Source: an uncultured Actinomycetes bacterium (lineage in GTDB: Bacteria; Actinomycetota; Thermoleophilia; Gaiellales; F1-60-MAGs149). Taken from it: DNA of 64,000 nucleotides. The DNA lies in NCBI GenBank assembly GCA_963779685.1, contig CAVZZG010000001.1, positions 748,102 through 812,101 on the forward strand, in the 5' to 3' direction. The translations under genes and the position numbers were made by a program. The notes under the pieces were generated by a model that was not told the origin of the DNA, made no database searches, and saw only the letters and a program-made list of their open reading frames with translations. Numbering within the stretch: the first letter of the stretch is position 1; every line of letters starts with the position of its first letter. Positions 1-64,000 of the stretch are shown here, piece after piece.

Positions 1-258
1 CTCCGACTCGATGCCCGGCGTGGCCGCGAGCAGCGGCTCCGCGGCGACGGTCCAGCCGTCGATGCCGTTGGCGGAGCGGGCGACGGTGAGGTGCGAGGTG
101 CCGTCGAGTGCCTCGACGCGGGCGAGGATGACGGTCTCGCCGCCCACCTGTGCCGCAGCCGGGTTGAAGACGACGTTGCAGGGGTAGGGCCAGGCCTCCG
201 CCGTCAGGATCGGGTTTCCGGGATGGCGGACGAACAGCTCCCGCGAGTCTCGGGTCAT
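1..258 (-). CDS. GH130-family glycoside phosphorylase/glycosidase, N-terminal part only (gene runs off the left edge)
   Basis: Own translation of the minus strand from ATG at 258 gives MTRDSRELFVRHPGNPILTAEAWPYPCNVVFNPAAAQVGGETVILARVEALDGTSHLTVARSANGIDGW, which looks like a GH130 N-terminus. ATGA start/stop overlap with the upstream GT gene. Confidence 0.65.
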   Translation of the reverse strand, partial: MTRDSRELFVRHPGNPILTAEAWPYPCNVVFNPAAAQVGGETVILARVEALDGTSHLTVARSANGIDGWTVAAEPLLAATPGIESE

Positions 259-2534
259 GCCGTGACCAGCGGACGGGGCGCGAGGCGCAGCCGCACCGGC
301 AGCGCGGCGGCGTCGATCATCAGCTGGGCGCGGTGGAAGGCGAGCGTCGACTCCGCACCCTCGTTCTCGTTGATGTCGTCGGCGCCGAGGCCGTCGCCGC
401 AGCCGCCGGTCGCGAAGTCGTACAGGGGCCGATCGAGGCGGTTGCGGCCGAGGAACCACTCGAACGCGGCCCGTGCCCGGAACGCATGATCCGGGTCGCG
501 GGTGAGGGCGAACGCCGCCAGCTCGGCCTCGACCAGCGCGCACGCGTCGAGCGGCTGCTCGTCACCGTCACCGGGCGCGGGCTCGTCGCGATGTCGTCCG
601 TGGTGGCCGGGAAGCCGCAGCATCCCGTCGGCCAGTCCGCACTCGTCGCCGAGCCAGCGCAGCGAATCGAGGCCGATCGTCACGGCATCGGCGCGGTCGA
701 GTCGCTTGCCGCCGGCGATCAGCGCGTGCGGCAGGCAGGCATTGTCGTAGGTCAGGCGATCCTCGAACCACGGCCAGTCCTCGCTTGCCTTGGCAGCATG
801 CGCCGCGACCAGCTGGTCGACGAAGCGGGTGAGCACCTCGCGCGCGTGCGGCTCGAGCCGGTCGGGGTCGAGCCGGGCGAGACCGAGGGTGGCGTAGGCC
901 GCCGTGCGCGGCCCGACGTCGTCGGCGAGCGAGTCCACGAGCACCGCCAGCAGGCGGCGCGTCGGGCCGACCACGCCCGGCACCCAGGCGGTCGAGAGCA
1001 CCTCGCCGAGCGCTCGGACGGTGCGCCCGACGTGGTCGCCGACGTGCGGCGCGTCCAGCCACCGGCGATCGTAGCCCATGAAGTTGCGCATACCGGCGCC
1101 GCCCTGGTCGGTGGCGTCGTACAGGAACGCCAGGGACCGATGCAGCACGGCCGTCCAGCGCGGGTCGCCGTCGCGTCGTGCGAGGTCGAGCGCGAGTACG
1201 ACAACCCGGGCCACGTCGTCGACGCAGTAGCCGGAGCTGCGGTTCGGCACCGCGCCGTAGGCGTGCTGGATGATCCCGACGTCGTCGACCAGGGTGTGCA
1301 GGTGATCCGTGCGGACGGAGGTCGGCCGGAGGTCGTGCGACGGGCTCGGGGCCTCGGGGTGGACGAGCGCCGCGGCCTCCTCGAGCACTTCCGCCGTCGC
1401 GATCGCCACGGCCGGCCACGTCAGCTCGCGACCGATCCGGCGTGCCTCGGCCTGCGCCGTCGCGAGCGCCTCGGGGTTCGACGCGAACTCGCAGACGGCC
1501 GCGGCCAGCGCGTTCGGGTCGGCCAGCGGCACGACCCGCCCGGCGCCGCTCTCGAGTACCTCCTCGGCGTACCAGTACGCGGTCGAGACCGCGGCACAGC
1601 CCGCGGCGACCCCGAACGTCAGCGCGCCGGACGCGATCTGCTCGCGGTTCGTGTACGGCGTCACGAACACGTCGGTGACCGCCAGGAGGTCGGCGAGCTG
1701 ATCGATGGAGATGAAGCGGTCGTCGAAGTCGACGTGATCCTCGAGCCCGAGGGCGACGACCTGCCGCTCGAGTTGCTGGCGGTAGCGCTCGCCCTCTCGC
1801 CGGGCCACCTGCGGGTGGGTGCGCCCGGCGACCAGGTAGAGCGCCTCCGGATGCTGCTCGACGATCGCAGGCAGCGCCTCGAGCATGGTCTCGATGCCCT
1901 TGCCGGCCGACAGCAGGCCGAACGTGGAGAGCAGGAACCGCTCGCGCAGGCGCTCGTAGCCGCCGGGCATCGGCGTGACGTAGCGCGGCCGCCGGCCTGC
2001 CGCCAACTGCTCGCGGCGCTGCGTCAGCACCACGGGTGCGCCGTGCGGGACGACCCGGATCTTCGCCGGCTGGCAGATCTCCTGCGTGATCAGCATGCGC
2101 CGCGCGGTCTCGGTCATCACCATCACGCGCTCGGCCCGATCGCACAGGTCGACCAGGACCTCGAGCTGGTGCGGACTCGGCGCCGCGAGCAACGTGTGCA
2201 GCTGCAGCACGAGCGGCTGGGCCAGCCCGCGGGCGAACGACAGGACGTACTCGCCGTCCTCGCCGCCGAAGATCCCGAACTCGTGCTCGAGCAGCACGAC
2301 GTCCACGTCCATGCGACTCAGCAGCCGGGCGGCGCGGGCGTAGTCGCCGCGGACGGACTGCGCAACGGTCGCGAGCACACCGCCGCGTTGCGGACTCGAC
2401 GGCTCGTCGAGCACGACGATGGGGAGCACGTCGTCGATCGCCGGGACGCCGAGCAACGCCGATCGCAGGTCGAACGCAAACGTGCCAATGCCGCATGCCC
2501 GCGGCGGGAATGTCGAGAAGATCGCGGTACGCAC
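255..2534 (-). CDS. GT4-type glycosyltransferase fused to a ~370-aa C-terminal alpha/alpha-toroid (six-hairpin glycosidase-like) region
   Basis: 759-aa ORF with a GTG start. The N-terminus MRTAIFSTFPPRACGIGTFAFDL and the EALYLVAGRTHP...VFVTPY...EQIASGALTFGVAAG core are typical of GT4. The long C-terminal extension contains WPWFEDRLTYDNACLPHAL. Confidence 0.85.
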   Translation of the reverse strand: MRTAIFSTFPPRACGIGTFAFDLRSALLGVPAIDDVLPIVVLDEPSSPQRGGVLATVAQSVRGDYARAARLLSRMDVDVVLLEHEFGIFGGEDGEYVLSFARGLAQPLVLQLHTLLAAPSPHQLEVLVDLCDRAERVMVMTETARRMLITQEICQPAKIRVVPHGAPVVLTQRREQLAAGRRPRYVTPMPGGYERLRERFLLSTFGLLSAGKGIETMLEALPAIVEQHPEALYLVAGRTHPQVARREGERYRQQLERQVVALGLEDHVDFDDRFISIDQLADLLAVTDVFVTPYTNREQIASGALTFGVAAGCAAVSTAYWYAEEVLESGAGRVVPLADPNALAAAVCEFASNPEALATAQAEARRIGRELTWPAVAIATAEVLEEAAALVHPEAPSPSHDLRPTSVRTDHLHTLVDDVGIIQHAYGAVPNRSSGYCVDDVARVVVLALDLARRDGDPRWTAVLHRSLAFLYDATDQGGAGMRNFMGYDRRWLDAPHVGDHVGRTVRALGEVLSTAWVPGVVGPTRRLLAVLVDSLADDVGPRTAAYATLGLARLDPDRLEPHAREVLTRFVDQLVAAHAAKASEDWPWFEDRLTYDNACLPHALIAGGKRLDRADAVTIGLDSLRWLGDECGLADGMLRLPGHHGRHRDEPAPGDGDEQPLDACALVEAELAAFALTRDPDHAFRARAAFEWFLGRNRLDRPLYDFATGGCGDGLGADDINENEGAESTLAFHRAQLMIDAAALPVRLRLAPRPLVTA

Positions 2535-2672
2535 GACGGGCGCGCGCCCCTTTCGAGAGAATTCCGACGTGTCGGCAGCGCGCGAGCGACCGAAGATCGC
2601 GTCGCGGACCGTTATCGGGGTACCAGCAGCCTAGCCGCGATCGTGCTTCCGGCCTCCGCCGCGTCGTCCGGA

Positions 2673-3461
2673 TCAGGTGGGCCGGGCGCCGTAGAACGAG
2701 CTTGGACCGCTGCCGGTGGGGACATAGCCCTTCTCGGCCAGCCACCCGCCGTCGATCGGCAGGGCGATGCCGGTGATGTGGCGCGAATGCTCGCCGACCA
2801 GGAACAGGGCGGCGTCGGCGACGTCCTGGGGCTCGGCCAGCCGGCCCTGCGGGACGGACGGGAGCGCGGACTGCAGGAAGACCTCGTCGTCGGCGTAGGC
2901 CGCCGTCATCGGCGTGCGGACGATGCCCGGGCAGAGCGCGTTCACGCGGACGCCGAACGCCGCATAGTCCTTCGCGAGGGCCTTCGTCAGTCCGATCACG
3001 CCATGCTTGGCGGCGGTGTAGGCGGCGCGCCGCGACTGGCCGATCAGGCCCGCGACCGAGGCGATGTTGACGATCGCGCCGCCGCGCCCGGCGTCGCGCA
3101 TCATCCTGCCGGCGGCCTGGCAGCAGTAGAACGTGCCGCTCAGGTCGACGCCGATCACGTTCTCCCACTCGGCCGGCTCCAGATCGAGGGGGTGGGCGAT
3201 CTCGCGCACCCCGGCCGAGTTGACGAGGATATCGACGGCACCGAACCGTCGGGCGATCTCGGCGAAGGTCTCCCCGACGGCGTCGGCGGAGCGCACGTCG
3301 CACGCGAGGAACACCGGCGCGTTCCCGCGGACAGCTTCGGCTTCGTCCGGCGACCGGTCGATGGCCACCACCTGCGCTCCGGCCGCGGCGAGCGCGTCGG
3401 CGATGCAGCGGCCGATGCCGCTGGCCGCCCCGGTGACCGCTGCGACTCGGCCTTCGAGCAT
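2673..3461 (-). CDS. SDR-family oxidoreductase (3-oxoacyl-ACP reductase-like)
   Basis: 262 aa. Contains the TGAASGIG Rossmann motif, NSAG, and the catalytic YTAAKHG (YxxxK). Confidence 0.9.
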   Translation of the reverse strand: MLEGRVAAVTGAASGIGRCIADALAAAGAQVVAIDRSPDEAEAVRGNAPVFLACDVRSADAVGETFAEIARRFGAVDILVNSAGVREIAHPLDLEPAEWENVIGVDLSGTFYCCQAAGRMMRDAGRGGAIVNIASVAGLIGQSRRAAYTAAKHGVIGLTKALAKDYAAFGVRVNALCPGIVRTPMTAAYADDEVFLQSALPSVPQGRLAEPQDVADAALFLVGEHSRHITGIALPIDGGWLAEKGYVPTGSGPSSFYGARPT

Positions 3462-3627
3462 CGCCGGGGAGTATCGGGCGCCCGCGGCGGCCGGTCAACT
3501 CAGCGATGCCACGACGATGGAGGCCGACCCGGAGGTCGCCGGGGTTGATGGTGCCGAGCCGTTAGAATCCGACTCCATCCAGGTCGAGCCGCGCGCGGTA
3601 CGGCGCACTCAGGAGAAGGAGTCCGGA

Positions 3628-5228
3628 ATGCGCCGCCTGCTGATTGCCCTCGTCCTCGCCATCGCGATCATGGCCCAGCTCGCGCCCGGGGCGCTGGCGT
3701 CGGGACCGGGTGGCTGGGATCATCTCGGACACGGGGCCGACGAGCGGCGTCGCAGCCCTGAACGGCGCGGTCTACGCCCTCGCCACCGACAACAGCGGGC
3801 TCACTCTGTACGCGGGCGGCGCCTTCACCGACGCCGGCTGGCAACGCCAGCGCCGATCACATCGCGAAGTGGAATGGCGTCGCCTGGAGCGCGCTGGGCC
3901 CGGTGGGCCTCAACGCCAATGTCCGCGCCATCGCCGTCCACGGCAGCACGGTCTACGTCGGCGGCAACTTCACCGACGTCGGCGGCAACCCCGATCTCGA
4001 CTACCTCGCGGCGTGGAACGGCACGAGCTGGTCCTCTCCCTGCACCTCGACCATCCCCGGCCCGGCCATCACGGCCGCCGTGCTCGCGCTGCAGATCATC
4101 GGCAACACGCTCTACGTCGGCGGCTCGTTCGCGAACGGCGCGGGCATCGCGTCCGCCGACTTCCTGCTCGCCTGCGACCTCACGACCGGCGCGCCGAGCT
4201 CCACGGTGCTCGCCGACGGCGACCATCAACAGCGGCGATCCTCGCCCTGACCGCCGACAGCAACGGCGTGCTGTACGCCGGCGGGTCGTTCATCAACCTG
4301 GACGGCATCGCGGACGCCGACCACATCGCCGCCTACGACGGCACGTGGCACGCCATGGGCGGGCCGGGCGCCGTCGACGACAAGGTGCGATCACTCGCCG
4401 CGCACGGGACGGACGTGTACGTCGGCACGGACGCCGTCAACATCGCCGGGATCGCGCAGGCCGACCACGTCGCCAGGTGGAACGGCTCCGCGTGGAGCGC
4501 CGTGGGCTCGAACACCGCCGGCACCGACGGCTGGTTCCCGGCCACGAGCTTCATCTACGCGATGGTCACGCAGGGCCAGAACGTGTTCGCGGCCGGCTCG
4601 TTTCAGAACGCCAATGGCCAGGCAACCGCCGACCGGCTCGCGTACTTCGACGGCACCATCTGGCGATCCGCTCGGGTCGGACGGCGCCGGCAACGGCGCC
4701 CTGAACTCGGAGGTCGACGCACTGGCCACGTTCCGGCTCGAGCTCGACGCCGGCGGCAACTTCACCAACGCCGGTGGCGACGGCCTTGCCGATAGCGTCG
4801 GTTCCTACGCAGTCCTGCGCCCCGACGCGCGCATCGGCACGCAGCTCGCAGGTCCCTTTGCCGGCAACGACGTCTACAGCGCCACCGGCGCCGGCGAATC
4901 GAAGGCCATCCGCGTCAAGCGCCGCCACCGCGGCACGCTCTACGTCGACATCCAGAACGACGGCCTCTACAGCGACACCTTCAAGCTCCACGCAACCGGC
5001 GCGGCCCGCGGGTTCGCCGTCTCCTACTACCGGGGAGCGACCAACGTGACCGCCGCGGTCAAGGCCGGCACCTACTCGACCGGCACGCTGCTGCCGGGAG
5101 CGCACCTGACTCTCAAGATGCTCGTCCGGCTCTCGTCAACCAGCGGCCGCTCCGGCACGTTCCTGATCAGGGCCACCTCGCCAGGCACGGCCCCGGACAG
5201 CGTCAAGGCCATCGTCAAGGCATCCTGA
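3628..5228 (+). pseudogene. Secreted beta-propeller repeat protein, frame-broken about 5 times
   Basis: RBS AGGAGAAGGAG precedes ATG 3628. Signal peptide MRRLLIALVLAIAIMAQLAPGALA. Repeats of the form VxALAxxGxxLYAGGxFTxxGGxxAxxIAxWNGxxWSALG can be followed through frames 1>2>0>1>2>0, with breaks near 3730, 3839, 4221, 4238 and 4660. The C-terminal Ig-like part is intact to the stop at 5228. Confidence 0.7.
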
Positions 5229-5249
5229 CGTCCGGTTGGTTTGCCAGGG

Positions 5250-5714
5250 TCAGTACTCGTTCTTGATCACGAAGTAGGAGCCGCGGATGGTTCCGGCGAG
5301 CTTCGACTTCTGGCGCGCGAACTTGAAGCGCGGGGCGAGCTCCGCGGGGATGTCCATCCCGTCGGAGAGCTTGAATCCGACCGCCCGCTTCCTGGCGTCG
5401 TCGACCGTGTACATGACGTTGATCGAGAGGCCGCTCTCGTAGAAGACGTAGGCCATGCGGATGTCCTCGACCTGGAAGGACGTCGCCTCCAACGGGCGGG
5501 ACGCGATGACGATGTCGCGTTCCTCCTTGAGGATCCGGTGCACCCAGTCGACGGTCGCCTGGGCTTCGCCGGCGGGCTCCACCGTGAAGTCGTGGTCGTA
5601 CTTGTTCTTGAAGTAGCGCGCCTCGTTCGCCCGGAGACCGGCGAGCGCGGCCGCGACCGGTGACGACTCGAGGCCGACGGTCGACACGGTAGTGAAGTCC
5701 ACGGTGTAGGGCAT
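5250..5714 (-). CDS. Hypothetical protein (154 aa), no family recognised
   Basis: Clean ORF. GGAG lies 6 nt upstream of the ATG at 5714, while the longer ORF start at 5735 has no RBS. Coding-like third-position bias. Sequence MPYTVDFTTVSTVGLES...SYFVIKNEY. Confidence 0.6.
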   Translation of the reverse strand: MPYTVDFTTVSTVGLESSPVAAALAGLRANEARYFKNKYDHDFTVEPAGEAQATVDWVHRILKEERDIVIASRPLEATSFQVEDIRMAYVFYESGLSINVMYTVDDARKRAVGFKLSDGMDIPAELAPRFKFARQKSKLAGTIRGSYFVIKNEY

Positions 5715-5876
5715 GATGCACTCCGGAAGGCGCATGGCCGTTGCTGTCCGCCGGAGGATACGTCCGAATCGACGTCACCGCCGCCGTGCTTGCCGAGAAC
5801 TGCATGGGCAGGTTGCGCAGTGGCCAGGGTAAACCCGCTACCGCAACGGCTGGCCGCGTCCTACGCTCGGTCGAGC

Positions 5877-6494
5877 ATGAGGGAGATAGTTCCGGTTCTC
5901 GGCGTGCTCGCCGGATTGGTCGGTGTCGCTGACACCCTCCCCTACGTCCGGGACATCCTCCGCGGGCGGACGCGCCCCCACCGCGGCACCTGGCTGATCT
6001 GGGGCGTGCTTACGGTCGTCGTGTGCGTGTCCCAATGGGCCGATGGCGCCACCTGGAGCCTCGTCATGGCGGCGACCCAGGCCGCCATGACGACCCTCGT
6101 CTTCCTGCTCGCGATTCGTCGCGGCGAGGGCGGCGTGAGCACCACCGAACGCGTCATGATCGCCCTCGCCGGCGCAGGCGTGGTCGGCTGGCTGATCGCC
6201 GACGAACCGGTCATCGCCACCGCGTGCGTCGTCCTCGCCGACCTGATGGGCGTCGCCATGATGGTGCCGAAGACGTACCGTGATCCCGAGTCGGAGACCT
6301 TCGCTACGTACGCGCTCGCGAGCCTCGCCGGCGCACTTGGCGCCGCCGCCGTCGGCACGATCAACCCCTCGCTGCTCCTCTTCCCGCTCTATTTCTGCCT
6401 CGCGAACGGCGCGATCGCCCTGCTCATCCGCCAACGGCGACGCACCCTCGACCACACCCCGCCACACGCCGTGCTCGCCGCGACGGCGGAATGA
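5877..6494 (+). CDS. Integral membrane protein (about 6 TM), family not recognised
   Basis: ATG at 5877 (MREIVPVLGVLAGLVGVADTLPYVRDILRGRTRPHRGTWLIWGVL). Alternating hydrophobic segments run to the stop at 6494. Confidence 0.6.
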   Translation: MREIVPVLGVLAGLVGVADTLPYVRDILRGRTRPHRGTWLIWGVLTVVVCVSQWADGATWSLVMAATQAAMTTLVFLLAIRRGEGGVSTTERVMIALAGAGVVGWLIADEPVIATACVVLADLMGVAMMVPKTYRDPESETFATYALASLAGALGAAAVGTINPSLLLFPLYFCLANGAIALLIRQRRRTLDHTPPHAVLAATAE

Positions 6495-6564
6495 CGCCAA
6501 GGGTGGTTACACGCCGCCGGAGATGCTGGGAGCGGACGGATGTCGGGTGAAACGGCGTCGCGCG

Positions 6565-8088
6565 TCACGTGGCCTCCGCCTGGGAGGCGACCGCGGTCGC
6601 CTCGCGCCGGTCGCCGAGCAGGTAGAGCACGACCGCGAGTACGGCCAGGCCGGCGATCGGTGCGAGCACGAGCAGCTCGAACGTCGACCGGTCGCCGGCG
6701 AATCCGGCCGGCAGCGCCGAGTCCGGGTCGGCCAGACCGAACCCCGGCCAGAGCAGGCAGACGGCTGCGAGCGCCGACCAGGCGGTGGCGGAGACCGTCA
6801 CCAGCCAGGCAACGGCCTGCCCGCCCGGAACGCGGAACGGCCGTTCGAGGTCGGGCCGGCGGAGCCGGAGGGCGAGGAAGGCCGGGAAGATGAGCAGGTA
6901 GGCGAGCACGATCAGGGCGATCGAGACCGTCAGGGCGGCGGAGAAGTAGCGCTGCGAGTCGCCACCCGTGGCCCGGATGTCGACCGCCATCGCGAGCCAC
7001 GAGATGGCGCCGGAGACGACGCCCAGGACGACCGGGACACCGGTGCGCTCGGAGATCCGGCCGAGGAACGCCGGGCCGGCGCCGTCGATGCAGGCGGCCG
7101 CCTGAGTGCGGCTCGTGCCCATGATCCAGGCGGCGCCGCTCGCGAGCAGCACCCAGATGAACAGCGCCGCGCAGCCGGCGCCGAGTACGGCGCCGGCACC
7201 CGTCAGCTGCACCGTCCCGTCGGGGTCGACCGATCCGCCGTAGACGGTGAAGACCGTCCGCATCGCGTCGATCAGGCCGTGGACGGACGTGACCGCCGAC
7301 GGCGGCAGCACGACCAGCACGGCGAGCACCGGCACGCCGTACATCACGAGCTGGCCGACGCCCGCGCGGCCGATCGCCCACGGGATGTCGCGGCGCGGGT
7401 CGACCATCTCCTCGCCGCGCCGCGGCCGGCAGCTCGATGCCGACGAACGAGTACAGGAGCACCGGGACGACGGCGATGAACACGGCGGCCGAGGGCGAGA
7501 GGTCGCCGGCGGCGAAGCCGTGCACGCCGTGGGCGATGCCGTACATCGACGGCGCTGACGTGAACACCACGAGCAGCACGATCTGCCCGACAGCGCCGCT
7601 GGTCGGCACCCACTTGCCGTAGCCGCAGTGGCGCCACGGCAGCGACCGTGGCGACACCGACGAAGACGGTGCCGAAGGCGATTGCGCCGCCGGTGCCGAG
7701 GTGACCGAAGAAGCGCGACCACACGGCGAGGGCGATTGCGACCGACGGAGCCGCCGAGCCAGAACGGGGTGCCGGCCCAGTACAGCAGCGACGTCACCGC
7801 GCCGGCGAAGCGGCCGAACGCCTCGCGGACCCAGACGTAGCAGCCACCCTCCTCCGGGAGCGCGGCGCCGAGCTCGGCGTTGGCGAGCGCCGACGGCACG
7901 AAGAAGAGGACGAAGAGCGCGACGAGCCACGTGAAGGCCTGCACGCCGCCGATCGCGACCGCCCCCACCGTGTCGATCACGACCATGGCCGAGAGCAGGA
8001 AGAACACCGTGTCGAGGCGCTGCAGCTCGCGCCGCAGGCGCGAGTGCTGGAGCGCGCGCCAGTCGGACGACTCGACCTGCGTCGTCAT
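6565..8088 (-). pseudogene. APC-superfamily amino-acid permease, three frame breaks
   Basis: AGGAGG RBS before ATG 8088 (MTTQVESSDWRAL...GGCYVWVREAFGRFAG). The sequence continues in a second frame (AVWSRFFGHLGTGGAIAFGTVFVG), then a third (KWVPTSGAVGQIVLLVVFTS...LLYSFVGIE), and returns to the first (EEMVDPRRDIPWAI... to the stop). Confidence 0.75.
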
Positions 8089-8207
8089 GCGATCCTCCTG
8101 CTGCAAGTGAACCGGGCTCGGCCCATACGGTGCCCACGTTGATTCAGCCAGTGCTGTGGGAAGCGGACAAGGGGGTTTCCCCTGGACTCGCGGGGCGTCG
8201 ACCCTGA

Positions 8208-10928
8208 TCAGCCCGTGGGCGTGTCCCCGGCGACGGCCGCGAGCTGGTCGAGCCGGACGAGCTCCGTGCGGGAGCGCACGCCGAGCTTGCGGTAGACGCG
8301 GGTGAGGTGACCCTCGACCGTCGACAGGCTCATGTACAGCTCGCCCGCGATCTCGCGGTTCCGACGTCCGGCGATGGCCAGCCGGGCGACCTGCGTCTCC
8401 GCCTCCGTCAGGTCGCCGCTCGACCGCCCGCGACTCATCCGCGCGAGCACCTCGGTGACCTGCCCGGCGAAGCCGGCCGCGCCGTGGGCCACGAACGCCT
8501 CCCGCGCTGCCTCGAGGGCCGCCGCGCCGTCCAATCGGCGCCCGGCGGAGAGTGCCGCCCGGCCGTGCGCGAGCCGTGCCCGCGCTGCGTCCGTATGGAA
8601 GCCGAGCTCGTCGAGCGTCGTTGCGGCCCGATCGAGCATGGGAACGGCGTCCGCCGCCTCCCCCGCCGCGGCCACCACGATCCCCCGGCTGACGACGCTG
8701 ATGGCATCGACCCAACGGCTCTGCGCGACCAGTGCCTGCGCCTCGAGGCGCGCGAGCCGCCCCTTCGCCTCGTCGATGGCCCCGGCGAGCGCCGCTGCCT
8801 CGATCGCGTCGGGCGTCGTCCGGAACACCGCCGGGTGGGCGAAGCCCATCGTCGTGACGAGATCGTCCGCCGATGCGAGCGCGGCGTACCCGGCCGGGGC
8901 ATCCCCGAGCGAGAGCGCGAGCAGCCCGAGGACGTGCGTGAGCCGCGCGATCCATGGCCGCTCGGCTCGCGCCTCGGCGCGCGCGAGCCGCGCCCGGGCG
9001 ACGGTGCGCGCCTCCTCCGCGCGTCCGAGCCACACCAGCGTGAGTGCGAGGGAGTGCTGCAGGAGGGCCTCGCCCCAGGTGTCGCGCGCGTCGCGGGCGG
9101 CCTCGATCCCCTCGTGGACGTTCTCCTCGGCACGGGCCAGCCGGCCGGCCGCGATGTCGAGCATCGCCGCGTCGTAGAGGCGGTAGGCGCGGGCGTTCTC
9201 GTCGTGCTGGCGCTCCTCCTGCTCCTGCGCCTGGGCGAGCGCCTCCGCTGCTCCGGGCAGGTCGCCGTCGAGGTACCGCAGCTCGGCGAGGCGGGCGTAG
9301 GGGCCGTCGTCGAGCGGCACACCATCGAGCGCCATCTCCTCCACCAGCAGCCGCCGGAGCGCGGCAGGCGTCTCTCGACCTGCGACGACCCGCATGTGCT
9401 CGAGCGTCCGGACGGCGGGGAGCGTGATGTCCTCAACGCCCGCGCGCCGGGCTGCAGCGACGGCCAGCGTGGCGACCGCGATGCCGTCGTCGAGGGCGCC
9501 GCGGTGCATGCCGCGCGCCCACCCGAGCCAGTCGAGGATCCGGGCCTGCAGCGCGTCGTCGTCGCCGGCCTCCGCGACCGCCTGCTCGAGCCAGCGTTCG
9601 CCAGTGGCGAAGTCGTCGTCCTCGACGAAGGCCCGTTCCATGATGGCCTCTGCGCGAGCCGGTCCCGATGGCAGCCGGGCGACCAGCGCATCCGCGGCCG
9701 CGAGCGACCGGGTCCACTCTCCCGCCTTCGCCAGAGCGCGGATCTCGGCGAGCCCGTATGCCAGGACGGCGTCGGTGTCGGGAGTTGCAGCGAGACGTCC
9801 GGCGTGGCCGGCGAGCTCACCGGCGAGGTCGAAGGCGCCGCGGGCAGCCATCCGCTCCGAGGCGGCGGCGACCTCACTCGCGATCGCGGGGGCGGGGCCG
9901 ACCGCGGACAGTGCGAGGTGGCGTACTCGCTCGTCGCCGTCCTCGACGACATCCGCGAGCCGGCCGTGCAGGGCGCGCCGGCGATCGGGTGGGATCCGCT
10001 CGTACACGACCGACTGGACGAGCGGGTGGTCGAAGCGCACGCGCCCGTCGCGATCGACGACGACGATCCCTTCGCGAACGGCGGCGTCGAGTGCCGCCGC
10101 CCCGTCCGGCGCCGCCGCGGCGATCAACGCCTGCGTCGGCCGACCACTCGCCGCCGCCACCTCCAGCACGCTGCGGACCGCCGGCGTCGACCGATCGAGC
10201 CGTGCCCCGATCGCCGCGGCGAGGGTGCCGGGTGCAGCACCGGGGGCGCCGCCGGCGTGGGCGCGCATCAGCTCGATCGCGTGCAGCGGATTGCCGCCCG
10301 AGGCCTCGTGGATCGCGCGCAGCACGGGAGCCGGCACGGTCGGTGAGACCGCGCGCAAGACCCTGCGCAGCTCGCGCGCGGGGAGCGGCCGGACGATCAC
10401 CTCCTCTCGTCGCTCCGGGCGGACGGCGGCGAGCAGGTCGGCAACCGGCTCGGAGCCTACGCCCGGGCGGACGGTGGCGAGGAACACGACCGGCTCATCC
10501 TCGAGACGGCGGATCGCGAACCGGATCGCCCGCGCCGACGCCGGGTCGAGCCAGTGCGCGTCGTCGATCGCGACGAGCACCGGGCCCTCTCGTGCGAGGG
10601 AGCGCAGGACGCCGAGGAACGCGCGGCCGTGGGCCGCGTGCGACTCCCCGGCGAGCAGCGGCGCGAGGTCGGCGCCGACCGCCTCGAACATGTCGACGAC
10701 CGCGACGAGCGGGAACGACAGTTCCTCCTCGGCCGGCCGGGCGGGGAGCACGACGTGGCCTGCCGCCCTCGCCCGTTCGATCCCAACGCGCCAGAGGGCG
10801 GACTTGCCGATCCCGGCCTCTCCGACGAGCACGAGTGAGCGCGCGCCACCAGTCGCCGCGGCGACGAAGGCGTCGATCCGGGCGAGTTCGGCCTGACGGC
10901 CGACGAGAGCCGTGCGAATGGCATCCAC
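8208..10928 (-). CDS. Large ATPase LuxR-family (LAL/MalT-like) transcriptional regulator
   Basis: Walker A GEAGIGKS, Walker B-like LVAIDDAHWLD, a long helical repeat middle region, and a C-terminal LuxR HTH (REIAGELYMSLSTVEGHLTRVYRKLGV). The start is placed at in-frame GTG 10928 (VDAIRTALVGRQAEL); the ORF is open up to 11156. Confidence 0.85.
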   Translation of the reverse strand: MDAIRTALVGRQAELARIDAFVAAATGGARSLVLVGEAGIGKSALWRVGIERARAAGHVVLPARPAEEELSFPLVAVVDMFEAVGADLAPLLAGESHAAHGRAFLGVLRSLAREGPVLVAIDDAHWLDPASARAIRFAIRRLEDEPVVFLATVRPGVGSEPVADLLAAVRPERREEVIVRPLPARELRRVLRAVSPTVPAPVLRAIHEASGGNPLHAIELMRAHAGGAPGAAPGTLAAAIGARLDRSTPAVRSVLEVAAASGRPTQALIAAAAPDGAAALDAAVREGIVVVDRDGRVRFDHPLVQSVVYERIPPDRRRALHGRLADVVEDGDERVRHLALSAVGPAPAIASEVAAASERMAARGAFDLAGELAGHAGRLAATPDTDAVLAYGLAEIRALAKAGEWTRSLAAADALVARLPSGPARAEAIMERAFVEDDDFATGERWLEQAVAEAGDDDALQARILDWLGWARGMHRGALDDGIAVATLAVAAARRAGVEDITLPAVRTLEHMRVVAGRETPAALRRLLVEEMALDGVPLDDGPYARLAELRYLDGDLPGAAEALAQAQEQEERQHDENARAYRLYDAAMLDIAAGRLARAEENVHEGIEAARDARDTWGEALLQHSLALTLVWLGRAEEARTVARARLARAEARAERPWIARLTHVLGLLALSLGDAPAGYAALASADDLVTTMGFAHPAVFRTTPDAIEAAALAGAIDEAKGRLARLEAQALVAQSRWVDAISVVSRGIVVAAAGEAADAVPMLDRAATTLDELGFHTDAARARLAHGRAALSAGRRLDGAAALEAAREAFVAHGAAGFAGQVTEVLARMSRGRSSGDLTEAETQVARLAIAGRRNREIAGELYMSLSTVEGHLTRVYRKLGVRSRTELVRLDQLAAVAGDTPTG

Positions 10929-11085
10929 GTGCCAGCCATTCTGACGGCATCGCGCTGCGCGGTAGGGTCGGTCGCGAGCGGGTCGAGGGGAAACCCCGTT
11001 GCCCGCCGGATGGCGTTCTGGCTCAATCAGCCTGGGATGCGGTAGGGCCGCGCCCGGGAATCTGACGGGAAGGAGTCGAGCGCTG

Positions 11086-11769
11086 GTGGTCGTCTTCGGC
11101 GAGTACGTCTCGGGCCTCACGATCGACGGTCGGGAGGTGCGCGCGGCGGTCTTCAACGAGCACGCGGTGCGGGCTGCGGCCGGCCTGACCCTGGTGCTCG
11201 GCGCCGTCGCGTTCGCCTACGCCTACTTCGACCAGGACTACGTCCCGTTGCAGGTGGTGACGACGGTCTTCTTCATCGACTTCCTGCTGCGCGTCACGAC
11301 CGGGCTGCGCTTCAGCCCGACGGGTTTGGCCGGCGGTTGGATGACCCGCCGCCGCGAGCCGGAGTGGACGTCGGCGAGGCCGAAGCGGTTCGCCTGGACG
11401 CTCGGCCTCGCGATGTCGTTCGCGATGATGGTGATCACGAACTCCGGCGTGCGCGGCCTCCTGCCGCGGACGGTCTGCCTGATCTGCCTGACGCTGATGT
11501 GGATGGAGTCCGTGCTCGGGCTCTGCCTCGGCTGCGAGGTGCACGGCCTCCTCGTTCGGGCCGGCCTCGCACGGCGCGACGATGCGTACGAGATCTGCGC
11601 ACACGGCGCGTGCACGGTCGTGCCGCGCTCCGAGATCGGAGACCGAGTCTCACGCGCTGCTGGTTTGCGAGGTGCGTGTGTGGGCTCGGACGAATCCCGT
11701 CTGCCGTCCGCATCCTTGGGTTGGGATGAGGTCGACAGGTCTGCTGGGGCTCCCAGAACGAGCGCGTGA
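11086..11769 (+). CDS. DUF4395-like membrane protein
   Basis: GGAAGGAG RBS lies 9 nt before GTG 11086. FNEHAVRAAAGLTLVLGAVAFAY is followed by further TM segments and the GLCLGC motif I associate with DUF4395. Confidence 0.65.
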   Translation: MVVFGEYVSGLTIDGREVRAAVFNEHAVRAAAGLTLVLGAVAFAYAYFDQDYVPLQVVTTVFFIDFLLRVTTGLRFSPTGLAGGWMTRRREPEWTSARPKRFAWTLGLAMSFAMMVITNSGVRGLLPRTVCLICLTLMWMESVLGLCLGCEVHGLLVRAGLARRDDAYEICAHGACTVVPRSEIGDRVSRAAGLRGACVGSDESRLPSASLGWDEVDRSAGAPRTSA

Positions 11770-11861
11770 GCGGTTCGCAGACCCGAGGGGTGTCCAGCGC
11801 GTCAGTTGAACTTCGGCGCGATCTGGGGCGGCCGCGGGCAGCGCGATGGCTGCTGCGCCGG

Positions 11862-12746
11862 CTACTTCGTGAATCGCTCCGCCGTGAAGTAGTTCGAACG
11901 GCTGCTGCCGTCCGTGAACTCGCTGTACGAGTTGACCGTCAGGACCCCGGTGCTCGAGATCGGCATGCCGGCAAGGAGGGTGCGCTTGAACCCGTAGTCG
12001 GCTGGCGCCAGGAACCGCGATCCGGTCGTCGCGGTCGTCGAGGGGCCGTAGGCGATGGCGGGCGTGACGCCGTTGTCGCACGGGGTCGGCGTGCACGCAC
12101 CGAACACGTGGACGAGCAGCGAGCCGTCAAGGGCCCGGGTGATGTCGAGCTCGACGGTTCCCCGCGTGTTGGGGTCGACGTTGTGCCAGACGCCGATGAG
12201 GGCATCCGGCGCGTGGGGCTGCCTGCCCGTCGGGTACGCGGTGGTGGCCGTTCCCTTCTTCCTGCTCGACGTCGCGCGGCCCACTCGCTTGAACGAACGG
12301 GTCATGGCCGAGTTGTGGCGAGAGCCGGCGTGGTAGACGTCGTACCAATCGAGAGCGATGCGCCGCCCGCGACTGGTGGAGACCAGTCGGCCCAAGAGCA
12401 CCTGGTTGTACGACGCGAGGACCTGATTCGTCTCGAAGACCGCGCCGGTCGTGGCACTCGCGGACGGGCCGAACACGACAGCGGAGAGCTTGCCCGACTC
12501 GCACAGCTTCGGCCTTCCGCACGTGCTGAACGCGTCGACCTTGATGCCGCCCCCGCTCGACTTGCTGATCACGAGCTTCACGATGCCGCTCCTGGCGGTG
12601 CTGGTCCAGGTACCGATCAGGCCGGAAGCGGCGCTCGGCGCGGCGCTCGCGGGTGCCGGCGCGAGGACCATGCCCGCCATCGCGGCGAGAAGCCCCACGA
12701 TGGTCGTGCCGCCGCCACGTGCGATCGTGCGTGTCTTCCCAACCAT
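11862..12746 (-). CDS. Secreted protein made of two tandem homologous domains
   Basis: GGGAGGAAG RBS before ATG 12746. Signal peptide MVGKTRTIARGGGTTIVGLLAAMAGMVLAPAPASA. The two halves begin LIGTWTS... and LIGVWHN..., and each carries a Cys pair (FSTCGRPKLCESG and FGACTPTPCDNG). Confidence 0.7.
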   Translation of the reverse strand: MVGKTRTIARGGGTTIVGLLAAMAGMVLAPAPASAAPSAASGLIGTWTSTARSGIVKLVISKSSGGGIKVDAFSTCGRPKLCESGKLSAVVFGPSASATTGAVFETNQVLASYNQVLLGRLVSTSRGRRIALDWYDVYHAGSRHNSAMTRSFKRVGRATSSRKKGTATTAYPTGRQPHAPDALIGVWHNVDPNTRGTVELDITRALDGSLLVHVFGACTPTPCDNGVTPAIAYGPSTTATTGSRFLAPADYGFKRTLLAGMPISSTGVLTVNSYSEFTDGSSRSNYFTAERFTK

Positions 12747-12876
12747 GGTCTTCCTCCCGCCGCGAACGTGGGACGCGTTCCGCTCGCCCGCTGCAGGATC
12801 ACACACGGCGAGTCCGCAGGCAACGTCGGGGTGAGATCACGGCACGGGCGGATGGGCTTGCGATGGCGGGACGGCG

Positions 12877-13095
12877 TCATGCCGATGGGCCGGCCTTCGA
12901 CGGGATCTCGTCCTTCTCGGCCCCGGGATCCGGCGGCCTGCGCCGCCGGCGGGCGACGTAGAACAGGCAGCCGGAGACGGCCACGGCTGCCTGTCCTCCC
13001 CAGAGGAGGGCGAGCGGCCAGGTGGCGGCGTGGCCGGCGTAGCCGGTCTGCGCGATCCGGCTGTTGCAGAGGCAGTCGAGGATCTCGCGCACCAT
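12877..13095 (-). CDS. Small (72 aa) putative membrane protein, last gene of the aminotransferase-permease operon
   Basis: The ATG lies 3 nt after the permease stop. Strong G/C third-position bias. One hydrophobic segment (WPLALLWGGQAAVAVSGCLFYV) is followed by RRRRR. Confidence 0.4.
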   Translation of the reverse strand: MVREILDCLCNSRIAQTGYAGHAATWPLALLWGGQAAVAVSGCLFYVARRRRRPPDPGAEKDEIPSKAGPSA

Positions 13096-13098
13096 CGT

Positions 13099-14562
13099 CT
13101 ACGCCGAGAGGTGCTGGGCCTCCTCGAAGATCTCCCTTCCACCCGTCTCGAGCCTGCCGGGCCTCGTCTTGTTCAGGTACAGGACGACCAGGATCCCGAT
13201 CACGAACCAGCACACGACCGCGATCGGGGCGATGTTGATCGGATAGGGCGGGAGCGGGACGATGCTGTAGTAGAAGACCGGCGCCAGGGCGATGAGGCCG
13301 AGGATGGGGAGCACGAGGTGCACGATCCACCTGAACTCGTCCCGGTGCTCGCGGAGGTAGAAGATCGGGACGGCGACCAGTCCGCACCCGTAGACGAAGA
13401 TCATGCCGAACGTGATCATCGCGCCGCCGATCCCGAACGTGTTGACGGTTCCGAAGTACCAGCCGCAGAACAGGCCGAGCGTGATGTTGAAGACGGTCTG
13501 AAGGGCGATCGCGACGTGGGGCGACCGGTAGTGCGGGTGGAGCGCGCCGAACTGCCGCGGGAACACGTGCACGGTCGCCATCTTGTAGTACACGCGCGTG
13601 ACGGCACTCTGCCCCGCCAGCGAGCAGCCCCAGCCGCTGTTGATCAGTGCCAGCAGCACGATGATCGTGCCAGCACTCCCCCAGGCCGTGTTCGCGATCG
13701 TGTAGTAGGGGTTGGCGGCGCTCGGGAAGTCCGACGCAACGTTGTCGATGCCGAAGCCGACAGCGGTGGCGAAGCCGAAGATCACGTAGTAGACGAGGAT
13801 CAGAGCGGTGCCGATCAGGGCGGCACGAGCGACGTTGCGCCTGGGGTTGCGTGTCTCCTCCGCCAGTGGCGCCGTCGACTCGAACCCCGTGTACGACAGC
13901 ACCGAGAACACCATCGCGAGGAACAACCCGTGCACCGCCGAGCTCCCCGGGATGCCCTTCGTCGTGAACCCGAGCGAGAGGTCGTGCGATGTCACCCCCT
14001 GCTGCGCGAAGATCGTGAACGAGAGCGCGAGCGTGATCCCCACCTCGACCAGCGTCAGGATGATCGCCGTCCTGATCGACAGCACGACGCCCAGGTACGT
14101 GATCACCCCGAGGCCGAGCCAGACGATGATCGAGTAGAGCCACCAGGGGAACGTGATCCCGTACTGCTGCTTCATCGTGTCCTCGGTGTACCCGCCGATG
14201 ATCACGGTGCAGAGGATGGGCACGATGGGGTCGTAGAGGAAGTACATCCACCCGGCCATGAACCCGAGCTTCGGGTTCAGCGCGCGGCTGATGTAGGAGA
14301 AGTAGCCGCCGGCCGACGGCAGGTGCTTGGCGAGCTGGGCGACGGAGTTGGCGAGCAGCAGCGCGGCGATGCCGGCGAGGCCGAACGCGAGCCCCATCGC
14401 CGGACCCGCGAACGAGGCGATGAACGGGGCCGAGAGCATCACGCCGGCGGCCGGAGCCATGTGGGTGATGCCCTGGAAGGTGATGCCAGTGAGGGTGAGC
14501 GAACCGCGGAGGAGCTGGATCTCCGGCTTCGGCTCCGGCGGCGGTGGCGGCGCTTCGCTCAT
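13099..14562 (-). CDS. APC-superfamily amino-acid permease (intact)
   Basis: 487 aa with about 12 TM segments. Motifs include GYFSYISRALNPKLGFMAGW and FESTAPLAEETRNPRRN. Confidence 0.9.
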   Translation of the reverse strand: MSEAPPPPPEPKPEIQLLRGSLTLTGITFQGITHMAPAAGVMLSAPFIASFAGPAMGLAFGLAGIAALLLANSVAQLAKHLPSAGGYFSYISRALNPKLGFMAGWMYFLYDPIVPILCTVIIGGYTEDTMKQQYGITFPWWLYSIIVWLGLGVITYLGVVLSIRTAIILTLVEVGITLALSFTIFAQQGVTSHDLSLGFTTKGIPGSSAVHGLFLAMVFSVLSYTGFESTAPLAEETRNPRRNVARAALIGTALILVYYVIFGFATAVGFGIDNVASDFPSAANPYYTIANTAWGSAGTIIVLLALINSGWGCSLAGQSAVTRVYYKMATVHVFPRQFGALHPHYRSPHVAIALQTVFNITLGLFCGWYFGTVNTFGIGGAMITFGMIFVYGCGLVAVPIFYLREHRDEFRWIVHLVLPILGLIALAPVFYYSIVPLPPYPINIAPIAVVCWFVIGILVVLYLNKTRPGRLETGGREIFEEAQHLSA

Positions 14563-14564
14563 GG

Positions 14565-15707
14565 TCAGCTCCTTGCCCTCAGGTGGTCGAGACGGTCGAG
14601 GAAGCGATCGATGTCGCCCTCGTCGTTGAAGCCGTGCGGGTCGACCCGCACGACGGTGCCGCTGATCAGGCCGATGTCCACGCCACCGGCACGGCAGACG
14701 TCAAACAGGCGCTGACCCTCGGCGTGGCGGAACACGATCACGCCGGCACGCTGGGCTGGGTCGACCGGCGTGACGATGTCGACCCCGTGCTCGGCGAGCG
14801 CGTCCAGGCAGTGGGTGGCCAGCCCCTCGACGTGGTCGAAGATGCGGTCGATGCCGACGTCGAGCAGCAGGTCGATGCCCGCGCGCGTCGCGAACACACC
14901 GGGCAGGTTCGGCAGCCCCAGCTCGTAGCGCCGGGCGTCCGGGACGATCCCCGGCATCCTTTCGACCGGCCAGTCGCCCAGAGCGGTGTCGAGGCCCAGA
15001 TAGCCGACATCGAGCACGGGCGCCCGCTCGAGCACCGTCGGCGCGAGGTAGAGAAACCCGACGCCGGGCGGCCCGAGGAGCCACTTCATGGCCGTCGTCA
15101 CGAGCACGTCGACGCCCTCATGCTCGACGTCGATCGGCACGACCCCGGTCGACTGGGCGCCATCCACCATCAACGCCGCGCCGTGGGCGTGCGCGACCTC
15201 GGAGATCGCCGCGAGGTCGTGGCGGCGGCCGGTGAACGGTGCGACGTGCGTGATGCAGACGGCGACGGTGTCGTCGTCGATGACCTCCGCGAGGGCGCCG
15301 GCTGCGTCGACGATGCCGTCGGTGGCGACGACTCGGACCTCGCGGTCGGCGCGCGCATACCACGGGTACACGCTCGACGGGTAGGTGCCATCGTCGACCA
15401 CGACGTTGCCACCGGGCCGGTCTCCGAGCACCCGGATCGCGATGTTGGCGGCGCGGCACGTGTTGTCGGTGATCGCCACGCCGGCGGCATCGGCGCCGAT
15501 CAGACGCGCGAAGGATTCGCGGAGGGCACGGCTCGAGCCGATCAGCCCCGCGTCCGTGTAGACGCTGTTCGGATCGTCCGACCATGCCGCCGTCCAGGCG
15601 TCCCAGGCCGCGCGCACCGGAGCGGCGCCGGGCGCGAGGGCGCCGTTGAACAGGTAGGCGCGCGAGCTGGTGATCGGCACCTGCGCCCTGAACCCGGCGA
15701 CGTCCAT
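14565..15707 (-). CDS. Class V aminotransferase / cysteine desulfurase-like PLP enzyme
   Basis: 380 aa. Contains HGAALMVDGAQSTG and the PLP-lysine region DVLVTTAMKWLLGPPGVGFLY. Its stop lies 2 nt from the permease start. Confidence 0.85.
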   Translation of the reverse strand: MDVAGFRAQVPITSSRAYLFNGALAPGAAPVRAAWDAWTAAWSDDPNSVYTDAGLIGSSRALRESFARLIGADAAGVAITDNTCRAANIAIRVLGDRPGGNVVVDDGTYPSSVYPWYARADREVRVVATDGIVDAAGALAEVIDDDTVAVCITHVAPFTGRRHDLAAISEVAHAHGAALMVDGAQSTGVVPIDVEHEGVDVLVTTAMKWLLGPPGVGFLYLAPTVLERAPVLDVGYLGLDTALGDWPVERMPGIVPDARRYELGLPNLPGVFATRAGIDLLLDVGIDRIFDHVEGLATHCLDALAEHGVDIVTPVDPAQRAGVIVFRHAEGQRLFDVCRAGGVDIGLISGTVVRVDPHGFNDEGDIDRFLDRLDHLRARS

Positions 15708-16089
15708 CCCCTGCCTCCCCGGTCGCGAGACGCGACAGTCTAGGGCGGCCCCGCCTCACCGGCAAGCGCGGATGTCCAATCTGCCGGCGTCCGGATCGTC
15801 CGGGTTCGGCCGCCCGCGCCGAGGTTGAGCGCGACGCCGGAGGCTCCTCGGGGACCCCCGAGCCGGCGATGGTCGTGGGCGGGGCGGCGTTCCCAAGATC
15901 GCTAGAGACGCGTTGTCATGGACGACCGGCAGCGGCTCCTCGATCCGCGCCGCGAGCGCCCCCGGCTTCGACACCGCACCCAGCCGCACGCGGGCCCCGG
16001 CGCCACGCGGTGTCGTCGGGTGCCGACCTCGACTGCGATATCGTGGCCGGCGCGTTGTTCGAGTCACCGCAACGGTGGAGGTGCGAGCG

Positions 16090-16965
16090 ATGAACGATTC
16101 CAAGAAGAAGGCACGGCGCGGGAAGCATCAGCACGCGGTGGCGACCGCGTCGGATGCACCGAACGCGGCTGGGGATGAGACGAGCCCTCCCGGGAAGATG
16201 AAGCGGAAAGAGTACGAACGAGAGATGAGGATCCTCCAGGGCGAACTCGTCGCCATGCAGGAATGGGTCAAGGCGACGGGCGCCAGGGTGTGCGTCGTGT
16301 TCGAGGGGGTCGACTCTGCCGGCAAGGGAGGCACCATCCGGCGCATCACCGAGCGGACGAGCCCTCGCGTGTTCAAGCACGTCGCGTTGCCCGCCCCGGA
16401 CGCGCGGGTGAGGTCGCAGATGTACATCCAGCGCTACATGGCGCACTTCCCGTCCGCCGGCGAGGTGGTGATCTTCGACCGCAGCTGGTACAACCGCGCC
16501 GGTGTCGAGCCCGTCATGGGCTACTGCACCCAGGAGGAGTCCCAGCGGTTCCTCGAGATGGTGCCCATGGTCGAGAAGGCGATGGTCCACGACGGGATCA
16601 TCCTGATCAAGTACTTCCTCAACGTCAGCCTCGACGAGCAGACCCGGCGACTCGAAAGCCGGATCGACGACCCGCGCAAGATCTGGAAGCTCTCGCCAAC
16701 GGATCTGAAGTCCTACCGCCGCCGGTACGACTACCTCCGAGCCCGCGACGCGATGTTCGTCGCCACCAGTTCGGGGTGGGCGCCGTGGCACATCGTCGAC
16801 AACGAGGACAAGAAGCGCGGCCGGCTCAACATCATCTCCCACTTGCTGAGCCAGATTCCCTACGAGCCGGTCGCCGCTCCGACCACGAAGATGCCCAAGC
16901 CGCCGAGCGCTGCAGGGTACCTCGAGCCGGACTCCTCGAAAGCCAACATCCCGACGCCGTTCTAG
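16090..16965 (+). CDS. ppk2: Polyphosphate kinase 2 family protein
   Basis: GGAGG RBS before ATG 16090. Motifs are VVFEGVDSAGKGGTIRRI (Walker A), IFDRSWYNR and KLSPTDL. Confidence 0.9.
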   Translation: MNDSKKKARRGKHQHAVATASDAPNAAGDETSPPGKMKRKEYEREMRILQGELVAMQEWVKATGARVCVVFEGVDSAGKGGTIRRITERTSPRVFKHVALPAPDARVRSQMYIQRYMAHFPSAGEVVIFDRSWYNRAGVEPVMGYCTQEESQRFLEMVPMVEKAMVHDGIILIKYFLNVSLDEQTRRLESRIDDPRKIWKLSPTDLKSYRRRYDYLRARDAMFVATSSGWAPWHIVDNEDKKRGRLNIISHLLSQIPYEPVAAPTTKMPKPPSAAGYLEPDSSKANIPTPF

Positions 16966-17021
16966 GGGAGCCCGGCAACGACGTCCACAGCCGTTCTGAT
17001 GGAACTTGGAGAGGACCTGCC

Positions 17022-19775
<2,754 letters not shown>

Positions 19776-19817
19776 TGATCGGCCGGCGAGATGCCTCCTG
19801 CGGCCCTCGCAAGGTCC

Positions 19818-20339
19818 TCACGCGCCGGGGTCAGTCCCCGGATCGCGATGCGGTGTGCCGAGACGCGTGTCCAGGTCCGCAATCGCCTGGCGTATCTCGG
19901 TCAGTGCGTCGACGATCGTCTGCACATCCTGCTGTTGTTGCGAGGCGTCGGCGCCCTGTGCCTGAGCCTGCCCGCGCTGAATCACGGTGCTCGTCACGCC
20001 GGCGGTGAGGAACGCGATGAAGGAGACGCCCAGCACCATCTCGATGCCGCCGACGACGCGACCGGCGGCGGTCGTGGGCACGACGTCGCCGTAGCCGACC
20101 GTCGTAACCGTTTGGAGCGCCCACCAGACCGCCAGGCCCAGGGAGGGAAAGTTGTGGGCGTCCGCGATCCGCATCACGACGGCCCCGACCAGCGAGAGCG
20201 CCAGGAGCGTTGCGGCCAGACCGACGGTCACGGACCGCGCGTTCACGATCCGGCGAACTCGGCGCTCAACCAGAGAATTCCGCGCTCCGCCCGGTCGGGA
20301 GTCACCGTCAGCCATCGGCATCGAGTTCGACGGCCGCAC
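19818..20339 (-). CDS. Two-TM potassium channel (KcsA-like)
   Basis: Selectivity filter TVGYGD sits between two TM helices. The exact start is uncertain, with several in-frame Met codons near 20320. Confidence 0.8.
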   Translation of the reverse strand: MRPSNSMPMADGDSRPGGARNSLVERRVRRIVNARSVTVGLAATLLALSLVGAVVMRIADAHNFPSLGLAVWWALQTVTTVGYGDVVPTTAAGRVVGGIEMVLGVSFIAFLTAGVTSTVIQRGQAQAQGADASQQQQDVQTIVDALTEIRQAIADLDTRLGTPHRDPGTDPGA

Positions 20340-20446
20340 GGACTCCCCTGGGCCGACGTGAGAGGGTTCGACGCTCGCCGCCGGGCCACCGCGCGCCGTT
20401 TGCCATGGTGTAGGCTCGTCCGGGCGCTGGAGAGGAGCCGGGAGCT

Positions 20447-21085
20447 GTGTGGGGCATCGTGGTCGGGCTCGGGATCGCCATGGCTCTGGAGCCGCTGCCG
20501 GTGCTTGCGATCGTGCTCCTGCTGGCCGTCGCGGACGGGCTGAGAAAGGCGTGGTTCTTCTTCCTGGGCGAGGTCATGGTGATGTTCGCGATCGCCGCAG
20601 CCACCGTCGCGTTCCACCTCGAGACGTCGCAGTCGAGCGCGAGCACGGCCGCCGCGTGGGTGACGATCGCCGCCGGCGTCGGCCTGATGGCCGTCGCGGC
20701 TCGCTGGGCCCGGAAGCGCCGCCACGGTTCCGAGGCGTCCAAGCCGAAGTGGATGGCGACGCTCGACCGGATGAAACCGTGGCCGGCATTCCTGCTGGGA
20801 GCGTTCATCCCGCCGTACCTGATCGCCGTCGCGGCCGGCGCGCACATCGTCGGCACCCACCCGAGCCAGGCCCAGGCGATCGCCGGCGTCGTCGTCTTCT
20901 GCCTGATCGGGACGAGCACCGTGTACGTGCCGATCCTGCTCACGCAGTTCTTCCCGGAGCGCAGCGCGCCTGCGCGCGAGCGGACGCGAGCGTGGCTCGA
21001 CCGCAACTGGCGCGTGGTCGTGATCGCGCTGCTGCTGGTGGTTGGCGCCTCGCTCGTCAGTAAGGGAGTCCTGGAACTCGTCTAG
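20447..21085 (+). CDS. Membrane protein, GAP/DUF2910-like (tentative)
   Basis: 212 aa with a GTG start, multiple TM segments and a basic loop ARWARKRRHGSEASKPKW. Confidence 0.55.
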   Translation: MWGIVVGLGIAMALEPLPVLAIVLLLAVADGLRKAWFFFLGEVMVMFAIAAATVAFHLETSQSSASTAAAWVTIAAGVGLMAVAARWARKRRHGSEASKPKWMATLDRMKPWPAFLLGAFIPPYLIAVAAGAHIVGTHPSQAQAIAGVVVFCLIGTSTVYVPILLTQFFPERSAPARERTRAWLDRNWRVVVIALLLVVGASLVSKGVLELV

Positions 21086-21650
21086 GAGTCGGTGCCGCGC
21101 CGACGGCGCCGCCACCACCAGACGCCGCCGACTCCGGCGAGTGCGACGGCGGCGATGCCCGCGACGATCCATCCCCACGGCGTGCTCGTGTCCTCTGCCG
21201 GTGTGACGGCGGCGGCGACGGCCGCTGGATGGTCGATGCCGCTGGTCGCGGGACTCGTCGTCGCCCCGGTGGTCGCGGTGGTTGGGCTCGGCGCACTGGT
21301 CGCCGGCGGCGCCTCGGCCGTGGTCGGCGGCGGCGCGGCTGTGGTGGCGGCGGTGTGGTCGGCGGCTGGACGGTCGTCGGGGGTGGCTCAGCGGTGGTCG
21401 GCGGTGCCTCGGCAGTGGAGGTCGGCGGCGCCGGTTCGGTGGCGGTCGGAGGGCTCGGTGCGGTCGCGATCGGCGGGGCGACGGAGACGGTGGGCGCCGC
21501 GGCCGGCCGCGTGATCGTCGGCACCGTGAGCGTGGTTCCTCCCACCGTCGCGGTACCGCCACCACATGCCGTCGCCGCCGTCAGGACGAGCGCGAACCCG
21601 AGGCCGATGGCAACCTGCCGCCAACTGGTTGGCCTGGCGTTGTCAGTCAT
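21082..21650 (-). pseudogene. Pro/Thr/Ala-rich envelope protein with lipobox-like N-terminus and C-terminal TM anchor, frame-broken near 21340-21390
   Basis: ATG 21650 opens MTDNARPTSWRQVAIGLGFALVLTAATACGGG, followed by a PT-rich tract. That frame degenerates into poly-Arg. Another frame continues TAATTAAPPPTTAEAPP...TPWGWIVAGIAAVALAGVGGVWWWRRRRRGTDS to the stop at 21082. Confidence 0.5.
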
Positions 21651-23388
21651 GACGTGACTCCTCCGGTCGTCTGGGCGAGGCGGCGTCTTCCGCGAGTTGC
21701 GCCTCGACCGCCTCGTAGACGTTGCCGTGGATGTGGTCGGCCCCGATGACGTCGGCCACGCCATCGGTCTCGAGGAGCGCGGCGACGCCGGGCTTCACGC
21801 GGGCCAGGCGGAGCACGATATGGTAGCTGTCTGCGAGGTCGTGGATCTTGCCGAGCGTCGACGAGCCTTGCGAGTCGATGAAGTCCGTGCCTTCGAGATC
21901 GAGCACCAGCGCATGCAACGGCGGCTCGCTGCCGTGGACGACGCTCCGGACGCGTTCCTCGAGTGCGTCGGCGGTGGCGAAGAACAGACCGCCATCCAGC
22001 CGCAGGACGGCGAGTCCGGCGAACGTCTCGTCGCCCGGGTTCTGGTCGGCGTCGCGGAACACCTCCGTGCCTGCCCGGCGGCCGAGGAGCGGCATGCGCG
22101 GCGAGGTCGAGACGTAGATCAGCCAGCCCAGCGAGAGCACGACGCCGATCACGACACCGGCGAGCACACCGAACGACAGCACCCCCAGGATGGCCGCGAC
22201 GGCGATCCAGAAGTCGATCCGGGCGACGCGGCGCAGGCGCCGCAGCTCCGGGCCGTCGATCATCCCGAACACGACAGCGTCGATGATGACCGCGCCGAGC
22301 ACGGCCTTCGGCAGCTGCGCGAAGAGCGGCGCAAGCACGATCAGCGTGAGGAGCACCAGCGCACCCGTGACGAGCGAGGCGACGGGCGTGCGGGCGCCCG
22401 AGGACTCGTTCAGCGAGCTGGCCGAGAGGCTGGTCGAGACTGGCATGCCCTGGAAGAGGCCGGCACCGGCGTTGGCCATGCCCTGGGCGACCGATTCCTG
22501 GTTGACGTCGATCTCGTAGCGGTGGCGGGCGGCGAACGCGCGGGCGTCGCCTGCCGTCTGGGAGAAGCCGATCAGCAGCAGGGCGACGGCGGCGATGATG
22601 ATCGTGGAGGCGTTCTGGGTGAAGAGATCGAGGTCGGGCAGCGCCGGTCGCGGCAGGCCCCGCGGCACGTCGCCCACCAGCGCCACGCCGCGCGCCCCCA
22701 GATCGAAGAGGTGCGATGCGAGCAGGCCGCCGACCACGAGCACCAGCGCGCCGGGAACCGCCGGCGCCAGGAACCGCAAGGCGAGGATGACCGCGAGCGC
22801 GGTCGCGCCGACCAGCAGCGTCGTCCAGTGGATCTCGTCGAGACCGCTGATCCATGAGGTGAACTCGCGCCACGCATTCTTGCCGTCGCCAGAGGTTCCG
22901 GTGAGCTTCGGGAGCTCGCCGATCACGACATCGACTGCGGCACCGGCGAGGAACCCGGTGACCACCGCCTTGGACAGGAACCGCGCGATCCAGCCCATCC
23001 GGAAGACGGCCAGCAGCAGGAAGAGCCCGCCCGAGACCAGCGTGATGGCGGCGACCAGTTGGGCGGCCTGATCGCCGTCGAGGCCGCTGACGATCACCGC
23101 GCCGCCCGCGACGGCCGCCAGCCCCGAGCTCGGCCCGGTCGAGATCTGCCGCGACGTGCAGAACAGCGCGTAGATGATCGCCCCGGCCGCCGCCGCGTAC
23201 AGGCCGTTCTGCAGCGGCACGCCGGCGATGCCGGCGTAGCCGAGGTTCTTCGGCACGATCAGGGCCGTCACCGCGATGCCGGCCATCACGTCGCCGCGAA
23301 GGTACTGCCGGTCGTAGCGCGGCAGCCACTCGAGGGCGGGAACCAGGCGCCGGATGCCGCGAGCGTCCGCCGGGCGGTCGGTACTCAC
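21643..23388 (-). CDS. SulP-family anion transporter with C-terminal STAS domain (intact)
   Basis: 581 aa. Contains LEWLPRYDRQYLRGDVMAGIAV, many TM segments, and a STAS-like LRLDGGLFFATADALEERV...LVLDLEGTDFIDSQG. Confidence 0.9.
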   Translation of the reverse strand: MSTDRPADARGIRRLVPALEWLPRYDRQYLRGDVMAGIAVTALIVPKNLGYAGIAGVPLQNGLYAAAAGAIIYALFCTSRQISTGPSSGLAAVAGGAVIVSGLDGDQAAQLVAAITLVSGGLFLLLAVFRMGWIARFLSKAVVTGFLAGAAVDVVIGELPKLTGTSGDGKNAWREFTSWISGLDEIHWTTLLVGATALAVILALRFLAPAVPGALVLVVGGLLASHLFDLGARGVALVGDVPRGLPRPALPDLDLFTQNASTIIIAAVALLLIGFSQTAGDARAFAARHRYEIDVNQESVAQGMANAGAGLFQGMPVSTSLSASSLNESSGARTPVASLVTGALVLLTLIVLAPLFAQLPKAVLGAVIIDAVVFGMIDGPELRRLRRVARIDFWIAVAAILGVLSFGVLAGVVIGVVLSLGWLIYVSTSPRMPLLGRRAGTEVFRDADQNPGDETFAGLAVLRLDGGLFFATADALEERVRSVVHGSEPPLHALVLDLEGTDFIDSQGSSTLGKIHDLADSYHIVLRLARVKPGVAALLETDGVADVIGADHIHGNVYEAVEAQLAEDAASPRRPEESRHD

Positions 23389-23722
23389 CGGCGGGCGTCG
23401 AAGTCGATGACGTCGGCAACGGGTTCGTCGAGCGTGAGCCTCACGCCTTCAACGCCGCCACCCATTCGGGCGCTCAACTCACCTGCGACCACCAAGCAAC
23501 ACTCTGACAAGGGCACCCTCCGGCGGGTCCATATCGTAAGCCCGCCGCGGCCCTTGCCGGGTGACTCAGCGCGGTGGATCCGACGAATGGTCAGGCTCGG
23601 TTGCGCTGTCGATTGCCTCGGCGCGCGACGTGACGGCGAGCGGCGGAACCGTCTACTGTGTTCCCGATTCACTCCAGCCCGCGGCCGAGCCGCGGCCGGA
23701 GACCCTCGAAGGGAGCTACGCG

Positions 23723-24112
23723 GTGATCCTCGGAAACCTGGGCAACTTCCTCTGGTCGTTGCTCTTCATCTTCTTCATGGTCATGTACTTCATGATCATG
23801 TTCCACATCATCGTGGACATCTTCCGCTCGGATACGAACGGCTTCGGCAAGGCGATGTGGCTCCTGTTCATCTTCGTGCTGCCGGTGATCGGGATGATCA
23901 CGTACCTGATCGCGAACGGCGACGAGATGACGAGCCGCGGCATGCGCGACCAGGCAGCCGCAAACGCCGCGTTCGACGATCGCGTACGGCAGGCGGCCGG
24001 TTCCTCGAGTGCTGGTGCCGCGGCCGAGATCGCGAGCGCCAAGCAGCTCCTCGACGCCGGCGCCATCACCGACGCCGAGTACGCGCAGATCAAGGCGAAG
24101 GCGCTGGCCTGA
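23723..24112 (+). CDS. PLD-nuclease N-terminal (PLDc_N) small membrane domain + SHOCT domain protein
   Basis: GAAGGGAG RBS 7 nt before GTG 23723. The TM pair contains MWLLFIFVLPVIGMITYLI. The C-terminal EIASAKQLLDAGAITDAEYAQIKAKALA is SHOCT-like. Confidence 0.7.
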   Translation: MILGNLGNFLWSLLFIFFMVMYFMIMFHIIVDIFRSDTNGFGKAMWLLFIFVLPVIGMITYLIANGDEMTSRGMRDQAAANAAFDDRVRQAAGSSSAGAAAEIASAKQLLDAGAITDAEYAQIKAKALA

Positions 24113-24243
24113 CCCGCAGCGGTCAATCTGCGGCGGTGAGTGCAGTGGTCGACCGTCCCGGCAGGCCGGACGGGAGGGTTCGCCCTGGCACGCGCTGATG
24201 CGGGAGGCTTCGAAGTGGGACGCGCGCAGCGCGTGACCGGCTC

Positions 24244-25951
24244 GTGATCGGGTCGAGGCTGCGCTCCGCGGTGCCGGGTTGGCGGATGCTTGCCGACTAC
24301 CAGCGGCCGTGGCTGGCAAAGGATCTCGTGGCCGGGGCGGTGCTGACCACGCTCCTGATCCCGCAGGGGATGGCGTATGCCGAGCTGGCCGGGTTGCCGG
24401 CGATCACCGGGCTCTACACGTCCGTGCTCTGCCTGGCCGGGTACGCGCTGTTCGGCCCGTCGCCGATCCTGGTGCTCGGCCCGGACTCGTCGCTGGGTCC
24501 GATGATCGCGGCGACGCTGCTCCCGCTCGTGGCGGCCCAGGGCGATCCGGAGCGGGCCGTGGCGCTGGCCTCGATGCTGGCCCTGATGACCGGTGCGATC
24601 GTCGTGCTCGCGGCGGTGCTCCGGCTGGGCTTCGTCGCCGACCTGCTGTCCAAACCGACGCAGATCGGGTACATGAACGGGTTGGCGCTGACCATCCTCG
24701 TCGGCCAACTGCCGAAGCTCTTCGGATTCAAGGTCGACGCCAGCGGCTTCATCGACGAGGTCCGGGGGTTCGTCGAGGGCGTCGCCGACGGTGACACGGT
24801 CGGCGCGGCACTCGCGCTCGGCCTCGTGTCGCTGGCACTGATCCTCGGTCTCCGCAGGTTGGCGCCGAAGGCCCCGGGCGTCCTGATCGCGGTGGTCGTG
24901 TCGATCGCGGCCGTCACCGTGTTCTCGCTCGTCGAGCACGATGTCAGCGTGGTGGGGAGCCTGCCGTCCGGCTTCCCACCGCTCACCATCCCCGACGTCA
25001 ACGCGAGCGACCTCTCGGTGCTCGCCCTCGGCGCCGTCGGGATCGCCGTCGTCTCGCTCGCGGACACGATCTCGACTGCCTCGGCGTTCGCCGCGCGCAG
25101 CGGCACGGAGGTCGACGGAAACCGCGAGATGATCGGCATCGGCGCTGCCAATATCGCGGCGGGCCTCTTCCAGGGGTTCCCGGTCTCGACCAGCGGCTCG
25201 CGCACGGCTGTCGCCGAGCAGGCCGGCGCCAAGACCCAGGTCACCGGACTGGTCGGCGCAGGCGCGATCGTCCTCGTGATCGTCTTCTTCCCGTCGCTGT
25301 TCCGGAACCTGCCCCAGCCGACGCTGGCGGCGATCGTGATCGCCGCCTCCCTGTCACTCGCCGGACGTTCCGGCCACCGTCCGCCTCTACCGCCAGCGGC
25401 GCGTCGAGTTCGCGCTCTCGATGGCGGCCTTCGGCGGCGTGACGCTGTTCGGGGTCCTGCCCGGGATCGGGATCGCCGTCGCTCTCTCGATCGGCAACGT
25501 GTTCCGGCGTTCCTGGTGGCCGTACCGGGCGGTCCTCGGGCGGGTCGCTGGCGTGCCCGGCTACCACGACCTGCGCGAACACCCGTCGGCCGAACAGCTT
25601 GGCGGCTGCGTCCTGTTCCGCTTCGATGCCCCGGTCTTCTTCGCCAACACCCGCACCTTCCGCGAAGACATCCGCCGGCTGGCCGCCGCCGATCCGCCGC
25701 CGCGATGGATCATCGTCGCTGCCGAGCCGATCACCGATATCGACACGACCGCGGCCGACATGCTCGTGGACCTCGACGAGGGGCTGAACGCCCGCGGCAT
25801 CAACCTCGTCTTCGCCGAGATGAAGTTGCCGGTGCGCGAGAAGATCCACCGCTACGGCCTCACCCGCACGATCGACCCGAACCACTTCTACCCCACGATC
25901 GAGGCTGCCGTCGACGCGTTCCGCGCCGAGATCGAGGGCGACTGGAGTTGA
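24244..25951 (+). pseudogene. Second SulP/STAS anion transporter, single frame break at about 25363
   Basis: The N-terminal 370 codons are intact. At ctc-gcc-G-gac the frame moves +1, then continues DVPATVRLYRQRRVEFALSMAAFGGV... through the STAS domain (VLFRFDAPVFFANTRTF) to the stop at 25951. Confidence 0.75.
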
Positions 25952-25975
25952 CAGTCGTTGGTGACGGTGCGGTGA

Positions 25976-26272
25976 GGCGCCTTGGTGGACGGCGAGCCGG
26001 AGCTGGTGCTGGCCGCCGCGCCCGAGACGTCGATCGTCGCCTTCCGGGCGCGCCCGGCCGGGTGTCCGGCCGGCCGGCTGGACGACCTCAATCGCGCGCT
26101 GCCCGAGGCGGTTCAGGCGCGCGGCCGGACGTTCATCACCGGCACCATCTTCGGTGGCCGCGAGACACTCCGGGCCTGCATCCTGCACCCGGACACGAAC
26201 TCCGAGCTGCTGGCGACTCTCGTCGCGGAGGTCGTCGACACGGCCCGCACGCTCGCCGCGAACGTCCAATAG
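25976..26272 (+). pseudogene. C-terminal remnant (~95 codons) of a group II PLP-dependent amino-acid decarboxylase
   Basis: ELVLAAAPETSIVAFRARPAG...LNRALPEAVQARGRTFITGTIFGGRETLRACILHPDTNSELLATLVAEV reads like the C-terminal small domain of aromatic-amino-acid/glutamate-type decarboxylases. The large PLP domain is absent. Confidence 0.5.
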
Positions 26273-26277
26273 CCCGA

Positions 26278-27018
26278 TCACCAGAGCGGCGCGTCGGTCG
26301 CCGGTGGCTGGTGGCGGCGTACGTAGCGGCGACGGACGTAGCCGGCCGCGATCAGGGCCGCCGCGATGAGCCAGTACACCTCGCCGCTGGTCGAAGTGAT
26401 GCCGTAACCGAGCCGGTATGCCTCGTCGGGAGCGACGATGAGGGCAGTCGCTCCGCCGGTGGTGCGGGCGAGCCTCGGCGCCTGGTCGTGTTCGGCCCAC
26501 GGCGAGACGTCGACTGCATCGTCGAGCAGGCCGGGCGCGATCCAGCTGCGCACCATGACGTCGGTGTCGCCGTCACAGCCGCCGTCGTGGTTGATGCACT
26601 CGGTCGCCCTCCGATACGTGTGGATGCGCAGCGGCGGGAACCAGCCGGTCAGGACGCCCCCCGCGCTGGCATCGCCGACGAGGCGTGAGGCGGGTATGGG
26701 GTGGGCGACGACGCCGAACGGCTGGCAGATCGTCAGCCCGCAGACGGCGAGCAGGGCGACCGCGGCGGTGAACGTTCCCCGCCGCCCGATCGCGACGAGG
26801 ATGCCCGCGGCCAGCAGCGAGAGTGGGAACACGACGAACTCCGCGAGGCCGAGCGCTGTGTCGAGGTCCTCGACCGACATCCGCTGCAGCTCCACCGTCG
26901 GCCCGGTGATCGTCGCCGCGACCAGCACCATCACCGCCACGATCAGTGTCGCCCGCGAGCGGAGCACGGAAGCCAGCCTGTGTCCGAGACGATCCCGCGC
27001 GGGCATCTCCATGGCCAC
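26278..27018 (-). CDS. Hypothetical membrane protein
   Basis: 246-aa ORF with 3-4 hydrophobic segments and a Cys-containing loop (ECINHDGGCDGD). No family recognised. Confidence 0.5.
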   Translation of the reverse strand: MAMEMPARDRLGHRLASVLRSRATLIVAVMVLVAATITGPTVELQRMSVEDLDTALGLAEFVVFPLSLLAAGILVAIGRRGTFTAAVALLAVCGLTICQPFGVVAHPIPASRLVGDASAGGVLTGWFPPLRIHTYRRATECINHDGGCDGDTDVMVRSWIAPGLLDDAVDVSPWAEHDQAPRLARTTGGATALIVAPDEAYRLGYGITSTSGEVYWLIAAALIAAGYVRRRYVRRHQPPATDAPLW

Positions 27019-27103
27019 GACAGTACTCCAGGTGCCGCCGGCTGCTCGTGGTGTCGGCAGGCGGTTGGTAGGTGCCGGTGAGCGGCCTCGTGCAGGCGGC
27101 CCG

Positions 27104-27508
27104 TCAGGTGGCGAGCGCGGCGGTGAGGTCGATCTCGACGAGTTGGCCGTCGAACCCGAGGCACGCGACGCCGAGGAGGGTGCTCGCGGACGTGAATGCA
27201 GGCGCCAGTTCCGATGCCATCAGTCGGTGCCAGACGGCGGCGAGGTCGGCTGTCGCGTCGCTTGCGACGTAGATCCTCGAGCGTACGACGTCAGCCGGCG
27301 TCGCCCCCGCCGCGGCGAGCGCAACGAGGGCGTTTGCAACGACCTGATCGACCTGCGCACCGATGTCGCCGCGTCCGACGAGGCGTCCGCTGCGATCGAG
27401 CGGGCACTGGCCGGCGAGGTACGCCGTCGGGCCGGCGCCGGCGACCGTGACGTGGTGGTAGCCGGGTGTGGCGTGGAGGCCGGCCGGGTTCGATCGGCGG
27501 ATCCGCAT
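27104..27508 (-). CDS. RidA/YjgF-family protein
   Basis: 134 aa. Contains YLAGQCPLD..G.LVG.GDIGAQVDQVVANALVAL...VRSRIYV...LLGV, typical of the endoribonuclease L-PSP fold. Confidence 0.85.
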   Translation of the reverse strand: MRIRRSNPAGLHATPGYHHVTVAGAGPTAYLAGQCPLDRSGRLVGRGDIGAQVDQVVANALVALAAAGATPADVVRSRIYVASDATADLAAVWHRLMASELAPAFTSASTLLGVACLGFDGQLVEIDLTAALAT

Positions 27509-27557
27509 CGTCGTGCGCCAATATAGACTCGCCCGCGCTGGCCGGCGGGGGCGGGAG

Positions 27558-28829
27558 CTATGTCGAGACGTGCGGCTGCGGCCGGTATGCCAGGTAGCCG
27601 CGCTGCGTCGCGATGTGGTCGGCCAGGTGCCTGGCGTCGTGCCACACGCCCCAGATGAAGCTCGATCCGCGCCGCGACAGCCACGGCAGCCCGAGGAAGT
27701 AGACGCCGGGCTCGGCCGACACGCCGCGCCGGTGCCGCGGCCGGCCGCGCTCGTCGAAGGCGTCGACCTGCAGCCAGCCGTAGTCGACGGCGAAGCCGGT
27801 CGCCCAGATGATCGAGGTCACGCCGGCGCTCGCCAGGTCGAGCTCGAGGATCGGATCGGTCACGCAGGCGGGGGCGGGCCCAGGATGCGCGCGTCCGGCT
27901 CCTCGGGGAGGTCGAGGCCGTTGCGCGCGACGTAGGCGTCGGCCTCGTCCAGCAGCGACAGGTAGTTGGCGTCGCCCTTGGCGATGTTGTCGCCGAGATC
28001 CGGCGCGAACCGCATCGCGCCGTCGTCGAACGACAGCGTCCGGCCGACGCAGCGTCATGCCGCGAGCGGCGAGGTCGCGGAAGTCGACGGTGTGGCCGCC
28101 GTCGGCTCCGCTGACCGCGATCGTGACGTGCTCGGCGCCCTGCGCGGGGGTCTCGGCGTCCCACTTGCCGAGGACGCCGAGCCACCAGACAGAAGTCGCG
28201 CCCGCGATAGCGCCGCGGCGGCCGGTCGTGCGGGCCGACCGAGAGGTAGACGCGCCGCCCCGACGCGCAGCAGCTCGTCGGCGATCTGCATGCCCGACGA
28301 TCCCGGCCCCGACCACGAGCACCGCGCCCTCGGGCAGCTGACCCGGGTTGCGGTAGCGCGCTGGAGTGGATCTGCAGTGGGCCCGGCATCGTCGGGAACG
28401 ATCGCCGGGATGACCGGGCGCTGGAACGGTCCGGTCGCGGCCACGACGTAGCGTGGCCTCGATGGTGCCGTCGGACGTCTCGACGCGAAAGCCGGGCCGG
28501 CCGACGTTCCTGCGCACCGACGTCACCTCGACGCCGCACCGGATCGGCGCCGCGATCTTCTCCGCGTAGGCCACGAAGTAGTCCGCGACCCGTTCCTTGG
28601 AGGCGAAGGCGTCGGGGTCGACGTCGGAGAACTCGAGGCCCGGGAACCGGTCGTGCCAGGCGGGGCCGTTCGCGACCAGGGAGTCCCACCGCCCGGAGCG
28701 CCAGCGCTCGGCGATGCGCTGCCGCTCGAGAACGAGGTGCGGCACGCCGCAGCTGCTCAGATGCTCGCTCATGGCGAGACCGGCCTGGCCCGCGCCGACG
28801 ACGAGTACCTCGACCGTTTCGCTCGCCAT
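27558..28829 (-). pseudogene. Flavin-containing (FMO/Baeyer-Villiger-like) NAD(P)/FAD oxidoreductase, at least 7 frame breaks
   Basis: ATG 28829 opens MASETVEVLVVGAGQAGLAMSEHL. The sequence can then be followed through VVAATGPFQRPVIPAIVPDDAG / LQIHSS / RYRNPGQLPEGAVLVVGAG / SSGMQIADELLR / RRVYLSVGPHDRPPRRYRGRDF / WWLGVLGKWD... / VGRTLSFDDGAMRFAPDLG... / VTSIIWATGFAVDYGWL to the stop at 27558. Confidence 0.7.
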
Positions 28830-28982
28830 CCCGTCCTCCGCGCTCAGTGCTGCGGCGAGTGTACCTGGCGCGGGCAGGCCCCGGCGCTGTCCGTACGCGC
28901 CCGGCCTCGCACCCCGCCGCCGTACCGTCGTCGTGATGCAACGATGCGTCTCGAGCGAAGCTGCGGATGACGTCGACGATCG

Positions 28983-30053
28983 ATGAGCGGGCGGATGGAG
29001 GCAGGTTCTGAGATGACCGAGCAACCCAGCCCGCACGGCGACGGCTTCTCGATGCCGCCGGAGTGGGAGCCCCATCAGCTCACGCTGATGTCGTGGCCCT
29101 GCCGGGCCGACAGCTATACCGGGCCCGCCGGTGGCGGTGCCAGCGAGATCGAGCGCGCGAGGCTGCAACAGGCCGCGGTGGCCAACGCGGTGGCCGAGTT
29201 CGAGCCGGTGCTCATGGTCGTGCGGCCCGAGCAGGCTGGCGAGGCACGTCGGCAGTTGACCGCGAAGGTCGACCTGCTGGAGGCGGAGCTCAACGATGCG
29301 TGGATGCGCGACAACGGCCCGGTCTTCGTGCGCAACCCGGACGGTGAGGTCGCGCTCGTGCAGTTCGGGTTCAACGCCTGGGGGGAGGTCTACGACGGGT
29401 ACGCGGCCGACGCCGCCGTGCCCGAGCTGGTCGCCCGGCATCTCGGCGTCCGCCGGTACGTCGCGCCGATGGTGCTCGAGGGCGGCTCGTACGCCGTCGA
29501 CGGCAAAGGGACGCTGATCACCACCGAACAGTGCCTCCTCCATCCGAACCGGAACCCCTCGATGGCTCGCGAGGACATCGAGCAGACGCTCGGCGCCTTC
29601 CTCGGGATCACGCGTGTGGTGTGGCTGGGAGAGGGCCACTACGAGGACTTCTCGACCGACGGGCACGTCGACGACATCTGTCACTTCCTCGCACCCGGCC
29701 GCGTCATCCTGCATGCCCCGACCGACCCCGACCACCCCGACCACCTACGGGGGGTCGAGAACCTCGCCAGACTGGCCGGCGCTGCGGATGCCACCGGGCG
29801 CCGGATCGACGTCGTGCGATTCGACACGGGTACTGCCGCCGGTATCCCGTACCTCAACGTCTACGTCTGCAACGGCGCCGTCATCGCCCCGATCGCCGGC
29901 GATCCCGCCGACCAGCCGGCCATCCGGCAGATCCGGGCGGCATACCCGGGTCGGGAGATCGTGACCGTTCGCGCCGACGTGCTCTTCGCCTACGGCGGGG
30001 GCGGGCCGCATTGCATCACCCAGCAGGTACCCGCAGGCAGGTTCGTCCACTAG
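28983..30053 (+). CDS. aguA: Agmatine deiminase family protein
   Basis: 356 aa. Contains FSMPPEWEPH, NDAWMRDNGPVFV, EGGSYAVDGKGTLITTE, TDGHVDD and the C-terminal GGGGPHCITQQVP with the catalytic Cys. Alternative starts at 28995 and 29013. Confidence 0.8.
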   Translation: MSGRMEAGSEMTEQPSPHGDGFSMPPEWEPHQLTLMSWPCRADSYTGPAGGGASEIERARLQQAAVANAVAEFEPVLMVVRPEQAGEARRQLTAKVDLLEAELNDAWMRDNGPVFVRNPDGEVALVQFGFNAWGEVYDGYAADAAVPELVARHLGVRRYVAPMVLEGGSYAVDGKGTLITTEQCLLHPNRNPSMAREDIEQTLGAFLGITRVVWLGEGHYEDFSTDGHVDDICHFLAPGRVILHAPTDPDHPDHLRGVENLARLAGAADATGRRIDVVRFDTGTAAGIPYLNVYVCNGAVIAPIAGDPADQPAIRQIRAAYPGREIVTVRADVLFAYGGGGPHCITQQVPAGRFVH

Positions 30054-30062
30054 GCTCCATCG

Positions 30063-31007
30063 GTGGTTGCACCGAGCTACGAGGACATCGTCGCCGCGCG
30101 GGCGGCGATCGCGCCGCACGTCGTGCGCACGCCGCTGGTGCCGTGCGAGGCGCTCGGGGTCGATCTGAAGCTCGAGCTCTTCCAGCGCAGTGGCTCCTTC
30201 AAGGTCAGGGGCGCGTTCAACCGGGTCCTGTCGCTCTCGCCGGCGGAGCGTGACCGCGGCGTGATCGCCGTGTCGGCCGGAAACCACGCCGCCGCGCTCG
30301 CGCTGGCCGGCCGCGAGGTCGGTGCCGACGTGCTGGTGCTGATGCCGGCGGCGGCGAGTGCCGCGAAGGTCGAGTTGACGCGCGGCTACGGCGGGCGGGT
30401 CGACCTCGAGTCGGCCGACGCCGCCGAGGCGTTCGCGCGGATGGCGGCGATCAGCGAGGCGACCGGCCGGGTGGTCGTGCACCCGTACGACGACCCGATC
30501 GTCGTCGCCGGCGCCGGGACGGTCGGCCTCGAGATTGCCGACGACGCGCCGGACGCGGATCTGGTGGTCGTCGCGGTCAGTGGCGGCGGGCTGATCTCGG
30601 GCATCCTGATCGCCCTGGCGACGGCGCTGCCGAACGCCCGTGTGGTCGGCGTGCAGCCGCGTGCGTGCGGGACGTTGCCGGCATCCATCGCAGCTGGCGT
30701 GCCGACGCGGATCACGTCGTCGCCGACGTCGGCCGATGCGCTGACGGCGCCCGTTGTGGGAGCGATCGCGACCGATGTGGCCGGCCGGCTCGTCGACCAG
30801 GTCGTCCTGCTCGAGGAGGACGAGATCGCCGAAGGGTTCCGATCGCTGTATGCGCGAGGGAAGGTGGCGTCCGAGGTCGGCGGCGCCGTCGCGGTGGCCG
30901 CGGTGCTGGCGGGCCGGGTGAACGTCGCCGGCGCGCGCCGGATCGTGTGCGTCGTGTCCGGCGGGAACGTCGCGCCCGACGTGGCCGCCGGCCTGCTGGC
31001 CGGGTAG
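30063..31007 (+). CDS. PLP-dependent threonine/serine dehydratase
   Basis: GTG start. Contains the PLP-lysine motif SGSFKVRGA, SAGNHAAALA and VSGGGLISG. Confidence 0.8.
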   Translation: MVAPSYEDIVAARAAIAPHVVRTPLVPCEALGVDLKLELFQRSGSFKVRGAFNRVLSLSPAERDRGVIAVSAGNHAAALALAGREVGADVLVLMPAAASAAKVELTRGYGGRVDLESADAAEAFARMAAISEATGRVVVHPYDDPIVVAGAGTVGLEIADDAPDADLVVVAVSGGGLISGILIALATALPNARVVGVQPRACGTLPASIAAGVPTRITSSPTSADALTAPVVGAIATDVAGRLVDQVVLLEEDEIAEGFRSLYARGKVASEVGGAVAVAAVLAGRVNVAGARRIVCVVSGGNVAPDVAAGLLAG

Positions 31008-31017
31008 CCGCCGCGGG

Positions 31018-31833
31018 CTACGGGACCCGGGCGGTCGCGAACCAGGCGCGTGCGGTCAGCTCGAACGGTCCCGAGGGTGCGCCGAGCCGCTCGCGCACGA
31101 GCTCGCGAACGCGCGCGCGGCGCTCCTCGTCCAGCGCCAGGCAGTGCGCCCCGGCCGGGCCGACGCCGCCGAGGAACCCGTCCCACGCGTCGTGGAAGCC
31201 GGTGTACGTCGTCGAGGCCTCGAGCGCGCCGCCGCGCACGTCGGCCAGGCCCGCGGCCGTAAACAGCGCCGCGATCTCGCCGTCGTGGCCGAAGCGCCGC
31301 TCGCGGAACTCGCTCGGCGCGTCCGGTTCGACCGCGATCGCCGCGTCCCAGTAGGCGCGCAGGATCACCATGCCGGGGCCGAAGTCCCACACGCAAGCGC
31401 CAACCGTGCCGCCCGGCACGACGACGCGGCGCAGCTCGGCGGCCGCCGCCTCCGGGTCGGACACGAAGTGCAGCACGAGCTGGGCGAGGGCGAGGTCGAC
31501 CGAGGCGTCGGCGAGCGGGAGCGCCTCCGCGGTGCCTGCGAGCACCGCGACGCCGGGATTGCGCTCGCGGCAGGCGGCGACGAAGACGCCCGAGGGGTCG
31601 ACCCCCGTGACGGCGGCAGGCCCGAGGTGGCTCGCGAGCTCCGCGGTCAGCGCGCCCGGGCCGCAGCCGACGTCGAGCGCGCTGCGGACGCCGTCGAGGC
31701 CGACGGCGGCGACGAACGCCCGCGCGAGCGACGGCGCGTAGCGTCCGATGAACCGGTCGTACGCGCTCGCAGGGCCGGTGAAGGTCTGCGCGCCGGCGGC
31801 GAGCGCCACCCGCGGTGCCGGATCGTCGTGCAC
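31018..31833 (-). CDS. Class I SAM-dependent methyltransferase
   Basis: Motif I LDVGCGPGALT and post-I/II LADASVDLALAQLVLHFV. The start is placed at in-frame GTG 31833, and the upstream part of the 31018..33426 ORF is an alternate frame. Confidence 0.75.
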   Translation of the reverse strand: MHDDPAPRVALAAGAQTFTGPASAYDRFIGRYAPSLARAFVAAVGLDGVRSALDVGCGPGALTAELASHLGPAAVTGVDPSGVFVAACRERNPGVAVLAGTAEALPLADASVDLALAQLVLHFVSDPEAAAAELRRVVVPGGTVGACVWDFGPGMVILRAYWDAAIAVEPDAPSEFRERRFGHDGEIAALFTAAGLADVRGGALEASTTYTGFHDAWDGFLGGVGPAGAHCLALDEERRARVRELVRERLGAPSGPFELTARAWFATARVP

Positions 31834-31858
31834 CCGGCGATCGTACACGGCCCGCAGA

Positions 31859-33241
31859 TCAGCGCGGGTCGAAGATGCTCGGCGCCGGCTGCTGGCCGGC
31901 GAGCAGGAGCGCGATCTGGCGACCGCCGTGGATCGAGGGCAGGAAGCCGACGCCGTTGCATCCGAGGTTGTAGAGCAGCGAAGGTCGGCCCGGGGTGGGC
32001 GCCGATCACGCGCACCATCCCGTCCATGTAGCCCATCAGCCCGTGCCAGTGGAAGTCGTAGGGCTGCCCGGCCGGCCGCGCGCGCTGCGCGTAGGGGCGC
32101 ACCGCGGTGTCGAGCTCGGTCAGCAGCTCCCCGGGGAACGGCGCCCAGGGGTCGTAGACGCCCTCGTGCGGCCACTCCGGTCCGCCCATGCAGGTGAGCG
32201 TCACGGCGCCGCCGGGCTGGTCGTAGGTTCGCCGGGTGATGTACACGTACGCCGACTCGCCGCTGCCGACCGTCTGGTTTCGGATGTAGCTCATGGCCGT
32301 GGGCGTGCGCGCGTGCTGTTCGGCGAACGCGGCCATGAACCCGTAGGTGCCGACGACCCGCTGCTCCGGATGGAGCAGCAGCGGCGTCCCGGCCTCGTCC
32401 TCGACGACGTGCCTGGAGTAGCCATTGGTGCACAGCACGACGCGCGCCGCGCGCACGCGACGGCCGTTCGCCTGCAGCTCGACGCCGGCCGGTGCGACGA
32501 CGACGCGCTCCACCTCGGTGTGGTCGGCGAAGTGCAGCCGGTCGGGGTACCGGCGCTCGAGGTAGGCGAGCACCTGCTGGCACAGCAGGCCGCTGTTGGC
32601 GGCTCCCTTGCGGTCGGACAGCACTGCCCGGTAGCGATCGTCGTCGGTCTCGAGCAGCTCGCGGATGCGCGCCTGCGGCACGACCGTGTAGAGCGCGGCG
32701 AACTCGGCCGGGATCTCGTCCACGAAGTCGGCTTCGGCGGAGACGGCGCACGGCTCGAGCCGGAGGCCGCCCTGCGCGCGCAACTGGTTGTTGCGCAGGT
32801 GCACCAGCACGTGGTCGAGGGAGAACATGCCCATGTGGCCCGTGAACCGCTCGATGCGGACGGTCGCGCCCGCCTCGGTCGACCATCAGGTCGAGCAGGT
32901 CGTGGGCGTCGTCGAACGCGCGCTGGCCCTCGATCGCCAGCGTCGGGGCCGAACTGCTCGGCGATGTCATACAGGGGCCGCTCGAAGTAGGTGGTGAGCT
33001 GGCCCGCGTTGCGGCCGCTCGCGCCGTGCGCGACACGGTCGCGCTCGAGCACGAGGACGCGCAGGTCGGTCGAGCGCAACGTGAAGAACGCCGTGGCGAT
33101 GCCGGCGATGCCCGCGCCGACGATGGCGACGTCGGTCTCGACGTCCGTCTCGAGTGGCCGCGGGTCGCCGAGCGGCTCGAGCTGCGCGATCCAGGGCGAC
33201 CTGACGGGCAGGTCGGGATAGGTGGTCTCCGTCTGCGACAC
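31859..33241 (-). pseudogene. FAD-dependent (DAO-family) oxidoreductase, three frame breaks
   Basis: The N-terminus DVAIVGAGIAGIATAF...HGASGRNAGQL leads to IEGQRAFDDAHDLLDLMV, then MGMFSLDHVLVHL...VVLCTNGYS...FHWHGLMGYMDGMVRVIG, then PSLLYNLGCNGVGFLPSIHGGRQIA...FDPR and the stop at 31859. Minus-strand frames run 2>1>0>2. Confidence 0.7.
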
Positions 33242-33395
33242 GTCGGAAACCCCCGTTGCGTTCCTCCATCCTGGGCTCCTTCCGCGTCGCGCGCCCGCGA
33301 GCGTCCGTTCGAACGACCCGCAGGCGACAACGTAGCAATCGCGGGAGGGTCGGACCGGGATTGTGGCGAGCGCGGCGGGTCGAGGTGGGCTCTCG

Positions 33396-33427
33396 TGATG
33401 ATAAGATGATACAATCTAGTTATCATG
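33396..33427 (+). promoter_or_regulatory. AT-rich promoter/operator-like element in front of the Fic gene
   Basis: TGATGATAAGATGATACAATCTAGTTATCATG. It contains a GATGATA direct repeat (33397-33403 and 33405-33411), an inverted ATGATAA/TTATCAT (33398-33404 and 33420-33426) overlapping the ATG, and a TACAAT -10-like hexamer at 33410-33415. Confidence 0.35.
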
Positions 33428-34585
33428 TCGTCGATCTATGCCCCCCCGCGGCTCGGCCGTGCCGAACTGCGAGTCATCGCGGAGGTCGATGAGCTCCGTC
33501 AGGAGCTTGGTAGCGCCGTGGGGGATCACGAGCCCCGACGCTGGGTCGGGAGCCTGCGGCGGATGTCGCTGGCCCGCAACGTGCAGGCGTCGAACAGCAT
33601 CGAGGGGTACAACGCGACCTTCGAGGACGCGCTGCTCGCCATTGACGGCGAGCAGGCGATTGGTGCCGACGCCACAACCCAGGCGGCGCTCGCTGGCTAT
33701 CGCGATGCGATGACCTACGTGCTCCAGGTGGCCGACGACCCGGCGCTCTCGATTGACGAGGGCCTGCTGAAGGCCCTGCATTTCATGATGCTCAAGCACG
33801 ACCTCGCCCACTCGCCCGGCCGGTGGCGACGCGGCCCGATCTCCGTCCGTCGCGAGCCGACCGGGGACACCGTCTACACCGGCCCGGACTTCGAGCACGT
33901 GCCGGATCTGATCGAAGCCCTCATCGGGACGCTCGACGGAGACCCCGAGGCGGTGCTCGTGCGCGCTGCCATGGCGCACCTCAACCTCGTCATGATCCAC
34001 CCCTTCCGCGACGGCAACGGCCGCATGGCGCGCTGCCTCCAGACCCTCGTGCTCACCCGGGCAGGGACCGCCAACCCGGTGTTCTCGAGCATCGAGGAGT
34101 ACCTCGGTCGAGACACACCGGCCTATTACGACACCCTCGCGCGCGTTGGCGAGGGGGCGTGGAATCCCCGCAACGACGCCCGTCCATGGATCCGGTTCTG
34201 CCTCACGGCCCACCTGCGCCAGGCCCGGACCATGCTCCGCCGCGTCGAGGAGACCCATCGGCTGTGGACGGCGTGCGAGGCGCTCGTCCACGAGCGGTCG
34301 TTGAACGAGCGGATGATTGGCGGGCTGCTCGACGCCGCGCGCGGCATACGTTTGCGCCGGCCCAGCTACATCCGGCTCGTGTCGCTCACCGCCGGCGAGG
34401 ACATCGCCGACCTGACGGGCAGCCGAGACCTCCGGCAGATGGTCCTCGCCGGCCTGCTCGAGCCTCGCGGCGCAGCACGCGCCCGCTACTACGAAGCGTC
34501 GCCGATCCTCGCTGCTCGATGGGAGGAGATCCGCGCGGCCCGACCCGCGACGCTGATAGCCGACCCGTTCACGGCGATTCGTTGA
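33425..34585 (+). CDS. Fic-family protein (AMPylase-type), class II-like with an N-terminal inhibitory motif
   Basis: 386 aa. Contains the Fic motif HPFRDGNGRMAR. The N-terminal SNSIEG fits the [ST]xxxE[GN] inhibitory helix. The C-terminal region is helical and wHTH-like. Confidence 0.9.
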   Translation: MSSIYAPPRLGRAELRVIAEVDELRQELGSAVGDHEPRRWVGSLRRMSLARNVQASNSIEGYNATFEDALLAIDGEQAIGADATTQAALAGYRDAMTYVLQVADDPALSIDEGLLKALHFMMLKHDLAHSPGRWRRGPISVRREPTGDTVYTGPDFEHVPDLIEALIGTLDGDPEAVLVRAAMAHLNLVMIHPFRDGNGRMARCLQTLVLTRAGTANPVFSSIEEYLGRDTPAYYDTLARVGEGAWNPRNDARPWIRFCLTAHLRQARTMLRRVEETHRLWTACEALVHERSLNERMIGGLLDAARGIRLRRPSYIRLVSLTAGEDIADLTGSRDLRQMVLAGLLEPRGAARARYYEASPILAARWEEIRAARPATLIADPFTAIR

Positions 34586-34593
34586 TCCACGCT

Positions 34594-34618
34594 TCGTCTC
34601 ACCGTCCGGTCGAGACGA
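34594..34618. terminator. Possible bidirectional hairpin between the convergent Fic and ADH genes
   Basis: TCGTCTC (34594-34600) pairs with GAGACGA (34612-34618) around an 11-nt loop. There is no U-tract. Confidence 0.25.
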
Positions 34619-34619
34619 G

Positions 34620-35567
34620 CTATGGGGTGAGCACGATCTTGCCGCGCACGCCGCCGGCCTCGAGGGCGCGGTGGGCGTCGGCAGCTGCCGCTAGCGGCAG
34701 GACCCGATCGACCAGCGGGCGTAGCCGCCCGTCGGCGGCGAGCCCGGCCAACTCGTCGAGCCCAGTCCGGGACGGCGACGTGAAGAAGAGATGCAGTTCG
34801 ATGCCGCGCTGCCAGCCGGCCAGCAGCACCTGCGGCCGGTCGGTGTCGACGATGCTCGCGATCCGGCCGTCTGGCGCCAGCAGCTCGAGTGCCTGCTCGA
34901 TGGCGGCGCCCCCGACCGTGTCGAGCACCACGTCGACGCCGCGGCCGTCGGTCGCGGCCAGCGTCGCCGCGACCGTGTCCTGGGTGCGGTAGTCGATCAC
35001 GACGTCGGCGCCGAGGTCGCGCACGAGGGCGGCATTGGCCGCCCGGCAGGTCGCGATCACGCGCGCCCCTCGGAGCGTGGCCAGCTGGACGGCGAAGGAG
35101 CCGACGCCGCCGGCGCCGGCGTGCACCAGCACCGTCTCACCGGGGGCCAGGCGGGTGCGGGTGAGCGCCTCGCGCGCCGTCAGGCCGGCGACGGGCAGCG
35201 TCGCGGCCTCGATCGCCGCGAGCCCCGCCGGGCGCCGCGCCACCAGCGCTGCCTCGATCGCGTGGAGCGTCGCATAGGTGCCGTGACCGGTGAAGAGCAG
35301 GGCCATCGCCAGCACGCCGTCGCCGACCGCGAGGTCGGTCACGCCCACCCCAACGGCGAGGACCGTGCCGGACAGGTCGGAGCCGACGACCAGCGGCACC
35401 GCCGCCTGGTCGGCGTAGTCGCCGCGGCGTGTCTGCACGTCGACCGGGTTCGCGGTCGTCGCCTCGACCCGCACCAGCACCTCGCCGGGGCCGGCCGCCG
35501 GGTCGGGAAGCTCGCGCTGCTCGAGCACGTCGGGCCCGCCGAACCGGCTGACGACGATGGCCCGCAC
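34620..35567 (-). CDS. Quinone oxidoreductase / zinc-type alcohol dehydrogenase (MDR) family
   Basis: GTG 35567 opens VRAIVVSRFGGPDVLE. Also present are LVHAGAGGVGSFAVQLA and GKIVLTP at the C-terminus. 315 aa. Confidence 0.85.
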   Translation of the reverse strand: MRAIVVSRFGGPDVLEQRELPDPAAGPGEVLVRVEATTANPVDVQTRRGDYADQAAVPLVVGSDLSGTVLAVGVGVTDLAVGDGVLAMALLFTGHGTYATLHAIEAALVARRPAGLAAIEAATLPVAGLTAREALTRTRLAPGETVLVHAGAGGVGSFAVQLATLRGARVIATCRAANAALVRDLGADVVIDYRTQDTVAATLAATDGRGVDVVLDTVGGAAIEQALELLAPDGRIASIVDTDRPQVLLAGWQRGIELHLFFTSPSRTGLDELAGLAADGRLRPLVDRVLPLAAAADAHRALEAGGVRGKIVLTP

Positions 35568-35596
35568 GAGCGCATCGTAGCCATCGGGCCTTGATC

Positions 35597-38500
35597 TCAG
35601 TCGTCGACCTGCCCGGCCAGCGCGAGCGAGTCGACGCGGTCGCCGACGAGCAGCCGCACCCGCACGACCGCCCGCGTCACCCACGCCTCGCGCGCGAGCC
35701 GCTCGACGCGGCGCTCGGCGCTGTACACCACCACGTGGCCGGTCGCGGGCGGTCTCGACGACGAAGCCGGTGAAGTCGCCGAAGTGGTCGTAGCGCAGCG
35801 AGACGACCTTGCCGGTGACCGTGCCGGCGGCCGTGGCATCGCGGTCGTCGCCGGACTCGTCGTCGCGGTCGTGCCCGTGGCCGTCGTGCGGCCCGTGGCC
35901 GCCGCACCACTTCCACGGGTGCTTCCAGTCGCCGTCGCCGGTCGCGACGATGATCGTCGGGTCGCCGCCCATGCCGGCGACGCGGCCCGCGTAGAGGTCG
36001 ACGTACCGGCGGAACACCGGCCACCACTTCGTCTCGAGCGGCACCGACTGCTCGATGTGGCGCAGGATCGACAGCGTGCGCTCCTCGTCGGCAGGAGCAT
36101 CGGCGCCTTGGTGCTGACCGGGATCTCGAGGCCGAAGGCGCCGATCGTACGTCGGTAGAGGAAGCCCTTGCGGGACTCCGTCATCGAGGGAGCTCTTCAT
36201 GACCGTCGCAGGGGCGACGGCGCCGATCGCGACGTTGCACGTGCTTGCGCGCCGCGCGATCGTCTCGTGCCGATCTCGACCTGCCGCCCGACGCCGAAGC
36301 GGGCGCCGGTGATCTGGCGCACCCGCACCGAGTAGCGCTCGCCCTTGTGCACGGTCGGCGGCAGCTCGACGGCCATCAGGCCGACGTGGTCGACGGTCGG
36401 ACGGCGCCCGGCACCGGCACGAACGTCACGCCGCCGGCCTCGCAGCGACGAGCGTGTGGGCGTCGACGAGCGCGAGCCGGTTCGAGACGTACATCGTGTG
36501 CGCCCAGTCGAGCGCGGCGGCCGCGTCGACGGTCGGCAGGTAGATCGACGCGCCGGGTGCCGGCCGGGCACGTTGCCCCAGTCGATCATCAGCTCGTCGG
36601 GCCGGCCGTCGAGCGGCGACGGCCGGCGTCGGCCGGATCTGCAGCGTCTGCGGAGCCACCCGCGAGTCGACCACGCCCGGGTTCGGGACGCCGACGAAGG
36701 TGAGGTTGCGCTGCGCGAGCTTGTCGGAGGTCGACGGGTCGGCCGCAGTTCGGGATCGTCTGGCCGTCGAGGTTGAGCTCGACGATGCAGGCACTGGTGG
36801 AGGCTGCGAACGTGCTGCTGGATCGACAGCAGCGGGCCCGTGCCCTGGAACGGCCCGTCCGGCAGGTTGGCCGGCGTCGATGCCGATCAGCCGCGCCGGG
36901 GAAGCGCAGGTCGGTGGGCTGGTTGATGTCGAGCCAGCAGCCGAAGTAGGCGACGACCTCCGCGCCCGAGGCTGTCGTGGACGATCGTGCGGACGTTCGG
37001 GGCGTCGGTCTGCGTGGTCATGCTGACCGTCGCCGAGTTCGACGCGCGGCTCGGCGAAGAACGGGATCGTCATGATCTCGTCGCCCTGCCGACCGAGCAG
37101 CGGCACGTGGCGCGACCCCGCGGTGAAGCGTGCGGTAGAGCGTGGTCGGGTCATGGACGGCGTTCGTCTGCTGGGCCGGCCACATGCGGAAGAACGCGCG
37201 CACGTTCGGCGCGTCCTGGTTGAGGTCGCGTAGCCGCACCCGGCGACGGCGAAGTTGAAGACGCCGGTGCCCGGCGCCGTCGGTCGGCGCGAGCGTCAGC
37301 GCCTCGGGGTCCTCGTGCGGGTCGATCGCGTCGAACTCGCTGCCCAGCGCCGGGATGCCCGTTCAGGTTGGTGAGCACGCGACTGGATGAAGCTCGTTGC
37401 GACGTTGCCGGCGGCGCCGCTCGTCGCGAGCGTCGCGCCGAAGCGGTGGCCGCCCTCGGTGACCTGGAAGACGCGGATGTCGATGCTCGTCCACCAGTCG
37501 AGGCCGCGACCCGGGTCGCCGTCGAGGATGTACGGGTCGGGCGACTGGAGCAGGCGCAGCACGCCGGCGTTGGCGACGGTCTGGCCGGCGGCGGTGAGCA
37601 CGGCCGTCGCGGTGATGATCCTGCGATCGGCCCGGTGAAGCTGAACATCGCGTCGCTGTCGAAGCTGGAGGACGAACGGGAACGTGAACCGCTGCGGCAC
37701 GTTCGGCGGCATGCTCGGATCCTCCGGCAGCACCTTGCCCCGCTGCACGACGTGCAGTCCGCCGACGGGGACGGGAAGGTCGGCGACGATCGGCGGCGAC
37801 GCGAGGTTCGCGGCGGTCAGGCCGAGCTCGGCGGCGGTGTAGCCCTCGACCACCACGAGGATGGCGGGATCGATCATCGGCCGGCGCCCCGTTCAGCGAG
37901 ATCAGCGCCTGCACCTCGCCGTGGCCCGACGGTCGAGCGGTCCATGACGAGGAAGCAGTCGCGGGTGCCGACGCTGACCGGGCAGCGCCGCCGAGGCGAT
38001 GCCGTTGGCGACCACCTCGAGGTTCCAGGCGCCGGGCGGGATGTTCGCGGGCACCTCGACGACGGCGGTGACCGTCGCCGTCCCGGTCGCGATGCCCATC
38101 GTCGAGAAGTCGCGCGTGCGCAGGTAGTGCACGTCGCCTGAGGCATTCGTCAGCCGGACCAGCGGGTAGTTCGTGGCGTTCTGGCGGTCGTCGCCGTAGC
38201 CGTTGGCGTGGGTGAGGCCGTTCAGCTGGGTGCCGGCGATCTGGTATGCGTGCCCGGCGATCAGCGCCGACGGGGCGGCCGTGAGCGGTCGGCCGCCAGG
38301 ACGCCTGCGGCGTCAGCTCGGCCGCGTCCGGGGCGTACTCGTTGATCGTGTTCTGCTCGCCGCTCATCAGCACGTGGCCGTTGGGCAGCAGCAGGAAGCA
38401 GCACTGCCAGGTGTGCCCGGGCGGGCTCGACGGCTGGTTCGGCTGCGTCGTCAGGGTGGTGGCGGTCTCGTTGACGTCGCAGATCGTGACCGGCCCCGAG

Positions 38501-39489
38501 AAGAACTGGCCGCCTGCGTCGACCGGGCCCGAGGTGACGAGCACGTGGCCGTTGGGCAGCACGACGACGGCGCCGTCGAGCGAGGTCTGCAGGCCGGCGG
38601 GGGCGTTGGTGTTGCCGGCGTCGGCCGGGCAGGTCGGGCCCGGCGACCCATGAGCCCTTGGCGGTCGGGGTCGCACCGGAGGTGTAGACGCCGGTGTGGC
38701 CGCTACCGCCGACGAAGAACGCCTTGCCGTTCATCAGCGTCACGGCCCCGCCGATCTCGTTCAGCGTCGTGCCGCCGATCGCGCCGACCGGCAGCGTCGA
38801 GGCGGTCGACGCCCGCGCTCACCCACTCGTCGCGGCGACGGCACGTACATCTCGGCGTTCTGGGTCGTGGTCGTGCCTGCGATCTGCACCGTGAGCACGT
38901 TGCCGTTGGGCAGCAGGCACCAGCTCTCCTCGTTGGCGGCGCCCACCTTGGTGTTGGCGACCGTGCCGAACTTCGTGCCCGACTCGATCCAGGTGTCGGT
39001 GACCGGATCCCAGATCGCGTTGCGCGGCCGTCGAGAGCGCGCCGAACATGACCCGGCCGTCCTCGAGCACGATCGAGACGCAGTCGCCGACGATGAAGTC
39101 GAAGCCCGGCGTCGGCTTGTTCAAGCGTCGACCAGGTGCCGGATCCGGGCTCGAAGATCTCGGCGCGGGTGTCGTTGTCGGTGTTGGTGTCGGTGTCGCC
39201 GAGGATGTCGGAGTACTCGCCGCCGACGACGAACACGCGGCCGTCCTTCAGCACGCCGCTGCCGAAGTACTTGCGCTGACCGGTCATCGGCAGCGCGCTC
39301 GACCAGGTGCCGTTGCGGTAGTCGCCGTGACCGTCAGGCGTGAGGCGGTACCAGTTGCGCCCGCCGTAGGTGTCGCTCGAGCGACGGCCGGTTGGCGTCG
39401 TGCACGAGCACGGTGCCGTCGGTGAGTAGCAGCATGGTGCCGGCCCTGCACGCCCGACGGTGCGTTGAACGTGTTCCAGGTGCCGCTCA
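35597..39489 (-). pseudogene. Heavily frame-broken (at least 20 breaks) large locus with N-terminal Kelch/galactose-oxidase-like beta-propeller + Ig-like domain and an uncharacterised ~750-codon remainder. It reads as one long gene but could be 2-3.
   Basis: GAGGAGGGG RBS 4 nt before ATG 39489. MSGTWNTFNAPSGVQ / AGTMLLLTDGTVLVHDAN / GRRSSDTYGGRNWYRLTPDG...GVLKDGRVFVVGGEY / LNKPTPGFDFIVGDCVSIVLEDGRVMFGA / ESWCLLPNGNVLTVQ / TLMNGKAFFVGGSGH / VVVLPNGHVLVTSGP...LLLPNGHVLMSGE are the blades. TVTAVVEVPANIPPGAWNLEVVANG is Ig-like. Unassigned segments follow, ending GKVVSLRYDHFGDFTGFVVET...VRVRLLVGD and the stop at 35597. Confidence 0.55.
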
Positions 39490-39743
39490 TCGAGCCCCTC
39501 CTCGGTCCGGAATGCGTGCGCACGCGCCGCGACGGCCGTCGCCAGCCGTCTCCGCGCGTCACCGTGGCGTCACGCCGACGAACGCCGTACCCGGAGACGA
39601 ACCTCGATCACGCATGGCGCGGGTTCGAGCGGGCCGGCAGTACACGTCTGCTGTTAGCAGGGTGGGCCCCGGCCGCGGCAGATTCAAGGACAGGTACGCC
39701 TAGCTTTGGGGCGGGACACGGCCTGGCCTGGTGGGCTAGCCCG

Positions 39744-40904
39744 TCACTTGAACGGCACGGTGACGGGCCCCGGCACGCGTTGGTACACGGCGAAGAAGTC
39801 GCGGTCGTCGGGCACGAGGTAGCGCGTCTTCGGCTGCTGGTAGTTGGGCACGACCTTGACCGGGCCGAGCCCGCCACGGTGGGTGTAGGTGATCAGCGTC
39901 GGCCACTCCGGGTTGATGTCGAGCTGCATCGCGCGCACGGCGCCGGCCCGCTGCAGGATCGTCGCGAGGGTGGTCACCGTCTGCCAGTCGGCCGCGGCGT
40001 AGATGAGGTTGCCGTGCCGGTCGATGCCGGCGCCCGTGCGCCAGACGCGGGTGGCGTTGCCGAGGGTGTAGCCCCACTGCGAGCTGTCGTTCAGGGCCGG
40101 GTTGAGGCGCCCGTGGTCGACGATCAGGGGCAGGCTCTGGCGCGCGAAGGCGATGTCGGGGCCGGCCACCGCACCCGCGCGCCAGCGCTTCACGTCGACG
40201 CGGCCGTCGCGGTACGCGACCAGCGTCGCGAGGCCCTGCTTGAGCGGTTCGTACTGCCTGCCGTTGATCGACGATCCGTTGCTGCCGTCCTTGTAGATGA
40301 AGCCGCCGTTGAACGTCGCGAGCAGGCGCCAGCGCTGGTCGTGGGGCACTTGCATCGGCCCCCGCACCGGCGCGCTGGGCGGTTCGTAGCGGCCGGGGTA
40401 CCAGCTGACCGCGGTGCGCGAGCTGTCGAACCAGGCGAGATAGGCGAGCGTCCGCGGGTAGGCGACCTCGGGCCGGAAGGTCGTCACGAGCACGGGCGGC
40501 CTTCCGGCCATGACGGGGCCGGTGCCCGACCACACGCCCTCGCCCGGCAACGCGTGTCTGAAGGCCAGATCGATCTTCGGTGGCGTCTCCATGGCGGCCG
40601 TGGTGGCCGGTGGAGGGCCGACGCCGAGCTTCGGCACGCTCCTCAGCTGGGGGCCGCCAGGGTCCGGCGCCTGCCAGCTGAAGTAGTAGTGCTCGACCTC
40701 GTCCACGAGCCAGTTGCCGTGGTGCTGGCGGATCCATTCGACGCTGCGCGGCCACAACGGCAGGCTCGACGGCTGCAGCATCGACGTCGTGTAGGAGTAG
40801 GCCACGGGCACGAGCAGCACCAGCGCCACGACCGCCGCCCAGCGCCCGGCGCGCCGCCGCCGGCGTCGTCGGCGGGGAGGGCGCGCGCTCCTGGTCAACT
40901 CCAC
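39744..40904 (-). CDS. Phosphodiester glycosidase (NAGPA/DUF2233) family protein, membrane-anchored
   Basis: GTG 40904 opens VELTRSARPPRRRRRRRRAGRWAAVVALVLLVPVAY (TM anchor). The C-terminal domain contains LATFNGGFIYKDGSNGSSINGRQY...GAGIDRHGNLIYAAA...QLDINPEW. Confidence 0.8.
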   Translation of the reverse strand: MELTRSARPPRRRRRRRRAGRWAAVVALVLLVPVAYSYTTSMLQPSSLPLWPRSVEWIRQHHGNWLVDEVEHYYFSWQAPDPGGPQLRSVPKLGVGPPPATTAAMETPPKIDLAFRHALPGEGVWSGTGPVMAGRPPVLVTTFRPEVAYPRTLAYLAWFDSSRTAVSWYPGRYEPPSAPVRGPMQVPHDQRWRLLATFNGGFIYKDGSNGSSINGRQYEPLKQGLATLVAYRDGRVDVKRWRAGAVAGPDIAFARQSLPLIVDHGRLNPALNDSSQWGYTLGNATRVWRTGAGIDRHGNLIYAAADWQTVTTLATILQRAGAVRAMQLDINPEWPTLITYTHRGGLGPVKVVPNYQQPKTRYLVPDDRDFFAVYQRVPGPVTVPFK

Positions 40905-41623
40905 GACCGGGCCTCCGCTCCGTCGGCGACGGGCAGCAGCCGGGTGCCGAGGCCGGATCGCTGAAGTGCGTGAGCGATGGCGGGGAGCGCCCGGCACGTG
41001 CGCCCGTACGAGCCGCTCGCGCCGTAGCGGTCGGAGTCGTGCAGCAGGAGGATGTCGCCGGCGCGGAGACCGCGCGCGACCCGCCGGCCGATGCTGTCTG
41101 CGGTTGCGGCGGCCTGCCAGTCGCGGCCCCAGCGGGTCCAGCTGACGAGCAGCAGGCCGTGTCGACGTGCGTACTGGAGCGTGGCGAGGCTCGTGGCGCC
41201 GAACGGCGCCCGGATGGCGCGCACCGACTGGCCGGTGACGTTCTCGAGCGTGCGCTGAGCCGTCGCCAGGTCGGCCGTGAGGCGGTGCGGGTTGCGTAGC
41301 GGATGGGGCGCGTGGCCGGCGCCGTGCAGCTCGACCCGGTGGCCGGCGGCACACATGGCGCGGACGAGGCCTTCGTGCCGCGCGGCGCTGTCGTGCATCA
41401 CGAAGAACGTGGCGCACAGCCCCAGTCGGTCGAGCTCGGCGAGGATCGCGGGTGTACCTCGTGGATGCGGGCCGTCGTCGAACGTGAGCGCGACGGCGGG
41501 AACGTCGCCGGGCAGCCGGCGTACCACGCCGGGAAACCGCAGCCGGCCGACGCTGCCCAGGCCGGGGGCGGCGTTCGCGGCCACCAGCCCGGCGGCGAGG
41601 ATCAGCGGGCCGCTGCGTGCCAC
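40895..41623 (-). CDS. Polysaccharide deacetylase (NodB/CE4) family
   Basis: Contains ALTFDDGPHPRGTP, FFVMHDSAARH and VELHGAGH. The start is placed at GTG 41623, overlapping the upstream GT by 22 nt. The rest of the 40895..42592 ORF is an alternate frame. Confidence 0.8.
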   Translation of the reverse strand: MARSGPLILAAGLVAANAAPGLGSVGRLRFPGVVRRLPGDVPAVALTFDDGPHPRGTPAILAELDRLGLCATFFVMHDSAARHEGLVRAMCAAGHRVELHGAGHAPHPLRNPHRLTADLATAQRTLENVTGQSVRAIRAPFGATSLATLQYARRHGLLLVSWTRWGRDWQAAATADSIGRRVARGLRAGDILLLHDSDRYGASGSYGRTCRALPAIAHALQRSGLGTRLLPVADGAEARSWS

Positions 41624-42762
41624 GGTGAAGGAACGGGGGTACCGGAGTAGGCTACGGTCGCCGCCGGCTGCGGGGCGAGTGCCGCCAGCAGCTCGCCGCA
41701 CTGCGGGCGGTCGAACAGCAGTCGGGCCTGGCCGGCCGTGTTCGGCGCGGTCTCGGCCCAGAAGCGGCTCGCCGCGAGCTGCGCCGACAGCGCTGCCTGG
41801 TCTTCGGCGAGCGTGACGAGACCGTTGGTCGCGAGCAGTTCCGCGTTGGCCTCGCCGTGTCCGGGCAGCGGCTGGTACATGACCACCGCGAGCCCCACCC
41901 GGAACGCCTCCAGGCAGGTGAGGCCGCCGGCGTTCTGAATCAGGACGTCGCTGGCGGCCATCAGCTCGGGCAAGTCGTGCGCGAATCCCACCACCGTTCC
42001 GGGGCGCAGCGCCGGGTCGGCGGCGAGGCGTGTCCACAAGGCCTGGTTGTGGCCGCAGACCACGATCGGCACGCACCCCGCCGCGCTGCACGCCGCCGCG
42101 GCGCCGGTGAGGTCGCCCGTGCCCCAGGCGCCGCCGACGATCAGCGCGACCCGATCCCCGGCCGTCAGCTTCAGACGGCCGCGAACCTCGCGACGAGCGC
42201 CGGGCGCGGCCAGGTGGGCCGCGATCGGCGGCTGGATGGCCACGAGCGAAGAGGTGGCGGCGCCGACGGTGAGGTTGGCGTCGAGCGCGCGGTGGATCCA
42301 GGCCGGGTGCGGATCGACGTCCGTCACGATCGCCGCACACGGCGTCGGCAGCCGCCGTCGCCGGCGAAGTCCGGCCAGGGCGGCCGACACCAGCGGATAG
42401 GTCGAGACCACGAGCGTCGCCTCGCATTCCGCGATCCGGACCCGAAGGCGGCGGCCTCCCGCCCGTGCCAGCAGCGAGCCGACCAGCCGCATCAGGCGCG
42501 TCGAGCGCGTCACCCGGTACAGGATCCGCCACGACCAGGGAGCGTGCTCGAGCTGGAGGTGGTAACCGTCGACGACGATCCGCTCGATCCACCGGCCCAG
42601 CAGCGCCAGCCCGTCATCGGTCTCGACGGTGTAGCCGCGAGCTGCCAGTTCCGCCGCCACGCCGCGGGCGGCGGCGTCGTGCCCGGCCCCGACCGGCGCC
42701 GACAGGATCAGCGCGCGCCGGGGCGGGCCGGGGTACGCATCCGCTGTCGGGCGGCGAGCCAC
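41602..42762 (-). CDS. GT28-type glycosyltransferase (MGDG-synthase/MurG-like)
   Basis: 386 aa. Contains LILSAPVGAGHDAAARGVAAEL, a central LIVGGAWGTG and a C-terminal SDVLIQNAGGLTCLEA. Confidence 0.8.
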   Translation of the reverse strand: MARRPTADAYPGPPRRALILSAPVGAGHDAAARGVAAELAARGYTVETDDGLALLGRWIERIVVDGYHLQLEHAPWSWRILYRVTRSTRLMRLVGSLLARAGGRRLRVRIAECEATLVVSTYPLVSAALAGLRRRRRLPTPCAAIVTDVDPHPAWIHRALDANLTVGAATSSLVAIQPPIAAHLAAPGARREVRGRLKLTAGDRVALIVGGAWGTGDLTGAAAACSAAGCVPIVVCGHNQALWTRLAADPALRPGTVVGFAHDLPELMAASDVLIQNAGGLTCLEAFRVGLAVVMYQPLPGHGEANAELLATNGLVTLAEDQAALSAQLAASRFWAETAPNTAGQARLLFDRPQCGELLAALAPQPAATVAYSGTPVPSPWHAAAR

Positions 42763-42815
42763 CGGAACGAGACAGTACGTGCCGGTTCTGAAGGCGTTCT
42801 TAGGATGCTGCCGCC

Positions 42816-44861
42816 GTGCTAGCCTCGGCGGCCGTGTCGGCTTCCGGTCCGCGCCCCGACGTGGCGGCGTTCTTCCGCCCTCGCTCCGCCGCGATCTTCG
42901 GGCTGTCGGAGCGCACGACCACGCGCATGGCCACCAACATGCGGGTGCCGGGCGTGCCGCTGCACGGCATCAACCCGACCCGCAGCGAGGTGGGTGGCGT
43001 GCCGTGCGTGCCGACGCTTCGCGACTGCCCGCAGGTGCCCGAGCTGGTGGTGGTCGCCGTCGGACACGGCCGGATCGAGGCGGCGATCGAGGACGTGCTG
43101 AGCGTCGAGGGCGTTCGGGCCCTGGTGGTGCCCGGCCTGGGGGCCGAAGCCGGGCCCGCGGCCGGGCCGATCGCGCGCCGCGTCGCCGACCGCGTGCTCG
43201 CCGCCGGCCTCCCGATGCTCGGCCCGAACTGCATGGGCTTCGTCAGGCCCGGCGGTGTGTCGCCCTGGATCACGACCCTCGACGACTCCGTTGCCCGCGG
43301 CCGCGTCGCGGTGCTCGCGCACTCCGGCTCGATCGCGAAGATCCTGATCTCGGCCGGCCCGCGGATCGGCTTCACGAGCGTCGTGTCGGCCGGCAACGAG
43401 CTGGTGCGCGACGCCGCCGACTTCGTCTCGCACTGGGCGGCCGACCCCGACACCCAGGCGGTCGGCCTGTTCCTCGAGACCGTGCGGCGCCCGGCTGCGT
43501 TCGAGCAGGCCCTGCGCGAGCTGGCGGAGGCCGGCAAGGTCGCGATCGTGGTCAAGGTCGGCACATCCGAGCTGGGAGCGGCCGGCGCGCTCGCCCACAC
43601 CGGCGCGATGGTCGGCTCCGACCGCAGCTTCTCGGCGCTGCTGCGCGCGTATGACGCGATCCGCGTCGACGACGTCAGCGAGTGGCTCGAGCACCTCGAG
43701 CTGGCCGGCTGCCGGCGACGGCCGCGCGGTGCCCGGATCGGCGGCATGACCATCTCCGGAGGCGAGGGCGAGTACTTCGCGGACATGGCGGAGGCGGCGG
43801 GTATCCCGCTGCACCCGCTGTCGGACGGGCTGGCGGAGCGGATCCGGGCCGAGTTCCCGGACTTCGGGGTGGTCGGCAACCCCGTCGACGGATGGGCGAT
43901 CGCCGACGAGACCGTGCTCTTCCCACGGGTCGCGGAGCTGATGATCGAGTCCGGCGAGATCGACGTGCTGGTGAGCCTGATGGATCACACCGCCTTCCTG
44001 CCGCCGCCCGAGGCGGCCATGATCCGCGGCCTTTCCGAGCACGTGATGGCGGCCTGCGAGGGCACCGACGTGGTCGGCTGCGTGATCTCGACCACGACCT
44101 CGGATCCGCCCCTCGACGACCTGCGCTGGGCGCGCGATCGTGACGTTCCCCTGCTGCGCGGCACCGCCGCGGCGCTGCGGGCCCTGGCCGCCCGCGTCCA
44201 CCACGCCGGCCGCGTGCCGCCGGCCCGGGACACCCCGCCGGCGTCGCGCATCGCGGGCGCCGGTGCGCTGTCCGAGTTCGACTCGGCGACAATCGCGGCC
44301 GGCTACGACATCGCCTACGTGCGGGCCGAGCGCTGCGCCTCGCCGGAGGAGGCCGTCGTTGCCGCGCGGCGGATCGGCTACCCGGTGGTCGTGAAGGTCG
44401 ACGGGGTTGCGCACAAGGCCCGCGTTGGCGGGGTCGCGCTGCACCTGGCTGATGATGCCGCGGTCCGCGCGGCCGCCGGGGGCATGGGCGGGCGCGTGAT
44501 CGTCGCCGAGCAGGTGACGGGCGGCGCGGAACTGCTGGTCGGGGCGCTGCGCGATCCCGACTACGGCCCGATCGTCGTGGCCGGCGTCGGCGGCGGCCTT
44601 GCCGAGGCGCTCGACCTCGTCTCGGCCACGCTCGCCCCCACCGACGTAGCCGGCGCGCGGGCGCTGGTGGCGTCGGTGCCGGCGATCGCGCGGCTGGTCG
44701 GTGGCGAGCCGCCGGCGGCGCTGATCGATGCCATCGTCGGCGTCTCGCGGCTGGTTGCGGAGCACCCGGAGATCGCCGAGGTCGACGTCAATCCACTACT
44801 CGTCTCGGCCGGGCGCGCCGTCGCGCTCGACTGCCTGATCGTCCTCGAGGAGGCACCTTGA
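42816..44861 (+). CDS. Acetate--CoA ligase (ADP-forming) family protein: CoA-binding + succinyl-CoA-synthetase-like + ATP-grasp
   Basis: 681 aa. Contains LGPNCMGFV, AHSGSIA, VSAGNE, HTGAMVGSD and a C-terminal ATP-grasp region YPVVVKVDGVAHKARVGGV. Confidence 0.85.
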   Translation: MLASAAVSASGPRPDVAAFFRPRSAAIFGLSERTTTRMATNMRVPGVPLHGINPTRSEVGGVPCVPTLRDCPQVPELVVVAVGHGRIEAAIEDVLSVEGVRALVVPGLGAEAGPAAGPIARRVADRVLAAGLPMLGPNCMGFVRPGGVSPWITTLDDSVARGRVAVLAHSGSIAKILISAGPRIGFTSVVSAGNELVRDAADFVSHWAADPDTQAVGLFLETVRRPAAFEQALRELAEAGKVAIVVKVGTSELGAAGALAHTGAMVGSDRSFSALLRAYDAIRVDDVSEWLEHLELAGCRRRPRGARIGGMTISGGEGEYFADMAEAAGIPLHPLSDGLAERIRAEFPDFGVVGNPVDGWAIADETVLFPRVAELMIESGEIDVLVSLMDHTAFLPPPEAAMIRGLSEHVMAACEGTDVVGCVISTTTSDPPLDDLRWARDRDVPLLRGTAAALRALAARVHHAGRVPPARDTPPASRIAGAGALSEFDSATIAAGYDIAYVRAERCASPEEAVVAARRIGYPVVVKVDGVAHKARVGGVALHLADDAAVRAAAGGMGGRVIVAEQVTGGAELLVGALRDPDYGPIVVAGVGGGLAEALDLVSATLAPTDVAGARALVASVPAIARLVGGEPPAALIDAIVGVSRLVAEHPEIAEVDVNPLLVSAGRAVALDCLIVLEEAP

Positions 44862-45670
44862 CCGTTGTCACGTACGAGCAGCGCGGCGCGGCCGCGTGGA
44901 TTACGCTGAACCGGCCCGCGAAGCTGAACGCCCTCAACCACGAGGTCATCGACGCCCTCGAGGAAGCCATCGACCGCGCTTCGGGCGACGACGACACCAG
45001 GGTGGTCGTGCTGACCGGCGCCGGCCGCGCGTTCTGCGCCGGGTACGACCTCGACGACCAGGCCGCCGGCGGGCCCGAAGGCGCACACGGCCAGCACGAC
45101 CTGCTGGCCCGGGACGTCGCGGTGAACATGAAGCTTTGGCAGCTGCCCAAGCCCACGATCGCGGCCGTACGCGGCTACTGCGTAGCGGGTGGCTGCGAGC
45201 TGGCGATGGCCTGCGACATGATCGTCGCGGCCGACGATGCCCGGTTCGGCGAGCCGGAGATCCGCTACGGCTCGGGCCCGGTGACGCTCCTGATGCCGTT
45301 CGTGCTGGGTGAGAAGAAGACCAACGAGCTGCTCTTCACCGGCGACCTGATCGACGCTGCGACGGCCGAGCGGCTCGGTCTCGTCAACCGGGTGGTGGCC
45401 CCGGACGACCTGGACGGCGAGGTGACGGCCCTGGTCGACAAGATCGCACCGACGCCGCTGCCGATCCTGCGCCTCACGAAGCTCTCGCTGGTGCGTGCCT
45501 ACGAGGCCATGGGCCTGCGCCAGGCGGTGAACGCGAACCTCGACCTGGCCGCGATCCTGAACGCCACCGACACACCCGAGCTGCGCGAGTTCATGGAGAT
45601 CGCGCGCAGCGAGGGCCTGAAGGCGGCGCTGGCATGGCGGGATCGCCGCTACGGCCAGACGCTGGGCTGA
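44858..45670 (+). CDS. Enoyl-CoA hydratase/isomerase (crotonase) family
   Basis: TTG start 4 nt after GAGGAGG, overlapping the upstream stop. Contains WITLNRPAKLNAL, VVVLTGAGRAFCAGYDL and GYCVAGGCELAMACD. Confidence 0.9.
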   Translation: MTVVTYEQRGAAAWITLNRPAKLNALNHEVIDALEEAIDRASGDDDTRVVVLTGAGRAFCAGYDLDDQAAGGPEGAHGQHDLLARDVAVNMKLWQLPKPTIAAVRGYCVAGGCELAMACDMIVAADDARFGEPEIRYGSGPVTLLMPFVLGEKKTNELLFTGDLIDAATAERLGLVNRVVAPDDLDGEVTALVDKIAPTPLPILRLTKLSLVRAYEAMGLRQAVNANLDLAAILNATDTPELREFMEIARSEGLKAALAWRDRRYGQTLG

Positions 45671-45735
45671 CGTGCCGGGCTGGCCCACCCTCGCACACTC
45701 CAAGGGCAAGTCATGGCCGCTGGCTCCGGCCGCGG

Positions 45736-46116
45736 TTACGGCGCGTAGCGGCGGTGCAGCATCAGCGCGTTGCCGTCGGGATCGGTGAAGAACGCCATGT
45801 GGCATACGCCGGTGTCGAACGTGTCGCCGCGAAAGACCACGCCGCGCTCCTCGAGCGTCGCGCGCCCTACCGCGACGTCGGGGACGCGGAGCGCGATCGC
45901 TGTGCTGTGCGGGCCCGTGAACGCCTGCCCCATGTTCGTCGGGTCGATCAGGTAGAGGCTGACGTTGCCGAGCGAGTACTCGGGCCACGAGCCGCCGCCG
46001 TCCTCGGCGGTGAGTCCGAGCACGTCCTCGTAGAACCGCCGCGAACGGGTCAGGTCGGTGACCGGGACGGACACGAAGTCGGCCCGCTCGATGCGATACG
46101 CACTCTGCTCGGACAC
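45736..46116 (-). CDS. VOC/glyoxalase-family protein
   Basis: GGAGGAG RBS 6 nt before GTG 46116. Contains FYEDVLGL and VCHMAFFTDPDGNALMLH. 126 aa. Confidence 0.8.
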   Translation of the reverse strand: MSEQSAYRIERADFVSVPVTDLTRSRRFYEDVLGLTAEDGGGSWPEYSLGNVSLYLIDPTNMGQAFTGPHSTAIALRVPDVAVGRATLEERGVVFRGDTFDTGVCHMAFFTDPDGNALMLHRRYAP

Positions 46117-46259
46117 GGTGATCTCCTCCGGTTCGGGATAGCGGCTGCGCGGCGCCGGTCGCTCAACGCGCTCCATGGATACGGCGCCAGGGTACCAGCG
46201 CGGACGACGTCGCCTCGCGCGCGCGCCGCGGCGGAATGGTGACGGGCCGGCGTCGTTGG

Positions 46260-46276
46260 ATACCCTGGAGGGGTAT
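46260..46276. promoter_or_regulatory. CsoR/RcnR-type operator-like GC-core palindrome
   Basis: ATACCCTGGAGGGGTAT has ATACCC/GGGTAT arms. It lies 18 nt upstream of the DUF4396 start codon. From memory it resembles the Bacillus copZ operator core TACCCTACGGGGGTA. Confidence 0.35.
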
Positions 46277-46293
46277 ACCGAAAGAGGCGAGCA

Positions 46294-46770
46294 ATGGCCC
46301 ACGACCACCACATCCATCGAGGCCGTCACGTTGATGCGAGCTGGCGCGTGGCGACGCTCGCGACGCTGCACTGCCTGACGGGGTGTGCCCTCGGGGAGGT
46401 GCTCGGGATGGTGATCGCGACCGCCGCGAACATGAGCAACGGCGCCTCGATCGTGCTCTCGATCGCGCTGGCGTTCGTGTTCGGCTACGCGCTGACGATG
46501 CGACCCCTCGTCGGCGCCGGCCTGGCCGTGCGGCGCGCGGGCAGGGTCGCGCTGGCCGCGGACACGACCTCGATCACCGTCATGGAGGTGATGGACACGC
46601 TGTTCCTGATCGCGGTGCCGGGCGCGCTGGCCGCGACCCTCGGCGACGCGCTGTTCTGGTGGAGCCTGGCCGCGTCGCTGGTGGTGGCGTTCATCGCGAC
46701 GGTGCCGGTGAACCGCTGGCTGATCGCCCGCGGTAGGGGCCACGCGGTGGTGCACGCGTACCACGGCTGA
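46294..46770 (+). CDS. DUF4396-like membrane protein (His-rich N-terminus)
   Basis: 158 aa. Opens MAHDHHIHRGRH, followed by LHCLTGCALGEV and three further TM segments. Confidence 0.7.
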   Translation: MAHDHHIHRGRHVDASWRVATLATLHCLTGCALGEVLGMVIATAANMSNGASIVLSIALAFVFGYALTMRPLVGAGLAVRRAGRVALAADTTSITVMEVMDTLFLIAVPGALAATLGDALFWWSLAASLVVAFIATVPVNRWLIARGRGHAVVHAYHG

Positions 46771-46785
46771 CGGGGGGCGCCATCG

Positions 46786-47715
46786 ATGCAGCAGCGTGGT
46801 GGGATCACGACCGCGTATCGGCGGTACCGTGCACCGATCAGGCTCGGTATCCACTTCCCGAACTTCTCGCTCCCGGGCAACCCGGACTCGTTGGCGACGA
46901 TCCTGGCCGACACGGCGCAGGCGGCCGAGACGGGCGGCTGTTCCGTGTTCACGCAGATGGACCACTGGTTCCAGATGGAGATGCTGGGCGGCCCGGCCGA
47001 GCCGATGCTCGAGGGGTACACGAGCCTCGGCTTCCTCGCCGGGAAGACCGAGCGCATCACGCTCGGGCTGCTCGTCACCGGGGTCACCTACCGGCATCCG
47101 GGCCTGCTCGCCAAGACCGTGACGACGCTCGACGTGCTGTCGGGCGGCCGGGCGCTGCTCGGCCTCGGCGCGGCGTGGTACGACCGCGAGCACCTCGGCC
47201 TCGGCGTCCCCTACCCGCCGATGGCGGAACGGTTCGAGCGGCTCGAAGAGACGCTCGCGGTCTGCAAGCAGATGTGGAGCGACGATGACGGGCCCTACAA
47301 CGGGCGCCACTACCAGCTCGCCGAGACGCTCTGCCTGCCGCGCCCGATCCAGCAGCCACGGCCGCGGATCCTGATCGGCGGCGGTGGAGAGCGAAAGACG
47401 CTGCGTCTCGTCGCCCGGCACGCCGACGCCTGCAATCTCTTCGGCGGCGATGTTGCAGGTGTCCGGCACAAGATCGAGGTCCTGCACCGGCACTGCGAGG
47501 CCGAGGGTCGCGACCCGGCCGAGATCGAGATCACGACCATTCTCCGACCCGAGGCGGCCGACGATCGCGACGCCTTCGTGGAGCTGATGGCGGCCTACGC
47601 GAAGCTCGGCGTCGACCTGGTCTGGCTCAGCGCGCCCGTCCCCGACCCCGTGGCGTGGGTGACGAAGACCGCGGGTCAGCTCGTCCCGCGACTCGCGGAA
47701 CTCGGGCCACGTTAA
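46786..47715 (+). CDS. Luciferase-like (LLM class) F420-dependent oxidoreductase
   Basis: 309 aa. Contains RLGIHFPNF, DHWFQM, LEGYTSLGFLAG, GLGAAWYDREH and ILIGGGGERKTLRLVARHAD. Confidence 0.85.
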   Translation: MQQRGGITTAYRRYRAPIRLGIHFPNFSLPGNPDSLATILADTAQAAETGGCSVFTQMDHWFQMEMLGGPAEPMLEGYTSLGFLAGKTERITLGLLVTGVTYRHPGLLAKTVTTLDVLSGGRALLGLGAAWYDREHLGLGVPYPPMAERFERLEETLAVCKQMWSDDDGPYNGRHYQLAETLCLPRPIQQPRPRILIGGGGERKTLRLVARHADACNLFGGDVAGVRHKIEVLHRHCEAEGRDPAEIEITTILRPEAADDRDAFVELMAAYAKLGVDLVWLSAPVPDPVAWVTKTAGQLVPRLAELGPR

Positions 47716-47719
47716 CGGG

Positions 47720-49015
47720 TCAGGGCCCGATCTTGCCGGCGGACAGGGCCCGCTCGCCCCGTCCGCTGCCGATGAAGCTGAGCGTCCAGCTCACCAGGGT
47801 CCTGAAGCGGTTCTTGAAGCCGGTCATGAACATCAGGTGCACGGCCAGCCAGACCCACCAGGCGATGAAGCCGGAGAACCGCAGGCCGCGGAAGCTGACG
47901 ATCGCGCGCCGCCGTGAGATCGCGGCCATGCTGCCCATGTCGCGGTAGCGGAAGGGTTTCGGCGTCGCGTCGGGGCCATCCTTGAGCCGCCGGGAGATGG
48001 TGCGGGCGGCATGGATGCCGGACTGCATGGCCACCTCGGCCACGCCGGGGAGCCCGTTCAGGGTCATCAGGTCGCCGATCGCGAACACCTCGGGGTGGCC
48101 GGGCAGCGTGCAGTCCGGCAGCACCGCGATGCGGCCGGCCCGGTCGCATTCGGCACCCGAAGCGTCGGCCAGCAGCCGCCCCAGCGGCGAGGCGGCCACC
48201 CCCGCGGCCCAGATCTTGGTGCGGGCCGGATAGCGGTGGACGATGCCGTCCGCTCCCGTCACATCGACGCCGTCGGCGTCGATGCCGGTGACGTGGCACT
48301 GGCCGTGGATCTCGACGCCGGTGCGCTCGAGCTCGCGGTGGCCCCGCTCCGACAGGCGGTCGCCGAACCCGGCCAGGATCTCCTTGCCGCCGTCGAACAG
48401 CAGCACCCGCACCTCGGTCGGATCGAACCGCCGGAAGTTGTTCTTCATGGCCCGCCGTGACAGCTCGGCGATCTGCCCGGCCGTCTCCACGCCCGTCGGG
48501 CCGCCTCCAACCACGACGAACGTCAGCCACGCCCGCCGGGCATCGTCGTTGTGCTCGATCTCCGCCATCTCGAACGCGCCGAAGATGCGCCGGCGGTGTT
48601 CGGCAGCGTCGGCGAGCGTCTTCATGCCCGGTGCCCACTGCGCGAACTCGTCGTGCCCGAAGTAGGACTGGCCGGCGCCGGCGGCGACGATCAGGCTGTC
48701 GTAGGGCAGCGCGAGGGGCTGGCCGTCCGGCGAGAGGGCTGCCACCGTGCGGCCGGCGAGATCGAAGCCGGTCACCTCGCCCATCAGCACGGAGACGTTG
48801 TGGTGGTGTCGCAGCACCTCGCGGGTGGCCGGGGCGACGTCGCCCTCGGACAGGATGCCGGTCGCCACCTGGTAGAGCAGCGGCTGGAACAGGTGGTGGT
48901 TGGTGCGGTCGATCAGCGTCACCTGCACGGGCGCGCGGCGCAGGAGGCGGGCCGCGAAAAGACCGCCGAACCCCGCGCCGACGATGACCACCTGATGCCG
49001 CGCGACGGCTGCCAC
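47720..49015 (-). CDS. ndh: Type II NADH dehydrogenase (NDH-2)
   Basis: Start at GTG 49015 or TTG 49018. Contains VVIVGAGFGG, HLFQPLLYQVATG, VVVGGGPTGVE and a C-terminal amphipathic/TM tail. The upstream part of the 701-aa ORF is antisense to acoA. Confidence 0.85.
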   Translation of the reverse strand: MAAVARHQVVIVGAGFGGLFAARLLRRAPVQVTLIDRTNHHLFQPLLYQVATGILSEGDVAPATREVLRHHHNVSVLMGEVTGFDLAGRTVAALSPDGQPLALPYDSLIVAAGAGQSYFGHDEFAQWAPGMKTLADAAEHRRRIFGAFEMAEIEHNDDARRAWLTFVVVGGGPTGVETAGQIAELSRRAMKNNFRRFDPTEVRVLLFDGGKEILAGFGDRLSERGHRELERTGVEIHGQCHVTGIDADGVDVTGADGIVHRYPARTKIWAAGVAASPLGRLLADASGAECDRAGRIAVLPDCTLPGHPEVFAIGDLMTLNGLPGVAEVAMQSGIHAARTISRRLKDGPDATPKPFRYRDMGSMAAISRRRAIVSFRGLRFSGFIAWWVWLAVHLMFMTGFKNRFRTLVSWTLSFIGSGRGERALSAGKIGP

Positions 49016-49090
49016 CAATACCCCGGCACCGACTATACCGGCTCGCGCAATGCGAGCTAGGATGGCCGGACGGCTGCAGCGAGGAGGATC

Positions 49091-50093
49091 GTGATGGCGG
49101 TGACGGGCGAGCGGACGGTCGAGCTGACCGCAGACACGCTGCGCGGCATGTACGAGCGGATGGCGCTGATCCGGACGTTCGAGGAGACGACCATGCGGCA
49201 GTTCGCGGATGGCCAGATCCCCGGCTTCGTGCACCTGTACGCCGGCGAGGAGGCGGTCGCGGTCGGGGTCTGCGCGCACCTCTCGGACGCCGACTTCATC
49301 ACCAGCACCCACCGCGGCCACGGCCACTGCATCGCCAAGGGCGTCGACGTCGGCGGCATGGTGGCCGAGCTGATGGGCCGTCGGACCGGGCTCTGCAAGG
49401 GCAAGGGCGGCTCGATGCACGTCGCCGACGTCGAGAAGGGGATGCTCGGCGCCAACGGCATCGTCGGCGGCGGCTACCCGCTGGCGTGCGGGGCCGCGCT
49501 GACCGCGAAGGTGCACGGCAGCGGCGCCGTCGCCGTCTGCTTCTTCGGCGATGGGGCCGCCAACCAGGGCACCTTCCACGAGAGCCTCAACCTGGCGTCG
49601 ATCTGGAACCTGCCGGTGGTGTTCGTGTGCGAGAACAACGGCTACGCCGAGGCGACGCCGTTCAGCTATCACTGCTCGACCGCCGACATCGCCACCCGTG
49701 CGCAGGGCTACGACATCCCCGGCGTGGTGGTCGACGGGCTCGACGTGCTGGCCGTGTTCGAGGTCGTGGGCGAGGCGATCGCCCGGGCCCGGCGCGGCGA
49801 CGGGCCCAGCGCTGATCGAGGCCAAGACCTACCGCTTCTACGGCCACGAGGAAGGCGACACCGGCACCTACCGCACCGCCGAGGAGGTCGAGGCGTTCCG
49901 CGCCCGCGACCCGCTGACGACGTTCGGCGCGCACCTGACGCGCAACGCGATCGCGACCGAGGCCGATCTGGAACGGATGACGGCCGCCGCCCAGGCCACG
50001 GTCGACGCCGCCTATACGGCGGCCGCCGCCGCACCCTGGCCCGACCCGGCCGAGACCTACGACGACGTCTACGTCAGCTACGGGGGGCGATGA
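49091..50093 (+). pseudogene. acoA: TPP-dependent dehydrogenase E1 alpha subunit (acetoin/pyruvate dehydrogenase type), single frame break at 49811
   Basis: Contains HLYAGEEAVAVG, GKGGSMH and CFFGDGAANQGTFHESLN. At agc-G-ctg the frame moves +1 and continues LIEAKTYRFYGHEEGD... to the TGA at 50091-50093. Confidence 0.75.
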
Positions 50094-51178
50094 TCATGGC
50101 GACGGTCGGAACCCGTACCCTCACCTACTCCGAGGCCGTGAACGAGGCGCTGCGGATCGCGATGCGCCAGGACTCGAACGTGATCCTGCTGGGTGAGGAC
50201 ATCGCCGGCGGGGCGGGCGTCGACCACCTCGTCAACGACGAGGCCTGGGGCGGCGCGCTGGGCGTGACCAAGGGCCTCGTGCAGGAGTTCGGCCGCGAGC
50301 GCGTGCTCGACACGCCGATCACCGAGTCGGGTTTCATCGGCGCCGCCGTCGGTGCCGCGGCCACCGGGCTGCGCCCGGTCGCCGAGCTGATGTTCGTCGA
50401 CTTCTTCGGCGTCTGCATGGATCAGATCTTCGACCAGGGCGCGAAGCTGCGGTACATGTTCGGCGGCAAGGCGCGCTGCCCGCTGGTGATCCGCACGACC
50501 ATCGGCGCGGGCCTGAACGCCGCCGCCCAGCACTCCGGCTGCCACTACTCGGTCTTCACCCACATGCCGGGCGTCAAGACGGTGGCGCCGTCCACGCCGG
50601 CCGACGTCAAGGGCCTCTTGCTGGCAGCGATCCGCGACGACGACCTGGTGATGTTCTTCGAGCACAAGCTGCTGTACGGCATGCGGGGCGAGGTGCCCGA
50701 GGGCGACGAGGCGATCCCGCTCGGGGTGGCCGACATCAAGCGGGCCGGCGACGACGTGACGATCGTCGCCATCAGCCGGATGGTGCATCACGCGCTGGAG
50801 GCCGCCGACCAGCTGGCGGCAGAGGGGATCGAGGCGGAGGTGGTCGATCCCCGCACGCTGTCGCCGCTCGACAGCGACACCATCCTCGAGTCGGTTGCGA
50901 AGACGCACCGGCTGGTGATCGTCGACGAGGACAACCCGCTCTGCAGCGTCGCCACGACGATCGCGGCGGTGGTCGCGGACGAGGGCTTCGACAGCCTCGA
51001 CGCGCCCATCAAGTGCATCCACGCGCCCCACTCGCCGGTGCCGTTCAGCCCGCCGCTCGAGCAGGAGTACATCCCGAGCCCGGAGCGGATCGCCGACGAC
51101 CGTCCGGGGCATCGTCTAGCCCCGGACGGCGAACGCCGCGCATGCCGATCCTCGTCAAGATGCCGAAGTGGGGCCTGA
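50090..51178 (+). CDS. acoB: E1 beta subunit. The 3' end is probably altered by one extra base at about 51101.
   Basis: ATGA overlap with E1 alpha. Contains VLDTPITESGFIGAAVGAA, GAGLNAAAQHS and PLDSDTILESV. As written, the tail is Arg/Ser-rich and overlaps acoC. Removing one C gives ...IADDVRGIV and a stop at 51117-51119. Confidence 0.8.
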   Translation: MIMATVGTRTLTYSEAVNEALRIAMRQDSNVILLGEDIAGGAGVDHLVNDEAWGGALGVTKGLVQEFGRERVLDTPITESGFIGAAVGAAATGLRPVAELMFVDFFGVCMDQIFDQGAKLRYMFGGKARCPLVIRTTIGAGLNAAAQHSGCHYSVFTHMPGVKTVAPSTPADVKGLLLAAIRDDDLVMFFEHKLLYGMRGEVPEGDEAIPLGVADIKRAGDDVTIVAISRMVHHALEAADQLAAEGIEAEVVDPRTLSPLDSDTILESVAKTHRLVIVDEDNPLCSVATTIAAVVADEGFDSLDAPIKCIHAPHSPVPFSPPLEQEYIPSPERIADDRPGHRLAPDGERRACRSSSRCRSGA

Positions 51179-52449
51179 TGATGAAGGCCGGCACCGTGAC
51201 CGAGTGGTTGCGGGCCGAGGGCGACAGCGTCACGGCCGGAGAACCGCTGTTCGTCGTCGAGACCGACAAGGCCATCAACGACGTCGAGGCACCCGGCGAC
51301 GGCGTGCTGCGCCGGATCGTCGCCGTCCAGGGTGAGCTCGTGGCCGTGACCGGGGCGGTGGCCGTGATCGCCGCGCCCGGCGAGGCGCTCGACGACGACG
51401 CCGTGGACGCGTTCCTCGCGGCCCAGACCGTGGCCCGCGCGCCGGCGGCCGGTGCCGCAGCAACCAGCCGGCCGGCGCGCGCGCCCCGTTCGGCCGACCG
51501 CTCCGCCGACGGCCGCATCACGGCCTCGCCGGCTGCGCGCAAGCGGGCCCGCGAGCTCGGCCTCGACCTCGCCGCGATCACCGCCACTGGCTCGGACGGG
51601 CGCATCACCAGCGACGACGTGGAGCGCGCGGCGGCCGGGGGCGGCGAGCCGGAGCCCCGCGAGGAGCTCGTGACGATCGACGACGGCGTGCGCATCTACG
51701 CGCTGTCGGCGGGCCCACCGACCGCTCCCGCGATCGTGTTCATCCACGGCATCGGCGGCTCCACGGCCACCTGGGCCGGGGTGATCGGATCGTTTGCCGC
51801 AACCCACCACGTGGTCGCGATCGATCTGCCCGGCCATGGCCAGAGCGACATCCCCGACCCGGCCGGCCACGACTACAGCGTCGCCGGGCTGGCCCGGTCG
51901 GTGATCGAGGCCCTGGCCCAGCTGCGGCTCGAGCGGGTGACGGTGGTCGGGCACTCGCTGGGCGGGGCGATCGCGATCGGCGTGGCGATAGCGGCACCCG
52001 ATCGGGTGGCGAGGCTGGTGCTGGTCGACAGCACGGGTCTCGGGCCGGACGTCAACCCGGACGTGGCCGTGCTGCTGTCGACGCCACCCAGCGACGCCGC
52101 GTCGCGGGCCCTGCTCGAGCTGTTCTTCGCCGACCAGCGCCTGGTGCTCGATGCCGGGGTGGCCGAGCACCGCGCCGCCCTGGAGCGGCCCGGGGCCCAC
52201 GCCGCCGTGCGTGCGATCAGCGCCGGCGCCTTCGGGGAGGCGCAGCTCGCGGCGGTGACGCAGCCGGCGCTCGTCATCTGGGGCGCCGAGGATCGTGTCG
52301 TCCCGGTCGCCCACGCCGAGCTCGCCACATCGGCGATCGCCGACGTCGAGGTCGCGGTCATCGCCGGTGCCGGGCACGCGCCGCAGGTCGAGACGCCGGA
52401 CGCCTTCACGGCCATCCTGGCGGGCTTCCTCGCCCGCCTCGACGGTTGA
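51142..52449 (+). CDS. acoC: AcoC-type E2-like subunit: lipoyl domain + E3-binding domain + alpha/beta-hydrolase fold
   Basis: Opens MPILVKMPKWGLMMKAGTV, with lipoyl-lysine VVETDKAINDVEAP. The PSBD is ITASPAARKRARELGLDL. The hydrolase part contains VFIHGIGGS and GHSLGG. Confidence 0.85.
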   Translation: MPILVKMPKWGLMMKAGTVTEWLRAEGDSVTAGEPLFVVETDKAINDVEAPGDGVLRRIVAVQGELVAVTGAVAVIAAPGEALDDDAVDAFLAAQTVARAPAAGAAATSRPARAPRSADRSADGRITASPAARKRARELGLDLAAITATGSDGRITSDDVERAAAGGGEPEPREELVTIDDGVRIYALSAGPPTAPAIVFIHGIGGSTATWAGVIGSFAATHHVVAIDLPGHGQSDIPDPAGHDYSVAGLARSVIEALAQLRLERVTVVGHSLGGAIAIGVAIAAPDRVARLVLVDSTGLGPDVNPDVAVLLSTPPSDAASRALLELFFADQRLVLDAGVAEHRAALERPGAHAAVRAISAGAFGEAQLAAVTQPALVIWGAEDRVVPVAHAELATSAIADVEVAVIAGAGHAPQVETPDAFTAILAGFLARLDG

Positions 52450-53291
52450 CCCGTCTGCTGCTCGCGACCTGCGCGGCCCTGCCCGACCTGACCGCGGACG
52501 ACCGGCTGCTGGCCGCGGCCCTCGAGCGCCGCGGCGCGGTGGTGGCGCCAGCCGACTGGCGTGATGGGGCGGTCGACTGGGACGCCGCCGACCTGGTCGT
52601 GATCCGCTCGCCGTGGGACTACGCCGAGCACGTCGACGAGTTCCTGGTGTGGCTTCGGCGGGTGGAGCGTCTGCTGCACCCGGCCCGTCTGGTGCGGTGG
52701 AACGCCCACAAGCGCTACCTGCTGGAGCTGGAGGCGGCCGGCGTCCCGATCGTGCCGACGGAGCTCGTCGAACGGGCCACGGCCCCTGACCTCGAGCAGA
52801 CCATGCGTCGGCGGGGCTGGGCGGATGCCGTCGTCAAACCGGCGGTCGGCGGATCCTCGCGCGCGACGGTGCAGGTGGGGCGGGTGGGGCTGGCCGCGGC
52901 CCGGAAGCACCTGCGGGCGCTGGTGGAGGCCGAGGATGCGCTGCTGCAGGAGTTCTTGCCGGCGGTGCTGACCGACGGCGAGGTGTCGTTGATCTTCCTC
53001 GGCGGGCGCTTCAGCCACGCGGTGCGAAAGCGCGCTGCCCCCGGCGACTGGCGGGTGCAGAGCGACTTCGGCGGCACGGTCGAGGGCGTCGAGCCACAAC
53101 CCGCCGCGCTTCGCGTGGCCGAGCAGGCCCACGAGGCGATTCCGGGCAGGCCGGTGTTCGCGCGCGTCGACCTGCTCGGCGGGGACGGGCGGCCGCTCGT
53201 ACTGGAATGCGAGCTGATCGATCCGGAGCTGTTCCTCGGCATCGGCGGCGGCGCTGCGGACGAGCTGGCCGCGCTCATCCTCTCGGGCTAG
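52446..53291 (+). CDS. ATP-grasp (RimK/glutathione-synthetase-like) domain protein
   Basis: TTG start overlapping the acoC stop. 281 aa. Contains VVKPAVGGSSRAT, LLQEFLP and the RVDLL...ECELIDPELF pattern. Confidence 0.7.
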   Translation: MTRLLLATCAALPDLTADDRLLAAALERRGAVVAPADWRDGAVDWDAADLVVIRSPWDYAEHVDEFLVWLRRVERLLHPARLVRWNAHKRYLLELEAAGVPIVPTELVERATAPDLEQTMRRRGWADAVVKPAVGGSSRATVQVGRVGLAAARKHLRALVEAEDALLQEFLPAVLTDGEVSLIFLGGRFSHAVRKRAAPGDWRVQSDFGGTVEGVEPQPAALRVAEQAHEAIPGRPVFARVDLLGGDGRPLVLECELIDPELFLGIGGGAADELAALILSG

Positions 53292-53752
53292 TCCTCGCCC
53301 TCCCAGTACTCGAGCATGGGGCCAGGGCGGCTCAGCAGCAGTCGTTCGCCGTTCGCGTCCCGCGCGCCGACCTTGCCACTGTCGAGGTACTCGACGATCT
53401 CCGGCGCGATCATGGTCGAGAGCATCAGCACCCGGATCGGCTCGGCAGTGCCGTTCGAGATCTGGTGCGCGCCGTCGCCGCCGCGCCTGAAGCAGACGAC
53501 GTCGCCCTCGCGCAGCACCTGCTCGCCCTCGGGCGTGCGCAGCGTCGGCGCGCCGCGCACGACGATCACCCACTCCTCGTTGGCGTGGTGGGTGTGGTAC
53601 GGCCACAGACGGTCGCCCGGCTCGAGCTCGTACAGGCTGCCACCGATCAGCTCCGCGTCGATCCGCTGTCCCACCCAGCCATCCTTGCTGCGCCAGCCCG
53701 GGCGATCTTCGCGGCGGTCCCATTCCTCGCCGTGCAGGTTGTAGATCTTCAT
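53288..53752 (-). CDS. Cupin-domain protein
   Basis: ATG 53752. 154 aa. Contains PYHTHHANEEWVIVVRGAP and GDVVCFRRGGDGAHQISN. Confidence 0.8.
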   Translation of the reverse strand: MKIYNLHGEEWDRREDRPGWRSKDGWVGQRIDAELIGGSLYELEPGDRLWPYHTHHANEEWVIVVRGAPTLRTPEGEQVLREGDVVCFRRGGDGAHQISNGTAEPIRVLMLSTMIAPEIVEYLDSGKVGARDANGERLLLSRPGPMLEYWEGED

Positions 53753-53925
53753 GCCGCGGAGCTTACGGCGTCGCCGCCGTATCGGCAGTGCCGTTCGTAG
53801 ACTGCGGACATGGCCTTTCCGCCCGGCTGGGACCCGCGCGACCGGTGGACGCTGCGCTTCGTCGACCTGGAGTTCGAGCGCGCCCTCGACCGGCTCGGCC
53901 TGCGGGACGGGGGGAGGTAGCCTGC

Positions 53926-56900
53926 GTGGACTGGGTCGGCGGCACCTACACCTTCTCGCCGAGCGATCTGTCGACGCTGCTCGGCTGCGCGCACGCCTCC
54001 GCCCTGTCGCGGGCGGCGGCGCGGGGTGAGCGGCCCAGGCCACCCCACGCGGGTGCGTACGGGCAGCTGATCCAGCAGAAGGGCAACGAGCACGAGGCGG
54101 CCTACAAGCTGGCACTCGAGCAGGCCGGGCGCGAGGTGGTCGAGGTCGGGCTCGGGTCGGGCTGGCCGTCAGGTGCCGCCCGCACCGCCGGGCTGATGCG
54201 GGCCGGCTGCGAGGTGATCTACCAGGCCGTGTTCACGGTCGACGGCTGGCGCGGCCTGGCGGACTTCGTCGAGCGGGTGTCAGACCCCTCGCCGCTGGGC
54301 GACTGGTCGTACGAGGCCGTCGACACCAAGCTCGCCCGGGAGGAGGCGAAGCCCGCCCACGCCCTGCAGTTGTGCTTCTACTCGCGCGGCATCGCGGAGG
54401 TACAGGGTCAGGCGCCGCGCCGGGCCCACCTGGTGCTGGGCTCCGGACGGCGCGAGACGCTGCGGCCGGCCGAGATCGCTGCCTACTTCCGCCGCGCCCA
54501 GGCGGGGATGGCGCGGGCCGCCGCCCGTGATCTGCCGACCGAGCCGTACCCGTGCGACGCCTGCACCTTCTGCGGCTTCCGCACCGAGTGCGAGACGGGC
54601 TGGCGGGCGAGCGATCACCTGTCGCTGGTGGCGGGCGTCAGCCATGCGCAGTTCGACCGGCTGCGGGCCGCGGGGGTCGGCACGCGGACGGAACTGGGCA
54701 TGCTCCGCCCCGAGGCGAGGGTGCCCGACCTGCGCGCTGCGACCCTCGTCGGGTTGCGCGACCAGGCGAGGCTGCAGGTGGCCGCCGACACCGCGGCGGA
54801 GATCCCGTACGAGTGGCTGCCGCCGGCGGCCGGTCGCGGTCTGGCGCGGCTGCCGGCGCCGTCGGCGGGCGACGTCATGTTCGACATTGAGGGCGACCCG
54901 TACTTCACGGCCGCCGGCGACCTGACATTCCTGTTCGGGCTGGTGCTGGCCGTGCCCGGCGGTTGGGAGTACCGGGCGATCTGGGCCCATGATGCCGACC
55001 AGGAGCGAGCTGCGTTCGAGCAGCTGGTCGATCTCCTGACGGCCCGCCTGGCGCAGTTTCCGGACATGCACGTCTACCACTACAGCCCGGCCGAGACGAG
55101 CGTCGTGAAGCGGCTGATGATGCGCCACGCCACTCGTGAGGCGGCGGTCGACCACCTGCTGCGAAACGAGGTGTTCGTCGACCTCTTCGGCATCGTCCGC
55201 CAGGGCCTTCGGGCCGGCGTGGAGAGCTACGGCCTGAAGCAGATCGAGCGCCTGGCCGGGTTCGTTCGCAGCCCCGGCGTCAGCGGCGGCGCCGACGCGG
55301 TGCTCGGCTACGAGCGCTGGCGCGGCAGCCAGGAGCAGGCGGAGCTGGACGCGATCGCGGCCTACAACGCCGAGGACTGCGAGGCCACCCGCGTGCTGCG
55401 CGACTGGCTCGTCGCCCACCGGCCGTCGGAGCTGCCCGAGCCCGAGCCGTCCGACGTGCGGGAGCGCTCGCCCGAGGCGATCGAGCGCGAGCGGGTGGTG
55501 GAGGAGCTGCGCGCGTCGCTGGCAGACGGTGAGGAGCCCGGCTCGTGGCGGTGGCTCGCCGGCGAGCTGCTGCTCTACCACCAGCGCGAGCAGCGACCCG
55601 CGTGGTGGGGCTACTTCGCCCGCCAGGGCATGTCGAGCGAGGAGCTGGCCGCCGATGACAGCGAGGCCATGGGCGGCCTCCAGCCTGCGGGCCCGCCGGT
55701 GAAGGTGACGTCGAACTGGGAGCGGACGTTCCGCTTCCCTGCCCAGCGCCACAAGCTGGCGGCGGGGGACAGGGCGCTGATCGACGACGGCAGGCAGGTC
55801 GTGATCGGCGCACTCGACGACGATGCTGGTGCCGTGACGCTGCTCGCGCGGCTGCTCGAGCACGAAATCCCCACGGCGCTGCGCCCCGGCCCGCCGATCG
55901 ACAACCACCCCCAGCGCGCGGCGCTGATGCGGATCGCGACGTCGATCCGCGACGGCACAGCCGCCTACCCGGCGCTCGAGGCCATTCTCCGCCGCGACGC
56001 GCCGCGCATCGTTGGCGTCGCGACCGGCGCCTCGATCCAGACCACCGCGCTGCGGGAGCAACAGGCCCTCGCGCGCGGCCTCGATCGATCGTGTCTGCTG
56101 GTGCAGGGCCCGCCCGGCACCGGCAAGACCTGGACGGGCGCGCGGCTGATCGTCGACCTGCTCGAGGCCGGTAAGCGGGTCGGGGTGACCGCGTTGTCGC
56201 ACCGCGCGATCAACAATCTGCTCCAGGCGGTGGTGGAGGCCGCCGCCGAGCGGAACAGGGTGTTCCACGGGGCGCGCAAGGTAAACGAGAACCCCGAGAG
56301 TCGCATGCGGGACGGCTCGTGGATCGAGAACGTGGACGACGGCAAGGCGCTGCTGGCCGGCGGCTACCAGCTGGTGGCCGGCACGACCTGGGCGTTCGCC
56401 CCGGACGTCTGGGATGGCGAGCTCGACTACCTCGTGATCGACGAGGCCGGCCAGCTGTCGCTGGCCGACGCGATCGCGGCCGGCACCGCGGCATCCAACC
56501 TGGTCCTGCTCGGTGACCCGCTGCAGCTGCCTCAGGTGTCGCAGGCGACCCACCCGGAGGGCACGAACGCCAGCGTGCTCGAGCACCTGCTGGGCGACGA
56601 CGCCACCGTCCGCCCCGAACGGGGCCTGTTCCTCGAGACGACATGGCGCATGCACCCCGACGTGTGCTCGTTCGTGTCGGACGAGGTGTACGAGGGGCGT
56701 CTGAAGTCGCTCGAGGCGTGCGCGAGCCAGAACACCGGCGCCGGCACCGGCCTGCGTTTCCTCGCCGTCGAGCACGCCGGCAACAGCGACCAGAGCCGTC
56801 AGGAGGCCGACGCGATCGGCGCCTTCCTGGACGACCTCATCGGCCGGTCCTACACCGACATGAGCGGCTCCACCCGGTCGCTGACGCGGGCCGACGTGAT

Positions 56901-57231
56901 GGTGGTCGCACCCTACAACGCGCAGGTGCGCCTGCTCCTCCACACGCTGGGGCCGGGCGTACGGGTCGGCACGGTCGACAGGTTCCAGGGCCAGGAGGCA
57001 CCGGTTGTGGTGTTCTCGATGGCGACCTCGAGCGGCGCCGACATCCCCCGCAACGTGGCATTCCTGTTCAGCCGCAATCGCCTCAACGTCGCGGTCAGCC
57101 GCGCCCGCTGCCTGGCCGTGCTGTGCTGCTCGCCGGCGCTGCTCGATACCCCGGCCCGCACCATCGACGACATGCGGTTGATCTCCACCCTGTGCGCCCT
57201 CGTGGAACGGGCCGGGGCGCCGGTCGCGTAA
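53926..57231 (+). CDS. Three-module fusion: Cas4/RecB-like PD-(D/E)XK nuclease with 4-Cys cluster (TM0106-type) + RNase H-fold 3'-5' exonuclease-like domain + SF1 (DNA2/NAM7-like) helicase
   Basis: GGGAGG RBS before GTG 53926. The nuclease part has ADFVERV, EAVDTKL and CDACTFCGFRTEC. The exonuclease-like part has VMFDIEGDP and YNAEDCEAT. The helicase part has GPPGTGKT, VIDEAGQLS, GDPLQLPQV, VDRFQGQE and LNVAVSRAR. Confidence 0.85.
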   Translation: MDWVGGTYTFSPSDLSTLLGCAHASALSRAAARGERPRPPHAGAYGQLIQQKGNEHEAAYKLALEQAGREVVEVGLGSGWPSGAARTAGLMRAGCEVIYQAVFTVDGWRGLADFVERVSDPSPLGDWSYEAVDTKLAREEAKPAHALQLCFYSRGIAEVQGQAPRRAHLVLGSGRRETLRPAEIAAYFRRAQAGMARAAARDLPTEPYPCDACTFCGFRTECETGWRASDHLSLVAGVSHAQFDRLRAAGVGTRTELGMLRPEARVPDLRAATLVGLRDQARLQVAADTAAEIPYEWLPPAAGRGLARLPAPSAGDVMFDIEGDPYFTAAGDLTFLFGLVLAVPGGWEYRAIWAHDADQERAAFEQLVDLLTARLAQFPDMHVYHYSPAETSVVKRLMMRHATREAAVDHLLRNEVFVDLFGIVRQGLRAGVESYGLKQIERLAGFVRSPGVSGGADAVLGYERWRGSQEQAELDAIAAYNAEDCEATRVLRDWLVAHRPSELPEPEPSDVRERSPEAIERERVVEELRASLADGEEPGSWRWLAGELLLYHQREQRPAWWGYFARQGMSSEELAADDSEAMGGLQPAGPPVKVTSNWERTFRFPAQRHKLAAGDRALIDDGRQVVIGALDDDAGAVTLLARLLEHEIPTALRPGPPIDNHPQRAALMRIATSIRDGTAAYPALEAILRRDAPRIVGVATGASIQTTALREQQALARGLDRSCLLVQGPPGTGKTWTGARLIVDLLEAGKRVGVTALSHRAINNLLQAVVEAAAERNRVFHGARKVNENPESRMRDGSWIENVDDGKALLAGGYQLVAGTTWAFAPDVWDGELDYLVIDEAGQLSLADAIAAGTAASNLVLLGDPLQLPQVSQATHPEGTNASVLEHLLGDDATVRPERGLFLETTWRMHPDVCSFVSDEVYEGRLKSLEACASQNTGAGTGLRFLAVEHAGNSDQSRQEADAIGAFLDDLIGRSYTDMSGSTRSLTRADVMVVAPYNAQVRLLLHTLGPGVRVGTVDRFQGQEAPVVVFSMATSSGADIPRNVAFLFSRNRLNVAVSRARCLAVLCCSPALLDTPARTIDDMRLISTLCALVERAGAPVA

Positions 57232-57522
57232 TACCCGGGCCAGGCGGCGTCCGAGCTCGCCGGCACCCCCGGCCGGGCCGTCGGCGGAGGACCGATGGTC
57301 GGCCCGGCGGGGGGAGGAGAGGAGCAGCCCGAGGGCTGCGATGAGGGGTCAAGTGGGACAGGGCGGACGGTGGCGTGTCGACAACGGTCGGTGGCGACGC
57401 TCAACCCGCACGCAACGACGCCTCAACCGATTCCCGCCCGGCAGGCCCACCTTCCGCGACGCGGCGGTCGGGCAAGGCGCGTGGTTTGTCTCAAGAGGTG
57501 GGCTTTGCAAGCCGATCTTGGC

Positions 57523-57960
57523 ATGGTGGCGACGTCGCTCTCCCGACGTGCGCGAGTTGCCGGCGTCCTGTTGACGGCGGCACTGGCCGCCTGCGCCGGT
57601 CATTCGGCGCCGAAGGCGGCTGGGGGCCCGGTGGTGGCGGTGGAGGAGAAGGACTTCGTGATCGTCGCGCCGGCGCGGCTCCCGGCCGGCGACGTGACGC
57701 TCACCGTCCTGAACCAGGGCCCGGTGCGGCACGAGCTGATCATCGTGCGCTCGGTAGCCGGGACGCTGCCGCTTCGCTCCGATGGCACCACCGCGAACGA
57801 GGAGGCGCTTGCGCCCGTTACGGTCGAGGCCCTCGAGCCGGCTCCCGCGGGTGCCTTCCGCCAGGCCCACCTGCACCTCGCGCCCGGCATCTACGAGCTG
57901 TTCTGCAACATGGACGGGCACTACCGGGCCGGGATGCACACCCAGCTGACGGTGTACTGA
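57523..57960 (+). CDS. Cupredoxin-like lipoprotein with type-1 copper ligand pattern
   Basis: ATG 57523 opens MVATSLSRRARVAGVLLTAALAACAG (lipobox). Putative ligands are the His in VRHELII and the C-x4-H-x4-M in FCNMDGHYRAGMH. Confidence 0.7.
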   Translation: MVATSLSRRARVAGVLLTAALAACAGHSAPKAAGGPVVAVEEKDFVIVAPARLPAGDVTLTVLNQGPVRHELIIVRSVAGTLPLRSDGTTANEEALAPVTVEALEPAPAGAFRQAHLHLAPGIYELFCNMDGHYRAGMHTQLTVY

Positions 57961-57961
57961 G

Positions 57962-60307
57962 ATGCCGGGCCGGACCACGTTCAGACCGCTCGAGTCCGGT
58001 GGCCGCCGTGTCGTCGTCGCGATCGTCGCGACCTTTGCGCTCGTGTCGGCGGGGACGGTGGTGCTGTCCATCAACGGCACCGCCCGCGCGCGTCACCGGG
58101 CGGCCGTGATCGAGGTGGCGGCGCGGCAGCGTATGCTGGCCGACCGCTACGTGCGCGACGTGCTGCTGGTGCGCGAGGGACGACCGGCGGATCCGGCTCA
58201 GACGGCGCTGCTGCTGCTCCAGAGCGCCGACGTGCTGCTGAGCGGCGGCGCGGTGCCGCCGGCGTTGGGCGACGACGACGGCACCACGCTGTCCGCGACG
58301 ACCGACCCGGGCGCCCGTGCCCAGCTGGTGCAGGCGCGGCGACTGGCCGCCGACCTGACCGCTACCGGAGCCGCGATCCTGGCGGGCCGACCGGCCGAGT
58401 ACGTGCGGTTGACCGCGGGCGAGAAGCTCGACACGTTCGATCCGATCCAGCGCCTGACCATCCTTGCGGCGGTCACCTCGAACGTCTCCCTGAACGCCGC
58501 GCGGTCGATCGGCACCGGTGCCGACAACTCGATCGAGAGCCTCATCAACCTCCAGGTCGCGCTCGGGATCGCGGGCCTCGTGATCTCGCTGCTCCTGGCC
58601 TGGGCGCTGATCGCCGTCACCCGCCGCCAGACGGCGCACTTCCGCAGTCTCGTCACGTCGTCGACCGACCTCGTGCTCGTCTTCGTCGGCGGCGGCTGCG
58701 GCTACGCCAGCGAGTCGGTGGCGTCCATGCTCGGGCGTGCCGACGCCGAGCTACTCGGCGACGGCTTCGCCGAGCGCGTCCATCCCGAGGACCGCTCGGT
58801 CTTCGAGGCAGCGATTGCCACCGCCCCGACCGGAGGCGTGGAGTTCCGCGTGCGCAACCGCTTCGACGAGTGGCGGAACCTCGAGGCGCTCGTCACCGAC
58901 CTGCGCGCCGATCGCCTCGTGCGCGGCGTCGTGCTCAACGCGCGCGACATGTCCGAGCACGTGCGGCTCGAGGAGGAGCTCACCCGCCGTGCCTTTCACG
59001 ACGACCTCACCGAGTTGCCGAACCGGGCGCTGTTCCGCGACCGGCTCGATCATGCACTCGCCCGCTCGGTCGACAACGGCGACGCGCTCGCGGTACTGCT
59101 GGTCGACCTCGACGGCTTCAAGAAGGTCAACGACACGCTCGGCCACGACGCCGGCGACCGCCTGCTGCGCGAGGTCGGGCACCGATTCGAGCGAACGATG
59201 AAACGAGCGACCGACACCGTCGCGCGCCTCGGCGGCGACGAGTTCGCCGTGCTGCTCGAGCACTCCGCGGAGAGCCGGGCACACGAGGTCGCAAGCGCGC
59301 TCCTCACCCAGCTGGCTGTCCCGTCGGGCGTTGCGGGATGGGATGTCGCAGTGAGCGCGAGCATCGGCATCGCCATCCACACCGGCGGGGCGGGCGACAG
59401 CGAGGAGATGATCCGGCGGGCCGACATCGCGATGTACGCCGCCAAGGATGCAGGTCGCGGACGCTACGAGGTGTTCAACGAGGACATGACGCGCCAGCTG
59501 GGCGAGATGGTCGGTCTCGAGCACGAGCTGCGGCTTGCGATCGACCGCGGCGAGCTGAGCGTGCACTACCAGCCGGAGTTCGTGGTGACGACGGGCGCGA
59601 TCGCCGGTGTCGAGGCGCTCATCCGGTGGTCGTCGCCGAAGCTCGGCTGGATCCCGCCGTCGACGTTCATACCGCTGGCCGAGCAGACCGGGCAGATCCT
59701 CCCGATCGGCGAGCAGGTGCTGGTCGAGGCCTGCAGGCAGACGGCAGCCTGGGATGCGCAGGGCATCCTGCCGGACGGCTTCCGGACGTGGGTCAACGTC
59801 TCGGGCAAGCAACTCGTGGCCGGCGGTCTCGGTGACCTGTTCGAGCGGGCGCTCGCACGGGCCGGCCTGCCTGCGGAGCGGATCGGCATCGAGGTGACCG
59901 AAACGGCCGTGATCCAGGATGGCGCGGCCGGTGAGCGAGCCTTCGCCGAGCTCCAGGCCCTGCACGACCGGGGCATCCGGATCGCCCTCGACGACTTCGG
60001 CACCGGGTTCTCCTCGCTGGGTCAGCTGCGCCGCTTCCCGATCGATGTCGTGAAGGTCGACCGGTCGTTCATCCAGGGTCTCGAGCACAACGCGAAGGAC
60101 GCCGCCATCACGGCCAACGTCGTCAGCCTCGCCCACGCGCTCGGGCTGATGGCGATCGCGGAGGGCGTCGAGTCCACGGGCCAGCTGGCGGCGCTCGAGA
60201 TGCTCGGATGCGACTTCGTCCAGGGATTCCTGTTCGCCCGGCCCGACACGGCCGATTCGATCTCCCGATTCCTCGCCACCTACCAGCCCGAGGCGGAAGC
60301 AGCCTGA
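57962..60307 (+). CDS. Membrane sensor: PilJ/NarX-type periplasmic domain - TM - PAS - GGDEF - EAL
   Basis: The ATG lies 1 nt after the cupredoxin stop. AARQRMLADRY matches the AGRQRMLSQR box of PilJ-N/nitrate-sensor domains. Other motifs are RLGGDEF, EALIRW, EVTE and DDFGTG. Confidence 0.9.
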   Translation: MPGRTTFRPLESGGRRVVVAIVATFALVSAGTVVLSINGTARARHRAAVIEVAARQRMLADRYVRDVLLVREGRPADPAQTALLLLQSADVLLSGGAVPPALGDDDGTTLSATTDPGARAQLVQARRLAADLTATGAAILAGRPAEYVRLTAGEKLDTFDPIQRLTILAAVTSNVSLNAARSIGTGADNSIESLINLQVALGIAGLVISLLLAWALIAVTRRQTAHFRSLVTSSTDLVLVFVGGGCGYASESVASMLGRADAELLGDGFAERVHPEDRSVFEAAIATAPTGGVEFRVRNRFDEWRNLEALVTDLRADRLVRGVVLNARDMSEHVRLEEELTRRAFHDDLTELPNRALFRDRLDHALARSVDNGDALAVLLVDLDGFKKVNDTLGHDAGDRLLREVGHRFERTMKRATDTVARLGGDEFAVLLEHSAESRAHEVASALLTQLAVPSGVAGWDVAVSASIGIAIHTGGAGDSEEMIRRADIAMYAAKDAGRGRYEVFNEDMTRQLGEMVGLEHELRLAIDRGELSVHYQPEFVVTTGAIAGVEALIRWSSPKLGWIPPSTFIPLAEQTGQILPIGEQVLVEACRQTAAWDAQGILPDGFRTWVNVSGKQLVAGGLGDLFERALARAGLPAERIGIEVTETAVIQDGAAGERAFAELQALHDRGIRIALDDFGTGFSSLGQLRRFPIDVVKVDRSFIQGLEHNAKDAAITANVVSLAHALGLMAIAEGVESTGQLAALEMLGCDFVQGFLFARPDTADSISRFLATYQPEAEAA

Positions 60308-60406
60308 CCGCGTCGGTAGCCGGGCCGCGAGTCCGGGCGCCGACAGGAGGGTCGATCCACGTTTCCGCTCGGCCGCGCTGCCGACCCGGCCTACAATTGC
60401 GGCCAG

Positions 60407-60853
60407 ATGGGGGTCGACGTGCAGACCGAGATCGAGATCGCCCGGCCGCGCGACGAGGTCGCCGCCTACGCTTGCGATCCGAACCGCGCGACGAGCTGGT
60501 ACGAGAACATCAAGGCGGTCGACTGGGTCACGCCGCCGCCGCTGGCTGTCGGTTCGCGGGTCGCGTTCGTCGCCCTGTTCCTCGGCCGTCGGCTCGCCTA
60601 CACGTACGAGATAGCCGAGCTCGACCATGCGACGCGGCTCGTGATGCGCACGGCCGACGGCCCGTTCCCGATGGAGACGACCTATGCCTGGGCGTCGACG
60701 GCGAGCGGGACGACGACCATGACGCTGCGTAACCGCGGTGAGCCGCGCGGCTTCTCGAAGCTCGTCGCACCCTTCCTGGCACGTGCCATGCGTCACGCCA
60801 ACCGTAAGGATCTGGCACGGCTCAAGACTATCCTCGAAGCGGGGGCGGGCTAG
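60407..60853 (+). CDS. SRPBCC (START/polyketide cyclase-like) family protein
   Basis: 148 aa. IARPRDEVAAYACDPNRATSWYENIKAV is followed by the beta-sheet-rich pattern typical of the family. Confidence 0.75.
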   Translation: MGVDVQTEIEIARPRDEVAAYACDPNRATSWYENIKAVDWVTPPPLAVGSRVAFVALFLGRRLAYTYEIAELDHATRLVMRTADGPFPMETTYAWASTASGTTTMTLRNRGEPRGFSKLVAPFLARAMRHANRKDLARLKTILEAGAG

Positions 60854-60867
60854 CTGCGATCGGCTGG

Positions 60868-61629
60868 TCAGCGGCTCGCGAGGCCGGTGGCGATCGACAG
60901 CACGCCGGCGGCGAATGCGCTGGCCAGGACGAGCGGTTCGTAGTAGCGCGGCGGGAGGCGCAGGAACAGCTGCCGGCCGACGGCGTGGCCGAGGATCGCC
61001 ACCGGTACCAGGACCGGGATCCAGCCGGCCTTGCCCAGGCTCGCGCTGCCCGCGATCACGTACAGGACGGCGAGTCCGACGATGTCGAGCGTGAAGAAGA
61101 TCACCGTGACGGCGTCGCGGATGGCCGCCGGGGCCATGCGCCGGGCGGTGAGCCAGATCGCCAGCGGCGGGCCGCTGGTGGTGGTGGAGGTGGTGAGGAT
61201 GCCGACCGCGAAACCCGCTGCGACCGCTGCGCCCCGGCCGGTGCCCGAGTGCCTCGGCCGGCCGTTGCGTCGCACCAGGCGCGCGAGCACGATGCCGCAG
61301 ACGGCGATGCCGACCGCGATCTTCATGGCCGTCTCGGACACGACCGTGATGATCAGCACGCCGATCGGGAGGCCCGGGATCGCCGCGGCCAGGGCGGGCC
61401 GCACTGCCGTCCAGTCGACCTCGAGCCGGCGGCGCTCGCCGAACATCACCAGCAGGTTGACGACCTGGCCGAGGATCAGCACCAGTGCGACGGCGGCGGA
61501 GGGTGGGGCGACCGCGTACAGCACCGGCCCGGCGATCAATGCGAACCCGAATCCGGTGGCGGCCTGCACGATGGCCGCGACGAGCAGCCCGCAGGCCGCG
61601 ATCACGAGCGCGATGGTCATGGATGACAC
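60868..61629 (-). CDS. TauE/SafE-family sulfite/anion exporter
   Basis: 253 aa with 7-8 TM segments. Contains AATGFGFALIAGPVL and a second repeat GILTTSTTTSGPPLAIW. GGAGAAG RBS before GTG 61629. Confidence 0.85.
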   Translation of the reverse strand: MSSMTIALVIAACGLLVAAIVQAATGFGFALIAGPVLYAVAPPSAAVALVLILGQVVNLLVMFGERRRLEVDWTAVRPALAAAIPGLPIGVLIITVVSETAMKIAVGIAVCGIVLARLVRRNGRPRHSGTGRGAAVAAGFAVGILTTSTTTSGPPLAIWLTARRMAPAAIRDAVTVIFFTLDIVGLAVLYVIAGSASLGKAGWIPVLVPVAILGHAVGRQLFLRLPPRYYEPLVLASAFAAGVLSIATGLASR

Positions 61630-61745
61630 TGCGGCTTCTCCGCGGACGGGTTGCGGGTTCGCATGACGAGGGCGCAGGGTGGGCGCTCGCGTGGAGTATG
61701 GCGCTCGTGCCCCGCCAACCCGGTGCGCCGGTACGCTGCCGGCGG

Positions 61746-62790
61746 ATGGAGCATCGGCAACTAGGGCGTTCGGGGCTTCGCGTCTCGGCGTTGACGTTCG
61801 GGACGATGACGTTCCGCGACCCGGGCGACCTGCCGAAGGTCGGCTCGACCGACATCGCCGGTGCCCGCCGCCAGCTCGACCGGTGCCTGGATGCCGGCGT
61901 GACGCTGATCGACACGGCGGACATCTACGCGTCGGGCCGGTCGGAGGAGATCCTCGGCGAGGCCATGCAGGGTCGTCGCGACCGGCTGCTGATCGCGACC
62001 AAGGCGCGGTTCGCGACGGGTGACGGCCCCAACGACGCCGGGCTCTCGCGCCAGCACCTGATCGCGGCCTGCGAGGCGAGCCTGCGGCGGCTGGGCGTCG
62101 ACCACATCGACCTCTACCAGACGCACGAGTGGGACGGCCAGACCCCGGTCGAGGAGACGGCGGAGGCGCTCGACACGCTCGTGCGCAGCGGCAAGGTGCG
62201 CTACGTCGGCTGCTCGAACTTCACCGGCTGGCAGCTGACGAAGGCGGTCGCGGCGGCCCAGCGGACCGGGCGCGAGCCCTACGTCTGCGAACCAGATCCA
62301 CTACTCGCTCCAGGCCCGCGAGGCCGAGTACGAGATCATCCCGGCCTGCATCGACCAGGGGCTCGGCGTGCTGGTCTGGAGCCCGCTGGCGGGCGGACTC
62401 CTGTCCGGCAAGTACCGTCGCGGCGCCGAGCCGCCGGCCGGATCGCGGCATGCGGGCGACTGGAACGAGCCGCCGGTGCGCGACGTCGAACTGCTGTACG
62501 ACCTGATCGACGCGCTGGTCGAGATCGGCGCGGGCCGGGGCGTGTCGGCTGCGCAGGTGGCGCTCGCCTGGCTGCTCGGCCGGCCGGGCGTCACGTCGCT
62601 CGTGATCGGCGCGCGCACCGACGATCAGCTCGCCGACAGCCTTGCCGCGGCCGAACTCCGACTCGAGCCCGGCGAACGGGCCCGGCTCGACGAGCTCAGC
62701 GCCCCACCGCTGATCTACCCGCACTGGCACCAGCGCGACAGCGCCTCGGATCGCTTCAGCGTGGCCGACCGCGCGCTGCACGGCCCGTGA
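61746..62790 (+). pseudogene. Aldo/keto reductase, single frame break at 62289
   Basis: Opens MEHRQLGRSGLRVSALTFGTMTF. Also contains DTADIY, IATKA, LGVDHIDLYQTHEWD and VRYVGCSNF. At tgc-G-aac the frame moves +1 and continues NQIHYSLQAREAEYEIIPACIDQGLGVLVWSPLAGG... to the stop at 62790. Confidence 0.75.
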
Positions 62791-62796
62791 GTACCC

Positions 62797-62873
62797 GGTG
62801 GAGGCCGTAGAGGCCAGCGGTGCCGAGCATTGGCGGGCTGGGGCTGGCGCCGCCAGCCTCTACGGTCTCCACC
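62797..62873. other. Long imperfect hairpin (18-bp outer stem, 17 of 18 paired) between convergent genes. It may be a terminator or another structured element.
   Basis: GGTGGAGGCCGTAGAGGC (62797-62814) pairs with GCCTCTACGGTCTCCACC (62856-62873). An inner TGGCGG/CCGCCA stem spans 62831-62855. The element starts 7 nt after the AKR stop. Confidence 0.3.
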
Positions 62874-63054
62874 ACGTCGCTGTGGGTTGCCCATGCCCGA
62901 CGGGGAAGCGTCCGAGCCGATCGATGATGGTGGGGCGGGCCATCGCCCCCAGCATCGCACCCGAGCGGCGATCCGGCATCGGCGTCGCATGCGCACCTGG
63001 GGTGGGAAACCCGCAGCCTTGCCCGGCGTCCTTCGCCCGGGCCGCTTCCGACGA

Positions 63055-63993
63055 CTAGAGCCAGCGCTTGCGCCGGAACCAGATCAGCTGCAGGGCCGTG
63101 ACGACCACGATCATCCCGAGGACCCACTCGTAGCCGAAACGCCACCGGTACTCGGGCATGCCGCGCACGTTCATGCCGTAGAAGCCGACGACGAGCGACG
63201 GGAACAGCAGCAGGGCCGCGATCACCGTGAGGCGCTTCATGACCTCGTTCTGGTCGTTCGCCACCTTGGCCTGGTGGTAGTCGCGCACGCTGGCGATGAG
63301 GTCGCGGGAGAGGTCGAGCGCCTCGCTCGCCCGCAGCAGCTTGTCGTAGGCATCGCTGAAGTGCAGCTCGATATCGCGATCGAAGAGCTCGCGCCCGGCT
63401 GCCTCGTCGACCTCGACCCGGCCGTCGAACACGCGCCGGAGCGCATCGCGTGTGGGGCTGAGGATGCGCCGGATGTGGAGCACGTCGTGCCGCAGCGTGG
63501 ACAGGCGCTCGCGGACGGTCGCAGCCTCCCACTCTTCGACGTGGTCCTCGAGTTCGTCGATGTCCTCGTTGAGGCGGTCGGTGAGGTCGAGAAAGCCCTC
63601 GGCGACCTCGTCGATGACCTGGTAGGCGATCATGCCGGCGGAGCGCAGCCGACCGGCCGAGTAAAGCGTCAGCGCGGGGCTGCAGTCGAAGGCCCCATGC
63701 CCCTCGCAGCTCTTCCGGACGGTCAGGACCAGGTCGGGGGCGACCACCAGGTCGACCTCCTGATAGCGCACGGCTCCGGTGGTCTGGTCGAGCTTCGGCA
63801 CCAGGAACACGCCGAAGACGTAGTCGCCGTGGCCCTCGATCGTCGGGCGCGGGTCGTCGCGGTGCCGGTGGGGGGCGCGCAACTGGTCGAGCGCCTTCGG
63901 ATGCAGCGACTGGGTGATCGCGCTGGCGAGCGCGTCCTCTTCCGGATCGACGAGATCGATCCAGACGACCGCCGCCGGGTCGGGACCGTCCAC
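63055..63993 (-). CDS. corA: CorA-family magnesium/cobalt transporter
   Basis: 312 aa from GTG 63993. Contains the GMN signature (FYGMNVRGMPE), two C-terminal TM helices and the C-terminal KRWL. The frame is still open at the right edge, so the true start could lie just outside the window. Confidence 0.85.
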   Translation of the reverse strand: MDGPDPAAVVWIDLVDPEEDALASAITQSLHPKALDQLRAPHRHRDDPRPTIEGHGDYVFGVFLVPKLDQTTGAVRYQEVDLVVAPDLVLTVRKSCEGHGAFDCSPALTLYSAGRLRSAGMIAYQVIDEVAEGFLDLTDRLNEDIDELEDHVEEWEAATVRERLSTLRHDVLHIRRILSPTRDALRRVFDGRVEVDEAAGRELFDRDIELHFSDAYDKLLRASEALDLSRDLIASVRDYHQAKVANDQNEVMKRLTVIAALLLFPSLVVGFYGMNVRGMPEYRWRFGYEWVLGMIVVVTALQLIWFRRKRWL

Positions 63994-64000
63994 GTCCCGG

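Follow-up and report, generated by a model that had tools for sequence, protein, structure and literature searches.

Long-read (Nanopore or PacBio) assemblies, including metagenome-assembled genomes (MAGs), contain spurious single-base indels that split intact genes; these errors are exposed by full-length homologues and become more frequent with poor coverage or polishing (PMC9262707; 10.1101/2021.08.23.457338), and a wrong homopolymer length is the usual type (PMC9262707). IDEEL-type tests measure such frameshifting indels and proovframe-like tools correct them. A related artefact, familiar from the practice of diploid and metagenome assembly, occurs at collapsed haplotypes or heterozygous sites, when both alleles of a mixed pile-up survive polishing. 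Genes may also be broken in nature: in decay of the Mycobacterium leprae type, frameshifted genes adjoin intact ones and redundant paralogues are affected, and the indels of natural decay are of mixed kinds with a bias towards deletion, accompanied by nonsense codons, a surplus of substitutions and a raised dN/dS. Finally, programmed +1 frameshifting of the prfB type changes the frame by +1 inside conserved coding sequence, at sites that are single, conserved in relatives and equipped with a defined shift motif and an in-frame stop. The window analysed here, a 64-kb stretch of a soil-bacterium contig in which about ten genes are broken by +1 frame changes, resembles each of these systems in part. 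From comparison with relatives we consider it very probable that the extra bases are assembly errors made where strain variants merged, and that the affected genes are not real pseudogenes.

The window's proteins are recorded from one NCBI/ENA contig of 1,461,940 bp, and a look-up of protein records found no second assembly with identical proteins. With agmatine deiminase as the query against genome contigs, only relatives at 67-69% amino-acid identity were found, with synteny absent, and the Fic protein queried against metagenome contigs gave at most 61% amino-acid identity. The reference used was a close relative of 92-96% nucleotide identity, represented by six contigs from JGI sample 3300069203, to which ~39.6 kb of the window could be aligned. 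Frame switches were mapped with a GC3-based Viterbi path and by three-frame reading. DNA alignment to the relative revealed 49 single-base insertions spread over six genes, and frame tracing alone added about ten +1 events in four genes, in parts lacking a close relative (three in the rest of the beta-propeller gene, three in APC-2, one in SulP-2 and three in the FAD oxidoreductase; Table 1). The total comes to ~60-70 events. A preliminary description of the window had reported about 40 breaks; these were real, and the number was an undercount. Its observation that every listed gene switches frame in the direction of +1 nt was borne out by the Viterbi map, the three-frame reading and the alignment.

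These events were neither evenly distributed nor balanced in sign. The other aligned coding DNA, ~23 kb, held no frame-breaking indel, whereas an even spread would give a mean of ~1.5 per kb, and the clustering is far from chance. Aligned coding DNA carried 49 single insertions versus about 2-7 single deletions, in agreement with the near-pure +1 bias first described. The comparison of genic with intergenic indels that had been proposed at that stage gave ~16 single-nucleotide insertions and ~15 deletions in intergenic DNA aligned to the relative, a balanced ratio set against the 49 single insertions of the six genes.

Table 1. Broken genes of the window and the positions of their frame-changing events.
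Gene	Coordinates	Strand	Events	Basis
Secreted beta-propeller protein	3628..5228	+	Five +1 events: 3733 G, 3838 C; ~4216, ~4229, ~4664	Alignment to L152 (first two); read from sequence (last three)
APC-family amino-acid permease (APC-2)	6565..8088	-	+1 near 7743, 7643, 7416	Frame tracing
PT-rich lipoprotein	21089..21644	-	One opposite-sign step (-1 or +2) near 21340, low-complexity sequence	
SulP sulfate permease (SulP-2)	24244..25944	+	One +1 near 25355-25363	Frame tracing
Flavin-containing monooxygenase (FMO)	27558..28829	-	Seven single insertions: 28050 C, 28191 A, 28264 C, 28302 C, 28356 G, 28376 A, 28452 C; one 1-nt deletion: 27879	Alignment
DAO-family FAD oxidoreductase	31862..33241	-	+1 near 32941, 32877, 31979	Frame tracing
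Kelch-repeat protein	35597..39489	-	37 single insertions, 35737 to 39448	Alignment to L151
E1-alpha (TPP-dependent dehydrogenase)	49094..50093	+	Insertion G 49811	Alignment to L153
E1-beta	50090..51141	+	Insertion C 51097	Alignment to L153
Aldo-keto reductase (AKR)	61806..62790	+	Insertion T 62284	Alignment to L154

The Kelch-repeat gene was the most heavily affected. Previously described as a locus with at least 20 breaks, it is indeed broken, but is a single gene of 1283 aa carrying 37 or more +1 events, and about 30 homologues with a full length of ~1280 aa support the unbroken frame. Relative to L151, its 94% identical counterpart, the gene showed 50 indel events in all, those other than the 37 insertions being few and mostly natural or compensated. 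The repaired reading frame contained no stop, its codon differences were 128 synonymous versus 66 non-synonymous, and its mismatch rate was 5.7%, compared with 4.2-5.4% in the flanks. The insertions cover the whole gene and the next gene upstream has none, a coincidence with the gene boundary that relaxed selection would also fit.

A second cluster lies in the FMO gene, where the eight events are confined to 574 nt of ~1.27 kb. All eight are absent from L149 and from the more distant L150, more than 120 homologues back the unbroken frame, and the repaired protein (420 aa) is 91% identical to P0001. Mismatches are as dense inside the patch as in its flanks. In the dehydrogenase operon, the relative has an intact E1-alpha of 332 aa and an E1-beta of 342 aa followed by a 21-nt spacer; in the window, a further inserted C, at 51139, falls in the spacer between E1-beta and E2, 3 nt ahead of the E2 start codon and 42 nt from the insertion in E1-beta, and a fused 694-aa E1-alpha/beta product exists on record. 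The relative's AKR gene is likewise intact (327 aa). Among the nucleotide examples offered earlier, the G at 49811 was exact and the others were off by 1-5 nt in position or base.

These data bear directly on whether the broken genes are genuine pseudogenes, that is, genes under relaxed selection, the redundant APC and SulP paralogues included, that have acquired real frameshift mutations. Such a history would agree with breaks limited to certain genes beside intact long neighbours, with the location of APC-2 and SulP-2 in accessory segments missing from the relative, and with insertions spanning all of Kelch. Nonetheless, we regard it as very unlikely. At the usual bacterial ratios of indels to substitutions, a Kelch gene with 37 indels would be expected to show hundreds of extra substitutions; instead, it has no nonsense codon, a synonymous to non-synonymous ratio of 128:66 and the divergence of its neighbours, and neither the deletion-biased, mixed spectrum nor the raised dN/dS of natural decay was seen. 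The spectrum is nearly pure +1 and not slippage-like, the FMO events occupy only part of their gene, E1-alpha and E1-beta are struck once each and the spacer too, and intergenic indels show no bias. The extra bases also mirror alternative alleles (see below), which mutation does not do. Relaxed selection, one of the explanations raised in the preliminary description, is therefore not supported, and the view expressed there that the sequence alone could not separate the explanations no longer holds, since comparison with relatives does decide between them.

Where the close relative offered no alignment, protein families provided the test of colinearity, and for APC-2, SulP-2 and the FAD oxidoreductase both Pfam models and homologues run colinearly over the junctions. 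APC-2 sits in a 6-kb segment missing from the relative (absent from L155) and passes through frames -0>-2>-1>-0; it is colinear with homologues from L003 and L070, its junction between AAA and GEEM loses no residue, and positions 2-408 of 427 of AA_permease_2 are matched in one stretch. SulP-2, whose segment is also not in the relative (no match in L149), changes frame once (+0>+1), and positions 1-379 of 380 of Sulfate_transp followed by a STAS domain are matched in one stretch over the junction. The three-frame trace of the FAD oxidoreductase is 3>1>2>3, and its repaired product matches DAO positions 1-351 of 353 in one stretch. Cross-mapping between the two APC or the two SulP paralogues was considered and rejected by eye, the members of each pair being too dissimilar.

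The beta-propeller gene follows the frame path +0>+1>+2>(+0)>+1>+2, and over window positions 1-3976 the two aligned insertions are the only indels relative to L152. Its Pfam match is weak, to a Rax2-type propeller, and no close relative of it was present in the protein database, where the best matches have 35-40% identity. For the PT-rich lipoprotein, alignment to L149 covers only the final 125 nt (21089-21213) and the single step near 21340 falls outside it; this break may be either a natural or an artefactual change. Another lipoprotein, at 11862-12746 and adjoining APC-1, was examined as a candidate for the PT-rich lipoprotein and rejected, its gene being intact.

We next considered the identity of the inserted bases. 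Their composition (C19, G15, T9, A6) resembles that of the genome. An inserted base equalled a flanking base at only 8 of 49 sites, where random insertion expects 25.6 ± 3.4, making slippage and homopolymer errors unlikely. The remaining 41 of 49 form runs of length 1 and lengthen no existing run, and thus differ from the documented long-read mode, a change of homopolymer length that is often a deletion, in being unlike both neighbours and located at variable sites. At 21 of 35 testable sites, with ~4 expected by chance, the extra base was the allele found in a second homologue at the variable site next to it; the other 14 of the 35 fail to match the single usable outgroup. In Kelch, the extra base at 17 of 28 sites was the one that L156 shows in the neighbouring column, a column in which the relative differs (chance control 3.4 ± 1.7, maximum 10 in 2000 trials), and in FMO it was the L150 allele at a neighbouring site in 4 of 7 (control 0.55, P = 0.002). 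Both alleles of a single-nucleotide polymorphism thus seem to stand side by side in the contig.

The positions of the insertions within codons were uniform (18/16/15) in plus-strand alignments and 15/6/7 in gene orientation in the three-way alignment, and in 10 of 18 cases the merged neighbour was a third codon position, the outcome predicted from variation within the family. No motif common to the shift sites was seen, and inside the patches a search for a two-haplotype mosaic of the window gave no signal.

Generic long-read noise, with low-coverage or unpolished patches retaining random insertion errors and strain variation playing no part, would account for the patchy distribution, the error density of ~1% and the genome-like composition of the inserted bases; a Mb-scale MAG contig is plausible here, and frameshifts from residual indels are known in long-read assemblies (PMC9262707; 10.1101/2021.08.23.457338). 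We consider this improbable, however, as random errors should agree with a flanking base in about half of cases, would not copy another homologue's neighbouring allele as far above expectation as is observed, and should be accompanied by comparable numbers of deletions and mismatches, whereas mismatch density is not raised.

The remaining possibility is that the bases are real. An unusual process, either Ku/LigD end-joining or abnormal processing of mismatches in the heteroduplex DNA of recombination tracts, might have inserted them, leaving the genes dead or decoded through some recoding mechanism. In actinobacteria, repeated double-strand breaks sealed by Ku/LigD may gain single untemplated bases, in keeping with single insertions not templated by their neighbours; heteroduplex DNA could in principle produce the mirroring of alleles, and coding signals are preserved after repair. 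We nevertheless hold real insertion to be highly improbable. The relative, at 94% identity, lacks these bases, end-joining would match the neighbouring base at the random rate, which was not observed, and we know of no mechanism that puts ~40 such events into one gene. As for recoding, the FMO junctions that were read show neither a shift-site motif nor a following stop codon, and unlike programmed sites, those of the window number up to 37 per gene, occur nowhere in the relative and share no motif. Another version, likewise highly improbable, is recombination between diverged alleles in this lineage in which heteroduplex mismatches were resolved by keeping both bases; if true, +1 insertions would mark recombination tracts, and the affected genes would have died recently or be restored through some novel recoding step.

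Merged strain variants, our preferred explanation, would produce these features as follows. The contig consensus would have been built from reads of at least two co-occurring variants, either strains of one population or members of a closely related population. At a substitution site where one variant has X and the other Y, the consensus would sometimes keep XY in series instead of one base, adding exactly 1 nt, breaking the frame and leaving an 'inserted' base unlike its neighbour. Such an error would be possible only where the variants differ, giving patches, for example in gene-sized recombinant or variable tracts, and tracts identical between the variants would remain clean. The collapsed-haplotype artefact accounts in this way for the +1 bias, the base unlike its neighbour, the patchiness and the match to alternative alleles, a likeness of signature. 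The patches ignore gene structure, covering 574 of 1270 nt in FMO and reaching the spacer at 51139. We infer that a long-read metagenome assembly was the origin of the contig, whose size is typical of long-read MAGs, and that two read populations (haplotypes) are present at the insertion sites. In some long-read MAG catalogues, polishing consisted of one round of Medaka only (PMC12313526). This error mode is less documented than homopolymer errors and is tied here to no named assembler or polisher. Of the causes of insertion-type consensus error first suggested (polishing, coverage or strain mixing), the evidence supports the class and, within it, singles out the mixing of strains or haplotypes.

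Repaired genes were also aligned with orthologues, as proposed at the outset. Sequences of independent relatives lack the extra bases and have the frame common to the protein family, and once these bases are removed the genes are full length. Judged by these alignments, the repaired genes are intact, under purifying selection and of normal divergence, and biologically they should be read as intact. The result matters more for data quality: as it stands, the public MAG contains about 60-70 false frameshifts within 64 kb that make about ten good genes look pseudogenised or split, and with errors of this kind, estimates of pseudogene load, of pangenome content and of protein families would be biased. 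The signature could flag this class of error without reads: events almost only +1, bases unlike their neighbours yet equal to the alternative allele next door, and patches that ignore gene borders. The patches themselves may mark where co-existing strains differ most.

In the window, whose G+C content is 72%, coding frames were mapped with a Viterbi model combining codon-position G+C with a stop-codon penalty. On the plus strand, one extra base (or two missing) appears as a step from frame f to f+1; on the minus strand, followed from high to low coordinates, it appears as f to f−1. Frame switches fell within each gene that the preliminary description had listed as broken, with long clean stretches separating them, and three-frame reading bore out the frame paths of the flavin-containing monooxygenase (FMO), FAD oxidoreductase and beta-propeller genes.

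Scans of genome and metagenome collections returned distant relatives only, and cluster look-ups recorded the window's proteins from one NCBI/ENA contig (1,461,940 bp) and nowhere else. The repaired FMO, used as a protein query, retrieved a 91% identical protein encoded on contig L149 of JGI sample 3300069203, which is syntenic with the window at 92–95% DNA identity. From the same sample and organism (hereafter the relative), L151 was reached via the Kelch protein and L152, L153, L154 and L155 via 90%-identity cluster mates of the window's intact proteins; in alignment, the six contigs combined cover ~39.6 kb of the window. Three of the broken genes have no close relative: the FAD oxidoreductase, and APC-2 and SulP-2, which sit in segments that the relative lacks. 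The breaks in all three were judged +1 by frame, and homologues or Pfam models span the junctions in one stretch. Together with the frame map, the DNA alignments confirmed the breaks and revealed more than had been reported, with coding events overwhelmingly single insertions.

Single-base and other indels of the window against the relative (INS, insertion; DEL, deletion)
Feature	Window position	Event	Basis
Beta-propeller gene	3733; 3838	single-base INS at each	alignment to L152
FMO gene	27879 to 28452	7 single INS, 1 single DEL	alignment to L149
Kelch gene	35597-39489	37 single INS, 6 single DEL, few 2-4-nt events	alignment to L151
E1-alpha gene	49811	inserted G	alignment to relative
E1-beta gene	51097	inserted C	alignment to relative
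E1-beta/E2 spacer	51139	inserted C	alignment to relative
Aldo-keto reductase gene	62284	inserted T	alignment to relative
Upstream of Kelch gene	39533-39542	10-nt intergenic insertion, natural-looking	comparison with relative
NDH-2 gene	47965-47968	compensated +1/−1 pair, 3 nt apart, natural-looking	comparison with relative
Before corA	63022-63051	30-nt intergenic insertion, natural-looking	comparison with relative

The two beta-propeller events are the only indels between L152 and window positions 1–3976 (95.4% identity), and all FMO indels are also absent from L150, a more distant FMO-bearing contig. What had been taken for a Kelch locus with at least 20 breaks proved to be one gene, its homologues being single proteins of ~1280 aa. 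In a three-way alignment, several of its events other than +1 proved to be natural changes in the relative: L156, an outgroup homologue 81% identical to L151, has what the window has and L151 does not at 36088/36105 (shared state) and 39137 (shared codon), so the events at 36088–36105 and 39135–39137 arose in the relative, and removing them leaves the window's own spectrum still more purely +1. The insertion in E1-alpha directly accounts for a public gene call at 49094–51178 (+), a fused 694-aa product (P0251) that joins the N-terminus of E1-alpha to E1-beta via the wrong frame. Among the clean stretches, 39741–41088 has no indels against the relative, and those in 42669–45627, 46807–49810, 51142–52237 and 54032–60333 are intergenic, in-frame or compensated. 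Intergenic 1-nt indels are balanced (~16 insertions, ~15 deletions); part of the intergenic indels are multi-base, as expected for natural variation.

We then considered the identity of the extra bases, using the 49 insertions fixed by alignment to the relative. The extra base equals a flanking base in only 8 of 49, where random insertion gives 25.6 ± 3.4, and 41 created a run of length 1. The usual long-read error is in homopolymer length (PMC9262707); the low flank match argues against such errors and against polymerase slippage. In the FMO gene, four of seven extra bases equal the L150 base at a neighboring column where L149 differs (P = 0.002 against a control mean of 0.55); at one site, the window has TA-GC where L149 has TA-C and L150 has TA-G. 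The Kelch gene gave the same match with L156 at 17 of 28 cleanly resolved sites (control 3.4 ± 1.7, maximum 10 in 2000 trials), and in 10 of 18 cases the variable site next to the extra base was a third codon position, mirroring where the family varies. A variable site is thus often present in the window as both alleles, side by side. Among these sequence comparisons, the match to a third sequence's allele is the decisive one; with the neighbor statistic, it contradicts random noise from low coverage as the source.

The affected genes are not decaying. Without its extra bases, the Kelch gene encodes 1283 aa with no stop codons, and its codons comprise 1084 identical, 128 synonymously different and 66 non-synonymously different. 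Its mismatch rate is 5.7%, against 4.2–5.4% in neighboring genes, and mismatch density in the FMO patch equals that of its flanks. At usual bacterial indel-to-substitution ratios, drift long enough for 37 indels should have brought some nonsense codons along with several hundred additional substitutions. The eight FMO events occupy 574 of 1270 nt and one insertion lies in a spacer, so the patches disregard gene borders. Relaxed selection, the rival raised in the preliminary description, therefore fails on the +1 spectrum, the substitutions, the lack of nonsense codons and the patch shape.

The artefact reading offered in the preliminary description is supported by the neighbor statistic, the allele match and the intact repaired genes, and narrowed to strain mixing. 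Our best reading is that two variants were mixed when the consensus was built, which would have emitted both alleles at some SNP sites. Such emission would produce the +1 bias and extra bases unlike their neighbors while leaving substitution levels unchanged and repaired genes intact; errors would be possible only where the variants differ, e.g., in recombinant or variable tracts, hence the patchiness. Several patches adjoin or fall within segments differing from the relative in gene content, which fits strain-variable neighborhoods, a link that we infer. That the extra bases are real insertions made by end-joining or some other process, or that recoding is at work, is extremely improbable: no mechanism is known, and the 94% identical relative lacks the insertions. 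The frameshifts are no biological feature, and the value of the result is in quality control. A single contig of Mb scale is suggestive of a MAG assembled from long reads. There are long-read catalogues of soil genomes polished with one Medaka round (PMC12313526), and one such catalogue includes several of the closest genomes in our genome scan; the window's contig may or may not belong to it.

Gene content differs from the 92–96% identical relative at 5812–11827, 21214–23303, 24213–27099 and the junction 39740/39741. Present in the window and absent from the relative (L155/L149) are a block of 6 kb encoding a membrane protein, APC-2, a LuxR/LAL regulator and a second membrane protein; SulP-1 together with the PT-rich lipoprotein; and SulP-2 along with a pair of small ORFs. 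Conversely, the Kelch and NAGPA genes of L151 are separated by a gene for a 1029-aa PLD/DEAD-helicase (DUF3427) that is missing from the window. A 93-aa ORF standing alone after SulP-2 (25983–26263, +) had no match in a Pfam search; by eye it resembles the C-terminus of some larger enzyme, and it may represent a true gene remnant within the accessory segment.

The FMO (27558–28829) is unusually conserved, with >120 clusters at ≥81% protein identity, and its DNA is 88% identical to the L150 copy (1679–2944), set in a quite different gene neighborhood. This suggests horizontal spread, and the similarity would also favor cross-recruitment of reads. The Kelch gene (7672–11523 in L151) belongs to a widespread ~1280-aa family of uncharacterized function (~90 clusters, 36–81% identity to a rough repaired query). 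Pfam found no matches in the relative's Kelch protein (P0121), some homologues match only Kelch_1 or PF25210, and the family's C-terminal ~800 aa are uncharacterized. E2 (51142–52449, +) has a lipoyl domain followed, by eye, by an alpha/beta-hydrolase fold (GHGQS motif region), an order resembling AcoC of acetoin dehydrogenase; by this analogy, the E1/E2 operon may be acoABC-like.

Follow-up and report, generated by a model that had tools for sequence, protein, structure and literature searches.

Within the window, the whole 64,000-nucleotide stretch of DNA analysed here, the interval between a zinc-type dehydrogenase gene and a NAGPA-family gene reads as a single gene on the minus strand. Three-frame translation, together with a frameshift-aware path that was scored by codon usage, gave one continuous reading of 1,291 residues, from the ATG at 39490 to the TGA at 35599-35597, with ~32 frame changes and no in-frame stop crossed. 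The product encoded by 35597..39490 is a leaderless protein of ~1,285 residues, a Kelch head followed by a long C-terminal module that we call the chassis. Both flanking genes form one open frame each with full Pfam domain matches, and the frameshift-aware scan recorded almost no frame events in either. An earlier sequence-only reading had placed the gene at 35597-39489, correct at the end and one base off at the start. The strong ribosome-binding site it claimed is present, no N-terminal hydrophobic signal was found in the window copy, in agreement with the absence of a signal peptide it reported, and all 17 of the peptide blocks it quoted were recovered in the order given. The features are as follows, with the indel-dense stretch given last.

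35597..39490, minus strand: whole gene as assembled, 3,894 nt (3,852 nt without the extra bases), collinear with the intact 1,283-residue protein P0001
39495..39503, minus strand: ribosome-binding site GAGGAGGGG (39503-39495), 4 nt upstream of the ATG at 39490, read directly from the sequence
38280..39490, minus strand: Kelch beta-propeller head, residues ~1-400, with weak Kelch and GlxA matches and profile matches to galactose oxidase/GlxA chains
37967..38279, minus strand: Ig-like (E-set-like) domain after the propeller, residues ~401-504, placed by position and sequence pattern
37557..37966, minus strand: chassis beta-sandwich 1, starting at DCFLVMDRSTVGHGE (AlphaFold2 model; HMM segment in all head types)
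37491..37556, minus strand: conserved low-confidence loop NP(F/Y)xL.GD (pLDDT <50), its P, P and G residues invariant
36621..37490, minus strand: chassis beta-sandwich 2 with a helical insert and a conserved core (WLDINQP, HQC, DKLAQRNL, NPG; AlphaFold2 models)
36799-36791, minus strand: HQC codons, within beta-sandwich 2
36296..36601, minus strand: chassis beta-sandwich 3 (AlphaFold2 model; HMM segments across head types)
35964..36188, minus strand: long beta-hairpin and two helices (AlphaFold2 model; HMM segments across head types)
35823..35954, minus strand: disordered His/Asp-rich linker (HGPHDGHGHDRDDESGDDRD; pLDDT <50), with compositionally similar tracts in homologues
35612..35822, minus strand: small C-terminal alpha/beta domain (GKVVSLRYDHFGDFTGFVVET...; AlphaFold2 model), in most but not all head types
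35738..39565, no strand: indel-dense stretch, ~47 indel events relative to locus L005 of a close relative, mean spacing 81 nt

That the locus holds one gene for one protein of ~1,290 codons, as first proposed, was corroborated by the continuous reading, by the intact 1,283-residue orthologue P0001 at the equivalent, syntenic chromosomal position in the close relative (locus L005) and by more than 700 full-length homologues. A reading as two or three genes is contradicted by the fused architecture, which was found in 80 of 80 related genomic loci and in more than 100 database proteins. Neither a stop nor a start was seen at the head-chassis junction in intact relatives, and the uninterrupted junction described earlier holds. 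The M of MIDPAILVVV lies inside the protein, at a place where the orthologue has EVDPAIFVVV. We found no paralogue elsewhere in the same genome and no homologue in 40 relatives. The block that differs from L005 ends at 35595 on one side and at 39740 on the other, the points at which the related contig changes structure, and no flanking repeats, tRNA or Rfam match marking mobile-element boundaries were found around it. Upstream of the gene in L005 lies a PLD/DEAD/DUF3427 helicase.

Comparison with the intact orthologue gave the frame breaks a distinctive signature. The stitched C-terminal region of the window protein is 87% identical to P0001, and projecting the window onto the L005 frame yielded 94.5% amino acid identity over the whole length with no internal stops. 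Relative to L005 the window has 37 one-base insertions, 6 one-base deletions and no long indels; the insertions look randomly spaced, and only 6 of the 37 lie beside an identical base. Codon differences comprise 126 synonymous and 67 non-synonymous changes with no new stop (dN/dS roughly 0.2), none of the 222 mismatches is a nonsense substitution, and third codon positions account for 142 of 219 differences. The differing block contains 64 gap positions in 4,153 nt, against none in the 1,348 nt of the NAGPA-gene region (39741-41088, 95.8% identity). The indel-dense stretch matches the extent of the gene to ~150 nt at either end, a gene-bounded pattern that is not obviously expected from purely coverage-driven error.

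The density of breaks at the locus is real and far above background. It had been called the most degraded locus, and in frame events it ranks first in the entire 4.26-Mb genome: its 4-kb bin contains 31 predicted events, the most of any bin, compared to a genome mean of ~2.7 and a genome-wide total of 2,872 (~0.67 per kb). About 33 hot-spots of comparable density occur across the assembly, most of them biased to extra bases (~3:1 overall). The genome has a single match to the ribosomal protein L19 family, rplS, and this gene is broken across two frames. Since rpoB and rpoC have no predicted events, assembly noise is not uniform. Contigs from the only read run found (X1) match the block at ~94-95% identity without the extra bases, at low depth and with near-identical pieces of only 31-47 nt; they therefore come from a relative and not from the assembled strain, so the technical origin of the breaks is inferred rather than observed. 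A search for RNA runs returned none.

A true pseudogene, an accessory gene decaying in this lineage as one of many in a gene-losing genome, would account for breaks that begin and end near the ends of the gene between two clean neighbours, would suit a gene that its absence from 40 relatives marks as dispensable, and would agree with the undisturbed rpoB and rpoC. We nevertheless regard it as improbable. Bacterial gene decay is expected to show deletion bias and slippage contexts, and the spectrum here is the opposite, with single-base events only, insertions far in excess of deletions (37 to 6) and most of them outside homopolymers. The lack of nonsense changes, the dominance of third-position changes, the similar density and extra-base bias of most other hot-spots and the frameshift in the essential single-copy rplS also speak against decay. 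This pattern points to errors in the consensus of a noisy assembly of long-read style, and judged from the sequences compared, the ~45 frame breaks are most probably such errors, with an intact copy carried by the organism. Of the two explanations first offered, inactivation conflicts with the absence of new stops, the low dN/dS, the insertion excess and the noisy assembly; bad assembly is the better, given the clean flanking gene, the noise elsewhere and the frameshifted rplS. A further candidate, insertions created by merging two haplotypes at SNP sites, was rejected, the indels not being enriched near mismatches.

With the reading repaired, the head could be compared with known proteins. 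It had been described as Kelch-led and galactose-oxidase-like, of which the first stands and the second applies to the fold only, the copper ligands not being conserved. Kelch Pfam matches are weak in the window copy, with Kelch_1 above cut-off in some homologues, and profile matches in the PDB are to 1gof, 2eie and 4unm. As in galactose oxidase, glyoxal oxidase and GlxA (AA5), a Kelch-type propeller whose blades match at profile level is followed by an Ig-like (E-set) domain. Were the head an active radical-copper oxidase of the galactose/glyoxal oxidase type, the protein would be an oxidase with a long tail; the profile matches to galactose oxidase and GlxA chains, the NCBIfam GlxA match (E 9e-7) and the matches of the related chassis subfamilies P0232 and P0267 to PF09118 (GO-like_E_set) and Glyoxal_oxid_N point that way. 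Several observations make this very improbable. First, across 56 full-length homologues, no Cys in residues 1-520 reaches 90% conservation and only one His is conserved, and the E-set-like domain has no conserved His; in contrast to AA5 oxidases, this family does not conserve the copper-binding set of two Tyr and two His, nor the Cys of the cross-link. Second, FFAS stands in the blade that carries Tyr272 in galactose oxidase. Third, the GlxA match reaches 27.5 bits, far under the cut-off of 800, and neither PF07250 (Glyoxal_oxid_N) nor PF09118 was detected in the window protein's subfamily. Lastly, the protein differs from AA5 oxidases in having no signal peptide and ~780 extra C-terminal residues. 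By its sequence, the Kelch and Ig-like head thus appears to be of the galactose-oxidase fold type without the copper site.

The C-terminal region had been considered unassignable, and it matched no characterised family in HMM, profile or structure comparisons. Sequence and profile searches of its ~750-780 residues against Pfam, NCBIfam, PADLOC and the PDB returned no match, the PDB matches covering the Kelch part only. PHROGs gave an uncharacterised family on the Kelch region and one weak chassis match, to a tape-measure family (E 0.079). The small C-terminal domain drew 32 matches, all short unnamed ORFs or fragments, many on short contigs, with no annotated stand-alone family among them. AlphaFold2 modelled the region (pLDDT 82, pTM 0.80) as three beta-sandwiches, a hairpin with helices, the His/Asp-rich linker and the small terminal domain, in that order. 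In Foldseek searches the whole C-terminal model matched tandem Ig-like adhesins and MG-domain proteins (E 5e-7 to 1e-4, probability 0.84-0.94) at a TM of ~0.1-0.2; with a TM of about 0.1, the adhesin likeness of the modelled chassis appears generic. Domain 2 alone has no structural relative (best E 4e-3). The best of these matches are the tandem Ig-like beta-sandwiches in the ligand-binding regions of MSCRAMM adhesins (SdrG, ClfA/B, Cna, PrgB) and MG-domain proteins (alpha-2-macroglobulin, CD109); the chassis has no sequence similarity to them, and no LPXTG, signal peptide or cell-wall anchor was found. Unlike thioester proteins it has no CxEQ thioester motif, its invariant Cys lying in HQC.

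Beta-sandwich 2 has 104 of ~305 positions conserved at ≥90%, and the HQC Cys is invariant in all 198 sequences. An obligatory disulfide between this residue and the conserved GCW Cys was rejected, as the latter is replaced by Ala or Ile in 21 of the 198. The invariant free Cys fits a cytoplasmic enzyme as well as a surface module.

The chassis extends far beyond this locus. A profile search found its domain 2 in 911 clusters, the size of the superfamily, ~900 clusters, being counted at 50% identity. Pfam identification showed it fused to at least 12 unrelated heads, among them Kelch, S53, M4 (+FTP), M14, M35, LodA, tyrosinase, protein-glutaminase, phospholipase C, BNR and a ConA-like lectin, and HMM segments are collinear in all head types. 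Carriers belong to at least 10 phyla; identity between phyla reaches 79%, and the sequences carry signs of horizontal transfer. The gene is single-copy in 12 of 12 genomes, and the S53 member of Ralstonia solanacearum sits at the edge of an ICE-like island. The neighbourhoods of related genes contained no conserved neighbours or operon partners, either in 80 loci or in four inspected contexts, and a literature search on Kelch and defence, the head combinations, LodA-like proteins and the Ralstonia S53 peptidase returned nothing on the module. The suggestion that the window might hold an undescribed system goes too far for the locus, a stand-alone gene without conserved partners, and holds in another sense for the chassis: by sequence comparison, the C-terminal ~780-residue module appears to found a widespread, undescribed superfamily with interchangeable heads.

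In joining a catalytic head to beta-sandwich modules, these proteins resemble secreted multidomain proteases and oxidases with C-terminal beta-sandwich tails (PPC, PKD, Ig-like, CBM), and the S53, M4+FTP, M14, M35, tyrosinase and PLC heads of the chassis are those that such enzymes commonly carry. The chassis differs in being one fixed collinear 780-residue unit and not a set of shuffled small domains, in matching no known tail family and in the lack of a Sec or TAT signal, which was absent from 178 of 178 complete heads by a simple hydropathy scan for an h-region or twin-arginine motif (not SignalP). Features of type 1 secretion or autotransporters were also not found: there were no transporter genes nearby in the 80 loci and four contexts and no RTX or Hemolysin-type Pfam match, and the AlphaFold2 model has beta-sandwiches and no C-terminal beta-barrel of the autotransporter kind.

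Leaderless single genes with variable N-termini recall Avs/NLR-like defence proteins, which have interchangeable N-terminal effectors. By analogy, the chassis might be the sensor of a single-gene anti-phage or abortive-infection device and the heads its effectors: unrelated N-terminal domains sit on one conserved C-terminal body, the distribution is patchy with signs of horizontal movement, the Ralstonia member lies on an ICE-like island, and the L005 copy follows a PLD/DEAD/DUF3427 helicase. We consider this quite unlikely, because four members matched no family in PADLOC-DB 2.0, an NTPase or any other known switch domain is missing from the chassis family, defence islands are not a consistent setting of the gene, and the heads (tyrosinase, LodA, pro-thermolysin, pro-sedolisin, carboxypeptidase, lectin, Kelch) are of exo-enzyme type and not typical abortive effectors.

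Alternatively, the chassis could be a latency, maturation or metal-delivery module, an intramolecular cap or chaperone that, before processing, would suppress the activity of the head or supply it with metal. Zymogens and metalloenzymes are frequent among the heads (S53 and M4 with propeptides; M35, M14, tyrosinase), the linker is rich in His and Asp, and the invariant His-Gln-Cys, together with conserved acidic residues, is a potential metal-binding site. Domain 2 also weakly resembles the hemocyanin/prophenoloxidase C-terminal domain, which shields the active site in latent phenoloxidases, but this Foldseek match (probability 0.2-0.3) is not significant. Furthermore, 780 residues are very large for a cap, and for BNR, lectin and LodA heads no requirement for a metal centre or for activation from a zymogen is known, leaving this reading a small probability.

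Because one module serves every head, the chassis most likely gives a head-independent service. We tentatively suggest that its role is to bring the head to a target surface or polymer, or to attach it there. Its adhesin-like beta-sandwiches would bind the target, and the invariant polar cluster of sandwich 2 (His-Gln-Cys, Glu, Asp-Lys-x-x-Gln-Arg-Asn) may be a site for binding a ligand or metal, or a reactive one. Exit from the cell would be through lysis or a pathway other than Sec, and the Kelch head of this subfamily would be a binding module and not an oxidase. We know of no exit route, in monoderm or diderm cells, for a leaderless ~140-kDa protein without partner genes. A bolder and rather unlikely reading is that the chassis is a new self-contained device which, independent of partner genes in monoderms and diderms alike, exports, surface-targets or covalently attaches a cargo enzyme, its members being leaderless, single-copy and horizontally mobile; a covalent or attachment device could possibly act through the invariant His-Gln-Cys site. 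Taken as a whole, a single gene with consensus-error breaks, a non-copper Kelch head and a shared chassis with a localising or attaching role is the best explanation, and we hold it with somewhat more confidence than doubt.

In this genome, the locus is best left out of any count of pseudogenes and should not be read as a sign of genome decay, and the ~33 error-dense patches of the assembly, of which it is one, will mislead annotation. For the family, a large conserved module stands behind proteases, oxidases, a phospholipase, a deamidase, lectins and propellers, and we found no family, structure or literature for it; its members have no signal peptides, yet their heads are classic extracellular enzymes. 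Since the module has culturable carriers, namely Xylanimonas sp. McL0601 (Kelch head), Ralstonia solanacearum (S53 head) and Nocardia (M14 head), the question of what the chassis does is directly testable. Should it prove to be a device for targeting, export or activation, it would represent a new way for bacteria to deploy enzymes and a ready-made scaffold for protein engineering.

Protein-like sequence runs in long stretches across all three frames of the minus strand at window 35597-39490, and a GC3 frame plot places a change of coding frame within the Kelch gene about every 130 nt. A frameshift-aware best path, scored by codon log-odds trained on long ORFs of the window's genome, joins these stretches into one continuous reading of 1,291 residues, from an ATG at 39490 to a TGA at 35599-35597, at a cost of about 32 frame changes and without passing through an in-frame stop. 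The continuous single protein proposed by the sequence-only reading was thus recovered, with all of the peptide blocks that it quoted in the same order; its start coordinate was off by one base. A ribosome-binding site, GAGGAGGGG, lies 4 nt upstream of the ATG. The locus and its neighbours are as follows.

35597-39490, minus strand: Kelch gene, reading broken across three frames
Upstream of the Kelch gene: NAGPA-family gene, single open frame, full Pfam domain match
Starting about 35 nt downstream of the Kelch-gene stop, same strand: zinc-type dehydrogenase gene, single open frame, full Pfam domain match
Further downstream: Fic gene, single open frame, full Pfam domain match

No terminator-like site was found between the Kelch-gene stop and the dehydrogenase start (window 35561-35599), and the two genes may be co-transcribed, in this organism only.

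The stitched sequence, searched against 5.8 billion proteins, gave more than 700 homologues, and nearly all of the best 120 were 1,200-1,350 residues long and covered the whole C-terminal region. The top match, P0001, is an intact orthologue of 1,283 aa that aligns collinearly with the window reading over its full length. Among 185,579 species genomes scanned, 298 loci were found, and in all 80 of the best of these a single ORF spans the head (Kelch propeller and Ig-like domain) and the conserved C-terminal tail. A split into two or three genes is refuted by this unbroken ORF and by the full-length homologues, which bear out the single-gene claim; the M of MIDPAILVVV is an internal residue.

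P0001 is encoded on L005, a JGI metagenome contig from a close relative with the gene order of the window. The NAGPA-gene region (window 39741-41088) is 95.8% identical to L005 over 1,348 nt with 0 gaps, and the Kelch-gene block (window 35595-39740) is 92.8% identical with 64 gap positions over 4,153 nt. Both block ends fall at structural differences: at the upstream junction L005 carries an additional 3.1-kb PLD/DEAD/DUF3427 helicase gene, and downstream it has a short dispersed repeat. The helicase gene (L005:1607-4696) is placed exactly between the NAGPA and Kelch genes and is absent at window 39740/39741, and about 1.6 kb at window 41089-42668 has no counterpart in L005. The repeat, a 59-66-nt element at L005:8849-8911 just downstream of the orthologue, does not follow the Kelch gene in the window; at least eight copies of 89-97% identity are dispersed in the window's own genome assembly, G000 (for example, on contigs C3 and C1, at C3:2238798-2238856, C3:353609-353669 and C1:1299034-1299096).

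Relative to the L005 gene, a global nucleotide alignment gave 37 one-base insertions and 6 one-base deletions in the window copy, together with longer insertions (two of 2 nt, one of 3 nt and one of 4 nt). No more than 6 of the 37 one-base insertions have an identical base as neighbour, the spacing of the indels (mean 81, sd 89) looks random, and they are not enriched near mismatches between the two genes. The substitutions look selected from their distribution in the alignment: the codon differences are synonymous in 126 cases and non-synonymous in 67, third positions account for 142 of 219 differences, and the window copy gains no stop codon; the flanking gene has a similar pattern. Read in the frame of L005, the window copy has 0 internal stops and is 94.5% identical to P0001 across all 1,283 residues. 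Bacterial genes in neutral decay lose bases more often than they gain them, are prone to slippage and gather many substitutions per indel; the locus is the opposite on all three counts. That the Kelch locus is a true pseudogene is therefore unlikely, given the bias to extra bases, the few homopolymer-adjacent insertions and the lack of new stops.

In the genome assembly (4 contigs, 4.26 Mb, 94% completeness), a Viterbi pass with frameshift states predicted 2,872 frame events (0.67 per kb), with no bin denser than that of the Kelch gene. Elsewhere, about 33 patches, 0.6-5 kb in size, reach 5-14 events per kb; most of them are biased to extra bases (~3:1 overall), and they look like poorly polished stretches. 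Examples are listed below.

G000 C1:886878-896270: frame-event patch
G000 C1:641564-651364: frame-event patch
G000 C3:33768-40921: frame-event patch
G000 C1:334937-336986: frame-event patch
Window 27875-28450: frame-event patch in the window besides the Kelch gene

Three adjacent hot-spots at G000 C3:1641638-1647838 show the reverse bias, with missing bases in 28 of 38 events. The sole match to rplS (ribosomal protein L19 family) in the genome is broken across two frames at G000 C3:75823-76150 (loci L090/L091; profile positions 2-89 and 88-111), and since rplS is essential, its frameshift points to technical indels. The 0 predicted events in rpoB and rpoC indicate that the noise is patchy; this, and the match of the error patch to the gene extent to within ~150 nt at both ends, count in favor of a true pseudogene. 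The coincidence of patch and gene may have another source: the block, which is absent from 40 relatives and differs in context in L005, would be an accessory segment between structural variants, whose low or mixed metagenome read support would yield a poor consensus. We consider it very probable from these comparisons that the frame breaks are technical errors. What had been called the most degraded locus, "inactivated or badly assembled", is most likely an accessory gene that is intact in the organism and spoiled by the assembly; the stop-free reading in the L005 frame and the insertion-biased single-base indels favor bad assembly over inactivation. The ~33 error-dense patches will yield false pseudogenes.

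The tail (~780 residues) matched nothing in Pfam, NCBIfam or PADLOC, or in PDB sequence and profile searches, and gave one weak match in PHROGs (E 0.079). AlphaFold2, with a 60-sequence alignment, produced a confident model (pLDDT 82, pTM 0.80) with the following parts, in model residues.

1-142: beta-sandwich 1
145-161: conserved, disordered loop with the motif NP(F/Y)xL.GD
164-445: beta-sandwich 2, large, with a helical insert
456-555: beta-sandwich 3
596-659: long hairpin and two helices
Between the helices and the small alpha/beta domain: His/Asp-rich linker, disordered
710-778: small alpha/beta domain

Foldseek returned only generic tandem Ig-like proteins for the tail (SdrG/Clf adhesins, PrgB, MG-domain proteins and integrin legs), with good probabilities and TM-scores of ~0.1. 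Sandwich 2 modelled alone (pLDDT 81) had no match below E 4e-3. The region that could not be assigned from sequence thus stayed without a characterised family after HMM, profile and structure searches. Sandwich 2 is the conserved core, with 104 of ~305 positions at least 90% conserved; Arg, Gln, Asp and Asn are frequent among these, and the motifs WLDINQP, HQC, DKLAQRNL and NPG belong to them. The HQC cysteine is invariant (198/198 sequences) and the other conserved cysteine is replaceable, which argues for a free, functional cysteine rather than a disulfide. In a subset of homologues the small terminal domain is Cys-rich, with more paired cysteines inside (alignment A2/A4) and C-termini of -CC, -CXC, -CCX, -CCXX or -CCXXX (...GGAAGCC, ...TTRCEC, ...VPYCCG, ...PPECCGD, ...DCCDSD); it may hold a metal cluster or a lipidation-like motif.

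With a sandwich-2 profile built from 45 genomic loci, 1.84 billion representative proteins yielded 911 clusters at E <=1e-3, of which 422 reached E <=1e-30. Among 206 members with a recognisable module start, the N-terminal regions fell into at least 18 unrelated clusters. Several heads had no Pfam match; those recognised by Pfam were as follows.

Kelch / GO-like; pro-kumamolisin with S8/S53; LodA_N/C; BNR
Peptidase M14; protein-glutaminase; tyrosinase; M35; M4 with FTP propeptide
Phosphoesterase / phospholipase C; ConA-like lectin

The start motif DCF..DRSTFG.DE is the same in every head type, the module is collinear through the helices, and the small terminal domain occurs in most head types. 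No Sec or TAT signal was found in 178 complete heads by hydropathy and motif scan, each of 12 genomes holds exactly one copy, and no neighbour gene is conserved across 80 loci and four inspected contexts. Members of the Kelch family come from at least 10 phyla, and their cross-phylum identity of up to 79% suggests recent horizontal transfer. Xylanimonas sp. McL0601 carries a member with the Kelch head, and Ralstonia solanacearum one with the S53 head, WP_052491352.1. The R. solanacearum gene (10001-13900 in loci L104-L106) borders an ICE-like island that contains ParB_N, RadC, NikA-like, H-NS, SRAP, HU and N6-methyltransferase genes and many small ORFs, and the left flank is ordinary chromosome in one strain.

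The Kelch / galactose-oxidase-like character of the head was upheld by weak Kelch matches in residues 1-400, with a GlxA match far below threshold, and by a family profile whose PDB matches (galactose oxidase, designed Kelch proteins and GlxA) extend over no more than one or two blades. The fold type is shared with AA5 (galactose oxidase / GlxA), but the defining radical-copper site is not conserved, since 56 full-length homologues have no conserved cysteine and one conserved histidine in the head; the Ig-like domain after it has no conserved histidine. Membership in AA5 fails on this site, and an active copper oxidase, for the head of this subfamily only, is very improbable.

The superfamily thus joins a fixed ~780-residue module to interchangeable exo-enzyme-type heads; its genes are leaderless, single-copy and free of conserved partners. 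The module would supply a service independent of the head. We tentatively prefer localisation or attachment of the head to a target surface or polymer. Three points favor this: such heads usually work extracellularly, nothing but adhesin-like Ig arrays resembles the module in structure, and the cluster of conserved polar residues could serve as a site for a ligand, a metal or a reaction. The protein would leave the cell by lysis or by a route other than Sec. A defence sensor with the variable heads as effectors is improbable, a latency or metal-loading device equally so, and the rest of the probability falls to something else. No description of the superfamily was found in Pfam (2025), NCBIfam (2026), the PDB (2026) or the searchable literature. 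The Kelch gene is a member of an uncharacterised family whose product can be seen as a variant of known multidomain enzymes or lectins with a non-catalytic tail, and there is a lesser chance that this tail would represent a truly novel means of targeting, export or activation.
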